Below, in pieces: positions 1-64,000 of a DNA stretch of 64,000 bases. Location: NCBI GenBank assembly GCA_000004695.1, contig CM000153.2, positions 3,360,001 to 3,424,000 of the forward strand. Reading direction: 5' to 3'. Within the stretch, counting starts at the first letter, position 1, and the number at the start of each line of letters is the position of its first letter. This stretch comes from Dictyostelium discoideum (Eukaryota). Under the pieces are notes generated by a model. That model searched no databases and was not told where the DNA came from. It saw nothing but the letters and a program-made list of their open reading frames with translations. The position numbers were made by a program, and so were the translations under genes.

Positions 1-93
1 AAACGTATCGAAGAATTAGTTGGTGTACCAATCGTTTACATTGGTGTTGGTGTTGAAAGAAAGAATTTAATTGAAAGAAAAGAATTAATTTAA
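1..93 (+). CDS. 3' end of an upstream gene, partial (C-terminal ...KRIEELVGVPIVYIGVGVERKNLIERKELI stop)
   Basis: Open frame 1 runs from the window edge to a TAA at about 91-93. No domain recognised. Confidence 0.3.
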   Translation, partial: KRIEELVGVPIVYIGVGVERKNLIERKELI

Positions 94-350
94 AAAAAAA
101 AAAATTAAAATAAATTTATTATATTTTAAAAATATATATATATATATTTCATTAAAAAAAAAAAAAAAAAAAAAACAAGTGTATCTTATTTTTTTTAGAT
201 TGCAAGTTCAAAACATTTTATTTTATTTTAATTTATTTTTTTTATTTTTTTTTTTTTAATCAAACACAAACCCACTTCGGGTGGCTTTTTTTTTTTTTTT
301 TTTTTTTTTTCAAAATAAAAATTCATTTTTCAAAAATCTTAGACTAAAAA

Positions 351-683
351 ATGGATAATAATAATAAAATTATAGAATATTTAAATCAAAATAATATTTC
401 ATTTGATTCATTAAAACAAATTATAAAAAATAATAAAGATATTGAAAAAGAAGAGATTAATTTTGTAAAATATAAAACTACAACAAATAATAAACATTAC
501 ACATTGAATGTTATTGCATATTTTAGTAATGGAAATGATATTATTAAAATTACAACATTTCATGATATTAAACATATGATTTATAATAAAAATGAAAATG
601 ATGAAAATGAATTAACAACTTCAATTATTATTCCTGGTATGTATTTTTTTTTATAAAAACACTTTTATTTTTGTTCTAATATC

Positions 684-737
<54 letters not shown>

Positions 738-1857
738 TTTAAAGAAATGTGAAAAGAAACAAATGTATTTAGATGAATCAAATACTGAAGTTATTAAAAA
801 AGGAGAAATTAATTCAAAATTAACTTTTAAAAATAAATCAATTCAATATTCAATTATATTTGAATTAGAGAATAATTCAAATATAATTCAACACAATGAT
901 AATAATAATATTATCTACAACACAAATATACCATTCAATAGAAATTCATTTATTGATTTAAATCCATTTAAAGGAATTCCAATTGATTATAATTGTTCAA
1001 TTGGTAATATTACTGAAAATAATTCAACAAATATATTAGTTCGTTTATCAACCAATAATAATAATAATAATAATAATGATATTACAAATAATACACCTGG
1101 TTTATTCCAAATTAGTTATCCAATTTCTCAAAATTTACACCAAGATTATTTAAATAATCAAAAACCAAAACAACAACAACAACAAAAACAACAATCACAA
1201 AATAATAAAGGTAAAAAACAAAATTCAAATCAAAATAAACAACAACAACAACAACAAAAACAAAAAGAACAAAAAATAGAAAATATAGAAGAAAATGAAA
1301 AAGAGAGTCAATTTGATAAATTTAATAATTTATATAGAATTGATAATACATATAAACAACAATTAAATGAATTAAATCAAAAAGTTCAAGATTTACAATA
1401 TAAATTAAAAACAACACAAATTCAAATATCAATAATGGAATCAAATTCAATTACAAATAAGAATATAATTGATCAAGAAATTTTAAATAAAATTAAATTA
1501 AATTTATTTTCTCAAGAACATTCAATCAAATTTGAAATCAATAGTTTTATTGATGATATTAAATTATTAGAACAACAAATTAAATTAATTAGTCATAATA
1601 TTATTAAATCCAATGAAAGCTCAAGTATCAATGGTAATGGTGGTGATAATAATAAAACACTTGTCACTGAAAATAAATCTAAAGATGATTTAATAAAATT
1701 TTGGAATGATTATGGTGAAATTTATTTAAAAATTAAAAATGAAATTTCTGATATTGGACTTTGCCAATATGATAATTTCATTTTAAAAATCAAAGAAATA
1801 TTCTCAAAAAATATGAAAAATTCGAATTTAGTCAAATTTTCTGCTTTTTGTGGTTAA
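351..1857 (+). CDS. Hypothetical Q/N-rich coiled-coil protein, two exons (351..636, 773..1857)
   Basis: ATG at 351. GTATGT donor after ...IIPG at 637. The acceptor TTTAG at 771-772 restores frame into the 763..1857 ORF. polyQ/polyN plus heptad-like region. Confidence 0.5.
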
Positions 1858-1908
1858 CTAAAAAAAAAAAAAGTGAATATATTTGTCCAAATTTGACACA
1901 AATATCTA

Positions 1909-1947
<39 letters not shown>

Positions 1948-2034
1948 AATTTGGAAAAAAAAAAATCTTTTTTCTCTCAACTTTCGTTCATTTCGTTTTT
2001 TTTTTTTTTTTTTTTTTAATTCAATTTAATTTAA

Positions 2035-2066
<32 letters not shown>

Positions 2067-2095
2067 AATTATTATTTTTTTTTTTTTTTAAAAAA

Positions 2096-4252
2096 ATGAT
2101 TAATTCACTACATATTTTTAAAAAAAGTTTTTTAAATTCAACAGCAATACAAACTTCAACAACTAGATTATTTAATTTAGAACAACAATATAAACAACAA
2201 TTACCAATTTATTCATATTTTTATAATAACTTTTTTACAAGAAAAGAATCTAAAAAAAAAAATGATCAACAATTTAAAAAAAAGAATCCAAATGATAGAA
2301 ATAAAAGTTTAAGAAATAAAAGAGCACCAGCACCAAAAGAACAAACAATGAAAAAACATCGTAGAATTGAACAAGAGACAAAAATAAGAGAGGATAGAGA
2401 AAATAAATATGAAATTCAAAAAAAGAAAAGATCTGATAAATTAAAGAAAACTAATGAAGTTAGTTTTAAACATCTTGATTATAAATTAAATGAAGATGGT
2501 AAAGAGTTTAATATAAATAGTTTAGATAAATTTTTATCTCCACAATCAAAATCAAAATTAAAATCATCATCAAAATCATCAACTTCAAAATCATCACCAA
2601 AATCATCACCAAAATCATCACCAAAATCATTGAATTTCTTGGAAAATTTAGTTGGAACTAAAAAATCAAAAAAAGAAATTGAACAAGAAGAAATTTTAAA
2701 AAAATATGAACAAATGATGGAATCAAAAGATAAACCAATTTATACAGATTTTAATAGAATTAAATTTAGAGTTTCAAAAGATATGGAAGGTATGAGAGTT
2801 GATAAATGGATTAGTACAAAATTACCAGTTTTACCACATTCTTTAATTTGTCGTTGGTTAAGAAACAAAGCAATTTTCATGGAAAATGGTGAAGAGAAAA
2901 AAGTTGGTGAAGAAAATTATAAAAATGAGAAAGTAGAGGAGGAGGAAGAGAATAATGAGGAGGAGGAAGAAGAGGATGATGAAGAAGAAGAAAAAGAAGA
3001 GGAGGAAGAGGAAGAAGAAGAGTATGAAGAAGAAAAGGAAAAAGAAAAAGATGAAGAGGAAGAAGAAGAGTATGAAGAAGAATATGAAGAAGAAGAATAT
3101 GAAGAAGAAGAATATGAAGAAGAAGAATATGAAGAGGGAGAATATGAAGAGGAAGAAAATAAAAATTTAGATTTATCAAAAACTACAACAACAACAAAAG
3201 AAAATAAAGTAAACCCTGTTCAACTTAAAAGACATAAATTAAAATTTAATGATAAAGTTCAAGTTGGTAGTTGGATTTATTTCCCAGCTCAAGTAATATT
3301 AGATCAACAGATTGCAGATATTAAAGATCCACAAAAATATGCAAGATTAAGTGATCAAGAAATTAAAGAAATCAGAGAAAGTGTTTTATATAAAGACGAA
3401 CATATTATAGTATTAAATAAACCACAAGGTTTATCAGTTCAAGGTGGTACAGGTTTAAATAAACATTTAGATATGATGTTGAGTCATTTACGTTTTGAAA
3501 AGGATGAAAATCCAAAATTAGTTCATCGTTTAGATAGGAATACTTCTGGTATCTTAATTTTAGGTAGATCAAAATTGGCTGCAAGTGCAATGACTAAAAA
3601 ATTTGAATTAAAATTAGTAAAAGAAAATAAAAAAGATAAAGATGATAATAATAATAATAAAAATAATAAAAATAATAATAAAAATGATAGTAAAAGATTA
3701 TTTAGAGAAAAAGAAGTTTTTAATAATAACAAAAATAAAGATGAAGAAAATGAAAATTATAGTAAAGGTATTAAAAAAACATATTGGGCATTATTAGGTT
3801 CAACACCAACACCAAAAGAAGGTAGAATTAGAGCACCATTGAAAAAGGTGGTTGTTGGTGGTTTTGAAAAGGTTGTACCAACTTTAACAACTGGTGATGG
3901 TGCAAAAATTGCAATCACTGAATACAAAGTATTGGAATCATCTTTAACTAAACATTGTTTTATTTCATTATGGCCTGAAACAGGTCGTACTCATCAATTA
4001 AGAGTACATTGTGCTTCAGTTTTAAATACTCCAATCATTGGTGACCCAAAATATGGTGATAAAGAATCTGATTCAAATTTAAAAGATCTTTTACCATATC
4101 CTTCAAAATTACATTTACATGCAAGAAGAATTGAATTCATTCATCCATTCACAAATAAGAAAATTGATATCTCTGCTCCATTACCAAGAGAATTGGTTCA
4201 AAATTGGAAAACAATGGGTTTTAATTATAAATTTGATGATAAATCAATTTAA
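2096..4252 (+). CDS. RluA-family pseudouridine synthase with S4-like RNA-binding domain and large acidic (E-rich) insert, likely an organellar rRNA pseudouridine synthase
   Basis: HRLDRNTSGILILGRS motif (catalytic Asp of the RluA/RluC/RluD family). S4-like segment MRVDKWISTKLPVLPHSLICRWLRNKAIF. C-terminal KYGD...LHLHARRIEF. Single exon from an ATG. Confidence 0.8.
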   Translation: MINSLHIFKKSFLNSTAIQTSTTRLFNLEQQYKQQLPIYSYFYNNFFTRKESKKKNDQQFKKKNPNDRNKSLRNKRAPAPKEQTMKKHRRIEQETKIREDRENKYEIQKKKRSDKLKKTNEVSFKHLDYKLNEDGKEFNINSLDKFLSPQSKSKLKSSSKSSTSKSSPKSSPKSSPKSLNFLENLVGTKKSKKEIEQEEILKKYEQMMESKDKPIYTDFNRIKFRVSKDMEGMRVDKWISTKLPVLPHSLICRWLRNKAIFMENGEEKKVGEENYKNEKVEEEEENNEEEEEEDDEEEEKEEEEEEEEEYEEEKEKEKDEEEEEEYEEEYEEEEYEEEEYEEEEYEEGEYEEEENKNLDLSKTTTTTKENKVNPVQLKRHKLKFNDKVQVGSWIYFPAQVILDQQIADIKDPQKYARLSDQEIKEIRESVLYKDEHIIVLNKPQGLSVQGGTGLNKHLDMMLSHLRFEKDENPKLVHRLDRNTSGILILGRSKLAASAMTKKFELKLVKENKKDKDDNNNNKNNKNNNKNDSKRLFREKEVFNNNKNKDEENENYSKGIKKTYWALLGSTPTPKEGRIRAPLKKVVVGGFEKVVPTLTTGDGAKIAITEYKVLESSLTKHCFISLWPETGRTHQLRVHCASVLNTPIIGDPKYGDKESDSNLKDLLPYPSKLHLHARRIEFIHPFTNKKIDISAPLPRELVQNWKTMGFNYKFDDKSI

Positions 4253-4610
4253 TAAATGAATAATTTTTTGTTAAAATTTTTTTTTTTTTTTAATCAAATA
4301 AATATTTTATTTATTTTATTTACTCATTTTTTTTTTTTTTTAATCAAATAAATATTTTTTAAAATAAATAATAGTTTTTCTTTTTATTTTATTTTTTTTA
4401 ATTTAAATAACAACTTGTTATTAATTAAAAAAGTTGGGAAGAGAAGAGGAAGAAGGAGAGGAGGAAGGATATTTTTTATAAAAAAAAAAAATTAAAAAAA
4501 AAAGAAATTTGAAGAAAACTAGTTTATTATCTTAATTATTATAATTTATCTCTACCTTTTTTTTTTTTTTTTTCCCTAATTTCCAAAAATTTAATTATTG
4601 TAGGTTAATT

Positions 4611-5173
4611 TTAATGACACATATCTTCAATGATTGCTACAGATTTTGAAAATCTTTTTTGACCAAATAAATAAAAACCAACACCAATACCTAAAACACA
4701 TGAAATACAAATTCCACCATTAAATGACATAAAAATTAACATTATTGTATAATTTACAATGAATGCAATCATATGTACAATAGTTTTCCATAAATGACTA
4801 ATTAAAAATTTATTATATAAATCTTTTAAACTACTATTTTTTTTACCACTATTATGATTATTTATTAATAATGATCTTTCTTGTTCTGAACCTAAATTTA
4901 AATTAATAATAAATAAAAAAAATAAAATAATTTATTATTAAATTTTTATTATTATTATTTTTTTTTTTTTTTTCACCCCAAATTAATTAATTAATTAATC
5001 AATCAATAATTACTATTTGTACTATTTAAGCCATGACGATAGGTGGACCAAAATTCACTGAATAAACAAATCGAAAAACAAATTAATAATGTTAAAGCAT
5101 AGGCTCCTGGACTATTAAATACCCATGTGGAGAATAATAGAGGAGAGTTTTCATATGTCCAATGAAAAAGCAT
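4611..5173 (-). CDS. Small predicted membrane protein, 2 exons (5173..5014, 4891..4611)
   Basis: ATG at 5173 with an upstream in-frame stop. GTAATT donor at 5013. The acceptor TTTAG at 4893-4892 keeps phase. Hydrophobic helices LTLLICFSICLF and GICISCVLGIGVGFYLF. No family recognised. Confidence 0.35.
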
Positions 5174-5595
5174 TTTATAATTTAATAATTTATGATGGTG
5201 TTATCAATATATTGATATCAGTTACGACCCAAAACGAAAAATAAATTGTTTTTTTTTTAAATTTTTTCTTTTCTTTTTTTTTTTTTTTTTTTTTTTCAGA
5301 TATTTTTTTTTGGGATTTTAGAAAAAGCAAAATAAAAATAAAAAAAAAAATTAAAATAAAATTTAAATAAAAAATCTAAATTATCTAACCAGGGTGTTAT
5401 TTATTTTCAAGTCCGAAAAATTCTACTTTTTTAAAAAAAATAAAATAAAGAATAAATAAAAAAAGATAAAATTTTTTTTTTTTTTTTTTTTATGTTTAAG
5501 TTATCAAGTGCATCGATGGATGCATTGTGTGGGTGTTTTGGAAGTTTTAATTTTTAAGTTAATGTCTGGATTATTGGTTTCAATAAAAAATTGAT

Positions 5596-5665
5596 TTTCA
5601 CCAAACAGGCTTTGACACAATGGTTGACTGTGGTTTTGATAGTGATCAATCCGATGTTACTTCAG
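5596..5665 (+). pseudogene. Degenerate copy of tRNA-Tyr plus about 40 bp of its 5' flank
   Basis: Alignable to the intact tRNA at 6227 (caggctttgacacaatggt...tgactgtggttttgatagtgatcaatccgatgtt). The D-arm is deleted, so it cannot fold. Confidence 0.5.
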
Positions 5666-5685
5666 AAATCGATTTTTTTTTTTTT

Positions 5686-5760
5686 AAATTGTATAACACA
5701 ATTAATGGTGCTTCTCCTTGAGATGCTAGAACTCATTTTATTTGTAATATTTTTTACAGG
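5686..5760 (+). repeat. Direct repeat copy A (about 75 bp, partner at 6112..6190)
   Basis: Shared core gcttctccttgagatgctaga(a/t)ctcattttatttgta, about 85% identical. Confidence 0.7.
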
Positions 5761-5902
5761 GTCTAAAAGAGGGTCAGTTTATTTTTTTATTTTTTTATTT
5801 ATTTTTTTTTTTTTTATTTTTTTATTGAAATTTTTTTTTTTTTTTTTATTTTGAAAATTTTCAAAAAAAAAAGAAAAAAATAATCAGACAGATAAAAACA
5901 AT

Positions 5903-6067
5903 CAACAACCTCTTTTTTTGATTATTTCATTTTTCATATAAAAAGACTTAAAAACAAACAAATAAATAAAGTATACTTATTTTAAAAAGCCATTTTTTGC
6001 TATTTATTTATTTGTTATTAAGTCTTTTTATATGAAAAATGAAATAATCAAAAAAAGAGGTTGTTGG
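5903..6067. repeat. Large near-perfect palindrome (arms about 48 nt perfect, about 70 nt imperfect; about 65 nt spacer)
   Basis: caacaacctctttttttgattatttcatttttcatataaaaagacttaa at 5903-5950 is the exact reverse complement of 6018-6067. Confidence 0.85.
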
Positions 6068-6111
6068 TTATTTTAATCTCAAAAAGAAATCGAAGGTTTT
6101 TTTTTTTTTTT

Positions 6112-6190
6112 TTTGAATTGGATAACGCAATTATTAGTTGCTTCTCCTTGAGATGCTAGATCTCATTTTATTTGTACTTTTTATAAATCG
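6112..6190 (+). repeat. Direct repeat copy A' (partner of 5686..5760)
   Basis: See copy A. Lies about 35 bp upstream of the tRNA-Tyr. Confidence 0.7.
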
Positions 6191-6226
6191 AAGGTTAACT
6201 GATAAAAAAAATAAAATTTCATCAAA

Positions 6227-6309
6227 CCGGCTTTGGCGCAATGGTAGCGCGATTGACTGTAGTAAATTAAGTGATCAATCGGTTGCTAGTTCGAATCTGG
6301 CAAGCCGGA
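6227..6309 (+). tRNA. tRNA-Tyr (anticodon GUA) with an 11-nt intron (about 6263..6273)
   Basis: Acceptor stem ccggctt/aagccgg. D arm gcgc-aatggta-gcgc. Anticodon stem attga/tcaat with loop ct-GTA-g plus intron. T arm gctag-TTCGAAT-ctggc. Discriminator A followed by a T5 Pol III terminator. Eukaryotic tRNA-Tyr genes characteristically carry an intron. Confidence 0.85.
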
Positions 6310-6346
6310 CTTTTTCCAACCACCAATTATAAGACGCATGTTCGAC

Positions 6347-6357
6347 TCCGTATTTAA
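6347..6357 (+). promoter_or_regulatory. External B-box-like element (TGTTCGACTCC) about 40 bp downstream of the tRNA
   Basis: Matches the B-box consensus GGTTCGANTCC. Dictyostelium tRNA genes often carry such ex-B boxes. Confidence 0.45.
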
Positions 6358-6363
6358 TCAATT

Positions 6364-7468
6364 ATTAAAGCTCATCAATAATAATTGATTAAATAATTAT
6401 TAAAGCTCATCAATAATAACATAACACAGGCAAAGGGATAACAAGAAAAATGCCAGAATTATTAAACACAATAAGATCATCCTTAGTACTATGGAAAACC
6501 ACTGACTCAACAATCAAAACCAAAACCAACATCCTCAAAGCATTCGCACTCTCTAAATTAACCTACTATTCATATGTAGAGAACTTTAAGGAAGAGGAAT
6601 TAAACCAAATCAATAAATTAGTCGAATGGTTTTTATCGGCACCAAACAACAAAAATGCTAGTGGATTTCAAGTTATTAATTTAATGAGAACCAAAAGAGC
6701 AAGATACCCACTAAAAGTAGGGGGCTGGAACATTTGGAATATAGAATTGAGACAACTGGCGCAGAAACTTTGGATCATAAACCAGTTCATCCTAGCACTA
6801 GAAACCAAACAAACAAACTCATCTCATCACAAAAGCTGGGAATATCAGATCCAAAAAAACAAATTCACATCCAGATACCTAAAAGAAAACTTAGACGAAT
6901 GGAACAAAATAAGAATAAAAAAAGCAATCTTCAACAATAATCTCACATCCATAAAAAACGAAAATGGACAACCACTTTCACTGGCAGAATGGTATACCAC
7001 AATTCAAGACCAAAATCCAACCATCCCTAAAACGGAATTCCAATCATCTCTAAACTTAATTCATTGTACCACTGTGCAATCAAATATACAGTGAAGATCC
7101 TTTAACAAATGAATCACTATCATACAGCTCCCTTCTAAAGAAATGGCACAAATTGGCCACTCTAGAATACATCAAAAAAGCAAAAGATCTGAAAAACTTA
7201 TCAGCAAAAGACCATAATAATTTCAAAGATCCTAAGATCCTTCTCACCTCAACGATCAAGCTAAGAAAAACAACAGCTAATTACTATTGTATTCCAGAAT
7301 CATCTCTCCCAAATATTATATCTTTTGATCAATTCATATGATTAAAATAACCCTTCAGCTTAAATGATAAGCCTATAAATAAATATTAAATAAAAACTCG
7401 TATTAACACAGATGGACATATATCAATCTTGTTAATCCAATATTAAAAAAAAAAAAAAAAAAAAAAAA
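6364..7468 (+). mobile_element. 5'-truncated non-LTR (TRE3-like, tRNA-gene-targeted) retrotransposon 3' fragment with poly(A) tail
   Basis: Region is GC-richer than its surroundings. A 214-aa ORF (6450..7094) has no cellular homolog pattern. Terminal A26 run at 7443-7468. Sits 55-1150 bp downstream of a tRNA in the same orientation, the known TRE3 integration site. Confidence 0.55.
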
Positions 7469-7615
7469 ACTTTTTAAAATCCATATATAAACCTTTCGGC
7501 TAAATAAAAAAAGAATCAGTGAGTGTTATGGAAAAGAATAAGAAAAAATATGAAAAAAATATGAAAAAACTCAAAAAAAAAATTTTTTTTTTTTTTTTTT
7601 CAATTTTTTAATTTA

Positions 7616-10093
7616 ATGATGAATTCTGATCAAAAGTTAGATATAAATATATTATTTTGGAAGGTAATAAAAAATAAAGTTTTGTTCAAAAAAATATTGA
7701 AATATTTATCCTATGAATATAATGATGATGATATATCAAAACCATTATTTTCAGTACAGTGGTTAATAAATAATGGATACAGGAAAACTTTAAAACATAA
7801 AATAATGAATGATCATTACTTAGAATTTGATAAAAATTACTCTTCAAATGCCTTTGAAAATTACTCGTCAAATGTCTTTGAAAATTTTTTTTTATTCTTT
7901 AAAGATGAAACAGATGAAGAATTTTATAAAAATTTATTTTCAAGAAATTATTTTAAATCAATATTTCAATCTAAAAATATAACCAATATTAATAATAATA
8001 ATAATAATAAAAATTTTAATAATTTTTTTGAATCAATAATTAAAACAATTTTTGAAACGAATAATTTTATTGCAATAAAAGTATTAAATGAAGAATATTA
8101 TTATTTAACTTGTAAAGTAAAGTTTGGAATTTTAGATAATTATGAAATTTTAAATTGGTTATTGAAAACCTATGGAAAAACATATATTTTAGAGTATATA
8201 AAAAACAATATTAATAATGATATTGAAGAACCTTTACAAGTTTTTATAAATTCAATCTCTTCAAATATATATTTAGCAAACCCAAAATCATCAGAGAGTT
8301 TAGAATCAATAATTGATTTATTTAAATTATTAACAGAGGATTTGAACATTGAAATACCAAATTGCAGTAAGCAAAGGATTCTTTCAATTATTTTACAAAT
8401 TTGTCCAATCAATAATAATTATGCCATTAGACTTATTTTAAAATTATTTAAATTTATTAGAATGTTTCGTGATTCCAAACCATTTAATAAACAACTTTCA
8501 ATTATTGAATCAATTGAATTTTCAAAAGAACAGTTGGATATGAGACTTTTGGATTTTATACATAATGATCAAAAGCAAAAGCAAATGTTTAAAACATTAA
8601 TTAAAAGTTACTATGAAAATGTTTTTTCAAATGGATTTAGTTTTTTATATTATTACATTTATGAAAGTATTGAATTATTTAAATCAAGTCAAATTATAAA
8701 TAATAATCATTCAATAAATCCGAAATATTATACATTCACTTCATTCGAGTATGGAGATATTGAATTATTTAAATTCACTTTTAATTCTCTTTCAATTGAT
8801 GATCGTAATTATTTAATGAATGGTACACAACAATTACTTCTTAATGGTAAAATAATATTTTTTAAATATTCCAATGATAAATCAATGAATGAAAAAATGA
8901 AATTTATTAATCAAGTAACTATGGAAATTAATAATTCAAAAAGCAAACGTAGTTTTTTAGAAAAAACTGATAAAATTGAATTTTTAATTTATTTATTTAC
9001 ATATTTAATAAAAATAAATGAAATTGAATTATTAAATGTAATTATTAAAGATTGTAATTTCAATCCATACTCAAAATCATTTAAAGTATCCAAATCAGAT
9101 TATTTATACATTTGTAGATATATTAAATCAATATCAATGTTAGATTTTATTTATTTCAATTTTAAAGATATGGATAATTTAATTTGGGATTGTAAATCTT
9201 GGTGTAATGATAATAGATTCGATTTGATTGAACATTATTTAAATTTAAATTCAAAACATGTTTCTGGAGTCACCATGGTCAATTATGATATAAAAAATGA
9301 AACCAACCTTAAATTAAATAATAAATTAAATTCAATTTCAATAGAAATTAAAAACACAAATGATAATATTGGGTCAATGAAATATTTTATTGGAAAATAT
9401 AAAAATCAAAATTATAAATTATTATCATCACTACCAAAATTTAAAATTTATTTTCATTTTGATAAAAATGTTAATAGTACTATTTTTGATAATATAAATA
9501 ATTATAAATTTATAATTGAAAACAGTTTAAACTACAATTGTCGTCAATCATCTAAAAATGAAAATCAAGAAGCAAAAGAAGAAGAGGAAGAATTCTTAGA
9601 TCATGATCTATTTGATGATAATAGTGTTGATAATGATAATTTAGTTACAAACTATTGTTTTAAATGGAGTGGATTTATTCCATACCAATATGTTGAATTT
9701 ATAAAATGGATTTTAGAAAGTCGTCAAAATGATTTGAAATCAGGTCGTTTAATTATTTCAAGTCATCAATTAATTTCATTTAAATATTTAATTTATTTAC
9801 AAAGTAATGGTATTAAATATTTAAATGAAATTGATTCATTCATTTCTTCAACAACATCAAGTTCAGTAGAAAATTATTTATTTTTTTGTGCTTTTAATCA
9901 TTGTGATTTAAAAACAATAGATAAAATTATTAATAATTTAAAAAATTCAAATTTAGATATTCTCTCTTCATTATTTAATTACTCAACAATGTGTGGTCAA
10001 ATTAAAGTACTTAAACATTTATATAAAAATCATAAATTTCTTTTTGAAACATTTTCTTCAAAAAATTTCTTAAAACAATATAATTTGGAATAA
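7616..10093 (+). CDS. Hypothetical Asn-rich protein (825 aa), single exon
   Basis: Long uninterrupted ORF from an ATG. AT-biased codon usage typical of Dictyostelium coding sequence. No recognisable domain. Confidence 0.55.
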   Translation: MMNSDQKLDINILFWKVIKNKVLFKKILKYLSYEYNDDDISKPLFSVQWLINNGYRKTLKHKIMNDHYLEFDKNYSSNAFENYSSNVFENFFLFFKDETDEEFYKNLFSRNYFKSIFQSKNITNINNNNNNKNFNNFFESIIKTIFETNNFIAIKVLNEEYYYLTCKVKFGILDNYEILNWLLKTYGKTYILEYIKNNINNDIEEPLQVFINSISSNIYLANPKSSESLESIIDLFKLLTEDLNIEIPNCSKQRILSIILQICPINNNYAIRLILKLFKFIRMFRDSKPFNKQLSIIESIEFSKEQLDMRLLDFIHNDQKQKQMFKTLIKSYYENVFSNGFSFLYYYIYESIELFKSSQIINNNHSINPKYYTFTSFEYGDIELFKFTFNSLSIDDRNYLMNGTQQLLLNGKIIFFKYSNDKSMNEKMKFINQVTMEINNSKSKRSFLEKTDKIEFLIYLFTYLIKINEIELLNVIIKDCNFNPYSKSFKVSKSDYLYICRYIKSISMLDFIYFNFKDMDNLIWDCKSWCNDNRFDLIEHYLNLNSKHVSGVTMVNYDIKNETNLKLNNKLNSISIEIKNTNDNIGSMKYFIGKYKNQNYKLLSSLPKFKIYFHFDKNVNSTIFDNINNYKFIIENSLNYNCRQSSKNENQEAKEEEEEFLDHDLFDDNSVDNDNLVTNYCFKWSGFIPYQYVEFIKWILESRQNDLKSGRLIISSHQLISFKYLIYLQSNGIKYLNEIDSFISSTTSSSVENYLFFCAFNHCDLKTIDKIINNLKNSNLDILSSLFNYSTMCGQIKVLKHLYKNHKFLFETFSSKNFLKQYNLE

Positions 10094-10230
10094 CTAGAAT
10101 TTTACAAAATCAAACATTTAAATTTATAACCCATTTTTAATTTTTAATTAATAACTCAAAAACACACACATATACACACACATATACTCGCACTCCATTA
10201 ATTTTATATTAATAACTTTTTAAATCCACA

Positions 10231-10279
<49 letters not shown>

Positions 10280-10789
10280 AAATTTGTAACATACACCTTC
10301 ATGAGATATTTTCCAATAATCATTTTTTATAATATACAATGGGGTATTATCTAATAAAGAATTTGTAAAAAAAAAAAAAAAAATTAAATTTAATTTTAAT
10401 TTAGGGGTTAAAATTAAAAGAATTAAAAAAAAATTAAAGAATAAAAAAAATCTAGATATTTGTATTAGTTTTATTGTTATGGCCCATTATAATTTGAATT
10501 AACAATTTTTATATATATTTATAAGGGAACTATTACCATTTCATTCAAAATTTTTTGATTTCAAAAAATATCTAATATATTAATTGAAATCATAAACATT
10601 TTTCAAAGATTTATATTATTTTCGTAAAAGAATAATAAAAAAAGGTTACAAATTCGAAAATAATGAATAATTTTAATTGGTTAAAAAAAAACTATAAATA
10701 GTTTTTTTTTTATTCAAATCATTCAAATCATTCAAATCAATCAAATATTTTAAATTATTTAATATTCTAAAAAAAAAAAAAAAAAGAAA

Positions 10790-11040
10790 ATGTCAATCTT
10801 TGGTAAATATTAAAAATTAAAAAAAAAAATTTTTAGTAATATTAATCTTACTATTTCATTTTTATTTCCTTAAAATTAGCCTCAATTGTTTCAATCTCAA
10901 AAGTTAACAACAAAAAGAATTCAACAGCAGTTGGTTCATCAGAAAATAAAATTCAATACTCAACAAGTCAAGTTTCTGGTGGTCTTGTAAGTGATTTACT
11001 CTGCGATATTGCTGTTACTTTGGATAAAGCTGGCCTCTAA
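10790..11040 (+). CDS. HssA/2C/7E-like small protein (about 57 aa), exons 10790..10802 and 10880..11040
   Basis: 13-nt first exon ATGTCAATCTTTG with GTAAAT donor. TTAG acceptor. Product MSIFASIVSISKV...VSGGLVSDLLCDIAVTLDKAGL. Paralog at 11635. Confidence 0.5.
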
Positions 11041-11634
11041 ATTTGATTATATTAATCATAAACTCAAAACTTAAATAACATTACCAGTAACATTATTAAA
11101 TAAAATTACAATTTTAATTTAAAAAAAATTTGTTTCATTATATTTTTAATCTTTATTTTCTTTTATTATCAAATTAACATTTTTTTCAAAAAAAAATTTT
11201 ATTGGACGAGTTATCTGTTTTTTATTTATTTTTTTTTTTATTTGGTTTAAATTTTTTTTTTTTTTTTTATTATTTTGTAAAAAGAAAAAAAAAAGTAAAA
11301 TCTCTATGTCTTTTTATTTTTGAAATGTTATAAATTAATTTGTTTGTAAAATTGTTATTGGGTGATTTTTTTAATTAAAATAAATGTAAAAAAATTAAAA
11401 TCTATTGATTTTTATCTTCAAGATTTAATAAACATACAATAAATAACAAATCAATATAAATTACCAACATTTATTTGATTTCCAACTTTTTTACAAGCCT
11501 AATTTATTACATTGATTGACTAAGAAAAAAAAAAAAAAAGTGTATAAATATTGAAATAAATTAATTTCAAAATTCATTAAATTAAAAAAGAACAATAACC
11601 TTTAATTCTATAAAAAAAAAAAAAAACTAAAAAA

Positions 11635-11898
11635 ATGTCAATCATTGGTAACTATTTTAAATATTATTTATTATTTAAAGCCTTCATTTAAATAGAGATG
11701 ATATTAATATTATTTTAAAATGAAAATATAGCATCAATTACCTCAATCTCAAAAGTTTCATCAAAAAACATTCCATCAAGTTCAAACTTACCAACATCAA
11801 CTAACAAAATTCAATTTGGAAATAATCAAGTTTCTGGTGGTCTTGTTAGCGATTTGGTTTGTAATATTGCCACTGCTGTTGAAAAACTTGGTCTTTAA
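11635..11898 (+). CDS. HssA/2C/7E-like small protein paralog (about 59 aa), exons 11635..11647 and 11732..11898
   Basis: 13-nt first exon ATGTCAATCATTG with GTAACT donor. ATATAG acceptor. Product MSIIASITSISKV...VSGGLVSDLVCNIATAVEKLGL. Confidence 0.5.
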
Positions 11899-12093
11899 AT
11901 TTATTATTTAAGGTTAAGACTAAAAACAAAAAAAACAAACTCTATCATTACTATTATCAATAAAAACTTACCATTACTATTCCTATCTTTATTTTAAAAA
12001 AAAAAAAAAAAAAAAACTTTCTTATAATTTTTATTTACAATGGTTATTATTATTATTATTATTATCATAATTTATTGGGGGAGGGGGTAGAAT

Positions 12094-12287
12094 TTATGTT
12101 GCAGTAGTTGTTGTTGTAGTAGTTGTTGTTGAGGTAGTATTAGTAATTGGTGAAGCTGCTTCTGAATTTGTTGGGTTAAAAACATCGATATAATACGCAG
12201 ATGGTTTTGAATATAAATTATTAATTTCAAAAGATATGAGTTCAATTTCTTTATTATAATTATTTTAATTATCAATATTAGTAAGGT

Positions 12288-12324
<37 letters not shown>

Positions 12325-13198
12325 TAATTGATTATGTACATACCCTCTTTAGTTGTGTCAAATAATTCCCACCAAGGATAAGGTTCTTCAGGTAATTGTG
12401 TACCTAATATTCTTGATGCTAAAAATATAGAAGAAGCTGCAATTGATTCAGGTTTATATTGAATTGTAATAGTGGTTCTCATTGAATCATTTAAATAATT
12501 CCATGATTTTTGAGCCAATTCTTTACTTCTTTCTAACAGTTTCATATAATTTAAAATATATTTATGTGGTAAATCAACGTACATTAAAAATCCAAACTCT
12601 TTTAAAATATCAAATTCTGCTGCAATAACATCACCTTTTAAATCCCAATATGCCTATAATAATGATGATAATTTTTGTGTTTTTTTATTAATAAACAACA
12701 TAACTATTGATGATATTATTATTATCATTTACGTACCTGTTTAGTTGTATCAATATAGTCTATTGGTAAACCTTCTTTTTTTTGCCAAATTAAGGTGAAA
12801 ACATTTAATATATCTCTAATCTTTCTTTGTGGTTCTGTAAACTTAGTAGAGACAAAGAGTGATCCCATTGCTAACGTTTTTACATCATATTCTTTTAATG
12901 ATTTTCTACAATAAAATCTTTGAAATATAACCTGTCCTGTAACTGTTGTTGCTTGTGGTCTGGTGTATAGGAAAATAAAAGATAATGAATAAATGAATAA
13001 AACGAAAAAAAAAAAAAAAAAAAAAAGTTGAAATAAATTTATATGAAATTTGATTTGATCTTACAATTCCAATAATATACCAGCTTCTTGAATTACCTCT
13101 GTTCCATATCTTCTTAAATTATCTTCAATTTCAAATGATATTCCATCCTTTCTTGATGGTGAATTTTGAATTTCTTCATCACTAAAATACAAGTTCAT
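12094..13198 (-). CDS. Cyclin L-like protein (cyclin box), 4 exons: 13198..13065, 12959..12737, 12653..12344, 12248..12094
   Basis: Splice-joined product has clear cyclin-L matches: VIFQRFYCRKS, RKIRDILNVF, LPHKYILNYM, SWNYLNDSMRT, KPESIAASSIFLASR, PWWELFDTTKEE. Donors GTAAGA, GTACGT, GTATGT. Phases consistent. Confidence 0.75.
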
Positions 13199-13206
13199 AA
13201 CTTTTA

Positions 13207-13238
<32 letters not shown>

Positions 13239-13355
13239 CAACTAAAAATATCTTTTTTTTTTTTTTTTTTTTTTAATCAAATTTAATTTTTTTTTTTTTT
13301 TTTTGATCAAATTTTATTTTTTATTTTTTTTATTTATATCCAACAAAACACAACC

Positions 13356-13389
<34 letters not shown>

Positions 13390-13703
13390 AAAACAATTTG
13401 TTAACTTTGTTTTTTCATAACCATATTTTGATTTTATTTTAAAAGAATGAAAATCAGTGTACAATTTTAGCACCACTGTGGTGATGTTGTTTTTTTTTTT
13501 TTATATTATTATTATAATTTATTTTTATTTTTATTTAATTTATTTTTTTTTTTATTTATTTAAATTTTTTTTTAATTGCATAATTTAATTAAAAAAAAAA
13601 AAAAAATTTATTATAATAACAACATTTGTAAATAATAAAAAAAATAATAATAATATAAAATAAAAAATAATAATAATAATAATAAAGAATAATAATATTA
13701 ATA

Positions 13704-15482
13704 ATGAAAATATTAAAAATATTATTATTAATAATACTATTATCATCAATTGATAGTTGTATTTCAATATCAAGTAAAAATGTTAAAAGAAGATTATTTA
13801 ATAATGAAGAGGATATAGTATCTACAAAAGATGGATTAATTAGGGGAATTGTTGTTAAAGATCATCGTGTATTCTATGGTATTCCTTTTGCTCGTCCACC
13901 AATTGATGAATTACGTTTTGAAGATCCAATTTTTCCAAGAGTTTGGAAAAATGTAAAAGATTGTACAAGACAAAAGGAACAATGTATTCAAAACTGTAGA
14001 TTGGGTAATGGAGCATGTTCTCAAGTTGGAACTAGTGAAGATTGTCTTTATTTAGATGTTTTTGTTCCAAGAAAATCAGATATTACAAATTCTTCTTTAA
14101 TTCCAGTTTTAGTTGTTATTCCTGGTTTGTATTTTTAAAATTTAATAAAATAAAAAAAAATAAAAAAATAAATAATATTAATTTTTTTTATTTATATATA
14201 TTAAGGTGGAGCATTTGTACAAGGTACTGGATCATGTTTACTTTATGATGCAAGTAAATTTGCAAATTCATCAATTATTGTTGTAAATATAAATTATAGA
14301 CTTGGAGCATTAGGTTTTTTGGGAACTGATTTATTAAGTGGTAATTTCGGGTTCTTAGATCAAGTTATGGCTTTACAATGGGTAAGATCAAATATTGAAG
14401 CATTTGGTGGTGATAAGAATAAAGTGACCATTTTTGGAGAATCTGCTGGTGCATTATCTGTGATATCTCATTTAGTTAGCGAACGTTCAAAGAATTTATT
14501 CCAACGTGCAATTGTATCATCGGCAACCTTTACACTTGGTTTAAAAACTAAATCACAGATTAGAGGTATTTCAAATGGTTTCACAAGTAAAATTGGTTGT
14601 AATATTGAAGATATTGATTGTTTACGTTCAAAGTCACCAGAAGAGATTTTAAAAGCACAAGATCAAGTTGCAAATGTATTCAGGGGGAAGCTATTAGATA
14701 TTGTAACAGTTTGGACACCAGTTGTAGATTGTGATATTATATTAGGTCAACCGTTAACAATGATTAGAGATGGTATTTTAGTTAATAATGTCCCATTGAT
14801 AATTGGTGAAACTAAAGATGAGGGTAATTTATTTGTATATTTTAATTTCCAAAAAAAGATCACACAACATAAATATAGAAATATGATTTCCCTAATGTTT
14901 GGCTCAAATAGTCAAATGGTTTTAAATAAATACCCCGCTCCGACAAGTGATGATGGTGATAATAAAGGAGATTGTAGACCTATTTTATCGAAATTATATG
15001 GTGATTACGTTTTCCGTTGCCCAAATAGATATCTAATTAATAGATTATTAACTCAAAATAATAAATCATCATCATCATCATCACCTGTAATTTACCATTA
15101 TCAATTCAGACATTCATTATCAAGTGGTAATCCAATTCCTTATTGTAGTGGTATTGTTTGTCATGGTTCTGAATTACCTTTAATTTTTAATACATATGAA
15201 TCTGCAATGAATTTTGAATTGGATGATGATGAAATTCAATTCTCTCAAGATATTAATAGATATTGGGTAAATTTCATTTCAAATGGTGACCCAAACAAAG
15301 GTTTATCCTCATCAACTATGATAGATTGGTCACCAATTACAAAATCTTTAAATAACTCTTTAATTATGGTACCAGAATTTCAATTAAATGATATTATCTC
15401 CATTGATGGAAGATGTAATTTATTTGATAAAATTTCATATAGAGGTTATACTAAAAAAAATTCAAAACTTTGTCCAAGTTAA
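13704..15482 (+). CDS. Type-B carboxylesterase (cholinesterase-like; crystal-protein/D2 esterase family), exons 13704..14124 and 14206..15482
   Basis: Signal peptide. EDCLYLDVFVP. VIPG|GAFVQG is interrupted by an 81-nt intron. Active-site GESAGA. Cys pairs. Confidence 0.8.
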
Positions 15483-15644
15483 CATTTTTTTTAAAAAAAT
15501 TAAAAAAAAAAAATAAAAAAAATAAAAAACAATAAAGAGAATATCATTTTTACAAATCCTTAATTTAGATTTTTAAATCTCCCCAATCTTTTGTTTTTTA
15601 CTTTTATTTAAATTTTTAAAAAAAAAAAGAAAAAAGTTTAATTT

Positions 15645-17390
15645 TTATTTTTTACTCTTTCTCATTCTATTTTGATCTTTAGTATAACCATTATAAGATA
15701 GTGAATCGAATAAATCACATTTTGGATCATTGGTAATAAGATCTTTAACTTCGAAACCAAGTTTCATAACTAAAGAGGTATTGGTAGTTTTAGTGGTTGG
15801 ATTCCAAACTTTTGGAGTTGGTAAACCATTAGGATGACTTGGATTAGAGTATTTAATGAAATTAACGAAATAATTATTTAATTGTTCAGCAAATTCTTCT
15901 TCTTCCTCTTCTAAATCTAAATCAAGTGCACTTTCATATGTATTGAAAACCATTGGTAATTCAGTACCATGACAAACTAAACCTTCACATGCTTCAAATG
16001 AATGACCTCCTGATAATACTTGTTTGTATTGGTAATGGTAAATTGGTGATTCATTGGCTTGAGCTGATTTTGAGACATGGTATCTACCTGGACAACGGAA
16101 GAGGTAATCGGTGAGTAATTTAGATAATATTGGTCTACTATCTTTTAAGAAACCTGGTAATGGATAATGCTCTAAAACTTTATTACCATTTGCAATACCG
16201 AATAAAACATGTACCATGGTTCTATAGGAACTTGGAATCACAACATTTTTATACGTCATGTAAACAAAGAGTATAGCCTCATCTTGGTTATCACCAATAA
16301 TGGTTGGAACATCATGAGTTGTACCTTGTTTTATCATTGTCAATGGTTGTTCATTTACATTAATTCCGTCGACCACTGGTGACCAGATTGTAAAAGCATC
16401 AAGAATCTTATCACCAATAGCCAAACCAAGTTCCTTTTGAATTGCTAAAATCTCCTCTGGTGATTTTGAACGATGGCAATCGATATCTTCAAGATCACAA
16501 CCAATCTTACTTGAGAAACGACCTGCAAATCCTCTTGCAACAGTTTGACTCTTCAAACCAACAGTATATGGTGTAGAAGAAAGAATTGCACGATGGAATT
16601 TACCTTCAGATTTTTCACTAGACAAATGAGCAGCAACTGAAAATGCACCTGCAGATTCACCATAAATTGTAACTTGATTCTTATCACCACCAAATACTTC
16701 AATATTTTCTTGAACCCAATCTAAAGCCATAACTTGATCTAAGAAACCAAAATTACCACTTAATAAACCAGTACATAAGAAACCTAATACACCAAGACGA
16801 TAGTTTACATTTACAACAATAACTGATGAATTTGCAAATTTAAGACCATCATAAAGTGGACATGAACCAGTACCTTGTGTAAATGCACCACCTAAAAAAT
16901 ATTTAAATAAAAAAATAAAATTTCAATTAATATTTGAAAAAATAATAATAAAAATAATAATAATAATAATTTATAAAAACATACCTGGAATAAAAACCAT
17001 TACTGGTACTTTTGAACCTGGATTAACTGTTCTTGGAATGAATACATCTAAATAAAGACAATCTTCACTTGTACCAACTTCAGAACAACTTCCTTTACCT
17101 AATTTACAATCTTGAATACATTGGTCTCTTTGTTTAGTACCATCTCTAACATAGGACCATGGCTTTGGTGGTTGTGGATCTTCATAACGTAATTCGTCAA
17201 TTGGTGGACGGGCAAACGGAATACCGTAAAATACACGATGAGTATCGGTTACTGTACCTCTAATAGCACCATCGGATAATAAAACTTCATTATCACCTAA
17301 AGTTCTAATACCTTTTCTACCAAATTTTTTAGCTGCTGATATAATATCAAATGATAATAAAATAATTAATAAAATTATTATTTTATTCAT
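15645..17390 (-). CDS. Type-B carboxylesterase paralog, exons 17390..16985 and 16891..15645
   Basis: Same architecture: EDCLYLDVFIP, FIPG|GGAFTQG split by a GTATGT intron at the identical codon position, GESAGA. Convergent with the gene at 13704. Confidence 0.8.
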
Positions 17391-17496
17391 TTTATTTTGG
17401 ATTTTAAATAATTATAATTATTATTATTGAAAATAAATTAATGAATGGAAAAGAAAAAAAAAAAAGACTTAAATACATTTTTATTTTTATTATCAT

Positions 17497-17540
<44 letters not shown>

Positions 17541-17635
17541 AAAATAATATATAATTTTGAAAATCAAAATTGATTTGTAAGTTGACTTGATTATTTTTTT
17601 TTTTTTATTATTAAAAATGAATGTGGGTGGGTATC

Positions 17636-17672
<37 letters not shown>

Positions 17673-18115
17673 CTTCACCAATCATTTTACAAAATAAGAA
17701 ACCCACCTTTTGGGAAAACGGTTTTTTTTTTGTTTGGCCCATTAAAAAAAAAAAAAAAAAATTAATAATATCACTTTTTTTTGATTGCCCATTAAAAAAA
17801 AAAAAAAAAATTGTAAATAATAAAGTTATTTGAAATTGAAATCTGACTAAAAAAAAAACAGTTCCCCGAAAAAAAAAAAAAAAAAACAAATTAATTAATT
17901 AATTTAAAAAAAACAAAATATCTAAAACGAAAGAATTGTGCAAATTTAACCATTAAAAGAAAATGATTAAAAAAAAATAAAAAAAAAAAAATTTGTGATG
18001 GAATGGCACAAATTTAACATTGGGGTTTATTGAATAAAAAAAAATTCAAAAAAAAAAAGCTTTGTGTCTCGAGTATTTCTTATATCTTCAAAATTATTTA
18101 ATATTTTTTTTTTAT

Positions 18116-18166
<51 letters not shown>

Positions 18167-18324
18167 ATTTCTTTTTCCAGTTTAAATATGAGAGAGGTGA
18201 TTATTTTTATTTATTTGAAAATTATTACTAACATTTACATTTTGACTGTCAATAATAGTGCTATTAATTTTATTATTATTAATTTTTTAACCATTGAAAC
18301 CAATTAAGGAAAATATTTTAAAAG

Positions 18325-18360
<36 letters not shown>

Positions 18361-18777
18361 CTTATAAAAAAAATAAATAACCCAATAATCTATAATTTAA
18401 GTGATTATTTGATTTTTTTTTTTTTTTTTTTTTGGAAACACAATGTTTCAAGCATTTCCCAAAACATATGTTTTATTTTTTTTTTTTTTTATTTTGTTTT
18501 TTTATTTTGTTTTTTTATTTTGTTGGCTTTAACACTCGTTTTGGATATATTATAAACATATGTTAAAATGTTTTTATTCTTTTTATTTTATTTTGTTTTT
18601 TTTTTTGTTTTTTTTTTTTTCATTATTTATTTTTTGAAATAATTTTTATTTTTTTTATTTATTTATTATTTCTTCCATTTTATTTTTAATAAAGAAAAAA
18701 TTATATATTTGATAACAAATAAATTTAATTTTAAAAAAAAAAACAAAAAATTGTTTAAAAAAAAAAAAAAAAAAAAA

Positions 18778-18993
18778 ATGCAAAACAGGTATTTACCATA
18801 TGGAAAAATGAATCAATGTGAAAACAATTATGGCGGTAATGATAACATTTTAAATAATAACAACTACAATAATGATGATCGCTATAACAATTATAAAAAT
18901 AATAATATTATTGAAAATAATAACTATACTTACAATAATGGTGGTGGTAGTAAAAATGATAAGAAAAATATTCAAAGAAATAATAATAGTAAT

Positions 18994-19070
<77 letters not shown>

Positions 19071-19617
19071 TAATAATAATAATAATTATAATTATAATAA
19101 AAATAATTATAATAAAAAAACATATACTTATAGAGGTAGAGTTAGAAAATATGCAACAGCATTATTTTTTATAAGTACTGATTTTATACTTATGGATGAT
19201 ATTCAAATTCAATTGAAAAAACCAATACATTTTTATCAAAAATATTTATTAATTCATGGAAATTCAGATAATGGTATAAAAATTGTACTTCCTTATAAAT
19301 ATATTGGTGAAATTAAACTTGAAAGGTTTGAAACAAGTTTCAATTTATCATTTTCAACCACTGTTACAACTGGTCGTCAAAGTGCAAGATATGTAATAAA
19401 ATCTTTAAAAAATGAATTTTTAATTGATTTTAAGAATGATTTAAGCTCTGTCTTTGGTAATGTCTCTTTTTTTGAAACTGATCATTCATTACAGGAAATG
19501 TATAAACAAATTCAATTTCCATCACAATCACAACCATCATCATTTTCTTCTTCATCTTCTTCCTCCTCAATACAATTATCACCATCACCATCATCTTCAT
19601 CATCACCTAAATTATAG
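18778..19617 (+). CDS. Hypothetical N/Y-rich protein with a C-terminal globular region (possibly PH/GRAM-like)
   Basis: First ATG at 18778 (the track start at 18709 is a TTG). Conserved-looking block ALFFISTDFILMDD...KIVLPYKYIGEIK. Ser-rich tail. Confidence 0.4.
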
Positions 19618-20000
19618 TATTTACCCCGACAACCACAATTTAATCAATTCTTTAGTCAAAATAATATTTTAAATGATAGAAATAATAATAATAATAATAA
19701 TTTTAATAATAATAATAATAATAATTTTAATGATTTTAATAATTTTAATAATTTCAACAGTGACAACACTAATTATTGAAAATGAGTCAAAAAAATAATA
19801 AAAAAAATAAACAAAACTACCAGAATTAAAAAAAATAAAGAAAATAAAAAAATAAAACAATAAAAAAACAAAAATAAAAAAACAATCAAATTTTTGCATA
19901 ACGAACTCCTCTTTTTTTTTTGAAAAAAAAAAAAAAAAAAAAAAAAAAAACTTATTATTTTTTTATTTATTTTTTTTATTAATTTTTTTATTTTTTTATT

Positions 20001-20042
<42 letters not shown>

Positions 20043-20069
20043 TTTTTTTCTTTTTTTTTTTTTTCAAAG

Positions 20070-20919
20070 ATGTTAACTTTATCAGATTTTAATTTAGATA
20101 TAGAGGAAATTATTAACCACTTATTAAAGAGTGAAGCTAATAATCCACCACCCACAAGGCTATATAACCAATTTATAAAGTATTTATATGATTCACATTC
20201 AATATTAAATCTAACAAGTATTCAAATTAAAAATTTGAAAGAGTAAGTGTTAAATATCAAAAAAAAAGTCGCCCTAATTTTTACAAAAATTAGTGTGTGG
20301 GTTTTGGTAATTTGCAAACTAAAAAAGAAAAGTTAAAAAAAAGCTGGAAAAAAAGCTGGAGAAATTATTAACAACAAACTAAAATAAAAAAAATTAAAAA
20401 AAAATAGAGTAATTTATAAATATGACAAAAATGATGAATTCTATTTAGTAGCTAGATATAATGACTATGTAAAATTAAACTATTCAAATGAAAATGAACA
20501 AACCAATCTCTTTTCTCAACTTTTTGATTCAAATTGGTATACCAGAGTTAATATGAATAATCATACTGAAAGATTTAAAAGACATTTATTATTTTATCAA
20601 GTTTTACTCACAAATTCTCATTCATTCAGTCAAGTAAGTAAATAATACATTATTTTTATAAATATATTCATTAAACAATTCTATACTAATTCAATAAAAA
20701 AAAAAAACAACTTTACCCTTTTTATAGAAATTATCAAATCACATTGGGGTTTCTATTTTAGCATGTGTAAGAAAGAGTGAGTTATGTGTAAAAATTAATA
20801 TTAAAATTTCAGAATTTACAGAGATTGATTTATTATATATGCTATTCTCATTATTACTATTAATTAAAGAGGATGATAATAATAATCAACAAAAACCATT
20901 ACCAGAAATAATAACCAAC

Positions 20920-20953
<34 letters not shown>

Positions 20954-21217
20954 GTATTGATGATGAATTAGAATATGAAATGAAAAGATCAAATCATATA
21001 AAACAAGAAACATTATCCATATTCCAAAGCATTTATGAATCTAAAGCATTCCAAAAAAATATTTTTTCTTTAAATCCACCACCACCAACTCCTCGTTTTC
21101 TTAAAACAATAAATTCAAATGATATGGTCTTCATATTATTCAATGATAATCCTCTATCTCAATTACAACAACAACAACAACAACAACCATATAATGGAAT
21201 TCATGAAATTAACAATG

Positions 21218-21253
<36 letters not shown>

Positions 21254-24039
21254 TAGAAAATGATAATATGTATGATGAAAAATTAATTAAATTTTGTAAA
21301 GATATAGTTTCAATTGAAGAAAATGAATATATAAAGTCAATTATAAAAATATTAAATTTAATTAAAAATGATGATAATTCAAAAAAGAATTATACAATGT
21401 TTTTATTAGGTTTAGCTAAATTCTCACATGTAATTCAATATAAATTAGTTGATGAAATTGTTAATGCAATCAATGTTGAAGGTGCCAAAACACTATTTGA
21501 ACCAACTATAATGGATACAACCGATTTCAATTTCTTAATTATACCAATGTTAAAAATTAATGGTTTTTATTTTGAAAAGTTTAAAACATTAATGAATTTC
21601 ATTAAAAAGAATTTAAAAGATGATTATCGTGAAGCTCAACATAGAAAATATTTAAATATTACAAATTGTGAAGATCTTGATCAAAATAGTTTAAAAAATC
21701 AAACACACCCCCCTACATTACCTTTGAATTTTGGTGATGGTATAGGTAGTGTTATTGGTGGTTCTATTAGTTTTAATAATGGTATTGATTCAATTCATTA
21801 TTATTTATTACCACAATTTTATAAACAATCATTATTGATTGATAATAATCATTTTGAAAAGACTTTATCAATATTAGAAAAGTTACATCAATATGCAAAT
21901 TTCCTATTACCAACTTTAGATTTCACCTATAATTTCGCAACATGTTGTGAAAATAAAAAAGAAACCAAAGATAGTTTAATGATATTTAAAGTTGATGAAT
22001 CAATTTTACTTAAACATTCAATAACATTACGATCAAATACTAAAAGTGATTTTCAAATTCGTTTAGCTAATAATAATTTATTAAGATTGAAAGAATTATT
22101 CATTTTCTTATTTGAACGTATTAAAGAACATCATTTAATGAAAGAATCTTTAGAATTTATTTTATATGGTTTAAAAAATAGTGAAGAAAATGAAAATCAA
22201 AATGAAAATCAAAATGAAAATGGTCCTCATTCAATTAAATATAAATTTGTATTGGATAAATTAAAACATTTCTTATTAATTTTATCAATTGATGAAATTG
22301 ATAAATATTTAGTACCAATTTTTACAGAACAATGTTTAAAATCACCATATTATAAAATGAAACAAGTTAAACCAATTATAAAGGAATCGTTAAGTAGAGA
22401 TAACCAAGCACAAATTATATTACCAATTTATTTAATTCAAAATATATTATTATTGTTAATTAATGATAGTTCAACAACAAGTCAAAGATGTAAATTAAAA
22501 TTATCAATGGTTAATAAATTATTTTATAAAAATGTTGTAAACATTATAAACTCATCAATTAGTGTACCGATATATCTAAAGAAATCATTCTTAAAATTAC
22601 AACAATTAAATCATCCAAGAGATTTAGAAACAAATTCATTGGCTAAAGTTAATGGAGATTGGTCAATATTAAAAATTGATAAAATATCATATTTAAAGAT
22701 TAAAACACCTTCTAGAATCATTGAAAGTTTAGATTTATCTTATGGTAATTTACTTTTATCAATGAAACAATTAAAAATTTTAGAAATTAAACTTTACAAT
22801 GGTAAATTCTCAAAAGATGATTTCAATTCATTAATTGCTCTACCAACTTTAGAAAAAGTTATATTTAGTGAAACATTATCAAAAGAAATTTTAAATTCTT
22901 TATCATCAATTAAAAAATTATCAAAAGTAAAAAAAGTTGAATTATATTTAATTGATGATACTGATTTAAATTCTGATAATTATGATTATAAATTATTAAA
23001 TTCATTATCATATTATTATAATGGTAATGGTAGAAATAGTGGTAATGATGATGACGATGATGATGATGGTTTAGGTGATATTAATCATATAATTAAAATT
23101 AAGAGAATCAATGTTGGTTTTGGATTTTTTTTATCTTGTTATTTTAATGGTACATTAAATTGGATATCAAATAATTTAGTAGATTGTTTTAAAATTCATT
23201 TATCACAATGTGATTTTAATCATGACTTTAGTGGTCAATTAGTTTCAGATTTTAGAAATAGTATTAGTGCTATTACACTTTTAAGTAATAAGAATAGTAT
23301 TACTAGTGCTGGTGGTAGTAGTGGTAGTGGTAGTGGTGGAAATTTCTTTAGTGGTGATGAAGAGTTTTTAGGATTTTCTCATGGTAGAATTTCAAGAATT
23401 AAAACTTTAAGACAATATAAAGATTTATTCACTTCAAATTATTCAAAGAAATCATTTAAATCAAATATTAAACAATTGGAAATTTATTTAGATAATGGTG
23501 AATTATCAATACTATTATTGCAATGTTTATTGGATGAAATAAATTTAGAATCTATTAAAATCCAGTATGCATTACTTGAACCAAATTCAAAAATTAAAAA
23601 ACCAGCTTCAAAATTATTTAAATTCCTATCATCATCAAAATCATTCCAATCATTGAATTCAGTTTCAATTCAAACTTTATCAGGTTATTCAAATGATTTA
23701 ATTGATTGGTTTAATAATAAAACTTATTCTTTCACTCCTGCAAATAATTTCAAATTTATTGACTTTTATAGAAATCAACCATTTTCAAATGATTTAGAAT
23801 TTAGTGATGATGATGATGGTGATGGTGATGGTGATAATAATGAAAATAAAAAAGGTGATAATTTAAATAGTGATGGTGATGATGACGAATTGTTTGATGG
23901 TGAAAGTGATGAAATGTTTAGTGAAGATTTAGAAATGCAACTAGAAACTGAAGGTTTGAATGATGGTGAATATAACTTTGGTGATTATGATGACGAAGAT
24001 GACGATGAAGATGATGATGATGAATATGATGATGAATGA
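20070..24039 (+). CDS. Large hypothetical protein (about 1200 aa), 3 exons (20070..20242, 20407..20633, 20762..24039). N-rich with LRR-like central region and acidic D/E tail
   Basis: GTAAGT donors at 20243 and 20634. Phase-consistent acceptors. Long 3' exon ORF. Confidence 0.5.
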
Positions 24040-24217
24040 ACATTTCATTCATATGAATGCTTTAAACTAAACAACAAAATAAAAATTTTAAAAAGCCATT
24101 AAAATATTTCTTTTTTTTTTTTTTTTTTTTTTATTATTACTATTATTTTAATTAATTTCTCAATAATTAATATTGTTATTATTGTTGCCAGTGCTAATAA
24201 AAATCATTTGTCGAATG

Positions 24218-24272
<55 letters not shown>

Positions 24273-25001
24273 CAAATCTTAATAATCTTAATAAAATCTA
24301 TCCCAAATAAATAAAATAATTATTGTAATGATATTCTATGTGCCATAATAAAACTTTTTTTTTTTTTTTTTTTTTTTTTTGTGTCTTGTTGTTGTGTTTA
24401 ATATTTTTTAACATAACATCAATAAAATCTATCTCAAACATTGATAAAAAAAAAAAAACTATTTGAAACCGTTAGCCTCTTTAAAAAAAAAATGCTGAAA
24501 ACAAAAAAAGTGTTGGCCAACCCATTTGCACCTTGGGTTACAGTAATAATAACAAAAAAAAAAAAGAAAGAAAAAAAATATCTTTGTTTATAATAAACTT
24601 TTTTAAATAAAAGAATAAAAAAAGAACTAAAAAATTTTTATTTTTTTTTTTTTTTTTTTTTTTTTTTATTTTTTTGAATTTATAGGTGCATATTAAAAAT
24701 AAATAAAAAAAAGACTATAAAATAAAAAAAATAAATTAAAAAACAATATAATTAAAAGTTTATTCTATTTTTTTTATTATTATTTTTTTTTATAAAATTT
24801 TTCGCAACAAAACTTTTTTTGGTTCGAAAATAAAAATAAAAAAAAATAACGTGATTTCATTTTAATTTAATCAATCATAAAAAAATAATGAGAAATTTTT
24901 CAAAAAAAAAAAAATTGAAAATTTTTACGTTGGACACCTTTCGTTAAAAATTTTTTATTTGTGCATTCAATTTTTTTCTTCCTTTTTCTTTCATCCACAT
25001 A

Positions 25002-25755
25002 ATGTCTGAGTAGGTTTATCTATATGTTATTTCATGTCGCATTTTATATTTAGGTCATAATAAACAATATAAAAATAAATAGAAATTTAGGATTGATTCA
25101 AACAGATTAAGATTAAAAAAGATTAAAAAGGATTATCAATTATTCTATTTACTATGACGAATCTATGACAGAATAACAACACAATACGATAATAATTTAT
25201 AAAATTATAATAAAGGATTGGTTATTAATCAATAATCTTTCATTTAATAGACAAATCAAAAAGCGTACTTTCAAAAAGTTCACATACTCTGGTGTTGCCT
25301 TAGAGAGTCTCCTTGACTTAAAGGAAGAACAATTAATTTCATTATTGAGATGTCGTGCTCGTAGAAAGTTAAGACGTGAAACCCCAATCAAACACGTCAA
25401 CTTCTTAAAGAAATGCAGAGCCTCAAAAGCCGCCGTTACCCAAGTCGGTGAAAAACCAGCCCTCGTCAAAACCCACGCTCGTAACATTTTAATTGTTCCA
25501 GAAATGATCGGTTCTGTCATTGGTATCTACAACGGTAAAGTTTTCAATCAAGTTGAAGTTAAACCAGAAATGATTGGTCACTACACTGGTGAATTCTCAC
25601 TCTCATACAAGAGTGTCAACCATGGTCGTCCAGGTATTGGTGCTACTCACTCTTCAAGGTATGTTTTTTTTTTAAAAAAAATAATAACAAAAGGTTACTT
25701 TTACTAACATATTTATTATTTTTTTACAAAATATAGATTCATCCCATTGAAGTAG
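25002..25755 (+). CDS. rps15: 40S ribosomal protein S15 (uS19), exons 25002..25009, 25251..25658, 25737..25755
   Basis: Joined product MSEQIKKRTFKKFTY...[59 protein letters not shown] is near-identical in pattern to eukaryotic RPS15. 8-nt first exon with GTAGGT donor. Second intron GTATGT...TACTAAC...ATATAG. Confidence 0.85.
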
Positions 25756-25915
25756 ATTTTTTATATATCTCTTGTAGCTTTGTTTTAAAATAATAAAGTG
25801 ATAAAGTTATAAACAGTAGTAATAGTAGAAAAAGAATTATTTTTAGTTTATTTTATGTTATTTTTTTAAATTTTTTTTATATCTTTATTTTTTATTATTA
25901 TTGTTTTATTTTTTT

Positions 25916-26767
25916 TTAAGGACATACTACAGTTGATTTACCATTAACAGTTGTAAATTTTAAACCACTTTTATAAATAAAAGAGGTTTTTGCACCATTA
26001 TTGTTTTGTTGTCTTGCTTTAACTATTGCTAAAACACCTTCGTCACCAATATGATTACTTGATAAATTTAATTTTACATTTCTTTTTGTTGTTTTTAAAA
26101 TATCAGCCATTGACATAGCACCTTGATTTCCAATTTCATTATTTGATAAATTAATGGTTTCAATGGATTTATTAACTTTTAACATATTTGCAATGGCAAG
26201 GGCACCTTGTGGACCAATTTTATTATTATTGAAATCCAATTCAATAATTGATTTATTCTTTTCTAAACCTCTACATAGTTGAATGATAGAGTCATTATCC
26301 AAATAGCAATATTCAAAATTCATTGATAAAATGGTTGAATTGGTTTCCAAGGACATTGATATTAGTGATGCCCTTTTCTTATCGATTTCAATATTTGAAA
26401 AGTCTAATGTTGTTAGGGTTGTACTATTTTCAATGATTTGTTGAATTGATAGGAATGCTTGATCCAATACACTTTGTTTATAAGGTATCAATAAATTCTC
26501 TAACCTTTCCGGTACCATTTTAATACTATTAATAGAATGAAAATTATAATATCTCCAAAGTTTACATACTAATGATAATTGATAAAAAGATTGTGATGGT
26601 AATTCATTTGGTTTATCATTTTCATTTACCATTGAAAATATTTTTAATAATACAGTTCCTGGTAAAAAATTAATTTCATAAATTTGTTTAAAATCTCCTA
26701 AAATAATTTTATTATTATCTTTATTATTTTTATTATCATTATTTTCAATAGATTGTTTATTTCCCAT
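25916..26767 (-). CDS. Leucine-rich-repeat (ribonuclease-inhibitor-type) protein with N-terminal MGNKQS myristoylation motif, possible F-box-like segment
   Basis: Repeats of the form NNNKIGPQGALAIANML... / NNEIGNQGAMSMADIL... / SNHIGDEGVLAIV. Confidence 0.65.
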   Translation of the reverse strand: MGNKQSIENNDNKNNKDNNKIILGDFKQIYEINFLPGTVLLKIFSMVNENDKPNELPSQSFYQLSLVCKLWRYYNFHSINSIKMVPERLENLLIPYKQSVLDQAFLSIQQIIENSTTLTTLDFSNIEIDKKRASLISMSLETNSTILSMNFEYCYLDNDSIIQLCRGLEKNKSIIELDFNNNKIGPQGALAIANMLKVNKSIETINLSNNEIGNQGAMSMADILKTTKRNVKLNLSSNHIGDEGVLAIVKARQQNNNGAKTSFIYKSGLKFTTVNGKSTVVCP

Positions 26768-28025
26768 TCTTTTGAAAGTAATAGATTAATTGTAAATTAA
26801 CCCAATTTAATTTTATTATTACTAATTGTATTTTTTATTTTTAATTATTAATTATTTTTTATTTTTTTTATTTTTTTTATTTTTTTTATTTTTTTTTTAT
26901 ACAATTTTTTTTTTTAAAGTGATAAATAAATGTAATATTGGTAATTAAAAATATTATTATATTATTATTATATTTATTATTATTATTTTTTTTAATTGTT
27001 TGGAAAAAACAAAATCAATTATTGATGGTTTATTTTTTTTTTTATAAAATTATTTATTTAATTATTGTGTTATTAATATAACAATTGTTTAAAAATATAA
27101 GTATCTTTTTTTGTAGTTTTTTGAATCGAATATTTTTTTTTTTTTTATAACCCAATTGAATTGGATAAATGTAATTTAATTATTATTTTTTTTTTTTTAT
27201 TTTTTAATTTTTTTTATAATTTTTTTTTTTTTTATTATTTATTATTTAATTTTTTATTGCATTTTTTAAATGATTTATACAGCTTTATTGCACTGAGAAA
27301 GATAACATAATATATACATTTTAGCACACATTCACACAAACACACAAACACACAAACACACAAACTCAAATTCAAATGTCTCAGTAAAAAAAAAAAAAAA
27401 AAAAAAAAAAATTGGATTGAATAATCATTAAATATTGTTATCATTTTTTATTTATTGAGTTTTTAAGTATGCAAGGGTGATAATGATAGATATATTATAC
27501 AAATTAAATCATTTAATTAAATTTGTAAAAAAAAAAAAAACCAAAACAGGTTTATTAAATTTTTTATTAATTTTATTTTATTTATTTGGTGGTAATATTA
27601 CTGTTTCAATAAATTTTATATTATTTTTTTATTTTATTTAATTTTTTTCAAAAAATAAAGCACCTATCTCATTCCACACACACTAACCCCGATTTTTTAA
27701 TTTTTATTTTTATTAAATTTTTTTTTATTTTTTTTTTTTATTTGTCATTAATTTTTTTTTTATTTTATTTGAAGAGACAAGATGCGAGAAATAATTTGAT
27801 AAAAATCTGATTTTTTTTTTTAAATAACGATTTCATGACAAAAAAAAAGGTTATTATTTATAGATGGCTTGAAAAATTAATAATAAAAAAAATTAAATAA
27901 ATGCAAACATTTATTCCTATTTAAAAGGTTTTTTTTTTTTAATAATTAAAAATAAAATATTTAAACAAATAAATAAAAAATAAAAAATATAAATAGTTAT
28001 TAAATAAAATAAAATAAATAAAAAA

Positions 28026-28740
28026 ATGAATTCAATTGAAAATAATAATAAAATTTGGTTAATCACCGGAACATCAAGTGGTATAGGTTTAGAATTTGTA
28101 AAGAAATTATTTGAAATATGGTTATAAATTATCAGCATTAACTAGTAAACCAGAAGAGATTATAAAAGAGATTAAATTTGAAAAAGATAATTTATTAATT
28201 GTTAAAACTGATATTACAAACAATGAATTAGTAAAGAATGCAGTGACTAATAAACAATTTGGTAGAATTGATGTATTGGTTAATAATGCTGGTTATGGTT
28301 TAGTTGGTGCAATTGAAGAATTATCAGATTCAGAGGTTAGAAAGATATACGATGTAAATGTATTTGGCGTTTTAAATTTATTAAGAAATTCAACACCATA
28401 TTTTAGAAAACAAAAATCAGGTTTAATAATTAACATTTCCTCTCAAATGGGTTGGGATAGTATGCGAAATTATTCAGCCTACAGTTCAACTAAACATGCA
28501 GTTAATGCAATTACATTATCAGCACAAAAAGAGTTTAAACCATTTGGTGTAAATGTAATTTTGATATTTTTAATAAATATGCTTTCACCCGTTTCGCTCA
28601 AGAGTTTGATCTCTATTTTGGTCTTGCTTTATTCACTGGTTTAACTGCTTTAGATACTCACAATGTAAACCAGATTTCATTAGAGTTCCAATTGATCTAT
28701 TTTTAGATATTTTAAATATCTCCGTTAGACTTTTAAGAGC
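28026..28740 (+). pseudogene. Chimeric pseudogene: short-chain dehydrogenase/reductase (SDR) 5' two-thirds with a +1 frameshift near 28110, fused at about 28580 to a copy of the last about 55 codons of the TMBIM gene (53814..54983)
   Basis: TGTSSGIGLEFVKKLFE Rossmann motif then a frame break. NNAGYG...S...YSSTKHAV SDR catalytic pattern. From about 28580 the sequence is the inverted duplicate of 53817-53990 with an internal deletion. Confidence 0.6.
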
Positions 28741-30370
28741 TGGAAGTTAGTAAACAAAAAAAAAAAAAAAAAAAAAATATAAAAAAAGATAAAAAAAAAA
28801 AAAAAAGAAAAAAAAAAAGAAATAAAAAATGTGGTATTAAAATTTGTAAATAAATAAATAAAGCTGTAATTAAATTTAATCAAATAAAAAATTTTATGGA
28901 AGAATTTTTTAGAAAACAAAAAAAAAAAAAAAAAAAAAAAAATTATTTGAAAATCTAGCAAACGATCGAACGTAAAAAATAATTGGATATTATTTTATGA
29001 AAATTAGAAATCTATTTTAAAAAGTTTAATTTAAATAATGTTTTGGATTGGTTTTATTAAAAAAATTATTTTTTATATGCAAAAGTTATTTTTTAATTTT
29101 TTTTTTTTTTTTTATCAAAATGATTATTTTAAAAAGTTTTGTTTTTTTTTTTTTCTTTTTTTAAAATTTAAAGAAATTATCATGTGATTATTTTAAAATC
29201 CAAACGAAATAAAAGAAATTTATTTTTTAAAAATATCTTTTTCACCAAAAAAAAAAAAAAAAAACCATCGTTTGTGTAAAAAAAAAAATACATTTCGATA
29301 AAATTCAAAATCAGAAAAAAAGTTACTTTTTTAACAAAAAATGACAGAAAAATATAAGGTAAACTTTTTTTATATTTTATTTTTATTTTATTTTTTAAAT
29401 TATAATTTCAATGTTGTAATTTTCCGACATCATTTTCTCAAATTAATTCAACAAATGGGTTTTTAATATCAGAAGGCAGAAGTTTAATTTCAATTGAACA
29501 TGGAGACTTGAATGGTGATGGTAATGATGATTTGATATATTCTATAAATTCAGAAGGACTATATGTATTTTATGGGCCATTGGCAAGTAATTTTGATTTT
29601 CAACATTAAATGGAGTAATGGTTTTTTAATTAATAATTTCAATCCATTTTCTGCTTATCTTTATGATATGAATAATGATGGGATTGGTGATATAATGATA
29701 AATAGGGGACATATAGCAATCGATATTATTTATGGTAGTAGAGGTCCTTTTACCTCACCATATATCCCAGTTTATGATGGTGTCAAAAGTACCAGTTTCA
29801 GCTTTTTAGGTTGCTCAATAGATACTAATACTCTTCCAAATGCTTTTGGAGATTTTAATAATGATGGACTTAATGATTTTGGTGTAATTTATTCTTTATT
29901 ATTTTTGATTATTCTTATTCTTTATTATTCTTTATTGTTATTATACTAATTTTTACATTTTATTAAAAAATTTTAGATTCTTACAAGACTGACTTCGGGT
30001 GACCAAATAGCTTTTTTGGTTTGGGGTAAAACAGAATATCCACCAACAACAACATTAAGTATAAATCTAAATCCATCGGATGGTTTGGTTATAACAGTTG
30101 TTGGCAACACCTATAACTGGGCTTTATCTCCTAGATTGGGGATATAAATAATGATGGATTTGCAGATTTTTTAATCAGTGGTAACACTGACCTCCCATTC
30201 ACCATTTTGTATGGTAATAATAAAAATTATGCTTCAAATCCAATTTATTTAAAAGATCAAGTTGGTGATTGTTCAATAATGTCAATTAATGGCTATGTTG
30301 AGGCTATTGATATTGGTGATTATAACTCTGATGGTATTCATGATATTGTAATTAATATTATATTAAATCA

Positions 30371-30446
<76 letters not shown>

Positions 30447-31885
30447 TTTAAATAATTCTATTCTATCAGACAGCATATATAATAGCAACAGGTTCATATT
30501 TAGATATTTATACACTATATGGTCAAACTTCAATTGGTTCAATTTCAATAATTGGTAAATTATTTCTACCAAATCCAGTGTCAAACACAATTTATAAATT
30601 ATTTGAAAATAATATTAATTCAGAAGTTGGACAATGCGCAATTAGAATTGTTACATTAACAATTGAAAATTCAGCAAATGAAGATCAATTTATTATTGAT
30701 CCTAGTTTCAATAGTTCAATATATTCAATAGCATTTAATAATAATACAAGAGTTAGAATTGAGTTAATATTATTTGGTGATGAGAGTAAATCAATTGCAA
30801 ATGATGTTTTACCAAAAATAACAGTTTCATTATCACCTCAACTATTTAATAGAACTGTATTAATGAAATATGGTAATCAAGTACAATCAATTAATGCCCA
30901 AATGCAAATTGTGACACAAAATGTTTAAATAGTGGTACTTGTAATCCACTCACTGGTTGCCAATGTATAAATGATCATTATGGTGATTTTTGTGAATTAA
31001 AAGATTGTACAGTTCCACAATGTTTAAATGGTGGTTCATATAATACAACAGTTGATGAATGTTCATGTCCTCAAGGTTATGAAGGTACGGATTGCAGTGG
31101 TATTAGTTGTTCAGCTTCATGTTTAAATGGTGGCTCATGTAATACTACGGTTGGTGAATGTTCATGTCCTCAAGGTTATGAAGGTATGGATTGCAGTGGT
31201 ATTAGTTGTCCAGTTTCATGTTTAAATGGTGGTTCATGTAATACTATGGTTGGTGACTGTTCATGTATAAATGGCTTTTATGGTGATGATTGTGATACAA
31301 AGGATTGTACAGTTCCACAATGTTTAAATGGTGGTTCATGTAATACAACAGTTGGCGAATGTTCATGCACTCAAGGTTATGAAGGTATAGATTGTAGTGG
31401 TATTAGTTGTTCAGTTTCATGTTTAAATGGTGGTTTATGTAATACTACAGTTGGTCAATGTCAATGTGTTGAAGATTATGAAGGCGATGGTTGTGGTTCT
31501 GAAAACAAAAAGAAAATAAATATTGGTGTTATTATTGGTCGAATTTTAGATGGTCTTGCACTAATTGCAATTATTGTTGTTGCCATTGTTTTAATTAAAA
31601 AGAAGAAGAATGGAAATTCAAAGAAAAATACAAATAACATTGAATTAAGACCTCAAAGTTCCACTGTTGATATTCAAATGGGTGGTAGAATTAAAAATCT
31701 TGATAAATTTTAAATTTAAAAAGAGATTATTTTAAATCAATTATGTTGTATTATTATTATTTTTTAACAAAAAAAATAAAAAAAAAAAAAAAAAATTTTG
31801 ATCAAAATGATTATAATAAAAAAAAATACAAACCGCAGGGGTTATTTTTAAAAATAATTTGAAACAATTCAGTGATTTCAAAATA
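28560..31885. repeat. Left arm of a large inverted segmental duplication (partner 49765..54005)
   Basis: Reverse-complement identity of TMBIM 3' end plus flank, whole FG-GAP/EGF gene and about 170 bp of its 3' flank. The left arm carries deletions and frameshifts. Confidence 0.8.
29340..31713 (+). pseudogene. Degenerate copy of the FG-GAP/EGF-repeat membrane protein gene (intact copy 49926..53089)
   Basis: Same exon order and sequences. Missing about two FG-GAP repeats. Frameshift near 30130. Mutated donor near 30350. Truncated EGF array. Broken into four short ORFs. Confidence 0.7.
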
Positions 31886-32106
31886 AATAAAAATAATTAG
31901 CATCATTATCATCATTAAGCACTAGTTCTTTGAAATAAAGTGTTTCTTCAATTGAAACTGGTAGTTCAAGTGGTTCATTTGGTTCAAATGAAACATCGGG
32001 ATGGGGTTACCATCATTGAATAGTTGTCATCCATGTCCACCACCACGTCCAATTTGTCGTCCATGTCCACCACCACCATGTCGTCCAGTACCAAGATGTC
32101 ATCATT
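31881..32106 (+). pseudogene. HssA-like family copy 1 (second-exon fragment with in-frame stops), at the inner edge of the inverted repeat
   Basis: Homologous to 32571..32779 and 33569..33774 but with TAA/TGA in frame and no recognisable first exon. Confidence 0.4.
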
Positions 32107-32570
32107 AAAGTTTAAAATTAATAAATAGATCTTTAATATGTTTGGAATTTAAATAAATAATTTTTCTTTTTAAAAAATATATTCAAACACATTGAATTTG
32201 ATTTTAGAAAATTTACTACCAATAAAACTAATGATAATAAAATTCTTTTATTAACAAAATTTATTATTAAACAGAAATATAGAATGTATTAGTGATGCTC
32301 AAAAAACTGATGATTTAAAATATGTTAGAGAATGGGTTTATTCCTTTGTGAATCAATGTCCAATACATAATCCAACAGTTTTTTTTTTTTTTTTTTTTTT
32401 TTTAATCCTAGTCCTAATTTGGGATGTGCCATTGTGACCACTAAATCCATTTTCAATTTATTTCAACAAAGTTTGCAGGGTAAATTAAAAAATATAATAT
32501 TTAAAAAAAATAAAATTGCATAGGAAATTTATTTTTAATGAAATTTTTTTATTTTTATTAAAAATCTATT

Positions 32571-32862
32571 TTAATATTTATAATGGCATCTTGGTTCTGG
32601 ACGGCATGGTGGACATGGACGACAAATTGGACGTGGTGGTGGACATGGATGACAACTATTCCAATGGTGGTAACCCCATCCCGATGTTTCATTTGAACCA
32701 AATGAACCACTTGAACTACCAGTTTCAATTGATGAAACACTTGATTTCAAAGAACCAGTGCTTAATGATGATAATGATGCTAATTTTTATAAATTATTTA
32801 TTAATAAAAAAATAAATTTAAATTTTTTTTTTTTAGGAAAAAAACTTACAAAATAGGGTCAT
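32571..32862 (-). CDS. HssA/2C/7E-like small Cys/Pro-rich protein (73 aa), exons 32862..32850 and 32779..32571
   Basis: 13-nt first exon ATGACCCTATTTT plus GTAAGT. Product [73 protein letters not shown]. Confidence 0.6.
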
Positions 32863-33186
32863 TTTAAAATTTTAATAGTTTCTTGTTTAAAAATTAGAGT
32901 TTGATTTAATATTTTTTTTTTCTAATTTGGTTACAATTTATAGTTTTTTTTTTCTGAAAAAAAGAATAAAAAAACAAATAATTTTTTAATTTTATTTTTA
33001 AAATCATACTTTTTGTTTTTTCATTTCTATTTTTTTTTATATCAAAAAACTTAAACTCCCCCCCATTATATTTTTCTATTTGACTTGTTATATTATTTAT
33101 TCATAAATGATTACTTGTTATATTAATTATTATTATAAATGGGGCCTTTGGATTTTGAAATATCAAGAATTCTTAAAATAAAAAAG

Positions 33187-33229
<43 letters not shown>

Positions 33230-33303
33230 ATTCATAAAATTAAAAAACTATAAAAACAAAAAATCAATTTTTAAAATATTAATTATAAATCAAAAAAAAA
33301 AGC

Positions 33304-33774
33304 ATGAGTATTTTCAGTAAGTATAATTTTTTTAGAAATATTGTAAAACTCAGTAAAATTTGTCATAAATATTTTTAAAAATAATAATAAATAATTAATT
33401 ATAATTATTCCTACAAAATAAATGTTTTAATAATTAAACCACTTTGTTGATCCCCCTAACATGGTGAATTTCTTAATTTCGAAATTTTTGCTCAAATTTT
33501 CCTGTATTTTACAATATTTAAATAAATAAAATAAACTAAATTTAAACCCTTTTTTTAAATAAATATAGGTTCATTATCATCATTATCCACTGGTTCTTTG
33601 AAATCAAGTGTTTCTTCAATTGAAAACGGTAGCTCAAGTGGTTCATTTGGTTCAAATGAAACATCTGGATGGGGTCAACACCACTGGAATAGTTGTCATC
33701 CATGTCCACCACCACGTCCAATTTGTCGTCCATGTCCACCATGCCGTCCTGAACCAAGATGTCATCGTTATTAA
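33304..33774 (+). CDS. HssA/2C/7E-like small Cys/Pro-rich protein, exons 33304..33316 and 33569..33774
   Basis: 13-nt first exon ATGAGTATTTTCA plus GTAAGT, about 250-nt intron. Product [18 protein letters not shown]...[26 protein letters not shown]. Confidence 0.55.
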
Positions 33775-33940
33775 ATTTAATAAAGTTTTAAAAATAAATT
33801 TAACCTTTAAAAAAAAAAAGGTATTTTTAGAAAATTGGAAAAGTAGTATTAAAAATTTTTATTGTGTTTGTTAGAGAAAAAAAAATAGTATAAAATACTA
33901 ATAACCAAACAAAAAACAAATGTTTTTAAATATATTTAAA

Positions 33941-34706
33941 TTATTTTGAATTAAAGTCATAGTAAGAAACTTCACCATCAGAAAAACCAGCTAACATTGT
34001 TTCATCATCTATTGATAAACATTCTACGGGTGATAAATTATTAATGGTAGTTAAAAGGTTTGGTTCATTACTACCCTCTAAATTCCATAAACAAATTGAA
34101 TCTTCATCCCTTGTACACATACGTAAATTATTATAGATACTTATTGCTTTAACCTTTGAGGAATGAGATTTTATATTGTGGATGGCAGAACTTGGATTTC
34201 TGATATCCCACATTCTAATGGTCTTATCGCTTGAACCTGTAATCAATTGATAATCATTTAAAAAGTTGAGACAATTAACTGAACCTTTGTGACCATTGAG
34301 AACCAATTCAGTTTTATTTGAGTCTATATCCCATAGCTTAACAGTTTTATAAGTACATGCAATCATACAAAAGTTTTCAAACCTTCCAATTAAAATGATT
34401 AATTTTGGTGTTTTCAATTTCTATCATTTGCAATTCCTGTTCAGTTTCGCTATCATATAGCTTTACGGTATTACTTTCATAAGAGTAAATATCTCTTTTC
34501 ATGAAAATGAAACCATTAGAAACGTAGAGAAAACGTTGTTCTTTTTCAATTTCTTTGTAGCGATATTGTAATGTTGAATTGCACGATTTGAACAACCCAA
34601 TCTAATGATACCATGCATAAATAAACAATATGAGAATATCTGTTGAAAGTTTAGTAAAATTATCCGTTTCAAATGAAATAACTGAACTTGCACCACATCT
34701 AGTTTA
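33941..34706 (-). pseudogene. Truncated/frameshifted WD40-repeat gene fragment
   Basis: C-terminal WD repeats (GHKGSVNCL...ITGSSDKTIRMWDI...) are intact in one frame. The upstream part is spread over three frames and ends abruptly at a poly(G) tract. Confidence 0.5.
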
Positions 34707-34722
34707 TGGGGGGGGGGGGGGG
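34705..34722. repeat. G18 homopolymer at the junction of the WD40 fragment and a 60-bp repeated element
   Basis: The same 60-bp element at 33135..33200 has only GGGG. Very atypical for this AT-rich genome. Confidence 0.7.
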
Positions 34723-34847
34723 GGGCCTTTGGATTTTGAATTATCAAGAATTCTTAAAATAAAAAAGTCTTAAAAAAAAAAAAAAAAAAATAAAAAAAAA
34801 ATTTAAATAAATAAATAAAAAAAAAAATTAAAATGAATTCAATTGAA

Positions 34848-35356
34848 AATAAAAATAATAAAATTTGGTTAACCACTGGAACATCAGGTGGTAGAAATCA
34901 AAAATCAGGTTTAATAATTAACATTTCCTCCCAAATGGGTTGGGATAATACGCAAAATTTTTCAGCCTACAGTTCAACATAACACGTAGTTAATGCAATT
35001 ACATTATCAGCACAAAAAGAGTTAAACCATTTGGTGTAAATGTAATTTTAGTTAGTCCAGGTTGATTTAAAACTAGTTTCGTAGCTGGTCAACAATCAAA
35101 CTTTCAAGTACCTTCTAAATTAATTGATGAATATTCAACTCAATCATTCATTGATATGTTTAATAAATATTCAACATATTCAAAAGGTCATCCTGAAAAA
35201 GCAGCTGAACTCTTAATTAAATTACCAACAATCGAACAATTACCAAATAATTTATTCATTGGTTCTGGTTCATTATCAGCTGGTAAACAACAATTACAAT
35301 CACATTTATTAGAACCTGAAAAATGGTCTGAAATTTCAATTTCAGCTGGTTATTAA
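34848..35356 (+). pseudogene. Second partial SDR copy (internal deletion, stop and frameshifts; only the last 66 codons, 35156..35356, are open)
   Basis: MNSIENKNNKIWLTTGTSGG then deletion to ...SGLIINISSQMGWDN. Stop in STKHAVNA region. The 3' part carries the C-terminus missing from the copy at 28026. Confidence 0.6.
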
Positions 35357-35493
35357 AAATAAAAATCAAATAAAAATAAATAAACTTTTTTTTTTATTTT
35401 TTTATTTTTTTTTTGTAAATAAATAAAAAATAAAATAATAAATTTGGGAAATTCAAAATTTCGTTCGTTTTTCTTTTTCTATTTTTATTATTT

Positions 35494-35531
<38 letters not shown>

Positions 35532-35636
35532 TAATTTTAAAACGCACAACTGAGCGATTAAATTTTTTTTTTTTTTTTTTTTTTTTTTCCCAAACGCTAA
35601 CTGAAAACATTAGCACTAAATAATAATAAAAAGATT

Positions 35637-36818
35637 ATGTATGAGACAGAAGAAGACCCAACTACATCAAATGTAGCAACAACAAATAATGAAAAAACAG
35701 CATCAACAGCAGCAACAACAACAGAACCAGTTAAAAAAGTAACAGAATTTATGAGAGTTCAAAGATTATTTAGACAAGTTACAAAATCAGCAAATGGAAA
35801 GAATATACCTAAAGAAAAAAGAGAACCAATTGATTATTCACCAGTTTTAGATTTTCATAATTTAGAGAATAATACAGAAGAGAATAAAAAGTTAATAATT
35901 GATTGTACATCAAATGTAACGACCCATGATTTTGAATTCAATAGGGATACAGAGTTTTATTTACATCCAAGAGAATGGAAAGTTTATGGGTTACAAGGTT
36001 ATCCAGGATTTTATTTCATTAAATCACCATTTACAGCATCACAACAAAAGAAATGGATTAAACATGCATTAGAAGATTATGCAGATCCACCAAATAATAA
36101 CAATATCACCTTATTCCATGGTCCAATAAAGAATCTTTGGAAAAATGGTGAAAAAGAATTAATCAATGAAGAATTAAAGAGTCAAGGTAAACATGATGAT
36201 GATGAAATTGAACAACCAACAAGACCATTAGATAAAAATGGTGAACCATTACCAACCTATCGTCAACTTTTAGATAAATTAGCTTGGTCAACATTGGGTT
36301 ACCAATATCAATGGACACCAAGATTATATAGTGAGGAATTCTATGAGGAATTCCCTGACGATCTTCAAGAATTGGTTCAAAAGATTGCAATTGCAACTAA
36401 ATTCGATCCATATGTTGCAGAGGCCGCAACCGTTAATTTCTACTCTGAAGATTCAATTATGGGTGGTCATTTAGATGATGCCGAACAAGAAATGGAGAAA
36501 CCAATCATTTCAATTAGTTTCGGTAGTACTGCCGTATTTTTAATGGGTGCTGAAACTAGAGATATCGCTCCAGTTCCTCTATTCATTCGTAGTGGTGATA
36601 TAGTGATTATGGGTGGTAGATCAAGATATTGTTATCATGGTGTGGCTAAAATTGTTGAAAATTCTTTTGATCTTGGTTTAATCGATGAAAATGATGATCA
36701 AGATTTAAAATATAAAATTCAATGGTTAAAAGAAAAAAATAGAAGAGTTAATATAAATACAAGACAAGTTTTTAAAGTTCCAAAATTAGGTGGTAAATTA
36801 ATTAATAAAAATGAATAA
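35637..36818 (+). CDS. AlkB homolog 1 (ALKBH1)-like Fe(II)/2-oxoglutarate dioxygenase
   Basis: [67 protein letters not shown] and RVNINTRQV match the ALKBH1 signature blocks. Confidence 0.75.
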
Positions 36819-36933
36819 TAATTATTTAATAATTTTAAATTTATAATAAATTATTTTTGTATATTTATTATTTATATTTATTTGTTTAGAAAAAAAAAAA
36901 AAAAAAAAAAAATTTATAATTCTTTTTTATTAT

Positions 36934-38208
<1,275 letters not shown>

Positions 38209-38559
38209 TTTTTTTTATTTTATTATTTAATCAAAAATGAAAAAAGTTATTCGTTTTTTTTTTTTATGAATGAAAAAAAAAAACCTTTTTTTTTTTTTCA
38301 AATAAAATTTAATTTTAAATTTTTTTAAATTGTTATGCAATGGAAATTTTAAAAAAGTTATATATTTAATATGTATGGATTTAATTTTATTTTATTTTAT
38401 TTTTTTGGGAAAATTATTTTAAATCTAATTTCCAAAAAAATAATTAATTAAATATCACTAAAAAATGAGTTAGTTAAATAATTTTATTTATATAAAATTT
38501 TTTTATTTAATTTTTATTTATTATTTTTTTTTTATTTTTTTATTTTTTTTATTTTTAGT

Positions 38560-39972
38560 TTAATTTAATAATTTAATTGAACTTTCTCTAACTAATTGTA
38601 AGATTTCTTGTAATTCTTTTTTAGAGAAAATTGAATACCATCTGAATCTTTCATTTGCAATTTGATTGCATAATTGTGAACTCTTTTGAATTGAACCTAT
38701 ACCAACTAAAATTGTATATAATGATTTGAAAAGTGAAGGAATACATTTCTTTCTAATTAAAGTGACTTCATGACCACTTTGATCATCTTCACTGAATAGA
38801 CCAATTTGATTCTCCAAAGGACATAACCAACCAGTTTTAATGATAGAACGAATTGAAACGATAGCTTCTTTACCAAAGTTTATATTATTTTGATTCCATT
38901 GACCATAAACATCATCATATTCTTTCTTTCTTCTTTCAATATCTAATTTTTCAGCATATGATTCATTACCTCTTAATCTAAATGCAATTGATGAATTAAT
39001 TATTGAATTATTTATAATATTATTAAAACTATTATTATTATTATTTATATAATTATTATTATTATTTAAAGATTGTGGTAAATAATTTGAAATTTTTGGT
39101 TGATTTGAATAATTTTGTAACCAAAGATTAATACGAATATTTGCAGTTATATAATTTTCCCAATCTCTAAATTCTTTAATGATATTATTGGTATCGGATT
39201 CATTTAATGGACTTTGTTGTTTTGCAATCATTACAATATCTTTTGGTAATGATTTTAATAATTCACTTGCAGCACCATACTTATTCAAAGAGATGAAATC
39301 ACGAAGTAATAAATTCGATTGAAGTATTGCTTTAATTAATAATTGTTTTTCAAAGCATAACCATTGGATTGAATTAATTTTAACTAAATCATCTTGTGTT
39401 GTTATACTACTATCTTGATTAATAATTGTATTTGTTAAATTTGGTGTTGTGGTAGTGTTGGTGTTAGTAGTAGTTTCAGTTGTTGATGCTTTAGTAGTGG
39501 TAGTTGATTTATTCTTTGGTTGTTTATTTTTATTAATAGTTGTTGCAAATCCAGTGAATTCTAAATTTTCAAAAGAATTTGAAGTTGTATTAATTGAACC
39601 AGAAGTAATAGTTTTAACAACGGATTGAGCAATCTCTTGAGTATTTAAACCAAACTTTTCAGCCAATACTAATAATTGTTGTCTTTGATTTGGATCAATA
39701 ATATTAACTAAAAATCTAGAATAAACATCAACTTGTAATGATTCATTATTTAATAATGATGTATACAATGCAACCAATTCATATTGTTGACTATTAATTA
39801 AATGTTGAACATATTCATTGATAACTATATTCTCTGGACAATCTTCACTTGTTGATATTAATTCATATTGTTCTCTCTTTCTAAAAAATAAAATTAATAA
39901 TACTGCAAATCTATTAAATTCTGGTGTTTTATTTCTTTTTTTAAATAAAAAAAAAAAAAAAAAAAGAGTTAA

Positions 39973-40051
<79 letters not shown>

Positions 40052-41875
40052 AAACTTACTTTAATAATAAATTTGGTAATGAATTAAATAAAATTGAATA
40101 ATCATCAGCAATTATTAATTCTTGAATTTGATGATAAGGATTTTCAGATTGATTTTTAATTTCAATTTGAGAGGTATTATTTTTTAAAATTTCCAAGATA
40201 TCTTTTGGTGTATTAATTTGAGAGATACAAGTTGAAGGTGGTGAATCGATATCTTCTTCAATGGATAGAGGTGATCTGTAAGGTTTTAATTCACGATATA
40301 AAGATTCATCGTAGAGTACACGAAGATAACACCAAAAGTAGTCATACCAATTCTTTTGAATTGGTAGAGTTGCCTCTAAATTACCACATAACAGACCATA
40401 GATTGCACGTTCATATTGATCATTTGAATTCTTTGAGATGTTTAAACAATTGGATTTCCAGAGGTTGAAATAAGGATTACCAATACTATGCTCACCTTGA
40501 TAATAGTTCAACCCAATCAAAGTTTGTGCTCTCCAAAATTGGCCTACATTTGTGCAATATTCAGCAGCACCCACTCTATCACCAGCTCTAAGGAAACTCC
40601 AAACGGTTTTCAAGAATCTCGATTGATTCTTTTCATCATCTTTATCGATTGGTTTATTTTGACGCGACATTGCATCTGGGTCCAACTCTGACACCATTTG
40701 ATTATTGGTTAGCATTGTGATGGAATTGGATTTCTTTAATTTGATTAATGTGTACTCCCAAAATACTGCATCATTATCATTGAGTTCAACTTGTGATGAC
40801 ATCTCTTCTAACCATTCTAAAAGTATTAAATTCTCACGTAATTTATGATCTTTTTTAATTAAATAATTGTAAACTTGAACTTGATTAGGTTGAGAGATAT
40901 CAATCTTTTCCTTTTGATCAATACTTCTTTGTATATCCCTATACTCATAAAGTTTCTTTAAAATTGACCATGTATCTTTCTCCATTTGATAATTCTTTAA
41001 TTGTTGTTCTTTTTGTTTTCTATTATTTTGCATGTAAAATAATTTATTACTTTCATCATCATTTATTGAATTAATTCTATATATATATATATTTAAAATA
41101 GAGATATATTAGTTTTTTTTTTTTTTTTATATCTATCTATCTTCCTATATATTTATCTGTCTAACCCTCTTTCTTTCTCTCTCTCTATATATATATATAT
41201 ATAATGTAACTTACTTTGCTTGAGATAATTTTAAAAATGTATCAGATAATTCTATTGGTATTAAATGAGGATCATCATTTAATTTTGGTTGTAATTCATA
41301 TTCTAATGTATTATGATAAATGGTATCATCAGTTCTACTCTTATCATTAAATATATTATTGAATTGATTTTCATCTTCTTCCATTTCCATTTGATTATTT
41401 TGTAATTGTTGATTATCCATTTCAAACTCTTGTTCATTATTATTATTATCATTATCATTATTAACTTCCATATTATTATTGTTATTATTAATAGTATTAC
41501 CAAACAATGAATTACCAAATTGATTATTATTATTATTATTATTATTAAAATTAATTTGTGTATTTCCAAATATTCCTCCATCTCCTTTAACCAATGTATT
41601 ATTATTATTCATATTATTATTATTATTTACAATACCACTAAATTCATCTTCATTGTTATCATCTGGTAAAATACCTATAAATAAATAAAAAAAAAAAAAA
41701 AGTTTATTTTAAATTAGTTTTAGAGTAAAGGGGGAAATTATTATTATTATATATGCCTTGAAAACTTACTAAAGTCGAATTTATTATTATTATTAAATGG
41801 TTGTGTACTAAAAAAGTCATCATTATTGTTACTATTTAGGTTATTACCTAAATTCCATTTAAAATTTTCTGACAT
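38560..41875 (-). CDS. nup107: Nucleoporin Nup107/Nup84 family, 4 exons: 41875..41770, 41674..41215, 41076..40060, 39934..38560
   Basis: Exon 3 has the Nup107 signature DPDA..R...LRAGDRVGAAEYCTNVGQFWRAQTLIG...GNPYFNLWKSNCLN...YERAIYGLLCGNLEATLP. GTAAGT donors with consistent phases. Introns contain (TA)n/(CT)n and (AAAT)n microsatellites. Confidence 0.8.
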
Positions 41876-41953
41876 TTTTATAGTTTTGTTTGATGAATAC
41901 CACACGTTTTCTTGAAACGATTGTGTCTATTATTCTTAAACGATGATCATCAA

Positions 41954-42006
<53 letters not shown>

Positions 42007-42162
42007 AAAATTTCATGAATGCTTTTTTCAAATTTTTTTTTTTTTATTTTTATTTTTTTTAAATTCCAATTATTATTTTTTTTTTTTTGCAACCAAATAT
42101 GGTTTTATTCCCGATAATTATTGAGATCCTGAAATCCTGAAATCCAAAACATTTTTTATTAA

Positions 42163-42265
<103 letters not shown>

Positions 42266-42387
42266 AAAAATAAAAATAAATAAGTAAATAAATAAATAAA
42301 TAAATAAAAGAATTTGATTTAATAATATTCTAAAATTTTTTATTTTTTCTTTATTTTTATACAAAAATCCAAAAAAAAAAAAAAAAA

Positions 42388-42511
42388 TTAAGAATTTTGT
42401 AATCTATTTCTATGAAGTTTGAGTTGTTGTGAAAGTTGTAAATCAATTGATTTTTGTTGTTCAATTTCTTGTTGTTCTATAGTTAAATTTGGATTAATTT
42501 GGTCTAATTCT

Positions 42512-42549
<38 letters not shown>

Positions 42550-45235
42550 TTCATCATTGCTTCCATCTATATAATAGAATTTATTAATCTTTTCTCTGCA
42601 AAAGAAGCAAGTATTCTTTGTTAATAAATGAAGGATAATACAATGATGACAAGATCTATGGTTACATGGTAAGAATTCAGTATCTTCTGTCGATGAATAG
42701 CAAATAGTACACATTTGTTCCTCTTCATCAGTGGTTATGATTTTATTTTTATTCTCTTTCTCTTCTTCATCATTTAAACGATTGATTGATTTAAAGAATT
42801 CTATTAATCTTTCCCTTACAATTGGATTCAAAACTTTGTCACTTTCAACTATATTTTTATTATTGCTTAATGAAGATGATGAAGAAGATGAGGATGAAGA
42901 TGATGAAGAAGATGAAGAAGATGAAGAAGATGAAGGCAATCGTAATGACGATGACGATGGATCATCGTTGTCTAAATTTTCAAGTAAGGTTATCATTAAC
43001 TCTCGGAAACTATCACTAATATCATCATTATTATCGTCATCGTCTTCATTTAATAGATTTAAAATTTCGTTTTCATTTTCATCTACATGTTCATCTACAT
43101 GTTCATTTCTTTCTAAAAGTTGTTGCTGTTGTTGTTGCTGTTGTTGAAGCTGCTGTTGTTGATGTCTTTGTCTTTGTTGATGAATTCGTTGTTGTTGTTG
43201 TGATTTTTTCTTTTCTTTTGGAAGTTGGTAGTTACTACCATTAAGTGGTAGTTCATCCAAAACTTTTAAAATTTCATCAAGTTCAATCTTTTTAATTGAT
43301 TTTGCGAACGAAAGTTTGGATTTTGGTTTATATTGACTGAAATAATAAATAGATGGTAATAACTTATAAAACAATTTAACAAATTTCATTTTTCCACCAT
43401 CTGAAACTAAACTAATCTTTTCGAATATATACAAATAAAATTGACCAGTTATCATTAAAAATGTTTCATCCTCTAAAATTGAATGTGCCATTTTTTTACT
43501 TAAATATGTCAATAACTTTTAAATAAAAAAAAAAAAAAAAATTAGTATTATTATTATTTTTATTAATAATTATTAATTATTAATTTATTATTAACATTTG
43601 TTATTATTTACTTACATGAATTAATTTTTTATTTTGTGGTATTTGTGCAAATAAACTTTTTAATAATTTTAATAAGTAAATTCCATGATCTTGAAATAAA
43701 TCTTCAATATAATTTAAAAATGGTGGTAAAGAAGCATCGAATAATATTGTGAAAATTGTTAAATCCCAAGTACCAAGATTGATGAATAAATCTTTAACCA
43801 TTGGTTGAAATGATGGTAAATTATGAACTAAAGCCAAAAAATTCTTTTTCTTTAAAAGTTCTGCAATTGCTAATAAAACCTTTTGTGAGACAGTTCTATC
43901 TACTATATGATTATTTGCACGAAACAATAAAGAGATAAAAGTAATAGTAGTTCTTAAATTGCTTGGATTTGTAAGTAACGATAAATCAGACACTGAAAAG
44001 TATGAAAACACTGAAATTGTAGTTGAAAAAAAGTGATCATAAATATAATTGAAATAATCCTTATTTGGATGTAAATACACTCTATTTAAAAATCTAACTA
44101 AAAATCTAAACATTAACCAAATATTATCTGTTGAAATCATCTCTTCACTAATCTCTTTTTTAAGTGATCTAAATCTTAATCCTTCAAAGCTTAATGCTTT
44201 CATTAATCGTTCCTAAAATTAATATATTAATTAGTATTATTATTTTATCTTTTTTTTTTTTTTTTTTTTTTATATTTATAAATACATACATGAGTTAAAC
44301 CCATAAAGAAATAATGTAATAAAGTTGTAGCATGAGAATCAATTTTTTCAAATTGTTTGCATATACTAATATCGAATAAATTGATTAGAATTTCCAATAA
44401 TGATAAAGTTTTATTATCAATTGTTTGATCTGTTGCTGCTGCTGCTGCTGTTGAGGAATCAATTAATGACGATGATGATTTAAAATTTGAAGTTTTTAAA
44501 AGATGAGAGAGTACACCACCTAATCTTTGTCTATTTGGTGAATCAAATTCTTTTGCAACTAAATAACTCATTGGTATTCGATCGACTTGTTTTTCATCTA
44601 AAAGGAATGGTTCTAAATATTCTGCCAACATATTGAAAAGACCAAATAAAAATGTGAATGGATATTCTTCATTTGGTTTACCACTTGCTTTGGATTTTTC
44701 ATGATTCAATTCTAAATTTACAATTCTAACTAACCAACTCTTTAATAGATCATATAAATCATTATCAAATAATGGATGCCCTTTACTTGTTAAACAAAAT
44801 TTAAGAATTTCTTTTTGAATTGATATTCTTTCTATATTGTTATCAAAATCTGATGTAGTTCTCTGTTTAAAAAAAAAAAAAAAAAAAAATTAGTAAATTA
44901 ATTTTTTTTTATTTTTTTTTTTTTTTTTATATGTATATACATACAACTTCTCTTGAAAAATTATCTTCGCTTACTAAAACTGATTCTCTTGAAAATATAT
45001 AATCTAAAATTAAAATATTATTATGATCTAATAAAAAGTATTGTAAAGTAACATTATTTTGTAAGAATCTAAAGAATAATTTTAATGGTTTAGTTGAAGA
45101 ATTTGGTGTTGGTCTACAATGTATTGTAATAGTTGAGAATATTTGCTTCATTAATGATATAAAAAGAGATTCCTAAAAATAAAAATAAAAAGTATTATTA
45201 TTATTTATTTTTCTAAAAATATCAAAATTTCCTAT

Positions 45236-45312
<77 letters not shown>

Positions 45313-46459
45313 TAATCTATATTTATAATATAATAATAAAAATAAAAATAATAATATTTACTGTTAAATTTAAATTCAAAGCTTCGATTATATCATCTAC
45401 TAAATTAAAATGTTGATAAAATGAAGAAACTAAAATTGATTCGACTGTATATAAAGTTAAATTTGAAACTAAAATTGGTGTTAACCAAGATAATATATCT
45501 CTATATCCTGATCCATAAATTGACTTTTTAAAAGTAAAAAAAAAAAAAAAAAAAAAAATCATTAATATAAAATGAATATTAAATTTCAAATAAATAATAA
45601 TTATAATTATAATTATAATTATAATAATAATAATAGTAATAATAATAATAATAAAATATATGATACATACTAAAATCTCTTTTGAACTTATTACTCTTAA
45701 AAATACAGATACTAAATATTGAACTCTATTTGAATTTTCTAAATTCTCTTCAACTATTGGTTTAAATCCTTTGATTTTAAATGCTAATGGTCTACCACCA
45801 AAATTTGGTTGTGCAACTGATGATTCCAATACAATATAAGGTATGTAAAATATTGTTGGCTCATCATTTTTAGTTTCTTCACCATTAGTTATAGTTTCAT
45901 TGTTACTACTACTATTATTATTATTATCATCATCATCATTATCTATATCTTTAATATTAATTGTAATTTCTTCTCTTGAGATTTCTTTACCATTTGAAAA
46001 GAATGATATTTTTGGTTTATATTTATTGGTAGCATCTATAGTGCATGTGAAAATGATACCATCGGGTCTTGGTATTGATAATTTTTTAACACATAATTTA
46101 ACGACTGTATAGGATTTGGGTAATAACTTTGGAAATGGTTTCTCTTTGGTTTTACATATTGCCCAACCAAAATTAAGTCCATTAGTTCTACTCGGTATTA
46201 AATCATACATCCACTTACCTGAACTAATTGGTCTCATCGTTGATGTAAAGACACCAAGTTTTGACATCTCTGGAAACAATATAGTCTTTGGTACATCATA
46301 TATCTCTTTAATTGGGTATTGTTTCTCTAAATATGCTATAAATGCTTTAAATACTTTTACTGAATCTCCAGCAAGTTGAATTGTAATATTGTTACCATTA
46401 TTATTTTTATTATTGTTATTATCATTGTCATTATCATTATCATTATAATTATCATTATA

Positions 46460-46540
<81 letters not shown>

Positions 46541-46627
46541 GTCTTTGTCTTTGGTATACAGATTTAAATCAATATCCAATCTATTTAATATATCAAAATT
46601 AAATATTTTTTTATATAAATAATCCAT
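42388..46627 (-). CDS. RING-finger (C3HC4) protein, at least 5 exons (about 46627..45362, 45171..44945, 44862..44291, 44213..43616, 43515..42388)
   Basis: Exons join in phase through GTAAAT/GTATGT/GTAAGT donors and TTTTAG/AACAG/AAAAG acceptors. C-terminal CTICYSS..LPCNHRSCHHCI..C.FCR RING. The polyQ/polyS tracts, and the N-rich tract in the first exon (ORF 45323..46627), are encoded by microsatellites. The 5' exon structure near 45520-45700 is uncertain. Confidence 0.55.
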
Positions 46628-47429
46628 TTTTTAAAAATAAGTGGTTTGTGTATTTGGTTTACACTATATATATATGATATATATGTATATATATATTTTT
46701 TTTAAAAAAAATTTTAATGAACAAAACAAAAAAAAAAAAAAAAAAAAAAAAATTAATTAAAAAAAAATAAAAAAAATAAAAAATAATTTGTGAAAAAAAA
46801 AAAAAAAATTAATAAAAAAATATTAATATTGATAAAAATAAAAAATAAAAATATTCTCTTTTTTTTTTTTTTTTAAATTTTCTTTTTTTTTTTTTTTTTT
46901 TTAGTATATATAATTCTTTGGGAGAAGGTGAATCACTAGTGAAGAAGAAGAAAAAAGAAAACAATTAAAAAAGTTTTAAATTCAAATCAATATTAATCAA
47001 TAGCATCATTGACTAGTCATGATATCCATCAGTTAATAATACGATCACTTGAGTGAAAACTTTGAAATTTATATCAATCAAATCATGTGATTTCTTTATC
47101 ATTAAATGATAATTAATGGTAGCCAAGTACAATCAATACAGGTAATATTAATGTTTGTAAACAATAGATACAGAGATGATTACAACAACAACCATAATAA
47201 TTACATCAATAACGGTACCAACAACTACAATTACATTAATTGAAGCTAGCGTTAATAGTTCATTAAAGATTTGCTCAACATTATTTAATCCACCAAAATA
47301 GTAGTAAGTGGATCAACAATCAAAAAATCACCCCTTAAATTTTATGTAAATGTTGTTCAAAAAGTCAAATTTTAACAAATTATCCAAAATCAAATTCAAT
47401 GACGTAAAAATAGCAACAATAATAATAAT

Positions 47430-47519
<90 letters not shown>

Positions 47520-48325
47520 TAAATAATAAATAATAAATAATAAATAAAAAATAAAAAAAAGTAAAATGAATAATGAAAATTATAAATCTAAAAAACTTAT
47601 AACACTAAAAATAATTACAAACATTCGAATGTGTTTTTTGTTTTTTTATTTTATTTATTTGAATTGATAATTGAATTCATTTGATATTTTTACACATTAA
47701 TCAATGGAAATGGTGCAACATTAATAAATGATGGATTTTATTATAGAGTTCCTTGCTTTTTATTATTAATTTTTTTTTCAAAGTGTAATTTCTTTGTTGA
47801 CTTTTTCTTTTTATAACTAAACTATTTCAATTCAGATTCGGTCCCAAAAAGGATTTTTTAAAAAAAAATTATATTTAAAAAATAAAAAAGGGGTAAAACG
47901 GGTTTATTTTTTTTTGAATTTGGAGGAAAAAATAATTATTTAATTGAGTAATCACTTAATCTGTATCATCATTTTTATAATTAAAAAACAATTATAAAAA
48001 TTTTATAATAAAAAATAAAGAACAAATCAGGATAAAATTCAATAAAAAATTAAAATTTATTAAGTTTTGATCAACAGATAAAGAATAACAAATAAAAAAC
48101 GACTTTCCTAAAAAAGGATTTTTTTTATTTTTTTTTTTTTTTATTTTTTTTTTTTTCCCTTTTTTTTTTTACATTACCATAATTGTATTAAAACTTTTTT
48201 TATTACCAAAATTGTATAAAAAAATTTTTTATTACCAAAATTGTATAAAAACTTTTTTTTTTAATAATAATCATACACACACACAATAAATAAAAATTCC
48301 AATCCAACAATAATAATTTTAAAAA

Positions 48326-48751
48326 ATGATAATTGAATGTAAACCAGTTTTTAAATCCAACAGAAATTTATATATTTTTTTAGTTATTATTTTAATTTCA
48401 TTTTTTATTACATTACTTATATTTCTACCAAATATATTAAAAATTATTTTCACCTCAGTTTATTATATATTTTATGGTCTTTATTTAATAATGTATCTTT
48501 TAGCTTGTATAGCATTAGTATTCTCATGGTTATATGTTTTAATTTGTATAGAGGATTTAATATATATTTTTTATGATATAATAACAACAATATCAATAAA
48601 TATTTTTCAGTTTATTAAGTCGATCCCAAATAAAACAATAGTAAAAATAGAAATAAAAAAAAGGGAAAATATATATTATGATAGTGATAATTACTATCAT
48701 GAATATGCAAGTTCAAATTTGATGGAATATAAAAGAAAGGGTAGATGGTAA
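48326..48751 (+). CDS. Hypothetical small multi-pass membrane protein (141 aa)
   Basis: ATG ORF with 3-4 hydrophobic segments. No homolog recognised. Could be spurious. Confidence 0.25.
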   Translation: MIIECKPVFKSNRNLYIFLVIILISFFITLLIFLPNILKIIFTSVYYIFYGLYLIMYLLACIALVFSWLYVLICIEDLIYIFYDIITTISINIFQFIKSIPNKTIVKIEIKKRENIYYDSDNYYHEYASSNLMEYKRKGRW

Positions 48752-48852
48752 TATTACCCAAATCATCCAAGTAGAAGTATTAGTAAAAGTAGTAGTAAAT
48801 ATAGTGACAGTAGTATCAGCAGCGGTAGCCGGTTAAATGAATTATAATTAAG

Positions 48853-49075
48853 TTTTTCAAAGTTATCAACACTATTTGTCATTAAAACTGTACTCAGTTG
48901 CAAATTTCAATTTACCATAGACATACAAAGTTATCAACACTATTTGTCATTAAAACTGTACTCAGTTTGTTTCAAATTTCAATTTACAAAAGACATACAA
49001 AGTTATCAACACTATTTGCCCAATTTGTAAATTTAAGGGAAAGGGACATACAAAGTTATCAACACTATTTGTCCT
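48853..49075. repeat. Tandem repeat, about 70-bp unit x about 3.5 (acaaagttatcaacactatttgtcattaaaactgtactcagtt...caaatttcaattta..agacat)
   Basis: Read directly. Units drift progressively. Confidence 0.85.
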
Positions 49076-49193
49076 TTGAAAAAAAAATTAATTTCTAAAT
49101 TAAATAAAATAAAGTTAAAGTTTTCATTTAAAGTTTAAATTTTTTATTTTTTTATTTTTATTTACATTTATTTATACAATTTTATTTTTATTT

Positions 49194-49584
<391 letters not shown>

Positions 49585-49764
49585 GTATAATTTTTTTTTA
49601 TTTATTTATTTTTTTTTATTTATTTATTTATTTATTTATTTACAAATTTTAAAATAATAATACAACATGTAATTTTTAAGAGTTATTTTTATTTTACAAA
49701 ATTATTAAAAAAAAAAAAAAAAAACAACAAAAAAAAAATTAGAAAAAAAAAAAAATAATAATAA

Positions 49765-54005
<4,241 letters not shown>

Positions 54006-55233
54006 ACGGGTGAAAGTATTCTCACCCATCATTATTGAAGTACCAATTGAAACCAAACCCAATCCGAAAAGACCAAACAAGCTACCATAGAGTATTGGTT
54101 TATATTTGGTTAAACTATCAGGTTTCATCTTTAATGCAGCAAAAGCACTACCACCAGTAACGAATACACTTAAAGCTGCGACCCCCAAAACTGTAGATAC
54201 TGGTAGTAATCCGAAAGCGGGTGATAGTGAAATTCCATTGAATACACAAAATGAAACGAATGCCATTTTATGTAACGTTGAATAATTGGCAACTGTAATT
54301 GGTATAACCGATTTACTGAATTCTTCAAACTCTATTACACTTTTACCACTTTTATCAACACTTTTTAAAATTGGTTTCTTTACACTATTATCCAATGGAC
54401 CATCCCAAATGGTGTCATAAGTTGTATATGTAGGTTGTTGCATATTGCAAAGTATTAAGGACAACATTGATCCGCCAACTCCCAATCCCAATGCGGTTGG
54501 CAACGATTGCGGACTACCGACCATCAATTGGGAAAATATTAAACCTGATAAAATTGTACCAGCGAATGCAATTGCAGTTGTAATATAAACATTCTTTAAA
54601 AATAATTTTAAACCAATATTTGTTTTAATTAAATGGAAATAATCATCATAATCTTTTTTTAATAATAAAAAATTACTATCTTTAATTATATCCGAAAAAG
54701 ATGGATTTCCGAATGGTGTTGTTTTACCATAATTTCTATTATTTAAAAAATTATTATTTTTAAAATAATTTTTATTTGAAATTAAATTATATTTATTTTT
54801 AAAATTTAATAAGGTATTATTATTACTATTAATATTAATATTATTATTATTATTATTATTACTAAAAAATTTATTATTATTATTGACTTCACCAACAATA
54901 ATATTATTATTAATTGGTAGTTGTGTTAAATTTAAATAATTCTTTTTAATTTTTAGAATGTTACGAAAATTTGAACTTAACATGTTAATTTTTTTTTTTT
55001 AATTCAATTATTATAAATTAATTATGAAATAAAAAATAAGAAAAAAAAATTTAAATGGAAAAAAAATAAAGGAATGGAAAAAAAAAAAATTAACAAAAAA
55101 TAAAAAAAAAATAAAAAAAAAATAAAAATTTTGAAAAAAAGATGTCACACACACTCAGATAGATTTGCAAAAAATTTGGATTTTTCAAATAAATGTAAAA
55201 AAAAAAAAAAAATTAAAAAAAAAAAAAAAATTT

Positions 55234-55269
<36 letters not shown>

Positions 55270-55703
55270 AAATTTAAAAAAAAAATTAAAATTCAAAAAA
55301 AAAAAAATCACACACCACAACATTTTATTTTTTTTTAGACAGTCTTGATATAAAGATATAAATAAATAACTAAAGATATAAATAAATATATAGATAATAA
55401 AAATAAATTTAAAAATAGAATTTTTTTTTTAAAAAAAAAAAAGAAAATAAAAGAAAATAAATAATAATAAATAATAATAATAATAATAATAATAATATTA
55501 ATTTAATTTAATTTAATAAATAACAATAATAATTATAATAAGCAACAAAATTTTATTATAAGAAAACTTTTTTTATTATTTTTTTTTTTTTATTTTCTTT
55601 TTTTTTATTTCAAACATCATTTAAATAGAAAATTTTATAAATTATATATAAAGTAAAATAAAAATAAAAAGAAAAGACATTATTAATATAAAAAAAAAAA
55701 AAA

Positions 55704-59613
<3,910 letters not shown>

Positions 59614-59734
59614 ATTAAATTTTTTAAAAAAAAAAAAAAAAAAAATTAAAAAAAGAAATTAAATTATTGTAAATTATTTTAAACTAATAAATAAATAAAT
59701 AAATAACAAATTTATTATTAATTAATTAATTATG

Positions 59735-59992
<258 letters not shown>

Positions 59993-60007
59993 TTAATTAA
60001 TTAATCA

Positions 60008-60507
<500 letters not shown>

Positions 60508-61029
60508 GTAATAGAGACTTCTCCCACTTTTACACAAAGGAACTAAAATGGGAGTGAATTTAAATACCAAAAATATATATTATGATATTGGTTGTTCACA
60601 AACTATTGATGATAATGATATAGGTTATACACAAACAATTCGATCTGTAAAAAAGTTAATGGATAGAAATTAGGTTACCATAGAATTAATAAATACTTAA
60701 TATACAAAAGAAATTTAAAAAAACAATACACATACATAAAAGTTAAACCAACAATAAAAAAAATATAATAAAATAAGCCTTTTTTTTAATAACAATTTGT
60801 ATTTTTAATTTTTATTGTTAAATATTTGGTTTTTTATGAAAAAAAATTATTATCGTAATAGTCTATATTGGCTTTATAAAAGAATATTTTATTGTGGAAT
60901 AGTTATTAGTGAACTAATAAAAGTAATGAATAATAAAACAAGAATTCAAATTGATAAAAAACTGAATTGAAATAGTTTAAATGTTTAAGGTTGTGGAATT
61001 TCACATAACCAAAGTTTTAAAATTGAGGA

Positions 61030-61345
61030 TAATAAAAATTTGGTTATATCACAAAATATCCTTCTTCTACAATTTTATCTTGCATTCCATATAGCCAATG
61101 GTTCAATGATCCATTGTTTGCTCATGATAAAAATGGAAGATCCAGAAAAGGTGGTCTTCAAGATCTTTCTTCTCAAATTAGATCTGGTCAATTATTCATA
61201 GATAGAAGAGTTGGTGATTCTGTCATTGCTCAAACTCAAAATGTTGATAGTTTAAGAAAAAATTTTAATCAACTTCAACTACAACTCTAAATGCTCCACC
61301 AGCTATTAAAATTGAATTACCTTCTCAATCAATTTTAAAACCATC
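61030..61345 (+). pseudogene. Mosaic fragment: about 70 nt of hydrolase 5' coding region (minus-sense) joined to about 245 nt of the formin C-terminal coding end with an internal deletion, followed by copies of the formin 3' flank
   Basis: 61035-61100 resembles 62290-62380. 61100-61345 resembles 59108-59613 (FAHDK...MEDPEKGGLQDLSSQIRSGQLF...). The flank motif aattaaattattgtaaatta...ataacaaatttatta recurs at 59650, 61420 and 61620. Confidence 0.65.
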
Positions 61346-61734
61346 AGTTCATTTAAAAAATAAATTAAACTTTTTTAAAAAAAATAAAAAAAAATAAAAT
61401 AAAAAATAAAAAAAAGAAATTAAATTATTGTAAATTATTTTAAACTAATAAATAAATAAATAAATAACAAATTTATTACTAATTAATTAATTAATTATGA
61501 CTTATTATTATTATTAATATTTATAATACTCTTTTAAATAATTCAATTAAAAAAAAAAATTTTAAAAAAAAAAAAAAAAAAAGAATAAAAAAAAAAAAAA
61601 GGAAGTAATAAAAAAAAAAAATTAAAGAAATTAAATTATTGTAAATTAATAAATAACAAATTTATTATTAATTAATTAATTATGATTTATTATTAATTAA
61701 TTAATTATTATTTACTATTATTTATTATTATTAT

Positions 61735-62586
<852 letters not shown>

Positions 62587-63028
62587 TTATTTTTTATTTT
62601 TTATTTGTATTGGATAACAATGAACTAAAAAAAAAAAAAATCAAATTTATAAAAAAAGGTCTGTGAAAATAAAAAAAAAAAAAATAAAAAAAAAATAAAA
62701 AAAAAAAAAGTCAAAATATCTAAAATTGACACCTGATCCAAAAAAAAAACTATGACCTAAAGTCAGTGTTGTTAATTAAAAAATCATTCTTTTTTTTATA
62801 TTTGTTTTCATAACAAAAAACATCATTAATCACGAGATTTTTTTTATTTTTTTTAAATTGTTTTTTATTTTCCAATATTTTTTTTTTTTTTAAAATTTTC
62901 ATAACAAAAAACATCATCAATCACGAGATTCTTTTTATTTTTTTTAATTTATTTATAATTTCCAAGTTTTTTTTTTTTTTTTAATTCTCTATTTTATTTT
63001 AGTTTTAAAACTAATCGATATAAGGTTA

Positions 63029-63059
<31 letters not shown>

Positions 63060-63689
63060 ATAAATATATTATAACTATTAAATATTTATTTTTATTTTTT
63101 ATTTTTTTCTATCATGCATTGATTTTGATACGAATGGAATTAAATTAATTAATTGTTCCATCATTTTTTTTTTCAATAATGAAAAAAAATAGAGCACTTA
63201 AATACACAAAATGAAAAAAAAAATGAATATAACCATTCTGTTTTAGAATATTTTTTTTTCCATGATCAAAAATTTTATTTTTATAACTTAGTTTATCATT
63301 TTTTGTAATTGTTTTTTTCTTTTGAGGGAATATATTTTATATAAAAAAAATAATTTCTAAAAAAAAACTAAAAAAAATTGAAAAGATTAAATTTGTATAT
63401 TTTTTTTTTATTTATTAAATTTGGATGTTTGAAAAAATAAAATTAAAAAAACAAATAAAATAAAATAATCCAGATTTAATTCATTAATTTTTTGATTTTT
63501 AAGATAATAAAAATTAAAAATAAAAATTTAAAAAAAAAAAGGTAATTTCGCCTAATCATTTTTAAACAATAAAATAAATAAATGAAAATAGGAAATTAAA
63601 AAAAAACTTATAATAAAAAATAAAAAATAAGCCACAAAACATTTTCAAGTCAATTTTTTTTTTTTTTTTTTACAAATTTAATCTATTTC

Positions 63690-63724
<35 letters not shown>

Positions 63725-63739
63725 ATCACCTTTAAAAAA

Positions 63740-64000
63740 ATGTTGAAACTTTTAAAACAAATTTCAACAACCTCAACTTTTAAAAAACCATCATCAATAA
63801 ATAATGGATTTATTAATATAAATTTATTTAAAAATTATTGTACATCAGTTAAACAAGAAGATAAAAAAAAAGTATTAATTACAACACCAATCTTTTATGT
63901 AAACGGCCCACCACATATTGGTCATTTATATTCAGCATTACTTGGAGATGCATTAGGTAGATGGAATAGATTTATTGGAAATGATACATTGTAATATTTA
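63740..64000 (+). CDS. Methionyl-tRNA synthetase (organellar type), 5' exon, partial; continues past the window end
   Basis: N-terminal presequence-like [17 protein letters not shown] then [26 protein letters not shown] (class I HIGH motif). Probable GTAATA donor at about 63990. Confidence 0.8.

Follow-up and report, generated by a model that had tools for sequence, protein, structure and literature searches.

Is retrotransposon insertion enough to explain a tRNA locus in which a decayed tRNA copy, a long palindrome, and a pair of direct repeats lie upstream of a tRNA-Tyr gene? We addressed this question in a window of Dictyostelium discoideum DNA (the whole 64-kb stretch analyzed, whose positions are used below) through a comparison that spans four D. 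discoideum assemblies. It includes the corresponding loci of two other isolates, FIR and FIW (L002 and L005), and a related locus on another chromosome, with a tRNA-Leu gene (L010). Our results make it very probable that the whole locus is an ordinary D. discoideum tRNA-gene landing pad for targeted non-LTR retrotransposons. The probable assignment of the element copies described here to the TRE3 and TRE5-A families draws on where they lie and how they are oriented, on their structure, and on a small number of published nucleotides.

The tRNA-Tyr gene and its decayed copy

The sole Rfam tRNA match in the 64 kb is an RF00005 hit on the plus strand at 6227 to 6309 (57.8 bits, E value of 7e-10, gathering score of 29). 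The gene comprises exon 1 (6227 to 6262), an intron (6263 to 6273), and exon 2 (6274 to 6309), with the internal B box at 6289 to 6297. Once the 11 nt of the intron, which occupy the canonical 37/38 position, are taken out, ARAGORN calls a 72-nt tRNA-Tyr(GTA). In intron mode the program calls Asn(GTT) with a noncanonical 34/35 intron; this call was rejected, since all interspecies variation falls within the canonical 11-nt intron and the gene is published as TyrGUA-5. The exons are identical across 7 genomes. The acceptor stem reads CCGGCTT...AAGCCGG and is followed by A, giving a C1-G72 pair and an A73 discriminator, which are identity elements of eukaryotic TyrRS. Table S2 of PMC5391098 places TyrGUA-5 at chr4 3366227 to 3366309, and the same study reports TRE5-A integrations at this gene; its three libraries gave counts of 0, 4, and 1135.

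An external B box (ex-B; the concept is described in PMC5911963), GTTCGACTCC, lies on the plus strand at 6340 to 6349, 30 nt past the tRNA end. It is kept as a GTTCGA(C/T)(T/A)CC-like motif in 7/7 orthologous loci, while the spacer around it diverges. The intron-containing tRNA-Tyr(GUA) gene with an ex-B that had been proposed from the sequence-only reading is thus borne out.

So is the decayed tRNA copy, with its 5′ flank, that the same reading placed about 630 bp upstream. At 5584 to 5663 on the plus strand, 621 bp upstream of the gene, 22 nt resembling the 5′ flank (5584 to 5605) precede a tRNA body running from position 1 to the T arm (5606 to 5663). This pseudo-tRNA-Tyr keeps the intron region, has an 8-nt deletion in the D arm, lacks the 3′ end, and differs from the live gene by 17% substitutions. 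Aligned with the tRNA plus 22 nt of 5′ flank, it has a Smith-Waterman score of 71.5, compared with 19.2 ± 2.7 for shuffled sequences (0/1000 shuffles as high), and the Rfam tRNA model does not detect it at an E value of ≤10. It is missing from L002, L005, and four other species. A second candidate pseudo-tRNA at 6040 to 6098 was rejected for a nonsignificant alignment score (P = 0.29), and segment X (5510 to 5597) showed no significant homology to the 5′ flanks of other species (P = 0.02 to 0.9).

A TRE3-type element downstream of the tRNA gene

A 1.06-kb element, TE3, occupies positions ~6406 to 7470, starting 96 nt downstream of the tRNA and on the same strand. It is 5′ truncated after the RT domain and ends in A26 (7445 to 7470); an ORF2 remnant at 6450 to 7094 (plus strand) continues in another frame to 7341. 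TRE3 elements integrate 40 to 150 bp downstream of tRNA genes and share their orientation (PMC5911963), a range that includes TE3, so that the truncated non-LTR tail proposed earlier stands, along with its TRE3-like placement. Other copies of the family follow the same pattern, one beginning ~50 nt past tRNA-Leu in L010 and another 122 nt past tRNA-Gly in L004, each on the strand of its tRNA; for the D. cf. discoideum copy (L003), a longer, rearranged element, no adjacent tRNA was found.

A Pfam scan of the 214-amino-acid TE3 open reading frame returned no family; the copy is without APE, RT, and ZF because of its truncation and an internal deletion. Among its relatives, P0004 carries PF00078 (RT) and P0006 a CCHC motif (CPLC...H...C). 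A relative in D. purpureum, a species reported to contain only TRE3-like TREs, is 51% identical. All 21 homologues are annotated as "hypothetical protein." A by-product of this work concerns the AX4 annotation: gene model DDB_G0285547 represents a fragment of a retroelement and not a cellular gene.

Two rearrangements of TE3 had escaped the earlier description. A 485-bp deletion spans the CCHC zinc-finger region and is replaced by a 15-nt filler at 7060 to 7074; on either side, positions 6987 to 7059 and 7075 to 7469 are 100% identical to L010 positions 10010 to 10082 and 10568 to 10962. At the other end, a 35-bp tandem duplication on the plus strand (6354 to 6388 and 6389 to 6423; 94% identity, spacing of 35) spans the junction between the host and the TE3 5′ end, its first unit replacing 10 nt present in L002. 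L002 and L005 are without the element and have an A15 to A21 run at the site. No target-site duplication (TSD) is recognizable around TE3, and 14 to 16 bp after the A run are missing relative to these empty sites, which is compatible with target-primed reverse transcription (TPRT) plus a target deletion.

Two TRE5-A-type copies upstream of the tRNA gene

The block upstream of the tRNA had been described as flanked by a 75-bp direct repeat (5686 to 5760 and 6112 to 6190) with no explanation in retroelement insertion. The repeat is present, but its extent has to be adjusted to 5673 to 5752 and 6102 to 6182 (88.9% over 81 bp), and insertion does explain it. To judge from their sequence, the two copies are TRE5-A-type 3′ ends (C-module plus oligo-A) oriented oppositely to the tRNA gene, each with its own TSD, and not a segmental duplication.

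The copy closer to the tRNA, TE2, is a young, extremely 5′-truncated element of 86 bp on the minus strand (6099 to 6184), consisting of T16 and the 3′-terminal 70 nt of the C-module (C2). Its 12-bp TSD, AAATCGAAGGTT, lies at 6087 to 6098 and 6185 to 6196, with a 12/12 match between the copies; the exact 12-mer occurs only at 6087 and 6185, and the empty site in L002 and L005 has a single copy of it and no insert. The distal copy, TE1, is an older, rearranged element of 412 bp, also on the minus strand (5673 to 6084). It is made up of an oligo-A (T13, 5673 to 5685), a C-module (C1, 5686 to 5777), an A/T-rich internal run (5778 to 5889), and the palindrome. Its 9-bp TSD, AGAAATCGA, abuts the poly-T on the left (5664 to 5672) and on the right (6085 to 6093) lies 5 nt from the outer palindrome end, overlapping the TE2 TSD; apart from these copies at 5664 and 6085, the window has no occurrence of the 9-mer. 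The 5′ ends lie 42 nt (TE2) and, once TE2 is subtracted, 44 nt (TE1) upstream of the tRNA. Known TRE5 copies are located 40 to 54 bp upstream of tRNA genes in the opposite orientation, with the 5′ end facing the tRNA, and both copies agree with this placement.

The assignment draws further on L010, where the C sequence adjoins poly-T within a TSD-bounded insertion upstream of the tRNA-Leu gene. TE2 is 95.5% identical to this C sequence over 89 bp, and positions 5672 to 5807 of TE1 are 87% identical to the C-module and internal A run of the same element. Compared with C2, C1 has a 1-nt indel and 10% substitutions. The BC-like L010 element has an open reading frame starting with MKITNNTTNI, with Ile-10 as published for TRE5-A ORF1. 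On the sense strand of C2, counted from the 3′ end, T15, C26, A35, and C38 are the published nucleotides of the TRE5-A.1 C-module, which is located at the 3′ end of the element and has, within its final 54 nt, a hairpin. Two predicted stems of C2 include these nucleotides, one containing positions 35 and 38 and the other positions 15 and 26; the predicted fold is -16.6 kcal/mol at 22°C (published value, -20.1 with mfold).

We had also considered C1 and C2 as decayed tRNA 3′ flanks with an ex-B, an idea prompted by "aattggataac" after the D. dimigraforme tRNA. The scores were not significant (P = 0.01 to 0.9 in 14 tests), and the idea is superseded because of the L010 evidence. The candidate thug-S was dropped, since it is described as intron containing and multicopy. 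The 22-nt C core had no match in metagenome and prokaryote-genome collections, and k-mers of the C-module and the arms gave one irrelevant match in the full-text literature.

A palindrome within the older copy

A near-perfect palindrome had been recognized at 5903 to 6067. It is indeed present, with arms that are 94% complementary, and is wider than was thought (5890 to 6079): the left arm (5890 to 5968) and the right arm (6001 to 6079) have 79 nt each and enclose a 32-nt spacer (5969 to 6000). The predicted RNA fold is -85.1 kcal/mol (z = -17.3; 0/200 shuffles fold as well). In both arms, the outer 26 to 27 nt agree with the L010 element at its 5′ terminus (26/27 and 24/26). The TE1 interior is colinear with that element only at the C-module and A run and over the first ~27 nt, and no source was found for the inner arms and the spacer. 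Judged by these matches, the palindrome is part of the older TRE5-type copy, including its 5′ terminus, and not the independent element for which it had been taken.

The long near-perfect inverted repeat would suit a MITE or foldback DNA transposon formed by the palindrome and the flanking repeats, and a MITE/TIR element had been suggested. We regard this as extremely improbable: the flanking repeats are direct rather than inverted, each ends in poly-T, and one has its own 12-bp TSD. No TSD was found around the palindrome, and neither the 64-kb window nor ten related loci (~190 kb) contain a second copy of it; only the 27-nt terminal motif recurs.

How, then, may a TRE5-type copy have gained a palindrome? 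Twin priming gives rise to the 5′ inversions of L1 insertions, and repair synthesis by fold-back (snap-back) is also known. On the plus strand, the arms of the palindrome run sense and then antisense. Simple snap-back of first-strand cDNA and classical twin priming were both rejected as its origin, since each predicts the opposite arm order.

The palindrome lies next to the C-module, which is a known antisense promoter, and the two genes to either side of it are transcribed divergently. A transcript of it, if made, would contain a double-stranded RNA stem of 79 bp that could be a natural source of hairpin siRNAs against TRE5 5′ ends. We hold this to be very unlikely; were it true, the source would be polymorphic among wild isolates, with the AX4 type carrying it and FIR and FIW having deleted it. 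That the palindrome is a functional hairpin-RNA gene, as a miRNA or siRNA precursor, is compatible with its origin from a transposable element and would accord with the very stable predicted stem, with the T-rich sequence that precedes it, like reported D. discoideum pri-miRNA start sites, and with the transposable element-derived miRNAs known in this species. Yet the locus, at 3.37 Mb, does not appear in Table S1 of PMC6161686, whose chr4 entries lie at 0.74 to 2.38 Mb, and a 79-bp stem is atypical of the hairpins of ~100 to 150 nt listed there. It has no Rfam family at the gathering score, and two wild isolates have deleted it without compensation. A hairpin-RNA gene is a highly improbable reading.

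Comparison among isolates and the order of events

L002 and L005 have no TE3 and no TE2 and show clean empty sites for both. In addition, a ~0.5-kb deletion takes the pseudo-tRNA and most of TE1; of the palindrome, ~35 nt at the outer end of the right arm are all that survives. The comparison of the four D. discoideum assemblies shows one TRE3-type and one TRE5-A-type insertion to be both polymorphic and recent. One of them has 100% identity to a copy elsewhere in the genome, a sign that activity continues in the AX4 lineage.

Two other histories of the upstream block were weighed. The TE1 TSD overlaps the TE2 TSD, and so TE1 may include a DNA-level copy of TE2 and its flank. In a local templated rearrangement, by replication template switching or break repair, the pseudo-tRNA, C1, and the left arm would have been copied from the nearby tRNA, TE2, and right arm, C1 being derived from C2 together with 9 nt of flank. 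All three pieces do have a counterpart within 630 bp, and each poly-T run has the 9-mer on its left. Against this stand very unequal divergences (17% plus indels for the pseudo-tRNA, 10% for C1/C2, and 6% for the palindrome arms). They equal or exceed the interisolate level of 2 to 5%, although TE2 is absent from the other isolates and hence young. Moreover, the C1 poly-T abuts the 9-mer as it would a TSD, whereas C2 has five extra host bases in between, and L002 and L005 keep the TE1 5′ end, implying a preexisting full insertion. We find a templated rearrangement quite unlikely.

Alternatively, the short form of FIR and FIW may be ancestral and a block of ~536 bp (5510 to 6045) inserted in the AX4 lineage, with another tRNA-Tyr locus as the donor, for example, by ectopic recombination or conversion. 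The block is missing from the two isolates and from four other species, the tRNA-proximal flanks in the window are 20% diverged from FIR/FIW (against 2%), the 24 nt directly 5′ of the tRNA-Tyr are identical to those at a tRNA-Leu locus elsewhere, and the pseudo-tRNA intron resembles a type found in outgroup species. This polarity is nevertheless unlikely. It needs several coincidences, such as a 9-bp match exactly at the poly-T; the block would have to bring "host" DNA in an inverted copy; and the agreement of "host" sequence at -45 with a TRE5-type 5′ terminus (26/27) would have to be due to chance. In addition, the block ends have no poly-A or TIR signature.

We keep to targeted insertion, for which we propose the following history. 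The conserved, Pol III-transcribed TyrGUA-5 gene and its ex-B would attract tRNA-gene-targeted non-LTR elements, which integrate via TPRT. The TRE3-type copy would have arrived downstream on the tRNA strand already 5′ truncated; it also has an internal deletion of 485 bp, and its 5′ junction bears a small templated duplication. Upstream, two TRE5-A-type copies would have landed on the opposite strand, the proximal one young and the distal one older; we infer that TE1 inserted between the live tRNA gene and an older, decayed partial tandem copy, the pseudo-tRNA. The palindrome would be an inverted duplication of the 5′-terminal ~80 nt of TE1, formed at integration or by later fold-back repair. 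FIR and FIW would later have lost ~0.5 kb, with the pseudo-tRNA and most of TE1, and would never have received TE2 or TE3.

Comparison with known systems

Since it is normal for a tRNA gene of D. discoideum to have TRE5 and TRE3 remnants at its flanks, 61% of the tRNA genes in this species carrying a TRE, the locus has little wider significance. The rearranged TE1 may serve as a small natural case of a retrotransposon junction at which a palindrome has formed and a palindrome-associated deletion has occurred.

The gene itself conforms to the TyrGUA family of D. discoideum (TyrGUA-1 to -13, 83 bp each), being 83 bp long with an intron after position 37. Its coordinates equal those of TyrGUA-5 with no difference, and the present gene is TyrGUA-5 itself. 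TE3 resembles the TRE3 elements (Tdd-3/TRE3-A to -D) in its L1-like non-LTR ORF2 tail with the post-RT region and an oligo-A end, in the CCHC zinc finger of its intact relatives, and in its location near an ex-B, with a tRNA gene lying 40 to 150 bp upstream and on the same strand. Unlike them, it is dead, being 5′ truncated, deprived of the zinc finger by the 485-bp deletion, without a TSD, and with a 35-bp duplication at its junction. TE1 and TE2 resemble TRE5-A (DRE) in lying on the strand opposite to the tRNA, with 5′ ends 42 to 44 nt upstream and TSDs of 9 and 12 bp, and in a 3′ end with oligo-A that matches four published C-module nucleotides and the stems; the same tail also occurs upstream of the tRNA-Leu gene. 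They differ from TRE5-A in that TE2 retains just the final 70 nt of the C-module and TE1 is without any coding sequence and bears an inverted duplication of its own 5′ terminus, for which we found no description among TRE5 elements. By analogy, TE1 may be likened to the products of L1 twin priming or fold-back repair, in which a segment at the 5′ end of a TPRT insertion, with the element terminus as its boundary, is likewise inverted; in contrast to twin priming, the inverted segment of TE1 would duplicate the terminal segment itself, with a 32-nt spacer and a different arm order.

The tRNA-Tyr gene and its degenerate copy

The features that the sequence-only reading had described at the tRNA-Tyr locus are all present. 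The sole tRNA in the window (G+C, 17-28%) is an intron-containing tRNA-Tyr(GUA) gene at 6227-6309 (Rfam, 57.8 bits), the position at which TyrGUA-5 is listed (chr4:3366227-3366309; PMC5391098 Table S2); on this basis, the window almost certainly spans chr4:3360001-3424000. ARAGORN without intron handling did not name its anticodon, and a free intron search proposed tRNA-Asn(GTT) with an intron at 34/35; we rejected this candidate since all interspecies differences fall in the canonical 37/38 intron instead. Once the 11 nt at 37/38 are removed, ARAGORN returns a clean tRNA-Tyr(GTA) with C1-G72 and A73. The exons are 100% identical in seven genomes (three D. discoideum haplotypes, D. cf. discoideum, D. 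citrinum, D. firmibasis, and D. dimigraforme), all differences being confined to the 11-nt intron, and synteny is common to all seven, with a Ctr copper-transporter gene on one side and an approximately 800-aa gene on the other. The B-box-like GTTCGACTCC, 30 nt 3' of the gene, is kept in 7/7 loci despite a diverging spacer; it is the ex-B box of this gene, an element that about 80% of the tRNA genes in D. discoideum are reported to have (PMC5911963). Genes in the window match AX4 DDB_G0285545, DDB_G0285547, and DDB_G0285751, and a second assembly (GCA_054883475.1) is identical across 5200-7800 except for homopolymer lengths.

The 24 nt directly 5' of the gene (6203-6226, TAAAAAAAATAAAATTTCATCAAA) match at 100% those directly preceding a tRNA-Leu(UAA) of a different chromosome (locus L010, 9848-9871), while the corresponding flank differs in isolates FIR and FIW; a 5' box that has been conserved, or ectopic conversion from one tRNA locus to another, might explain this. 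Relative to these isolates, the tRNA/ex-B spacer (6310-6353) is 20% diverged and the intron differs too, as against 2% in distal intergenic DNA; divergence is raised locally at the tRNA gene.

The decayed tRNA copy at 5584-5663 is a genuine DNA-level relative of the tRNA-Tyr gene that has lost tRNA structure. Its alignment to the live gene runs through the intron region, extends into the 5' flank for 22 nt, and scores 71.5, versus 19 +/- 3 for shuffled sequences. Subtracting the two intervening insertions (TE1 and TE2, below) would place the starts of copy and live gene about 102 bp apart, which suggests that the copy stems from an old partial tandem duplication. It was not found in the orthologous loci of four other species.

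Two TRE5-A-type insertions upstream of the tRNA gene

The direct repeats had been considered possibly MITE-like and unexplained by a simple retroelement insertion. Instead, they are two TRE5-A-type 3' ends, each with a T-run in front, with target-site duplications (TSDs) and a counterpart at L010. The younger copy, TE2 (6099-6184, minus strand), consists of T16 plus 70 nt with an exact 12-bp duplication, AAATCGAAGGTT, on both sides; FIR and FIW have a single copy of the AAATCGAAGGTT region and no insert. Its tail recurs at L010 (95.5% over 89 bp) after a T-run, in an insertion bounded by ATTGTATTTGGC that lies upstream of the tRNA-Leu on the opposite strand. ATTGTATTTGGC is present four times at that target, and therefore three nested insertions are indicated. 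These TRE5-type copies (L010 9249-9871) share a single target, and one is just T23 plus 8 nt of C-module; an additional minus-strand TRE-like element with a 3' tail unlike theirs lies at L010 7445-8823.

TRE5-A ends in a C-module of 134-137 bp; an essential hairpin is formed by its 3'-most 54 nt, and C38, A35, C26, and T15, numbered from the 3' end, are named (PMC3159450). TE2 matches all four, and its predicted fold places them in two stems, one with 35 and 38, the other with 15 and 26. At L010, the copy is linked to an ORF that starts MKITNNTTNI, and the Ile-10 of this ORF is the residue published for TRE5-A ORF1.

The older copy, TE1 (5673-6084, minus strand), has a tail of T13 plus C-module that is 87% identical to L010 and adjoins the 9-mer AGAAATCGA at 5664-5672. 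The only other AGAAATCGA in the window, at 6085-6093, lies 5 nt past the right end of the palindrome, at the canonical -44. We read 5673-6084 as a single insertion by target-primed reverse transcription (TPRT) with a 9-bp TSD.

The palindrome

The palindrome (5890-6079; arms 5890-5968 and 6001-6079) is part of TE1, its right arm being the right end of that element. Over their outer 26-27 nt, the two arms agree with the very start of the L010 element (26/27 and 24/26), and a gapped alignment reaches about 100 nt (P of about 0.003). No source was identified for the inner arms, the spacer, or the A/T-rich stretch at 5778-5889, and neither the window nor ten related loci showed a second copy of the palindrome. 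In D. dimigraforme, 56 nt (L009 10733-10789) next to an A24 run, at an intergenic site with no relation to this one, share about 82% identity with the inner right arm (6002-6056); the inner-arm sequence may itself be repeat-derived. Another palindrome, perfect and 18 nt long (TTTTGAAAATTTTCAAAA, 5849-5866), sits between the T-rich and A-rich halves of the low-complexity stretch of TE1.

Read along the plus strand, a sense arm is followed by the spacer and then by an antisense arm that stops at the terminus of the element. Neither classical twin priming nor a simple snap-back of first-strand cDNA fits this order. Possible routes are fold-back repair synthesis following a break and a template switch to antisense TRE5 RNA. 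As RNA, the palindrome is predicted to be very stable (-85 kcal/mol; z = -17); none of the miRNA loci listed in Table S1 of PMC6161686 corresponds to it.

Relative ages of the insertions

Of TE1, FIR and FIW retain no more than the outer 35 nt or so of the right arm, beside the -45 site and fused directly to the distal host flank. TPRT yields 3' ends rather than isolated 5' ends, so these isolates probably carry a deletion. It would have removed segment X (5510-5583, upstream of the pseudo-tRNA), the pseudo-tRNA, the left TSD, the C-module, and the left arm, either as 504 plus 22 bp between GTTATYAAGT repeats or in one 536-bp event. The divergences of paralogues (10% between the C-modules, 6% between arms, 17% for the pseudo-tRNA), compared with 2-5% between isolates, agree with an order in which TE1 predates the isolates and TE2 is younger than them.

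The downstream TRE3-type element

The 5'-truncated non-LTR tail is a tRNA-targeted TRE3-type element, TE3 (about 6406-7470, plus strand), which starts 96 nt past the tRNA-Tyr on the same strand. Its ORF (6450-7094) has no Pfam match; it shares 51-73% identity with proteins of Dictyostelium, among them one with RVT_1, and an intact C-terminal relative on another chromosome (P0006) has a CCHC finger. The ORF is of retroelement origin, as had been proposed, and not a cellular gene. Because 6987-7059 and 7075-7469 are 100% identical in DNA to L010 10010-10082 and 10568-10962, TE3 must have lost 485 bp that make up the zinc-finger region, with a 15-nt filler instead. AX4 gene DDB_G0285547 (6450-7341; 258 aa, "hypothetical protein") is a TRE3-type ORF2 remnant spliced across this internal deletion, a retroelement fragment annotated as a gene.

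At the corresponding site, FIR and FIW carry an A15-A21 run and no TE3; the 14-16 bp following that run are missing from the window, and no TSD was seen. Across the 5' junction of TE3, 35 bp are duplicated in tandem (6354-6388 and 6389-6423). Where the window has this junction, FIW carries 13 copies of the 12-bp unit GTGTTTAAGCTA straight after the ex-B box (L005 9423-9578).

Comparison with known tRNA-targeted elements

TRE5 elements insert 40-54 bp upstream of the tRNA with their 5' end towards it (PMC5911963, PMC3159450). The 5' ends of TE2 and TE1 lie 42 nt and, after subtraction of TE2, 44 nt from the tRNA, both on the opposite strand, and their placement is that of the TRE5 rule. For TyrGUA-5 itself, the counts of tagged TRE5-A integrations in three libraries of PMC5391098 are 0, 4, and 1135. 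TRE3 elements are guided by the B and ex-B boxes and insert 40-150 bp downstream, in the orientation of the tRNA gene (PMC5911963); TE3 agrees in position and orientation. Members of its family begin about 50 nt past the tRNA-Leu at L010 and 122 nt past a tRNA-Gly in D. citrinum, each on the strand of the tRNA. Independent TRE3-like tails follow the orthologous tRNA-Tyr in D. citrinum (about 270 bp; L007 5230-5420) and in D. firmibasis, where stacked copies carry A28 and A29 runs (L008 3740-5440, reverse strand). D. purpureum, whose only TREs are reported to be TRE3-like, holds a relative of the TE3 family (51% identical, full coverage). Loci of this kind have a solid literature that dates from 1989-2001, and this particular gene is already published.

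Follow-up and report, generated by a model that had tools for sequence, protein, structure and literature searches.

The hallmark of the sigN/hssA/2C/7E family of Dictyostelium discoideum is a coding first exon of 13 nt followed by a single intron, found in 89 of 96 genes (Vicente 2008, PMC2257962). Members of this family (PF05710) have two exons separated by a short AT-rich intron, are clustered and often arranged head-to-head, are developmentally regulated, and encode proteins of less than 120 aa that begin with an MT/S-L/I-F-x-S-I/L-S-S-I/L-S leader. In the classical members (85-100 aa) the C-terminal half is rich in Gly, Cys and Ser (profile positions 38-90), a hydrophobic segment is predicted, and expression is often prestalk from 10-12 h. 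Nine hssA-like genes are exclusive to cup cells (Kin 2018, PMC6198379), and beiE (DDB_G0276687), for which the literature uses the label "hssA/7E/2C related" (PMC6198379, PMC9117722), is listed as "cup, Ddis only, hssA-related" (Forbes 2022, PMC9117722).

The window analyzed here, a stretch of 64,000 nucleotides of D. discoideum AX4 chromosome 4, very probably holds five members of the HssA/2C/7E/SigN superfamily, four of them intact genes and the fifth a truncated pseudogene. The family traits of size, exon and intron structure, leader and clustering recur in these genes, and so does developmental regulation, which is taken from the literature and concerns two of them only (g4 and g5, below). 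Their gene models are already present in the reference annotation, and the overall finding is an ordinary one of low novelty.

Gene set and intron structure of the window

The spliced products of the four intact genes are identical at every residue to annotated D. discoideum AX4 proteins of the 5,450,249-bp contig. On the forward strand, DDB_G0285549 (Q54N24, 57 aa, here g1) occupies positions 10790..11040, with exon 1 at 10790-10802 (13 nt), an intron at 10803-10879 (77 nt, GTAAAT...TTAG) and exon 2 at 10880-11040; it is followed on the same strand by DDB_G0285551 (Q54N23, 59 aa, g2) at 11635..11898 (exon 1 11635-11647, intron 11648-11731 of 84 nt, exon 2 11732-11898). DDB_G0285567 (Q54N13, 73 aa, g4) lies on the reverse strand at 32571..32862 (exon 1 32862-32850, intron 32849-32780 of 70 nt, exon 2 32779-32571), and DDB_G0285569 (Q54N12, 72 aa, g5) on the forward strand at 33304..33774 (exon 1 33304-33316, intron 33317-33568 of 252 nt, exon 2 33569-33774). 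All four products thus lie within the size range of the family. The initial annotation had placed all four genes correctly and given sizes of about 57-73 aa; its claim that five copies open with a 13-nt exon and a GTAA intron holds for these four genes, but not for the pseudo-copy, which has no exon 1.

The pattern ATGNNNNTNWTYNGTAANT occurs four times in the window against 0.27 occurrences expected from shuffles, and the sites made of ATG, 10 nt and GTAA number eight on both strands, half of them being those of g1, g2, g4 and g5. Mechanical ORF calling confirmed that an ORF track misses these genes or shows antisense artefacts instead: no ORF in the correct frame was called at g1 and g2, and at g4 and g5 the calls consisted of truncated ORFs with a TTG start and of ORFs in antisense (99 aa, 71 aa and 37 aa). 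Such tiny two-exon genes are an example where prokaryote-style ORF calling fails.

The leader, PF05710 and the g1/g2 genes

The four window proteins score 20.4, 20.2, 20.2 and 18.5 bits against PF05710 (HssA/B-related; E ~1e-3), just below the Pfam gathering threshold of 21.4 bits, with g1 at 20.4 bits (residues 1-38) and g2 at 20.2 bits. The match covers profile positions 1-37 of 90, ending at 36-37, and begins with residue 1 in protein and profile alike; the Gly/Cys/Ser-rich C-terminal half (profile ~38-90) is absent, the tails being Cys/Pro/His-rich or helical. Likewise, the g1/g2 and g4/g5 subfamilies resemble each other only in their first ~38 residues (hhalign E 9e-4, probability 22%). 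Scores under the Pfam threshold, a low hhalign probability and C-terminal halves with nothing in common would all fit unrelated orphan genes, whose likeness to HssA/SigN and to one another came from Ser-rich low complexity and a chance position of the intron. The genes are also missing from the 2008 list of 96 sigN1-similar genes, where no chromosome 4 entry fits the sizes and intron lengths of the window genes (Vicente 2008). Such a coincidence is nevertheless very improbable: N-terminally shuffled controls of identical composition matched PF05710 in 0 of 10 cases at E<=10, whereas the real matches all start at residue 1; the position and phase of the intron (after nucleotide 13) are the same in six of six intact genes from two species, as in the described family genes; two D. 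firmibasis relatives of g1 and g2 exceed the Pfam cut-off, with 24.7 and 26.0 bits; and the beiE group is already treated as hssA-related in the literature.

On common descent, which we favor, the two subfamilies share one 5' unit, in which 13 coding nt and a phase-1 intron precede the rest of a Ser-rich leader (~37 residues, consensus M-[ST]-[IL]-[FI]-x-S-[IL]-x-S-[IL]-S...). Homology within the superfamily is confined to this leader, and the C-terminal tails are unrelated and swapped. The assignment of the genes as HssA/2C/7E-like made from the initial annotation is supported with three qualifications, namely the existence of two subfamilies, a likeness limited to the leader, and a pseudo-copy devoid of the 13-nt exon.

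The g1 product is MSIFASIVSISKVNNKKNSTAVGSSENKIQYSTSQVSGGLVSDLLCDIAVTLDKAGL, and g2 is its tandem paralogue, with 60% amino acid identity and a dN/dS of 0.61. D. firmibasis has two intact relatives that share the 13-nt exon, a GTAAAT donor and conserved N- and C-termini, one of them being mis-annotated as a 30-aa fragment. No synteny was found between the D. firmibasis locus and the window within ±10 kb, the neighboring ORFs being without match. An exhaustive HMMER search for the g1 family found no members outside D. discoideum and D. firmibasis, and a protein search with g2 returned only the cluster of the query, with no HssA sequences and no orthologues. From sequence comparison, g1 and g2 appear to constitute a separate, previously undescribed, small and divergent subfamily that is also present in D. 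firmibasis. The length of g1 is also the one in the name of a dictyBase category, the "57-aa protein family" (PMC8327917), a likeness of length alone.

Both genes are annotated only as hypothetical proteins. A full-text literature search by gene ID returned nothing for any of the four window genes, and neither expression data nor papers were found for DDB_G0285549 and DDB_G0285551, as could be the case for spurious or silent gene predictions without function. We consider this unlikely in view of the two intact D. firmibasis relatives with the same exon, donor and termini and with dN/dS below 1, of the TATAAAT box lying 92-97 nt upstream of the ATG in each gene (at -97 in g1), and of the canonical splice sites in both spliced models. 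In the products of g1 and g2 the Ser-rich leader gives way to a predicted helix, acidic and amphipathic, which the AF2 model of g1 places at residues 38-55 with the rest of the protein disordered (low confidence, pLDDT 61). This predicted helix would most likely mediate self-association or the binding of a partner.

The Cys/Pro genes, their truncated copy and cup-cell expression

In g4 and g5 the Ser-rich leader is followed by HHW and a tail with 6 Cys, 10 Pro and 4 His. The two proteins are 93% identical, and beiE shares 99% identity with g4 and 94% with g5 (pair range 93-99%), the three falling into one 90%-identity cluster. Protein searches with g5 and with a profile of 10 Cys/Pro sequences returned only the cluster of the query, with no HssA sequences and no orthologues. 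The two genes and the dead copy belong to a D. discoideum-specific beiE-like group, to which g4 and g5 merely add paralogues; another possible Cys/Pro paralogue is sigN180 (72 aa, chromosome 5), with 12% identity to SigN1.

No Pfam family matched the Cys/Pro tail, PF05710 being the only match of g4 and g5 at E<=10, and a PDB sequence search gave no significant match, only chance matches to antibodies. AF2 predicted no fold for the Cys/Pro protein (low confidence, pLDDT 59). A crude Kyte-Doolittle test of g4 and g5 found no signal-type hydrophobic core, the highest 9-residue mean over their whole length (1.1-1.2) being that of the N-terminal segment TLFSSLSSL. Membership of the metallothionein family was rejected on the Pfam and PDB results, and a secreted cysteine-knot or peptide-precursor identity on the absence of the hydrophobic core in this crude test. 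An origin of the tails as a frame-shifted or antisense Gly/Cys-rich tail was also rejected, as the alternative frames are not Gly-rich.

Aligned to g4, the truncated copy lies on the forward strand at 31881..32108 and consists of an intron-tail remnant (31881-31900, ~20 nt) and an exon-2 homologue (31901-32108), with 90.8% identity over 239 nt. Besides the loss of exon 1, it carries a nonsense codon (TCA>TAA), a frameshift due to the deletion of 1 bp, and a 6-bp insertion. Homology to g4 begins, and homology to an inverted duplicate at 49767 ends, at the same junction (31880/31881): the truncation point coincides exactly with the boundary of a 4.2-kb inverted segmental duplication. The Cys/Pro module said to end all three copies between 32 and 34 kb is present in g4 and g5, but the pseudo-copy has a variant tail.

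The region between g4 and g5, which are head-to-head, spans 441 bp (32863..33303) and has TATA boxes at either side, with a C-rich box (CTCCCCCCCA) lying around 33054-33065; judged from these elements, it presumably holds a shared or bidirectional promoter. [quoted passage not shown] Time-course reads of both genes are around zero until 24 h and then reach 430-986 (PMC6198379). The beiE-like group is switched on solely as fruiting-body formation comes to its end, in the cup cells, where each gene makes up ~3% of the mRNA. Cup genes are regulated by 8Br-cAMP, c-di-GMP and cdl1a (Forbes 2022, PMC9117722), and a promoter lacZ fusion was made for beiE, not for g4 or g5. Transcription of g4 and g5 is probably driven, as for beiE, by the late cup program (PKA activation, high c-di-GMP, Cdl1a).

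Protein or RNA function and comparison with known systems

Codon-level patterns indicate that purifying selection acts on the protein. The dN/dS of g4 versus g5 is 0.061/0.257 = 0.24, and Ser5 is kept between them despite a switch of codon class (TCA/AGT) that changes all three nucleotides across the splice junction. Among 10 aligned paralogues, all six Cys and nearly all Pro are invariant, whereas the tail varies at its end. In the g1 family, the copies from D. firmibasis keep the ORF, the start codon and the intron phase, with a dN/dS of 0.4-0.7 across the two species, and the single copy without exon 1 is the one that gained a stop codon and a frameshift. All these observations speak against the transcripts acting as RNAs with incidental short ORFs, as suggested for hssA. 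As summarized in Kin 2018 (PMC6198379), overexpression of in-frame and of frame-shifted hssA both suppressed the statA defect, and because the frame-shifted construct stayed active, an RNA-level function would be present in the HssA family. In addition, deletions of family members gave no phenotype (PMC2257962; PMC8554618), and transcript levels are extreme, yet the proteins of g1, g2, g4 and g5 were not found in the accessible portion of the supplements of a life-cycle proteome paper; missing peptides are however expected, because the proteins are of 6-8 kDa with few tryptic sites. For the window genes, an action as RNA seems improbable to us.

If they act as proteins, the reading that we prefer, the products would be small proteins, disordered for the most part, that are made in very large amounts late in development during terminal differentiation. 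The Cys/Pro/His tail would most likely act by thiol or metal chemistry, either cross-linking through disulfides or buffering metals and redox state as the cup tissue dries. This role and the helix-mediated association proposed for g1 and g2 have their whole basis in composition and a low-confidence model.

The similarity ends at about residue 37 and three tail types exist. By analogy with toxin and RiPP precursors, where a conserved leader precedes a hypervariable core, the 5' cassette (13-nt exon, phase-1 intron and leader) might be reused with interchangeable C-terminal "cargo", the leader serving as a signal for targeting or processing and the tails carrying the activity; this is a speculative reading that we regard as doubtful. 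The cargo modules in it would be Gly/Cys-rich (SigN/HssA), Cys/Pro/His (beiE-like) and the amphipathic helix (g1/g2). Were it true, the Cys/Pro/His tail could be a metal/redox-buffering peptide mass-produced by cup cells.

The 13-nt-exon hallmark has been public since 2008, and expression of the Cys/Pro genes in cup cells since 2018; beyond confirmation the present results have little significance. They add to the PF05710 superfamily a small branch absent from the lists and with a predicted helical tail (DDB_G0285549, DDB_G0285551 and the two D. firmibasis genes), the limitation of the superfamily homology to the leader with tails swapped, and codon-level evidence pointing to protein-level selection on the Cys/Pro products, which bears on the RNA-versus-protein question for the family.

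PMC8554618 assigns SRCP1, a serine-rich chaperone of 88 aa that suppresses polyglutamine aggregation, to the same broad class of small D. discoideum proteins under developmental regulation. By description, SRCP1 likewise pairs a disordered region rich in Ser with a C-terminal segment that is short and functional. This segment was reportedly presented in 2018 as pseudo-amyloid, unlike the Cys/Pro tail. Metallothioneins, small proline-rich proteins (cornifins) and keratin-associated proteins offer an analogy only: they have no detectable sequence similarity to the tail (Pfam, PDB), but they too are short, very abundant in a single cell type that undergoes terminal differentiation, and dense in CxxC and Pro motifs, with no predicted fold. 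The window genes differ from the classical SigN/HssA genes by their Cys/Pro/His module (g4, g5) or amphipathic helix (g1, g2). The closest match is that of g4 and g5 to beiE and the cup-specific hssA-like genes (PMC6198379; PMC9117722), with which they share late, cup-restricted and very high expression in the same data set as well as restriction to D. discoideum, and from which they show no substantive difference.

Gene models of the four intact copies

The four intact genes, g1 (DDB_G0285549, 10790-11040, plus strand), g2 (DDB_G0285551, 11635-11898, plus strand), g4 (DDB_G0285567, 32571-32862, minus strand) and g5 (DDB_G0285569, 33304-33774, plus strand), share a layout in which 13 coding nucleotides are followed by a GTAA(A/C/G)T donor, an intron ending in TAG (77, 84, 70 and 252 nt, respectively) and one second exon. 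Hand splicing yields open frames of 57, 59, 73 and 72 codons, and an exact-sequence look-up in D. discoideum AX4 returned products with every residue the same (Q54N24, Q54N23, Q54N13 and Q54N12), all encoded on chromosome 4 and all named “hypothetical protein”. These are real genes spliced as annotated, and for them the initial annotation, which had proposed tiny genes with a 13-nt first exon, was right. The exon-1/donor pattern common to them occurs four times against 0.27 expected from shuffles, and they account for four of the eight ATG + 10 nt + GTAA sites on both strands of the window, which has a G + C content of ~22% and contains poly-A/T tracts and GTAA...TAG introns. Neither tblastn nor a splice-aware scan found additional copies in the window. 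As had also been remarked, the ORF track fails at these genes: at g4 and g5, prokaryote-style ORF calling gives truncated ORFs with TTG starts along with antisense ORFs, and at g1 and g2 it gives no usable ORF. The finding is a re-discovery, since the genes are in the annotation of a model organism and their family has been published.

Family membership and the g1/g2 branch

PF05710 (HssA/B-related, “Coiled”) is the single Pfam family matched by all four proteins, over protein residues 1-37 and profile positions 1-37 of 90, at scores of 18.5-20.4 bits (cut-off 21.4); strict membership is borderline. None of ten controls in which residues 1-40 had been shuffled matched it at E<=10, and the match therefore rests on residue order rather than composition. 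Together with the 13-nt exon, this leader match bears out the proposed HssA/2C/7E-like reading: it is their 5' unit that places the genes in the HssA/SigN superfamily, and functionally and genealogically they are of HssA/2C/7E/SigN type. We regard these identities as very probably correct. Vicente et al. 2008 (PMC2257962) listed 96 sigN-related genes encoding proteins of less than 120 aa; no chromosome 4 entry in their table has the sizes or the intron lengths found here, and thus none of the four is in that list.

The g1 and g2 products, 60% identical, resemble those of g4 and g5 over residues 1-38 only (hhalign E 9e-4, probability 22%), and form an undescribed minor branch. When 1.84 billion representatives were searched exhaustively by HMMER with the g1/g2 profile, one other cluster only was returned: a D. 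firmibasis hypothetical protein of 56 aa, RB653_006349 (CM069765.1, locus coordinates 10001-10247), whose locus is likewise built as ATGTCTCTCTTTG|GTAAAT, with an intron of 76 nt. A second intact 56-aa copy lies head to head with it, 694 bp off, on the minus strand (9050-9307; 13-nt exon 1 at 9307-9295, 87-nt intron), and is represented in the public record only by a 30-aa fragment (9050-9142). Against PF05710 these two D. firmibasis proteins reach 24.7 and 26.0 bits and exceed the curated threshold. Nothing in the window matches the neighbours of the pair, which hence provide no evidence of synteny. Within and between species, dN/dS in the g1 family is 0.4-0.7. The AF2 model of g1 combines a disordered leader with an acidic, moderately amphipathic helix (residues 38-55, pLDDT ~80), which may mediate self- or partner association.

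The truncated copy and neighbouring repeats

A fifth copy on the plus strand (31881-32108) had been assigned the 13-nt exon as well, and here the exon is absent: alignment with g4 (31881-32118, 90.8% identity) spans only ~20 nt of intron tail and exon 2. Its 5' breakpoint lies exactly at 31880, where one side ends of an inverted segmental duplication of ~4.2 kb (28579-31880, plus, versus 54019-49767, minus; 85-92% identity) that codes for an EGF-repeat transmembrane protein, and the copy was therefore truncated at the rearrangement junction. The last ORF of this EGF-like-repeat gene (31186-31713) encodes CLNGGSCNT...G.C.C repeats and then a transmembrane segment. The copy has decayed since truncation and carries a nonsense codon (TCA>TAA), a deletion of 1 bp and an insertion of 6 bp. 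Its tail variant (32060-32108) matches the tail of the intact 73-aa paralogue P0011 (KAM9957282.1, from a second D. discoideum assembly), which makes the PPPPC/VPRC tail subtype, and not g4 or g5, its source.

Other repeats in the window include an inverted repeat of ~800 bp and 76% identity (13862-14651/16446-17241), probably a diverged gene duplicate, and a direct repeat of ~390 bp and 92% identity (59376-59762/61129-61521). Many long AAC/CAA-type trinucleotide tracts coding for poly-Asn/Gln (~18.9, 37.2, 46.4, 47.4, 49.5, 51.4, 56.8 and 59.8 kb) cross-match one another at 80-100% identity; such tracts are typical of D. discoideum coding repeats.

The Cys/Pro-rich pair and cup cells

Following the truncated copy, g4 and g5 are arranged head to head, 441 bp apart. 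They are 93% identical, with nucleotide similarity limited to exon 2 and ~20 nt on each side, and cluster at 90% identity with other D. discoideum sequences (10 in all, from ~12 genes on several chromosomes). Invariant across this cluster are the Ser-rich leader, a W-G-x-H-H-W motif, the six Cys and almost every Pro; in g4 and g5 the tail cysteines are spaced C-x2-C-x6-C-x2-C-x2-C-x5-C and flanked by His and Trp. A profile search found Cys/Pro genes in D. discoideum only, in agreement with the entry of Forbes et al. 2022 cited below; the search is limited by the ease with which annotation misses such tiny genes. AF2 predicts no fold (mean pLDDT 59, pTM 0.17), and no hydrophobic signal-peptide core is present.

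Codon comparisons show purifying selection on the coding sequences: g4 and g5 differ by nine synonymous and four non-synonymous codon changes (dN 0.061, dS 0.257), the former including Ser5, which is conserved as T|CA in one gene and A|GT in the other across the splice junction. This codon-level evidence makes the main rival explanation less likely for these genes, an RNA-level role as suggested earlier for hssA, where a frame-shifted construct stayed active (summarised in PMC6198379).

Isolated C/G-rich boxes, CTCCCCCCCA and GGGGCC, stand in AT-rich surroundings between the two genes (33054-33065 and 33140-33150), and are possible regulatory elements of a promoter pair specific to cup cells; for sigN promoters, Vicente et al. 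2008 (PMC2257962) described GBF-like boxes rich in G/C. The cup marker beiE of Kin et al. (DDB_G0276687; PMC6198379) is 99% identical to g4. In a supplementary table of that study g4 and g5 are placed in the same k-means cluster, with expression essentially zero until 24 h, and reach 31,877/493/96/4.2 and 33,706/553/175/4.0 TPM in cup/stalk/spore/vegetative cells, values in which reads may multi-map among paralogues. The entry for beiE in Forbes et al. 2022 (PMC9117722) reads “cup; Ddis; hssA-related; no domain”; the authors show a response of cup genes both to 8Br-cAMP and to high c-di-GMP, a lowering of these genes by DIF-1 and a requirement of the late ones for cdl1a. The pair might supply cup cells with a very abundant, disordered small protein at terminal differentiation, its Cys tail acting most likely through thiols, by cross-linking or metal/redox buffering; together with the helix association suggested for g1 and g2, this mechanism is tentative and rather doubtful. 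Compared with the PF05710 family, the window proteins lack the C-terminal half of the profile and carry two other tails instead; g4 and g5 clearly belong with the beiE-like cup genes already published.

Follow-up and report, generated by a model that had tools for sequence, protein, structure and literature searches.

Duplicated, non-processed chimeric pseudogenes form at the boundaries of segmental duplications. Complex rearrangements that combine duplications with inverted duplications are attributed to replicative template switching (FoSTeS/MMBIR), and duplication can also give birth to young chimeric fusion genes, as in the jingwei-type cases of Drosophila. For Dictyostelium discoideum, Bloomfield et al. 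2008 (PMC2643946) describe large recent duplications, 15 kb or more in size, in laboratory stocks. The locus analysed here lies in a 64,000-nucleotide stretch of the D. discoideum genome (hereafter the window), which has about 22% G+C and contains long homopolymer and AAT runs. It belongs to a known kind of object, the duplicated chimeric pseudogene, and sits where a small inverted segmental duplication ends; in it, the 5' part of a short-chain dehydrogenase/reductase (SDR) gene is joined to the 3' end of a Bax-inhibitor family (TMBIM) gene.

As in other duplicated chimeric pseudogenes, a partial gene copy carried on a duplicated segment, here of TMBIM, abuts a truncated host gene, here the SDR. 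Both parents are identifiable (TMBIM in the window, SDR orthologs in relatives), the disabling mutations are real, and the locus shows multiple disabling indels and stops, is lineage-specific and carries substitutions that, on small counts, look close to neutral. It differs from that class in that the host gene persists as two overlapping partial copies flanking the insert and in that the original joint was in frame. With FoSTeS/MMBIR products it shares inserted DNA copied in inverted orientation from a nearby site, about 20 kb away, as well as duplicated flanks, 2-nt microhomologies and a mosaic insert, although we infer the mechanism here from one old, decayed allele, some junctions of which are blurred by later deletions and low-complexity DNA. 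Like a jingwei-type gene, the chimera had an in-frame SDR(1-225)::TMBIM(323-389) ORF at birth, with the native SDR promoter and the TMBIM 3' UTR. Unlike such genes, its ORF is destroyed, with a stop after 33 codons, and past expression or selection of it is unsupported. The laboratory-stock duplications are likewise segmental duplications in the D. discoideum genome, but the AX4 locus is only 3-4 kb, inverted, old and about 7% diverged.

Nothing at the locus is surprising in kind. The new details are the in-frame birth of the chimera, a 103-nt deletion that hides it, and the loss of a gene from AX4 as shown from its relatives. The practical use is a correction of annotation, since NCBI, UniProt and the databases derived from them list the reference entry DDB_G0285753 (Q54N15) as a protein, under the name 'hypothetical protein'. 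In terms of gene content, an SDR still intact in the closest sequenced relatives has been lost from AX4-type D. discoideum. For genome evolution, the locus offers a cleanly resolved complex rearrangement in a very AT-rich genome, an inverted duplication accompanied by duplication of the flanking gene, with junctions and polarity resolved.

We consider it very probable that a single ancestral SDR gene was broken by a complex rearrangement in the AX4 lineage, that all of the resulting pieces have decayed to leave a non-functional chimeric SDR::TMBIM pseudogene, and that the gene model drawn over the locus is an artefact. The parts of the locus, and the parental genes downstream, are the following.

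28026-28562 (+): SDR-A, which retains nt 1-554 (codons 1-184) of an ancestral SDR of 286 codons together with its native 5' flank
28110-28112 (+): +1 T frameshift in SDR-A, TTA TTG AAA changed to TTA TTT GAA A, as aligned to five orthologs and paralogs
28563-28580 (+): SDR codons 220-225 (DMFNKY, here DIFNKY), split from the SDR body by a 103-nt deletion
28581-28750 (+): TMBIM (Bax1-I) 3' fragment, parent codons 323-389, aligned to 53814-54017 (-)
28579-31880 (+): left arm (3.3 kb) of the inverted duplication, copied from 54019-49767 and since decayed
29341-31713 (+): FG-GAP/EGF pseudogene copy, with broken ORFs and Pfam FG-GAP_3 and EGF matches
31881-34755 (no strand assigned): middle part of the insert, about 2.9 kb, with three Cys/Pro-rich mini-ORF elements and a WD40 fragment
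33941-34747 (-): fragment of a WD40-repeat gene, possibly F-box/WD40, with at least two frame disruptions
34833-35356 (+): SDR-B, in which codons 133-286 directly follow codons 1-20; its native 3' flank extends as far as alkB
49767-54019 (-): right (parental) arm, including the intact FG-GAP/EGF gene at 49926-53089 (-)
53814-54983 (-): parent TMBIM/Bax1-I gene, intact, 389 aa, Pfam Bax1-I at 2e-19 (70.6 bits)

The body of SDR-A, once its frame is corrected by hand, matches Pfam PF00106 adh_short with E=3.6e-44 (151 bits against a cut-off of 26.6), and the visible motifs TGTSSGIG, NNAGYG and YSSTK are those of a classical short-chain dehydrogenase/reductase. The copy is collinear with the orthologous loci of four relatives (L009, L014, L016 and L018). 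We aligned it with copy B and with related SDRs and located its lesions against the intact gene of L018, relative to which it carries in-frame deletions of 3 nt, 9 nt and 6 nt and 8 copy-specific substitutions. The extra T at 28110-28112 is missing from every intact ortholog in the alignments, and the ATG frame opening at 28026 runs for 33 codons before a TAA at 28125-28127. In composition, SDR-A consists of nt 1-554, the 103-nt deletion at 28562/28563, and nt 658-675. It lacks codons 226-286, and a single ORF of about 250-290 codons covering the whole fold is not present. The initial annotation had read an SDR frame from 28026 with a 1-nt insertion near 28110, and both observations hold. It was also right that neither SDR copy is complete, as no continuous ORF exists in either.

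The short stretch that follows the SDR body, 28563-28580 (GATATTTTTAATAAATAT), agrees with SDR codons 220-225 (GAT ATG TTT AAT AAA TAT) at 17/18 nt in all orthologs and with positions 35153-35170 of copy B at 17/18 nt. A 20-mer search of the window with two mismatches allowed returned only the query itself and 35151-35170, against 0.12 matches expected by chance. The match to codons 220-225 rules out that the 16 nt at 28563-28578 are untemplated filler. The stretch is thus a remnant of the SDR, SDR-A has therefore suffered a 103-nt deletion, and the true joint lies at 28580/28581, where SDR codon 225 (28578-28580) is directly followed by TMBIM codon 323 (28581-28583; ACT in the parent, GCT in the chimera). 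Since 28026, 28563 and 28581 are in the same phase, the original joint between SDR residues 1-225 and TMBIM residues 323-389 was in frame. The two parents have a 2-nt AT in common at the joint, and a shared TCACC lies 0 and 3 nt further on, respectively.

Beyond the joint, the first 88 nt of the TMBIM fragment are identical to the parent at 87/88 positions, so that the proposed similarity of 28580-28740 to 53817-53990 is indeed present. The copied portion of the parent, which is called as a gene in the second assembly GCA_054883475.1, comprises its last 67 codons (53817-54017). The fragment has lost 22 nt at 28664/28665, which shifts the frame, and 9 nt at 28746/28747, and it ends with the TAG at 28748-28750. 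Its match to Pfam PF01027 Bax1-I (E=6.8e-6, 26.4 bits) falls under the cut-off of 34.1, and the full multi-pass membrane domain of about 200 residues is not contained in it. Today the frame of the SDR body enters the joint out of frame and stops at 28642-28644. Between its ATG and the stop of the TMBIM part, the frame is broken three times, by the +1 T, by the 103-nt deletion and by the 22-nt deletion. Viewed as a fusion gene, the chimera thus has an in-frame junction but no intact ORF across both parts. The initial annotation had the SDR switch near 28580 into the last about 55 TMBIM codons. The TMBIM 3' end does begin at 28579/28581, but the SDR body already ends at 28562, with codons 220-225 in between, and the TMBIM piece derives from 67 parent codons (323-389) broken by the 22-nt and 9-nt deletions.

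In both self-BLAST and the alignments, the edge of the left arm coincides with the SDR/TMBIM joint. The arm contains the TMBIM tail, 0.7 kb of intergenic DNA, the FG-GAP/EGF gene from end to end and about 160 nt past its stop. Self-BLAST of 28579-29603 against 54019-52820 gave E=0, and in a global alignment of the two arms 93% of the aligned sites are identical, while 20 indels fall within the arm. The parental FG-GAP/EGF gene at 49926-53089 (-) encodes 932 aa in the annotation of GCA_054883475.1. Its left copy has frameshifting deletions of 7 nt, 1 nt (three times) and 10 nt, together with in-frame losses of 516, 54 and 201 nt. These deletions in the coding sequence make the copy a pseudogene as well.

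The middle part of the insert is of another kind. Protein and DNA searches for a donor of 31881-34755 revealed no counterpart elsewhere in the window or in any fetched related locus, the matches being to the same strain only. For the WD40 fragment, a search with its 216-aa protein returned only the fragment itself; GCA_054883475.1 annotates it as the 194-aa protein ACTFIT_005787. An element of ~250 bp occurs in three copies that are 86-88% identical, at 31850-32118 (+), 32568-32830 (-) and 33556-33784 (+). Its ORF ends in a Cys/Pro/His-rich peptide and is interrupted by an in-frame stop in copy 1, and the element is absent from all related loci fetched. In addition, a unique sequence of ~60 nt (GGGGCCTTTGGATTTTGAA.TATCAAGAATTCTTAAAATAAAAAAGTCTT) followed by poly-A is found twice in the insert, at 33141-33200 and 34722-34790, which indicates a further internal duplication of the middle segment. 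We also considered a third SDR 5' fragment at 33141-33289 and rejected it, as only the ~60-nt non-SDR part and the poly-A are common with 34722-34862.

On the other side of the insert, SDR-B matches Pfam adh_short with E=4.9e-15, and its segment 34892-35049 is 93% identical to SDR-A 28404-28562 (self-BLAST, E=1.6e-61). The copy is without nt 61-396, an in-frame loss of 336 nt (codons 21-132) with a 2-nt TA microhomology at the deletion. A TAA replaces the catalytic Lys162 of the YxxxK motif (34980-34982), a TGA occupies the Gly190 codon (35063-35065), and a 1-nt deletion at 35023/35024 shifts the frame. Upstream, the ATG and at least about 40 nt of native sequence are kept, up to a boundary blurred by low-complexity DNA. 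Downstream, SDR-B ends at the native stop, after which the native 3' flank adjoins alkB (35637-36818). The protein encoded by this alkB is identical to its AX4 counterpart, and together with the mismatch-free exons of DDB_G0285753 (see below) this places the window on chromosome 4 of AX4. Two earlier statements on this copy thus need correction. It had been described as 5'-deleted, which is wrong given the retained ATG, codons 1-20 and at least about 40 nt upstream; and its C-terminus at 35030-35356 had been called intact, which is wrong as well, since the TGA at 35063-35065 lies inside that range, with the TAA and the 1-nt deletion just upstream of it.

We compared the syntenic locus, which runs RPS19 - F-box/LRR gene - SDR - alkB, in six relatives.

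D. discoideum ACTFIR (L018): a single SDR of 286 codons, intact and intronless, flanked by the LRR gene and alkB
D. discoideum ACTFIW (L014): likewise a single SDR of 286 codons, intact and intronless, flanked by the LRR gene and alkB
D. dimigraforme (L016): one intact SDR of 289 codons
D. cf. discoideum (L009): a single SDR, which has lost 1 nt
D. citrinum (L015): three SDRs in tandem, all intact
D. firmibasis (L017): no SDR at the locus

No part of 28563-34755 is found at the locus in any of the six. Moreover, SDR-A has the orthologous 5' flank and SDR-B the orthologous 3' flank. The single SDR of four close relatives, together with the division of its flanks between A and B, indicates that a single gene is ancestral and that only in the AX4 lineage was it split by an insertion. 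As to timing, the two arms differ by about 7% at aligned sites, and the differences between AX4 and the relatives amount to 3-6% at third codon positions in the flanking genes and to 6-15% between genes. By this rough dating the event is old, roughly of the age of the lineage splits.

Several further observations concern this SDR family. In D. cf. discoideum (L009:10001-10860, GCA_054859205.1), CCATTTGG has become CCATTGG at codon ~179, and the gene model P0004 hides this 1-nt deletion in an intron; either the gene has become a pseudogene independently there, or the assembly contains a homopolymer error. The three SDRs of D. citrinum (L015:1140-9789, GCA_054859325.1), which encode 301, 288 and 288 aa, are found upstream of alkB, separated by small genes, and are an independent expansion at the same locus. 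Beside GATA and tgr/TIG genes of ACTFIR and ACTFIW (L008 and L010), there is a cluster of paralogous SDRs whose identity to the reconstructed SDR is 84-86%; it contains intact copies as well as partial or internally deleted ones, e.g. the 196-aa P0019. The SDR subfamily seems prone to duplication and decay.

The anatomy described above fits a mechanism that starts from one intronless 286-codon SDR between the F-box/LRR gene and alkB. Sequence from upstream of the start to nt 675 is found on both sides of the insert, which is the pattern expected of replication that leaves its template and returns upstream of the point of departure. We infer that replication would have left at SDR nt 675, copied inverted DNA and returned upstream of the SDR start. 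The rearrangement would thereby have duplicated the SDR 5' ~750 bp and separated the two copies by about 6.2 kb of copied DNA. This inserted DNA consists of a segment from about 20 kb downstream, copied in inverted orientation (the final 67 codons of TMBIM and the whole FG-GAP/EGF gene), plus about 2.9 kb of other fragments. The resulting order is 5' flank, SDR nt 1-675, inverted copy, other fragments, SDR from at least -40 to its end, and 3' flank. The 2-nt microhomologies at the readable junctions fit the template-switch pattern. SDR codon 225 would have been joined in frame to TMBIM codon 323 by this event. In the subsequent decay, and with the presumable loss of function of every piece, SDR-A gained the extra T and lost 103 nt, the TMBIM tail lost 22 nt, the FG-GAP/EGF copy suffered five frameshifting deletions, and SDR-B was left without codons 21-132 and with two stop codons and a frameshift.

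Could the lesions be sequencing errors, or the gene be a real one? The genome is AT-rich and homopolymer-rich, and elsewhere the window differs from GCA_054883475.1 mainly in homopolymer lengths, so that frameshifts from homopolymer errors, or a chimeric join from repeat mis-assembly, deserve a hearing. GCA_054883475.1 is an independent, chromosome-level assembly (locus-tag prefix ACTFIT); across the roughly 40 kb that L001 and L002 represent, its identity to the window is 99.7-99.8%. Over 28026-28750 it is 100% identical, every lesion and the junction included, and a base-by-base reading of 27900-28900 found the length of an A-rich run as the sole difference. The lesions are therefore not sequencing errors, and no intact SDR ORF emerges from the correction of such errors. 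The presence of the structure in GCA_054883475.1 shows only that it is real. As the arms are only 93% identical, a collapse or mis-join does not account for them, and deletions of 103, 22 and 336 nt are unlike homopolymer errors; an artefact of this sort is hardly conceivable. A genuine spliced protein-coding gene is very improbable, too, despite the two automated annotations that call one here and the GT..AG boundaries that can be found. DDB_G0285753 (P0018 = XP_638128 = Q54N15, 324 aa) joins SDR to FG-GAP exons (28026-28079, 28135-28554, 29554-29883 and 29977-30144) and shows no mismatch to the window. Its intron 1, 28081-28135, is 55 nt long and 80% A+T; in the intact orthologs, which are intronless, that stretch codes GIGLELVKKLLKYGYKVS (GIGLE..YGYKVS), which contains half of the NAD(P)-binding TGxxxGxG motif. 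Its 55 nt are the exact length needed to absorb the +1 T, which is the only reason for this intron to exist. Intron 2, 999 nt, spans the TMBIM piece, after which the model takes the longest ORFs of the FG-GAP pseudogene, with exon 3 starting out of frame relative to the parental gene. The product would be without the GxG and the C-terminal third of the SDR. GCA_054883475.1 carries a different, 829-aa fusion model, so that the two annotations disagree. A literature search for DDB_G0285753 found no papers, and none of the broken ORFs of the window was present in the protein collection in an exact-sequence look-up. Short Logan contigs, considered as evidence of expression, end at genomic homopolymer runs, and one of them spans an intergenic region and an intron; we rejected them as genomic and hence uninformative. 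On these grounds we conclude that DDB_G0285753/Q54N15 and the 829-aa model would both be prediction artefacts.

The remaining alternatives accept the pseudogene and differ on its history. If the two-copy structure with its insert were ancestral, the relatives would have lost the insert by recombination between the SDR copies. In D. cf. discoideum the SDR resembles A within the overlap and B further downstream, as expected of such a recombinant. This account needs loss in at least four lineages, the outgroup D. dimigraforme among them; moreover, the single copies of the relatives are intact and free of all A and B lesions, the arms began to diverge no earlier than the lineages split, and no remnant of insert or arm was found at this locus in the relatives, which together make it highly unlikely. 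A second point concerns the substitutions, which number 9/572 nt in SDR-A and 21/524 nt in SDR-B when only copy-specific changes are counted (Fisher p=0.016), or 1 (A) against 7 (B) within the 158-nt A/B overlap. The ratio of nonsynonymous to synonymous changes is 6:3 in SDR-A and 17:4 in SDR-B (two stop codons included), close to neutral on small counts, with A less diverged than B. The smaller number in SDR-A fits poorly with both copies having been neutral since a single event. It suggests either that A, possibly as the in-frame fusion, was constrained for a time or that the SDR was duplicated first and A truncated later. In a history of the latter type, a tandem SDR duplication came first, B decayed with a complete A functional, and a microhomology-mediated deletion later fused nt 675 of A to a downstream TMBIM fragment, making the joint secondary. 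We regard it as possible but doubtful. The 2.5-fold deficit of copy-specific substitutions in SDR-A (p=0.016; 1 vs 7 in the overlap) speaks for it, tandem SDR arrays do arise at this locus, as the three copies in D. citrinum attest, and microhomology at the joint is also a product of deletion. However, the joint falls exactly at the end of the arm homology, no trace is left of the 3' end of A or of additional TMBIM sequence, more events are needed than in a one-step model, and the substitution counts are small. The chimeric pseudogene had initially been placed at the duplication breakpoint. The joint does form the left end of the inverted duplicate 28579-31880, but it may instead be a secondary deletion junction. 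A period of constraint on the fusion itself, a 225-residue SDR Rossmann core followed by the last two TMBIM membrane helices under the native SDR promoter and with the TMBIM 3' UTR, would mean that it was expressed and selected for a while and then died; alternatively, a transcript of the decayed locus may regulate the parental TMBIM or FG-GAP/EGF gene. We rate this proposal as improbable; if true, temporary selection on the fusion would account for the significantly lower divergence of SDR-A relative to SDR-B. A one-step rearrangement of a single ancestral SDR thus remains our preferred reading.

We also looked for an association of the breakpoints with tRNA genes or transposons, and no tRNA gene lies near them. 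Elsewhere in the window, a 258-nt palindrome (78%) at 5860-6117 adjoins a tRNA-like call at 6227-6310, the anticodon of which is undetermined (ARAGORN, bacterial settings on eukaryotic DNA). A large imperfect palindrome at 13669-17428, 67% self-complementary over 3.9 kb with arms at 14178-14552 and 16545-16919 (78%), is probably a pair of inverted paralogous genes. Finally, direct repeats about 1.75 kb apart occur at 59376-59756 and 61129-61521 (91%) and at 59948-60101 and 61662-61807 (87%), and they overlap two genes of ~100 aa called in GCA_054883475.1.

Follow-up and report, generated by a model that had tools for sequence, protein, structure and literature searches.

How did an uninterrupted run of 18 guanines arise in nuclear DNA of Dictyostelium discoideum in which G makes up 11% of bases and the GC content is ~22%? 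The run lies at positions 34708-34725 (+) of the window, by which we mean the whole stretch of 64,000 nucleotides (64 kb) that was analysed, part of chromosome 4 of strain AX4, and it is the longest G/C run there. The runner-up is a single C7, and the other runs of five or more comprise one C6, five G5 and three C5. At 11% G such a run is not expected by chance, and the first-pass annotation was right to single it out as extreme for this genome. That annotation placed the run within a duplicated 60-bp element at the point where a WD40 gene fragment is truncated, and offered either replication slippage at a breakpoint or a sequencing or assembly artefact as its origin.

Results

The G-run in two assemblies

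The tract is real. A G17 run with identical flanks occupies the matching site in an independent de novo, chromosome-scale assembly of the same laboratory lineage (GCA_054883475.1, here L001), reached by look-up of the alkB gene (35637-36818), itself an exact match to XP_638135 of strain AX4. L001 is probably the Nanopore plus Illumina assembly of AX2-214 by Holland et al. 2025 (PMC12745789), a mapping of accession to strain that we infer. Across 21 kb (window 25617-46834) one substitution and eight indels separate the two assemblies, and as seven of the eight are pure homopolymer-length differences of up to 6 nt, platform error is inseparable from real variation in the comparison of G18 with G17, and the one-G difference falls inside homopolymer error. 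The eighth indel removes 15 nt (A14 plus T). L001 is the shorter sequence at all eight, reflecting either systematic platform bias or real tract instability. AX2 and AX4 are separate derivations from NC4 and both carry the tract, which is therefore older than the laboratory sublines. Homopolymer lengths are error-prone and the two assemblies stand one G apart, but a sequencing, cloning or assembly artefact in the reference is exceedingly improbable given that the tract recurs at the same site, with identical flanks and three nearby private changes described below, in an independent long-read plus short-read assembly. Look-ups of two ORFs spanning or flanking the tract, for short-read contigs crossing the G-run, returned no record.

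Dictyostelium telomere repeats have the form A-G(1-8). Telomere-type healing was considered and dropped, the tract being a single uninterrupted G18 with no A-interrupted repeats.

Origin of the flanking fragment

The sequence beside the G-run is part of a larger unit, present in several forms in the window:

32571-33191, minus strand: DDB_G0285567, a 73-aa Cys/Pro-rich gene with the exon 1 ATG at 32860, plus its ~330-bp conserved 5′ flank
33141-33227, plus strand: copy in native context, consisting of GGGG, the element (A variant) and A36, at the distal end of the DDB_G0285567 5′ flank
33306-33774, plus strand: DDB_G0285569, divergently oriented paralogue of DDB_G0285567, with its ATG at 33306 and its 3′ end facing the WD40 pseudogene
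34708-34725, plus strand: G18 homopolymer (G17 in the AX2-type assembly), derived from a native GGGG
34726-34771, plus strand: orphan fragment CCTTTGG...AGTCTT of a DDB_G0285567-type 5′ flank, equal to the L013 paralogue at both variable positions
34772-34801, plus strand: A19-T-A10 run behind the fragment, with the SDR upstream junction within or just past it

The duplication noted in the first-pass annotation exists, since a 45-bp core, CCTTTGGATTTTGAAWTATCAAGAATTCTTAAAATAAAAAAGTCT, has exactly two occurrences in the window, at 33145-33189 after GGGG and at 34726-34770 after G18; no match of this type arose in 100 shuffles. The two element copies of the window differ at a single base, and each is followed by an A-run (A36 at 33192-33227; A19-T-A10 at 34772-34801). 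They do not constitute an independent element but the outer margin of a 5′ flank, ~330 bp long, that belongs to a dispersed small-gene family, and the G-run borders the fragment instead of interrupting it. The small Cys/Pro-rich genes form a family of 71-73-aa hypothetical proteins found on several chromosomes, with some members, on chromosomes 2, 4 and 5, known from AX4 alone. A paralogue on another contig (L013 7649-8437) aligns with window 33214-32425 at 95.5% identity and has an element that reads CCCC in gene orientation, along with a T-run of 24 nt. A block from a diverged strain, L015 8098-9418, aligns with window 31895-33190 at 85.7%; it contains two convergent small genes, a flank with a C7 run and the element, which reads GGGGCTTTGG...AGTCTTC with no A-run behind it.

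Across these three copies the flank (window 32861-33191, L013 7673-8000, L015 9100-9418) is roughly 93-95% conserved, an estimate made from the alignment by inspection, and the homology ends sharply at AAGAC/AGTCTT. Other intergenic DNA between those strains is ~85-90% identical, below the conservation of the flank, which suggests either a functional promoter or gene conversion. The flank also contains the palindrome AAGAATTCTT. A Class-I-like non-coding RNA with an upstream C-rich box was considered for this sequence and rejected, with no Rfam match (E ≤10) and fold z-scores of +0.2 to +1.6, not better than shuffles.

GGGG stands at the position homologous to the G-run in the neighbouring copy (window 33141-33144), in L013 and in the diverged strain L015. 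Because these three other copies, one from a diverged strain, all carry GGGG, G4 is on this comparison the ancestral state and G17/18 the derived one, and the proposal of a homopolymer expansion is thereby confirmed. The C7/G6 run of the same unit varies in length by at most 1 among the three copies. Of the ~790-bp unit, the G18 site has just 74 nt, which match L013 7649-7722 at 98.6% identity and the copy 1.58 kb distant at ~97%. The paralogue on the other contig is thus the closest match, and the neighbouring copy is less close: the 49-bp fragment shows zero substitutions against L013 and agrees with it at both variable positions (the T variant, and AGTCTT followed directly by A's), at both of which the neighbouring copy differs. 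By alignment, then, the copy at 33141 is the ~330-bp flank in its native context, and what stands at the G18 site is an orphan piece of ~50 bp with an A-run.

The joint with the WD40 pseudogene

On its other side the G-run adjoins a truncated gene, close to which lie several changes private to this allele:

33941-34704, minus strand: 5′-truncated WD40-repeat pseudogene (WD40 Pfam families), with a frameshift near 34400
34705-34707, plus strand: TAT at the junction, separating the limit of WD40 homology (34704) from the G-run
34666: A>C, 39 nt from the break
34640: 2-bp deletion, frame-breaking, 65 nt from the break
34633: C>T, 72 nt from the break
33750: A in the window, T in all three other haplotypes, 955 nt from the break

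That the WD40 fragment is truncated at the G-run is borne out by two untruncated haplotypes from other sequencing samples, L011 (SRR28564541) and L016 (SRR28564542), which align with window 34704-33732 at ~99% and extend 302 bp further upstream in an open WD40-like frame, at which point both contigs end. The frameshift near 34400 is common to the truncated allele and both untruncated haplotypes, so the WD40 gene was already a pseudogene before its truncation. The break lies 3 nt from the G-run. As the native unit likewise has the 'AT' of TAT in front of GGGG, the unit-derived piece starts 2-3 nt ahead of the G-run, and microhomology at the WD40-side joint amounts to at most 2-3 ambiguous nt (TAT). 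The SDR-side joint falls in the A-run, where any A-rich target would match. No close WD40 paralogue was found among 5.8 billion proteins and no match to the N-terminal 101 aa of the untruncated allele among the annotated proteins of any assembly, the latter weakly favouring loss of the 5′ half over its relocation.

Compared with both untruncated haplotypes, the truncated allele has four private changes in 973 aligned nt, all of them reproduced in the AX2-type assembly and with a polarity that is certain for the 2-bp deletion only. Three of the four fall within 72 of the 973 nt, in a cluster at 34633-34666 next to the joint (binomial p ~0.0015, our own estimate, with n=4 and the cluster noticed post hoc). 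Such a pattern is what error-prone synthesis next to a repair joint would leave.

A third WD40/small-gene haplotype, L012 (SRR28564543), concentrates ~12 differences from window 33736-33821 in ~90 bp of the small gene's 3′ end and is nearly identical outside it, and this cluster looks like gene conversion from a paralogue.

The locus in other strains

The G18 copy sits between the truncated WD40 pseudogene and a short-chain dehydrogenase (SDR) pseudogene, within a larger rearrangement:

28563-34755, no strand assigned: patchwork insertion of ~6.2 kb, in the AX4/AX2 lineage only, that splits and partly duplicates an SDR gene
34802-35360, plus strand: SDR (adh_short) pseudogene copy B, including ~30 bp upstream of its ATG (34834), with in-frame stops and 334 bp deleted internally at 34892/34893

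Four diverged strains, two labelled D. discoideum (L007 and L008) and two cf. discoideum (L009 and L010), share ~88-92% identity with the window; each has an intact SDR gene of 279-287 aa immediately upstream of alkB, and alignment shows that they lack window 28563-34755. The comparison indicates that the insertion is derived and present only in the AX4/AX2 (NC4) lineage. It contains an inverted duplicate of an FG-GAP/EGF gene, three small-gene copies and the minus-strand WD40 pseudogene. SDR copy A ends at 28562 and is followed by ~19 bp of filler, gatatttttaataaatatg, beyond which window 28582-31877 is the inverted duplicate, at 80-91% identity, of the FG-GAP/EGF gene at 54019-49767, ~20 kb away. 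In the AX2-type annotation this duplicate is fused into an 829-aa chimeric gene model. As divergence among the pieces runs from 80% to 99%, the patchwork was built in several steps, of which the G18 joint looks to be the youngest.

The segment deleted from SDR copy B corresponds to L008 8936-9269, which has intron-like ends (it starts GTATAG and ends TTTTAG), and the deletion joint has a 2-bp microhomology. A role for the element as part of the native SDR promoter was ruled out, the element being missing upstream of SDR in L007, L008 and window copy A.

Discussion

Our results are best accommodated by a model in which the G18 arose by slippage coupled to a low-fidelity joining event, either break repair or template switching. 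We place the probability of this model at about 0.5, the coupling and the polymerase being its putative parts. Of the origins first proposed, replication slippage at a breakpoint is therefore the one best supported, by an ancestral G4, a break 3 nt away and private changes clustered at the joint. According to the model, the WD40 pseudogene and the broken SDR upstream region would have been joined, with a ~50-bp piece of orphan flank and its A-run between them, by low-fidelity DNA synthesis of the alternative end-joining (alt-EJ) or MMBIR kind. While copying the small-gene flank, a nascent strand would have stuttered at the C4/G4 run, extending it to ~18, then left its template within 2-3 nt and resumed on the WD40 pseudogene, where it may have made a few errors over the next ~70 nt. 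No signature of template switching beyond the patch itself was found. On these data a plain deletion taking out a fourth full small-gene unit, all but its tip, is indistinguishable from a templated insertion.

Against the coupling stands an orthologous intergenic G-run that lengthens among strains without rearrangement. At window ~41725-41735 (L007 15975-15985; L008 16037-16046) the run reads G5 in AX4 and AX2 and G11, G10, G3 and G3 across other strains, and ordinary slippage can therefore build such runs. Ordinary replication slippage at the G18 site, stepwise or in a jump, before or after the junction formed, would make the closeness of the break coincidental. It gains from this control site, and G17 versus G18 in two assemblies of one laboratory lineage is compatible with ongoing instability. 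Several features nonetheless make it unlikely. Despite ~10% lineage divergence the three sister copies keep exactly G4, and the length of the C7 run changes by no more than 1, which also speaks in favour of a single jump; the 49-bp fragment has accumulated no substitutions relative to L013; only ~3% of randomly placed breaks in the ~800-bp unit, by a rough estimate, would come within 3 nt of a G/C run of four or more; and the cluster of private changes at the junction is left unexplained.

The order of events may instead have been reversed, with expansion preceding the break. Here a fourth full unit would have stood beside SDR copy B, and a long G-run within it, through quadruplex formation or fork stalling, would have led to a break and a flanking deletion that took the rest of the fourth unit together with the WD40 5′ half. 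A breakpoint 3 nt from the tract is as expected, and the lack of any match for the WD40 5′ half among annotated proteins of any assembly fits deletion over translocation. Monoguanine tracts of ~18 or more are a source of flanking deletions in FANCJ-deficient C. elegans. In FANCJ cases, however, the tract is usually lost, whereas here it is whole, and a strain with the fourth unit was not found among the few loci examined. We regard this sequence of events as distinctly improbable.

A different origin, to which we give a comparably small chance, is RNA-mediated. In this scenario a polyadenylated plus-strand RNA ending in AGTCTT would have been reverse-transcribed and captured at a break or nick, with G18 the product of reverse transcriptase stutter or of untemplated C's. 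The G18 copy would then represent extreme 5′ truncation, and the longer copies (window 31850-33227 and L013) less truncated retrocopies. The three AX4/AX2-lineage copies do have one 3′ end, comprising AATAAA, ~10 nt, AGTCTT and an A-run of 36, 24 or 19+10, and nested 5′ extents of at least 1.38 kb, 789 bp and 49 bp. Homology with L015 stops at the same nucleotide, without an A-run, L015 continuing AGTCTTCTGATAAT. Sequences beyond the A-runs are non-homologous against a realistic null, an apparent L015/L013 homology past the A-run having beaten mononucleotide shuffles and lost against real AT-rich segments (637 of 1500 equalled or exceeded its score). Extra G's have also been documented at the 5′ junctions of TRE5-A (PMC3159450).

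Set against this scenario, convincing target-site duplications were not found: the flanks of L013 (...CGTTTTTTTTTT| and |TTTATGGCC) and of the G18 copy (...AGTTTAT| and |TTTAAATAAAT) have only trivial T/A matches. The longer copies keep the small-gene intron. D. discoideum is reported to be without processed pseudogenes, and TRE5-A depends on its own 3′ end to be mobilised (PMC3159450). The window copies have no neighbouring tRNA gene; a TRE-type position, ~50 bp upstream or ~100 bp downstream of a tRNA gene, is not seen, the sole tRNA gene of the window being at 6227-6310. Long A-runs are ubiquitous in the genome and are likely sites of recombination or template switching, and because they are so common, repeated breakpoints inside them are unsurprising. 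Finally, the private changes lie in the WD40 flank, outside what a reverse transcriptase would synthesise.

The tRNA gene at 6227-6310 was assigned by Rfam (57.8 bits); ARAGORN leaves its anticodon undetermined, and it may contain an intron. Nearby, tRNA-gene-like repeats relate window 6165-6315 to L013 8914-9063 and 13957-14083, and an RVT_1 gene lies at the end of L013. A 280-bp stretch (window 7195-7473 versus L013 11531-11810), 98.9% identical between the chromosome of the window and that other contig, is probably a fragment of a tRNA-targeted retrotransposon.

The locus offers a dated natural repair scar, combining a breakpoint, an orphan paralogous patch, a 14-nt expansion and a mutation cluster, in a model organism of DNA-repair genetics. 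The SDR gene is disrupted in the standard laboratory lineage and intact in four diverged strains. A monoguanine tract of 17-18 nt is very rare in a 22% GC genome and long enough for quadruplex folding, which would allow its use as a natural reporter for the stability of G-tracts, for example in FANCJ or Pol theta mutants. Understanding of Dictyostelium genome biology is unchanged unless the RNA-mediated reading is correct, in which case a polyadenylated cellular RNA, not of transposon origin, would have been retroposed or captured as cDNA at a break in a species whose genome is reported to have no processed pseudogenes (PMC3159450).

Comparison with known systems

Four known systems provide points of comparison. 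As in mononucleotide microsatellite slippage, a short pre-existing run (G4) has grown long and may differ by one nucleotide (17/18) between sublines; unlike it, the seed of G4 is far under the usual threshold, the sister copies are stable at G4, and the position of the run at a breakpoint suggests a one-off event. The poly-G deletion hotspots of C. elegans dog-1/FANCJ resemble the locus in having a monoguanine tract of ~18 nt with a deletion endpoint directly adjoining, but here the tract is retained and nothing indicates that it preceded the break. The 5′-truncated non-LTR retrocopies of the L1 type or of TRE5-A resemble the copies described here in their common 3′ end after AATAAA with an A-run, their nested series of 5′ truncations and the additional G's at the 5′ joint; they differ in that the present copies keep an intron, have no target-site duplications and show no tRNA-gene targeting.

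The remaining comparison is with templated ('filler') insertions at alt-EJ, MMBIR or FoSTeS junctions. Likenesses comprise a short patch of sequence found elsewhere, placed between two unrelated breakpoints, with minimal microhomology, base changes and a small indel within tens of nucleotides, and a patchwork locus of multiple pieces. The gain of ~14 nt of homopolymer at the edge of the patch is no standard feature of such junctions, and the pathway and polymerase in Dictyostelium are putative. The G18 locus is no new genetic element but a junction scar of a familiar general type, set in a graveyard of genes particular to this lineage.
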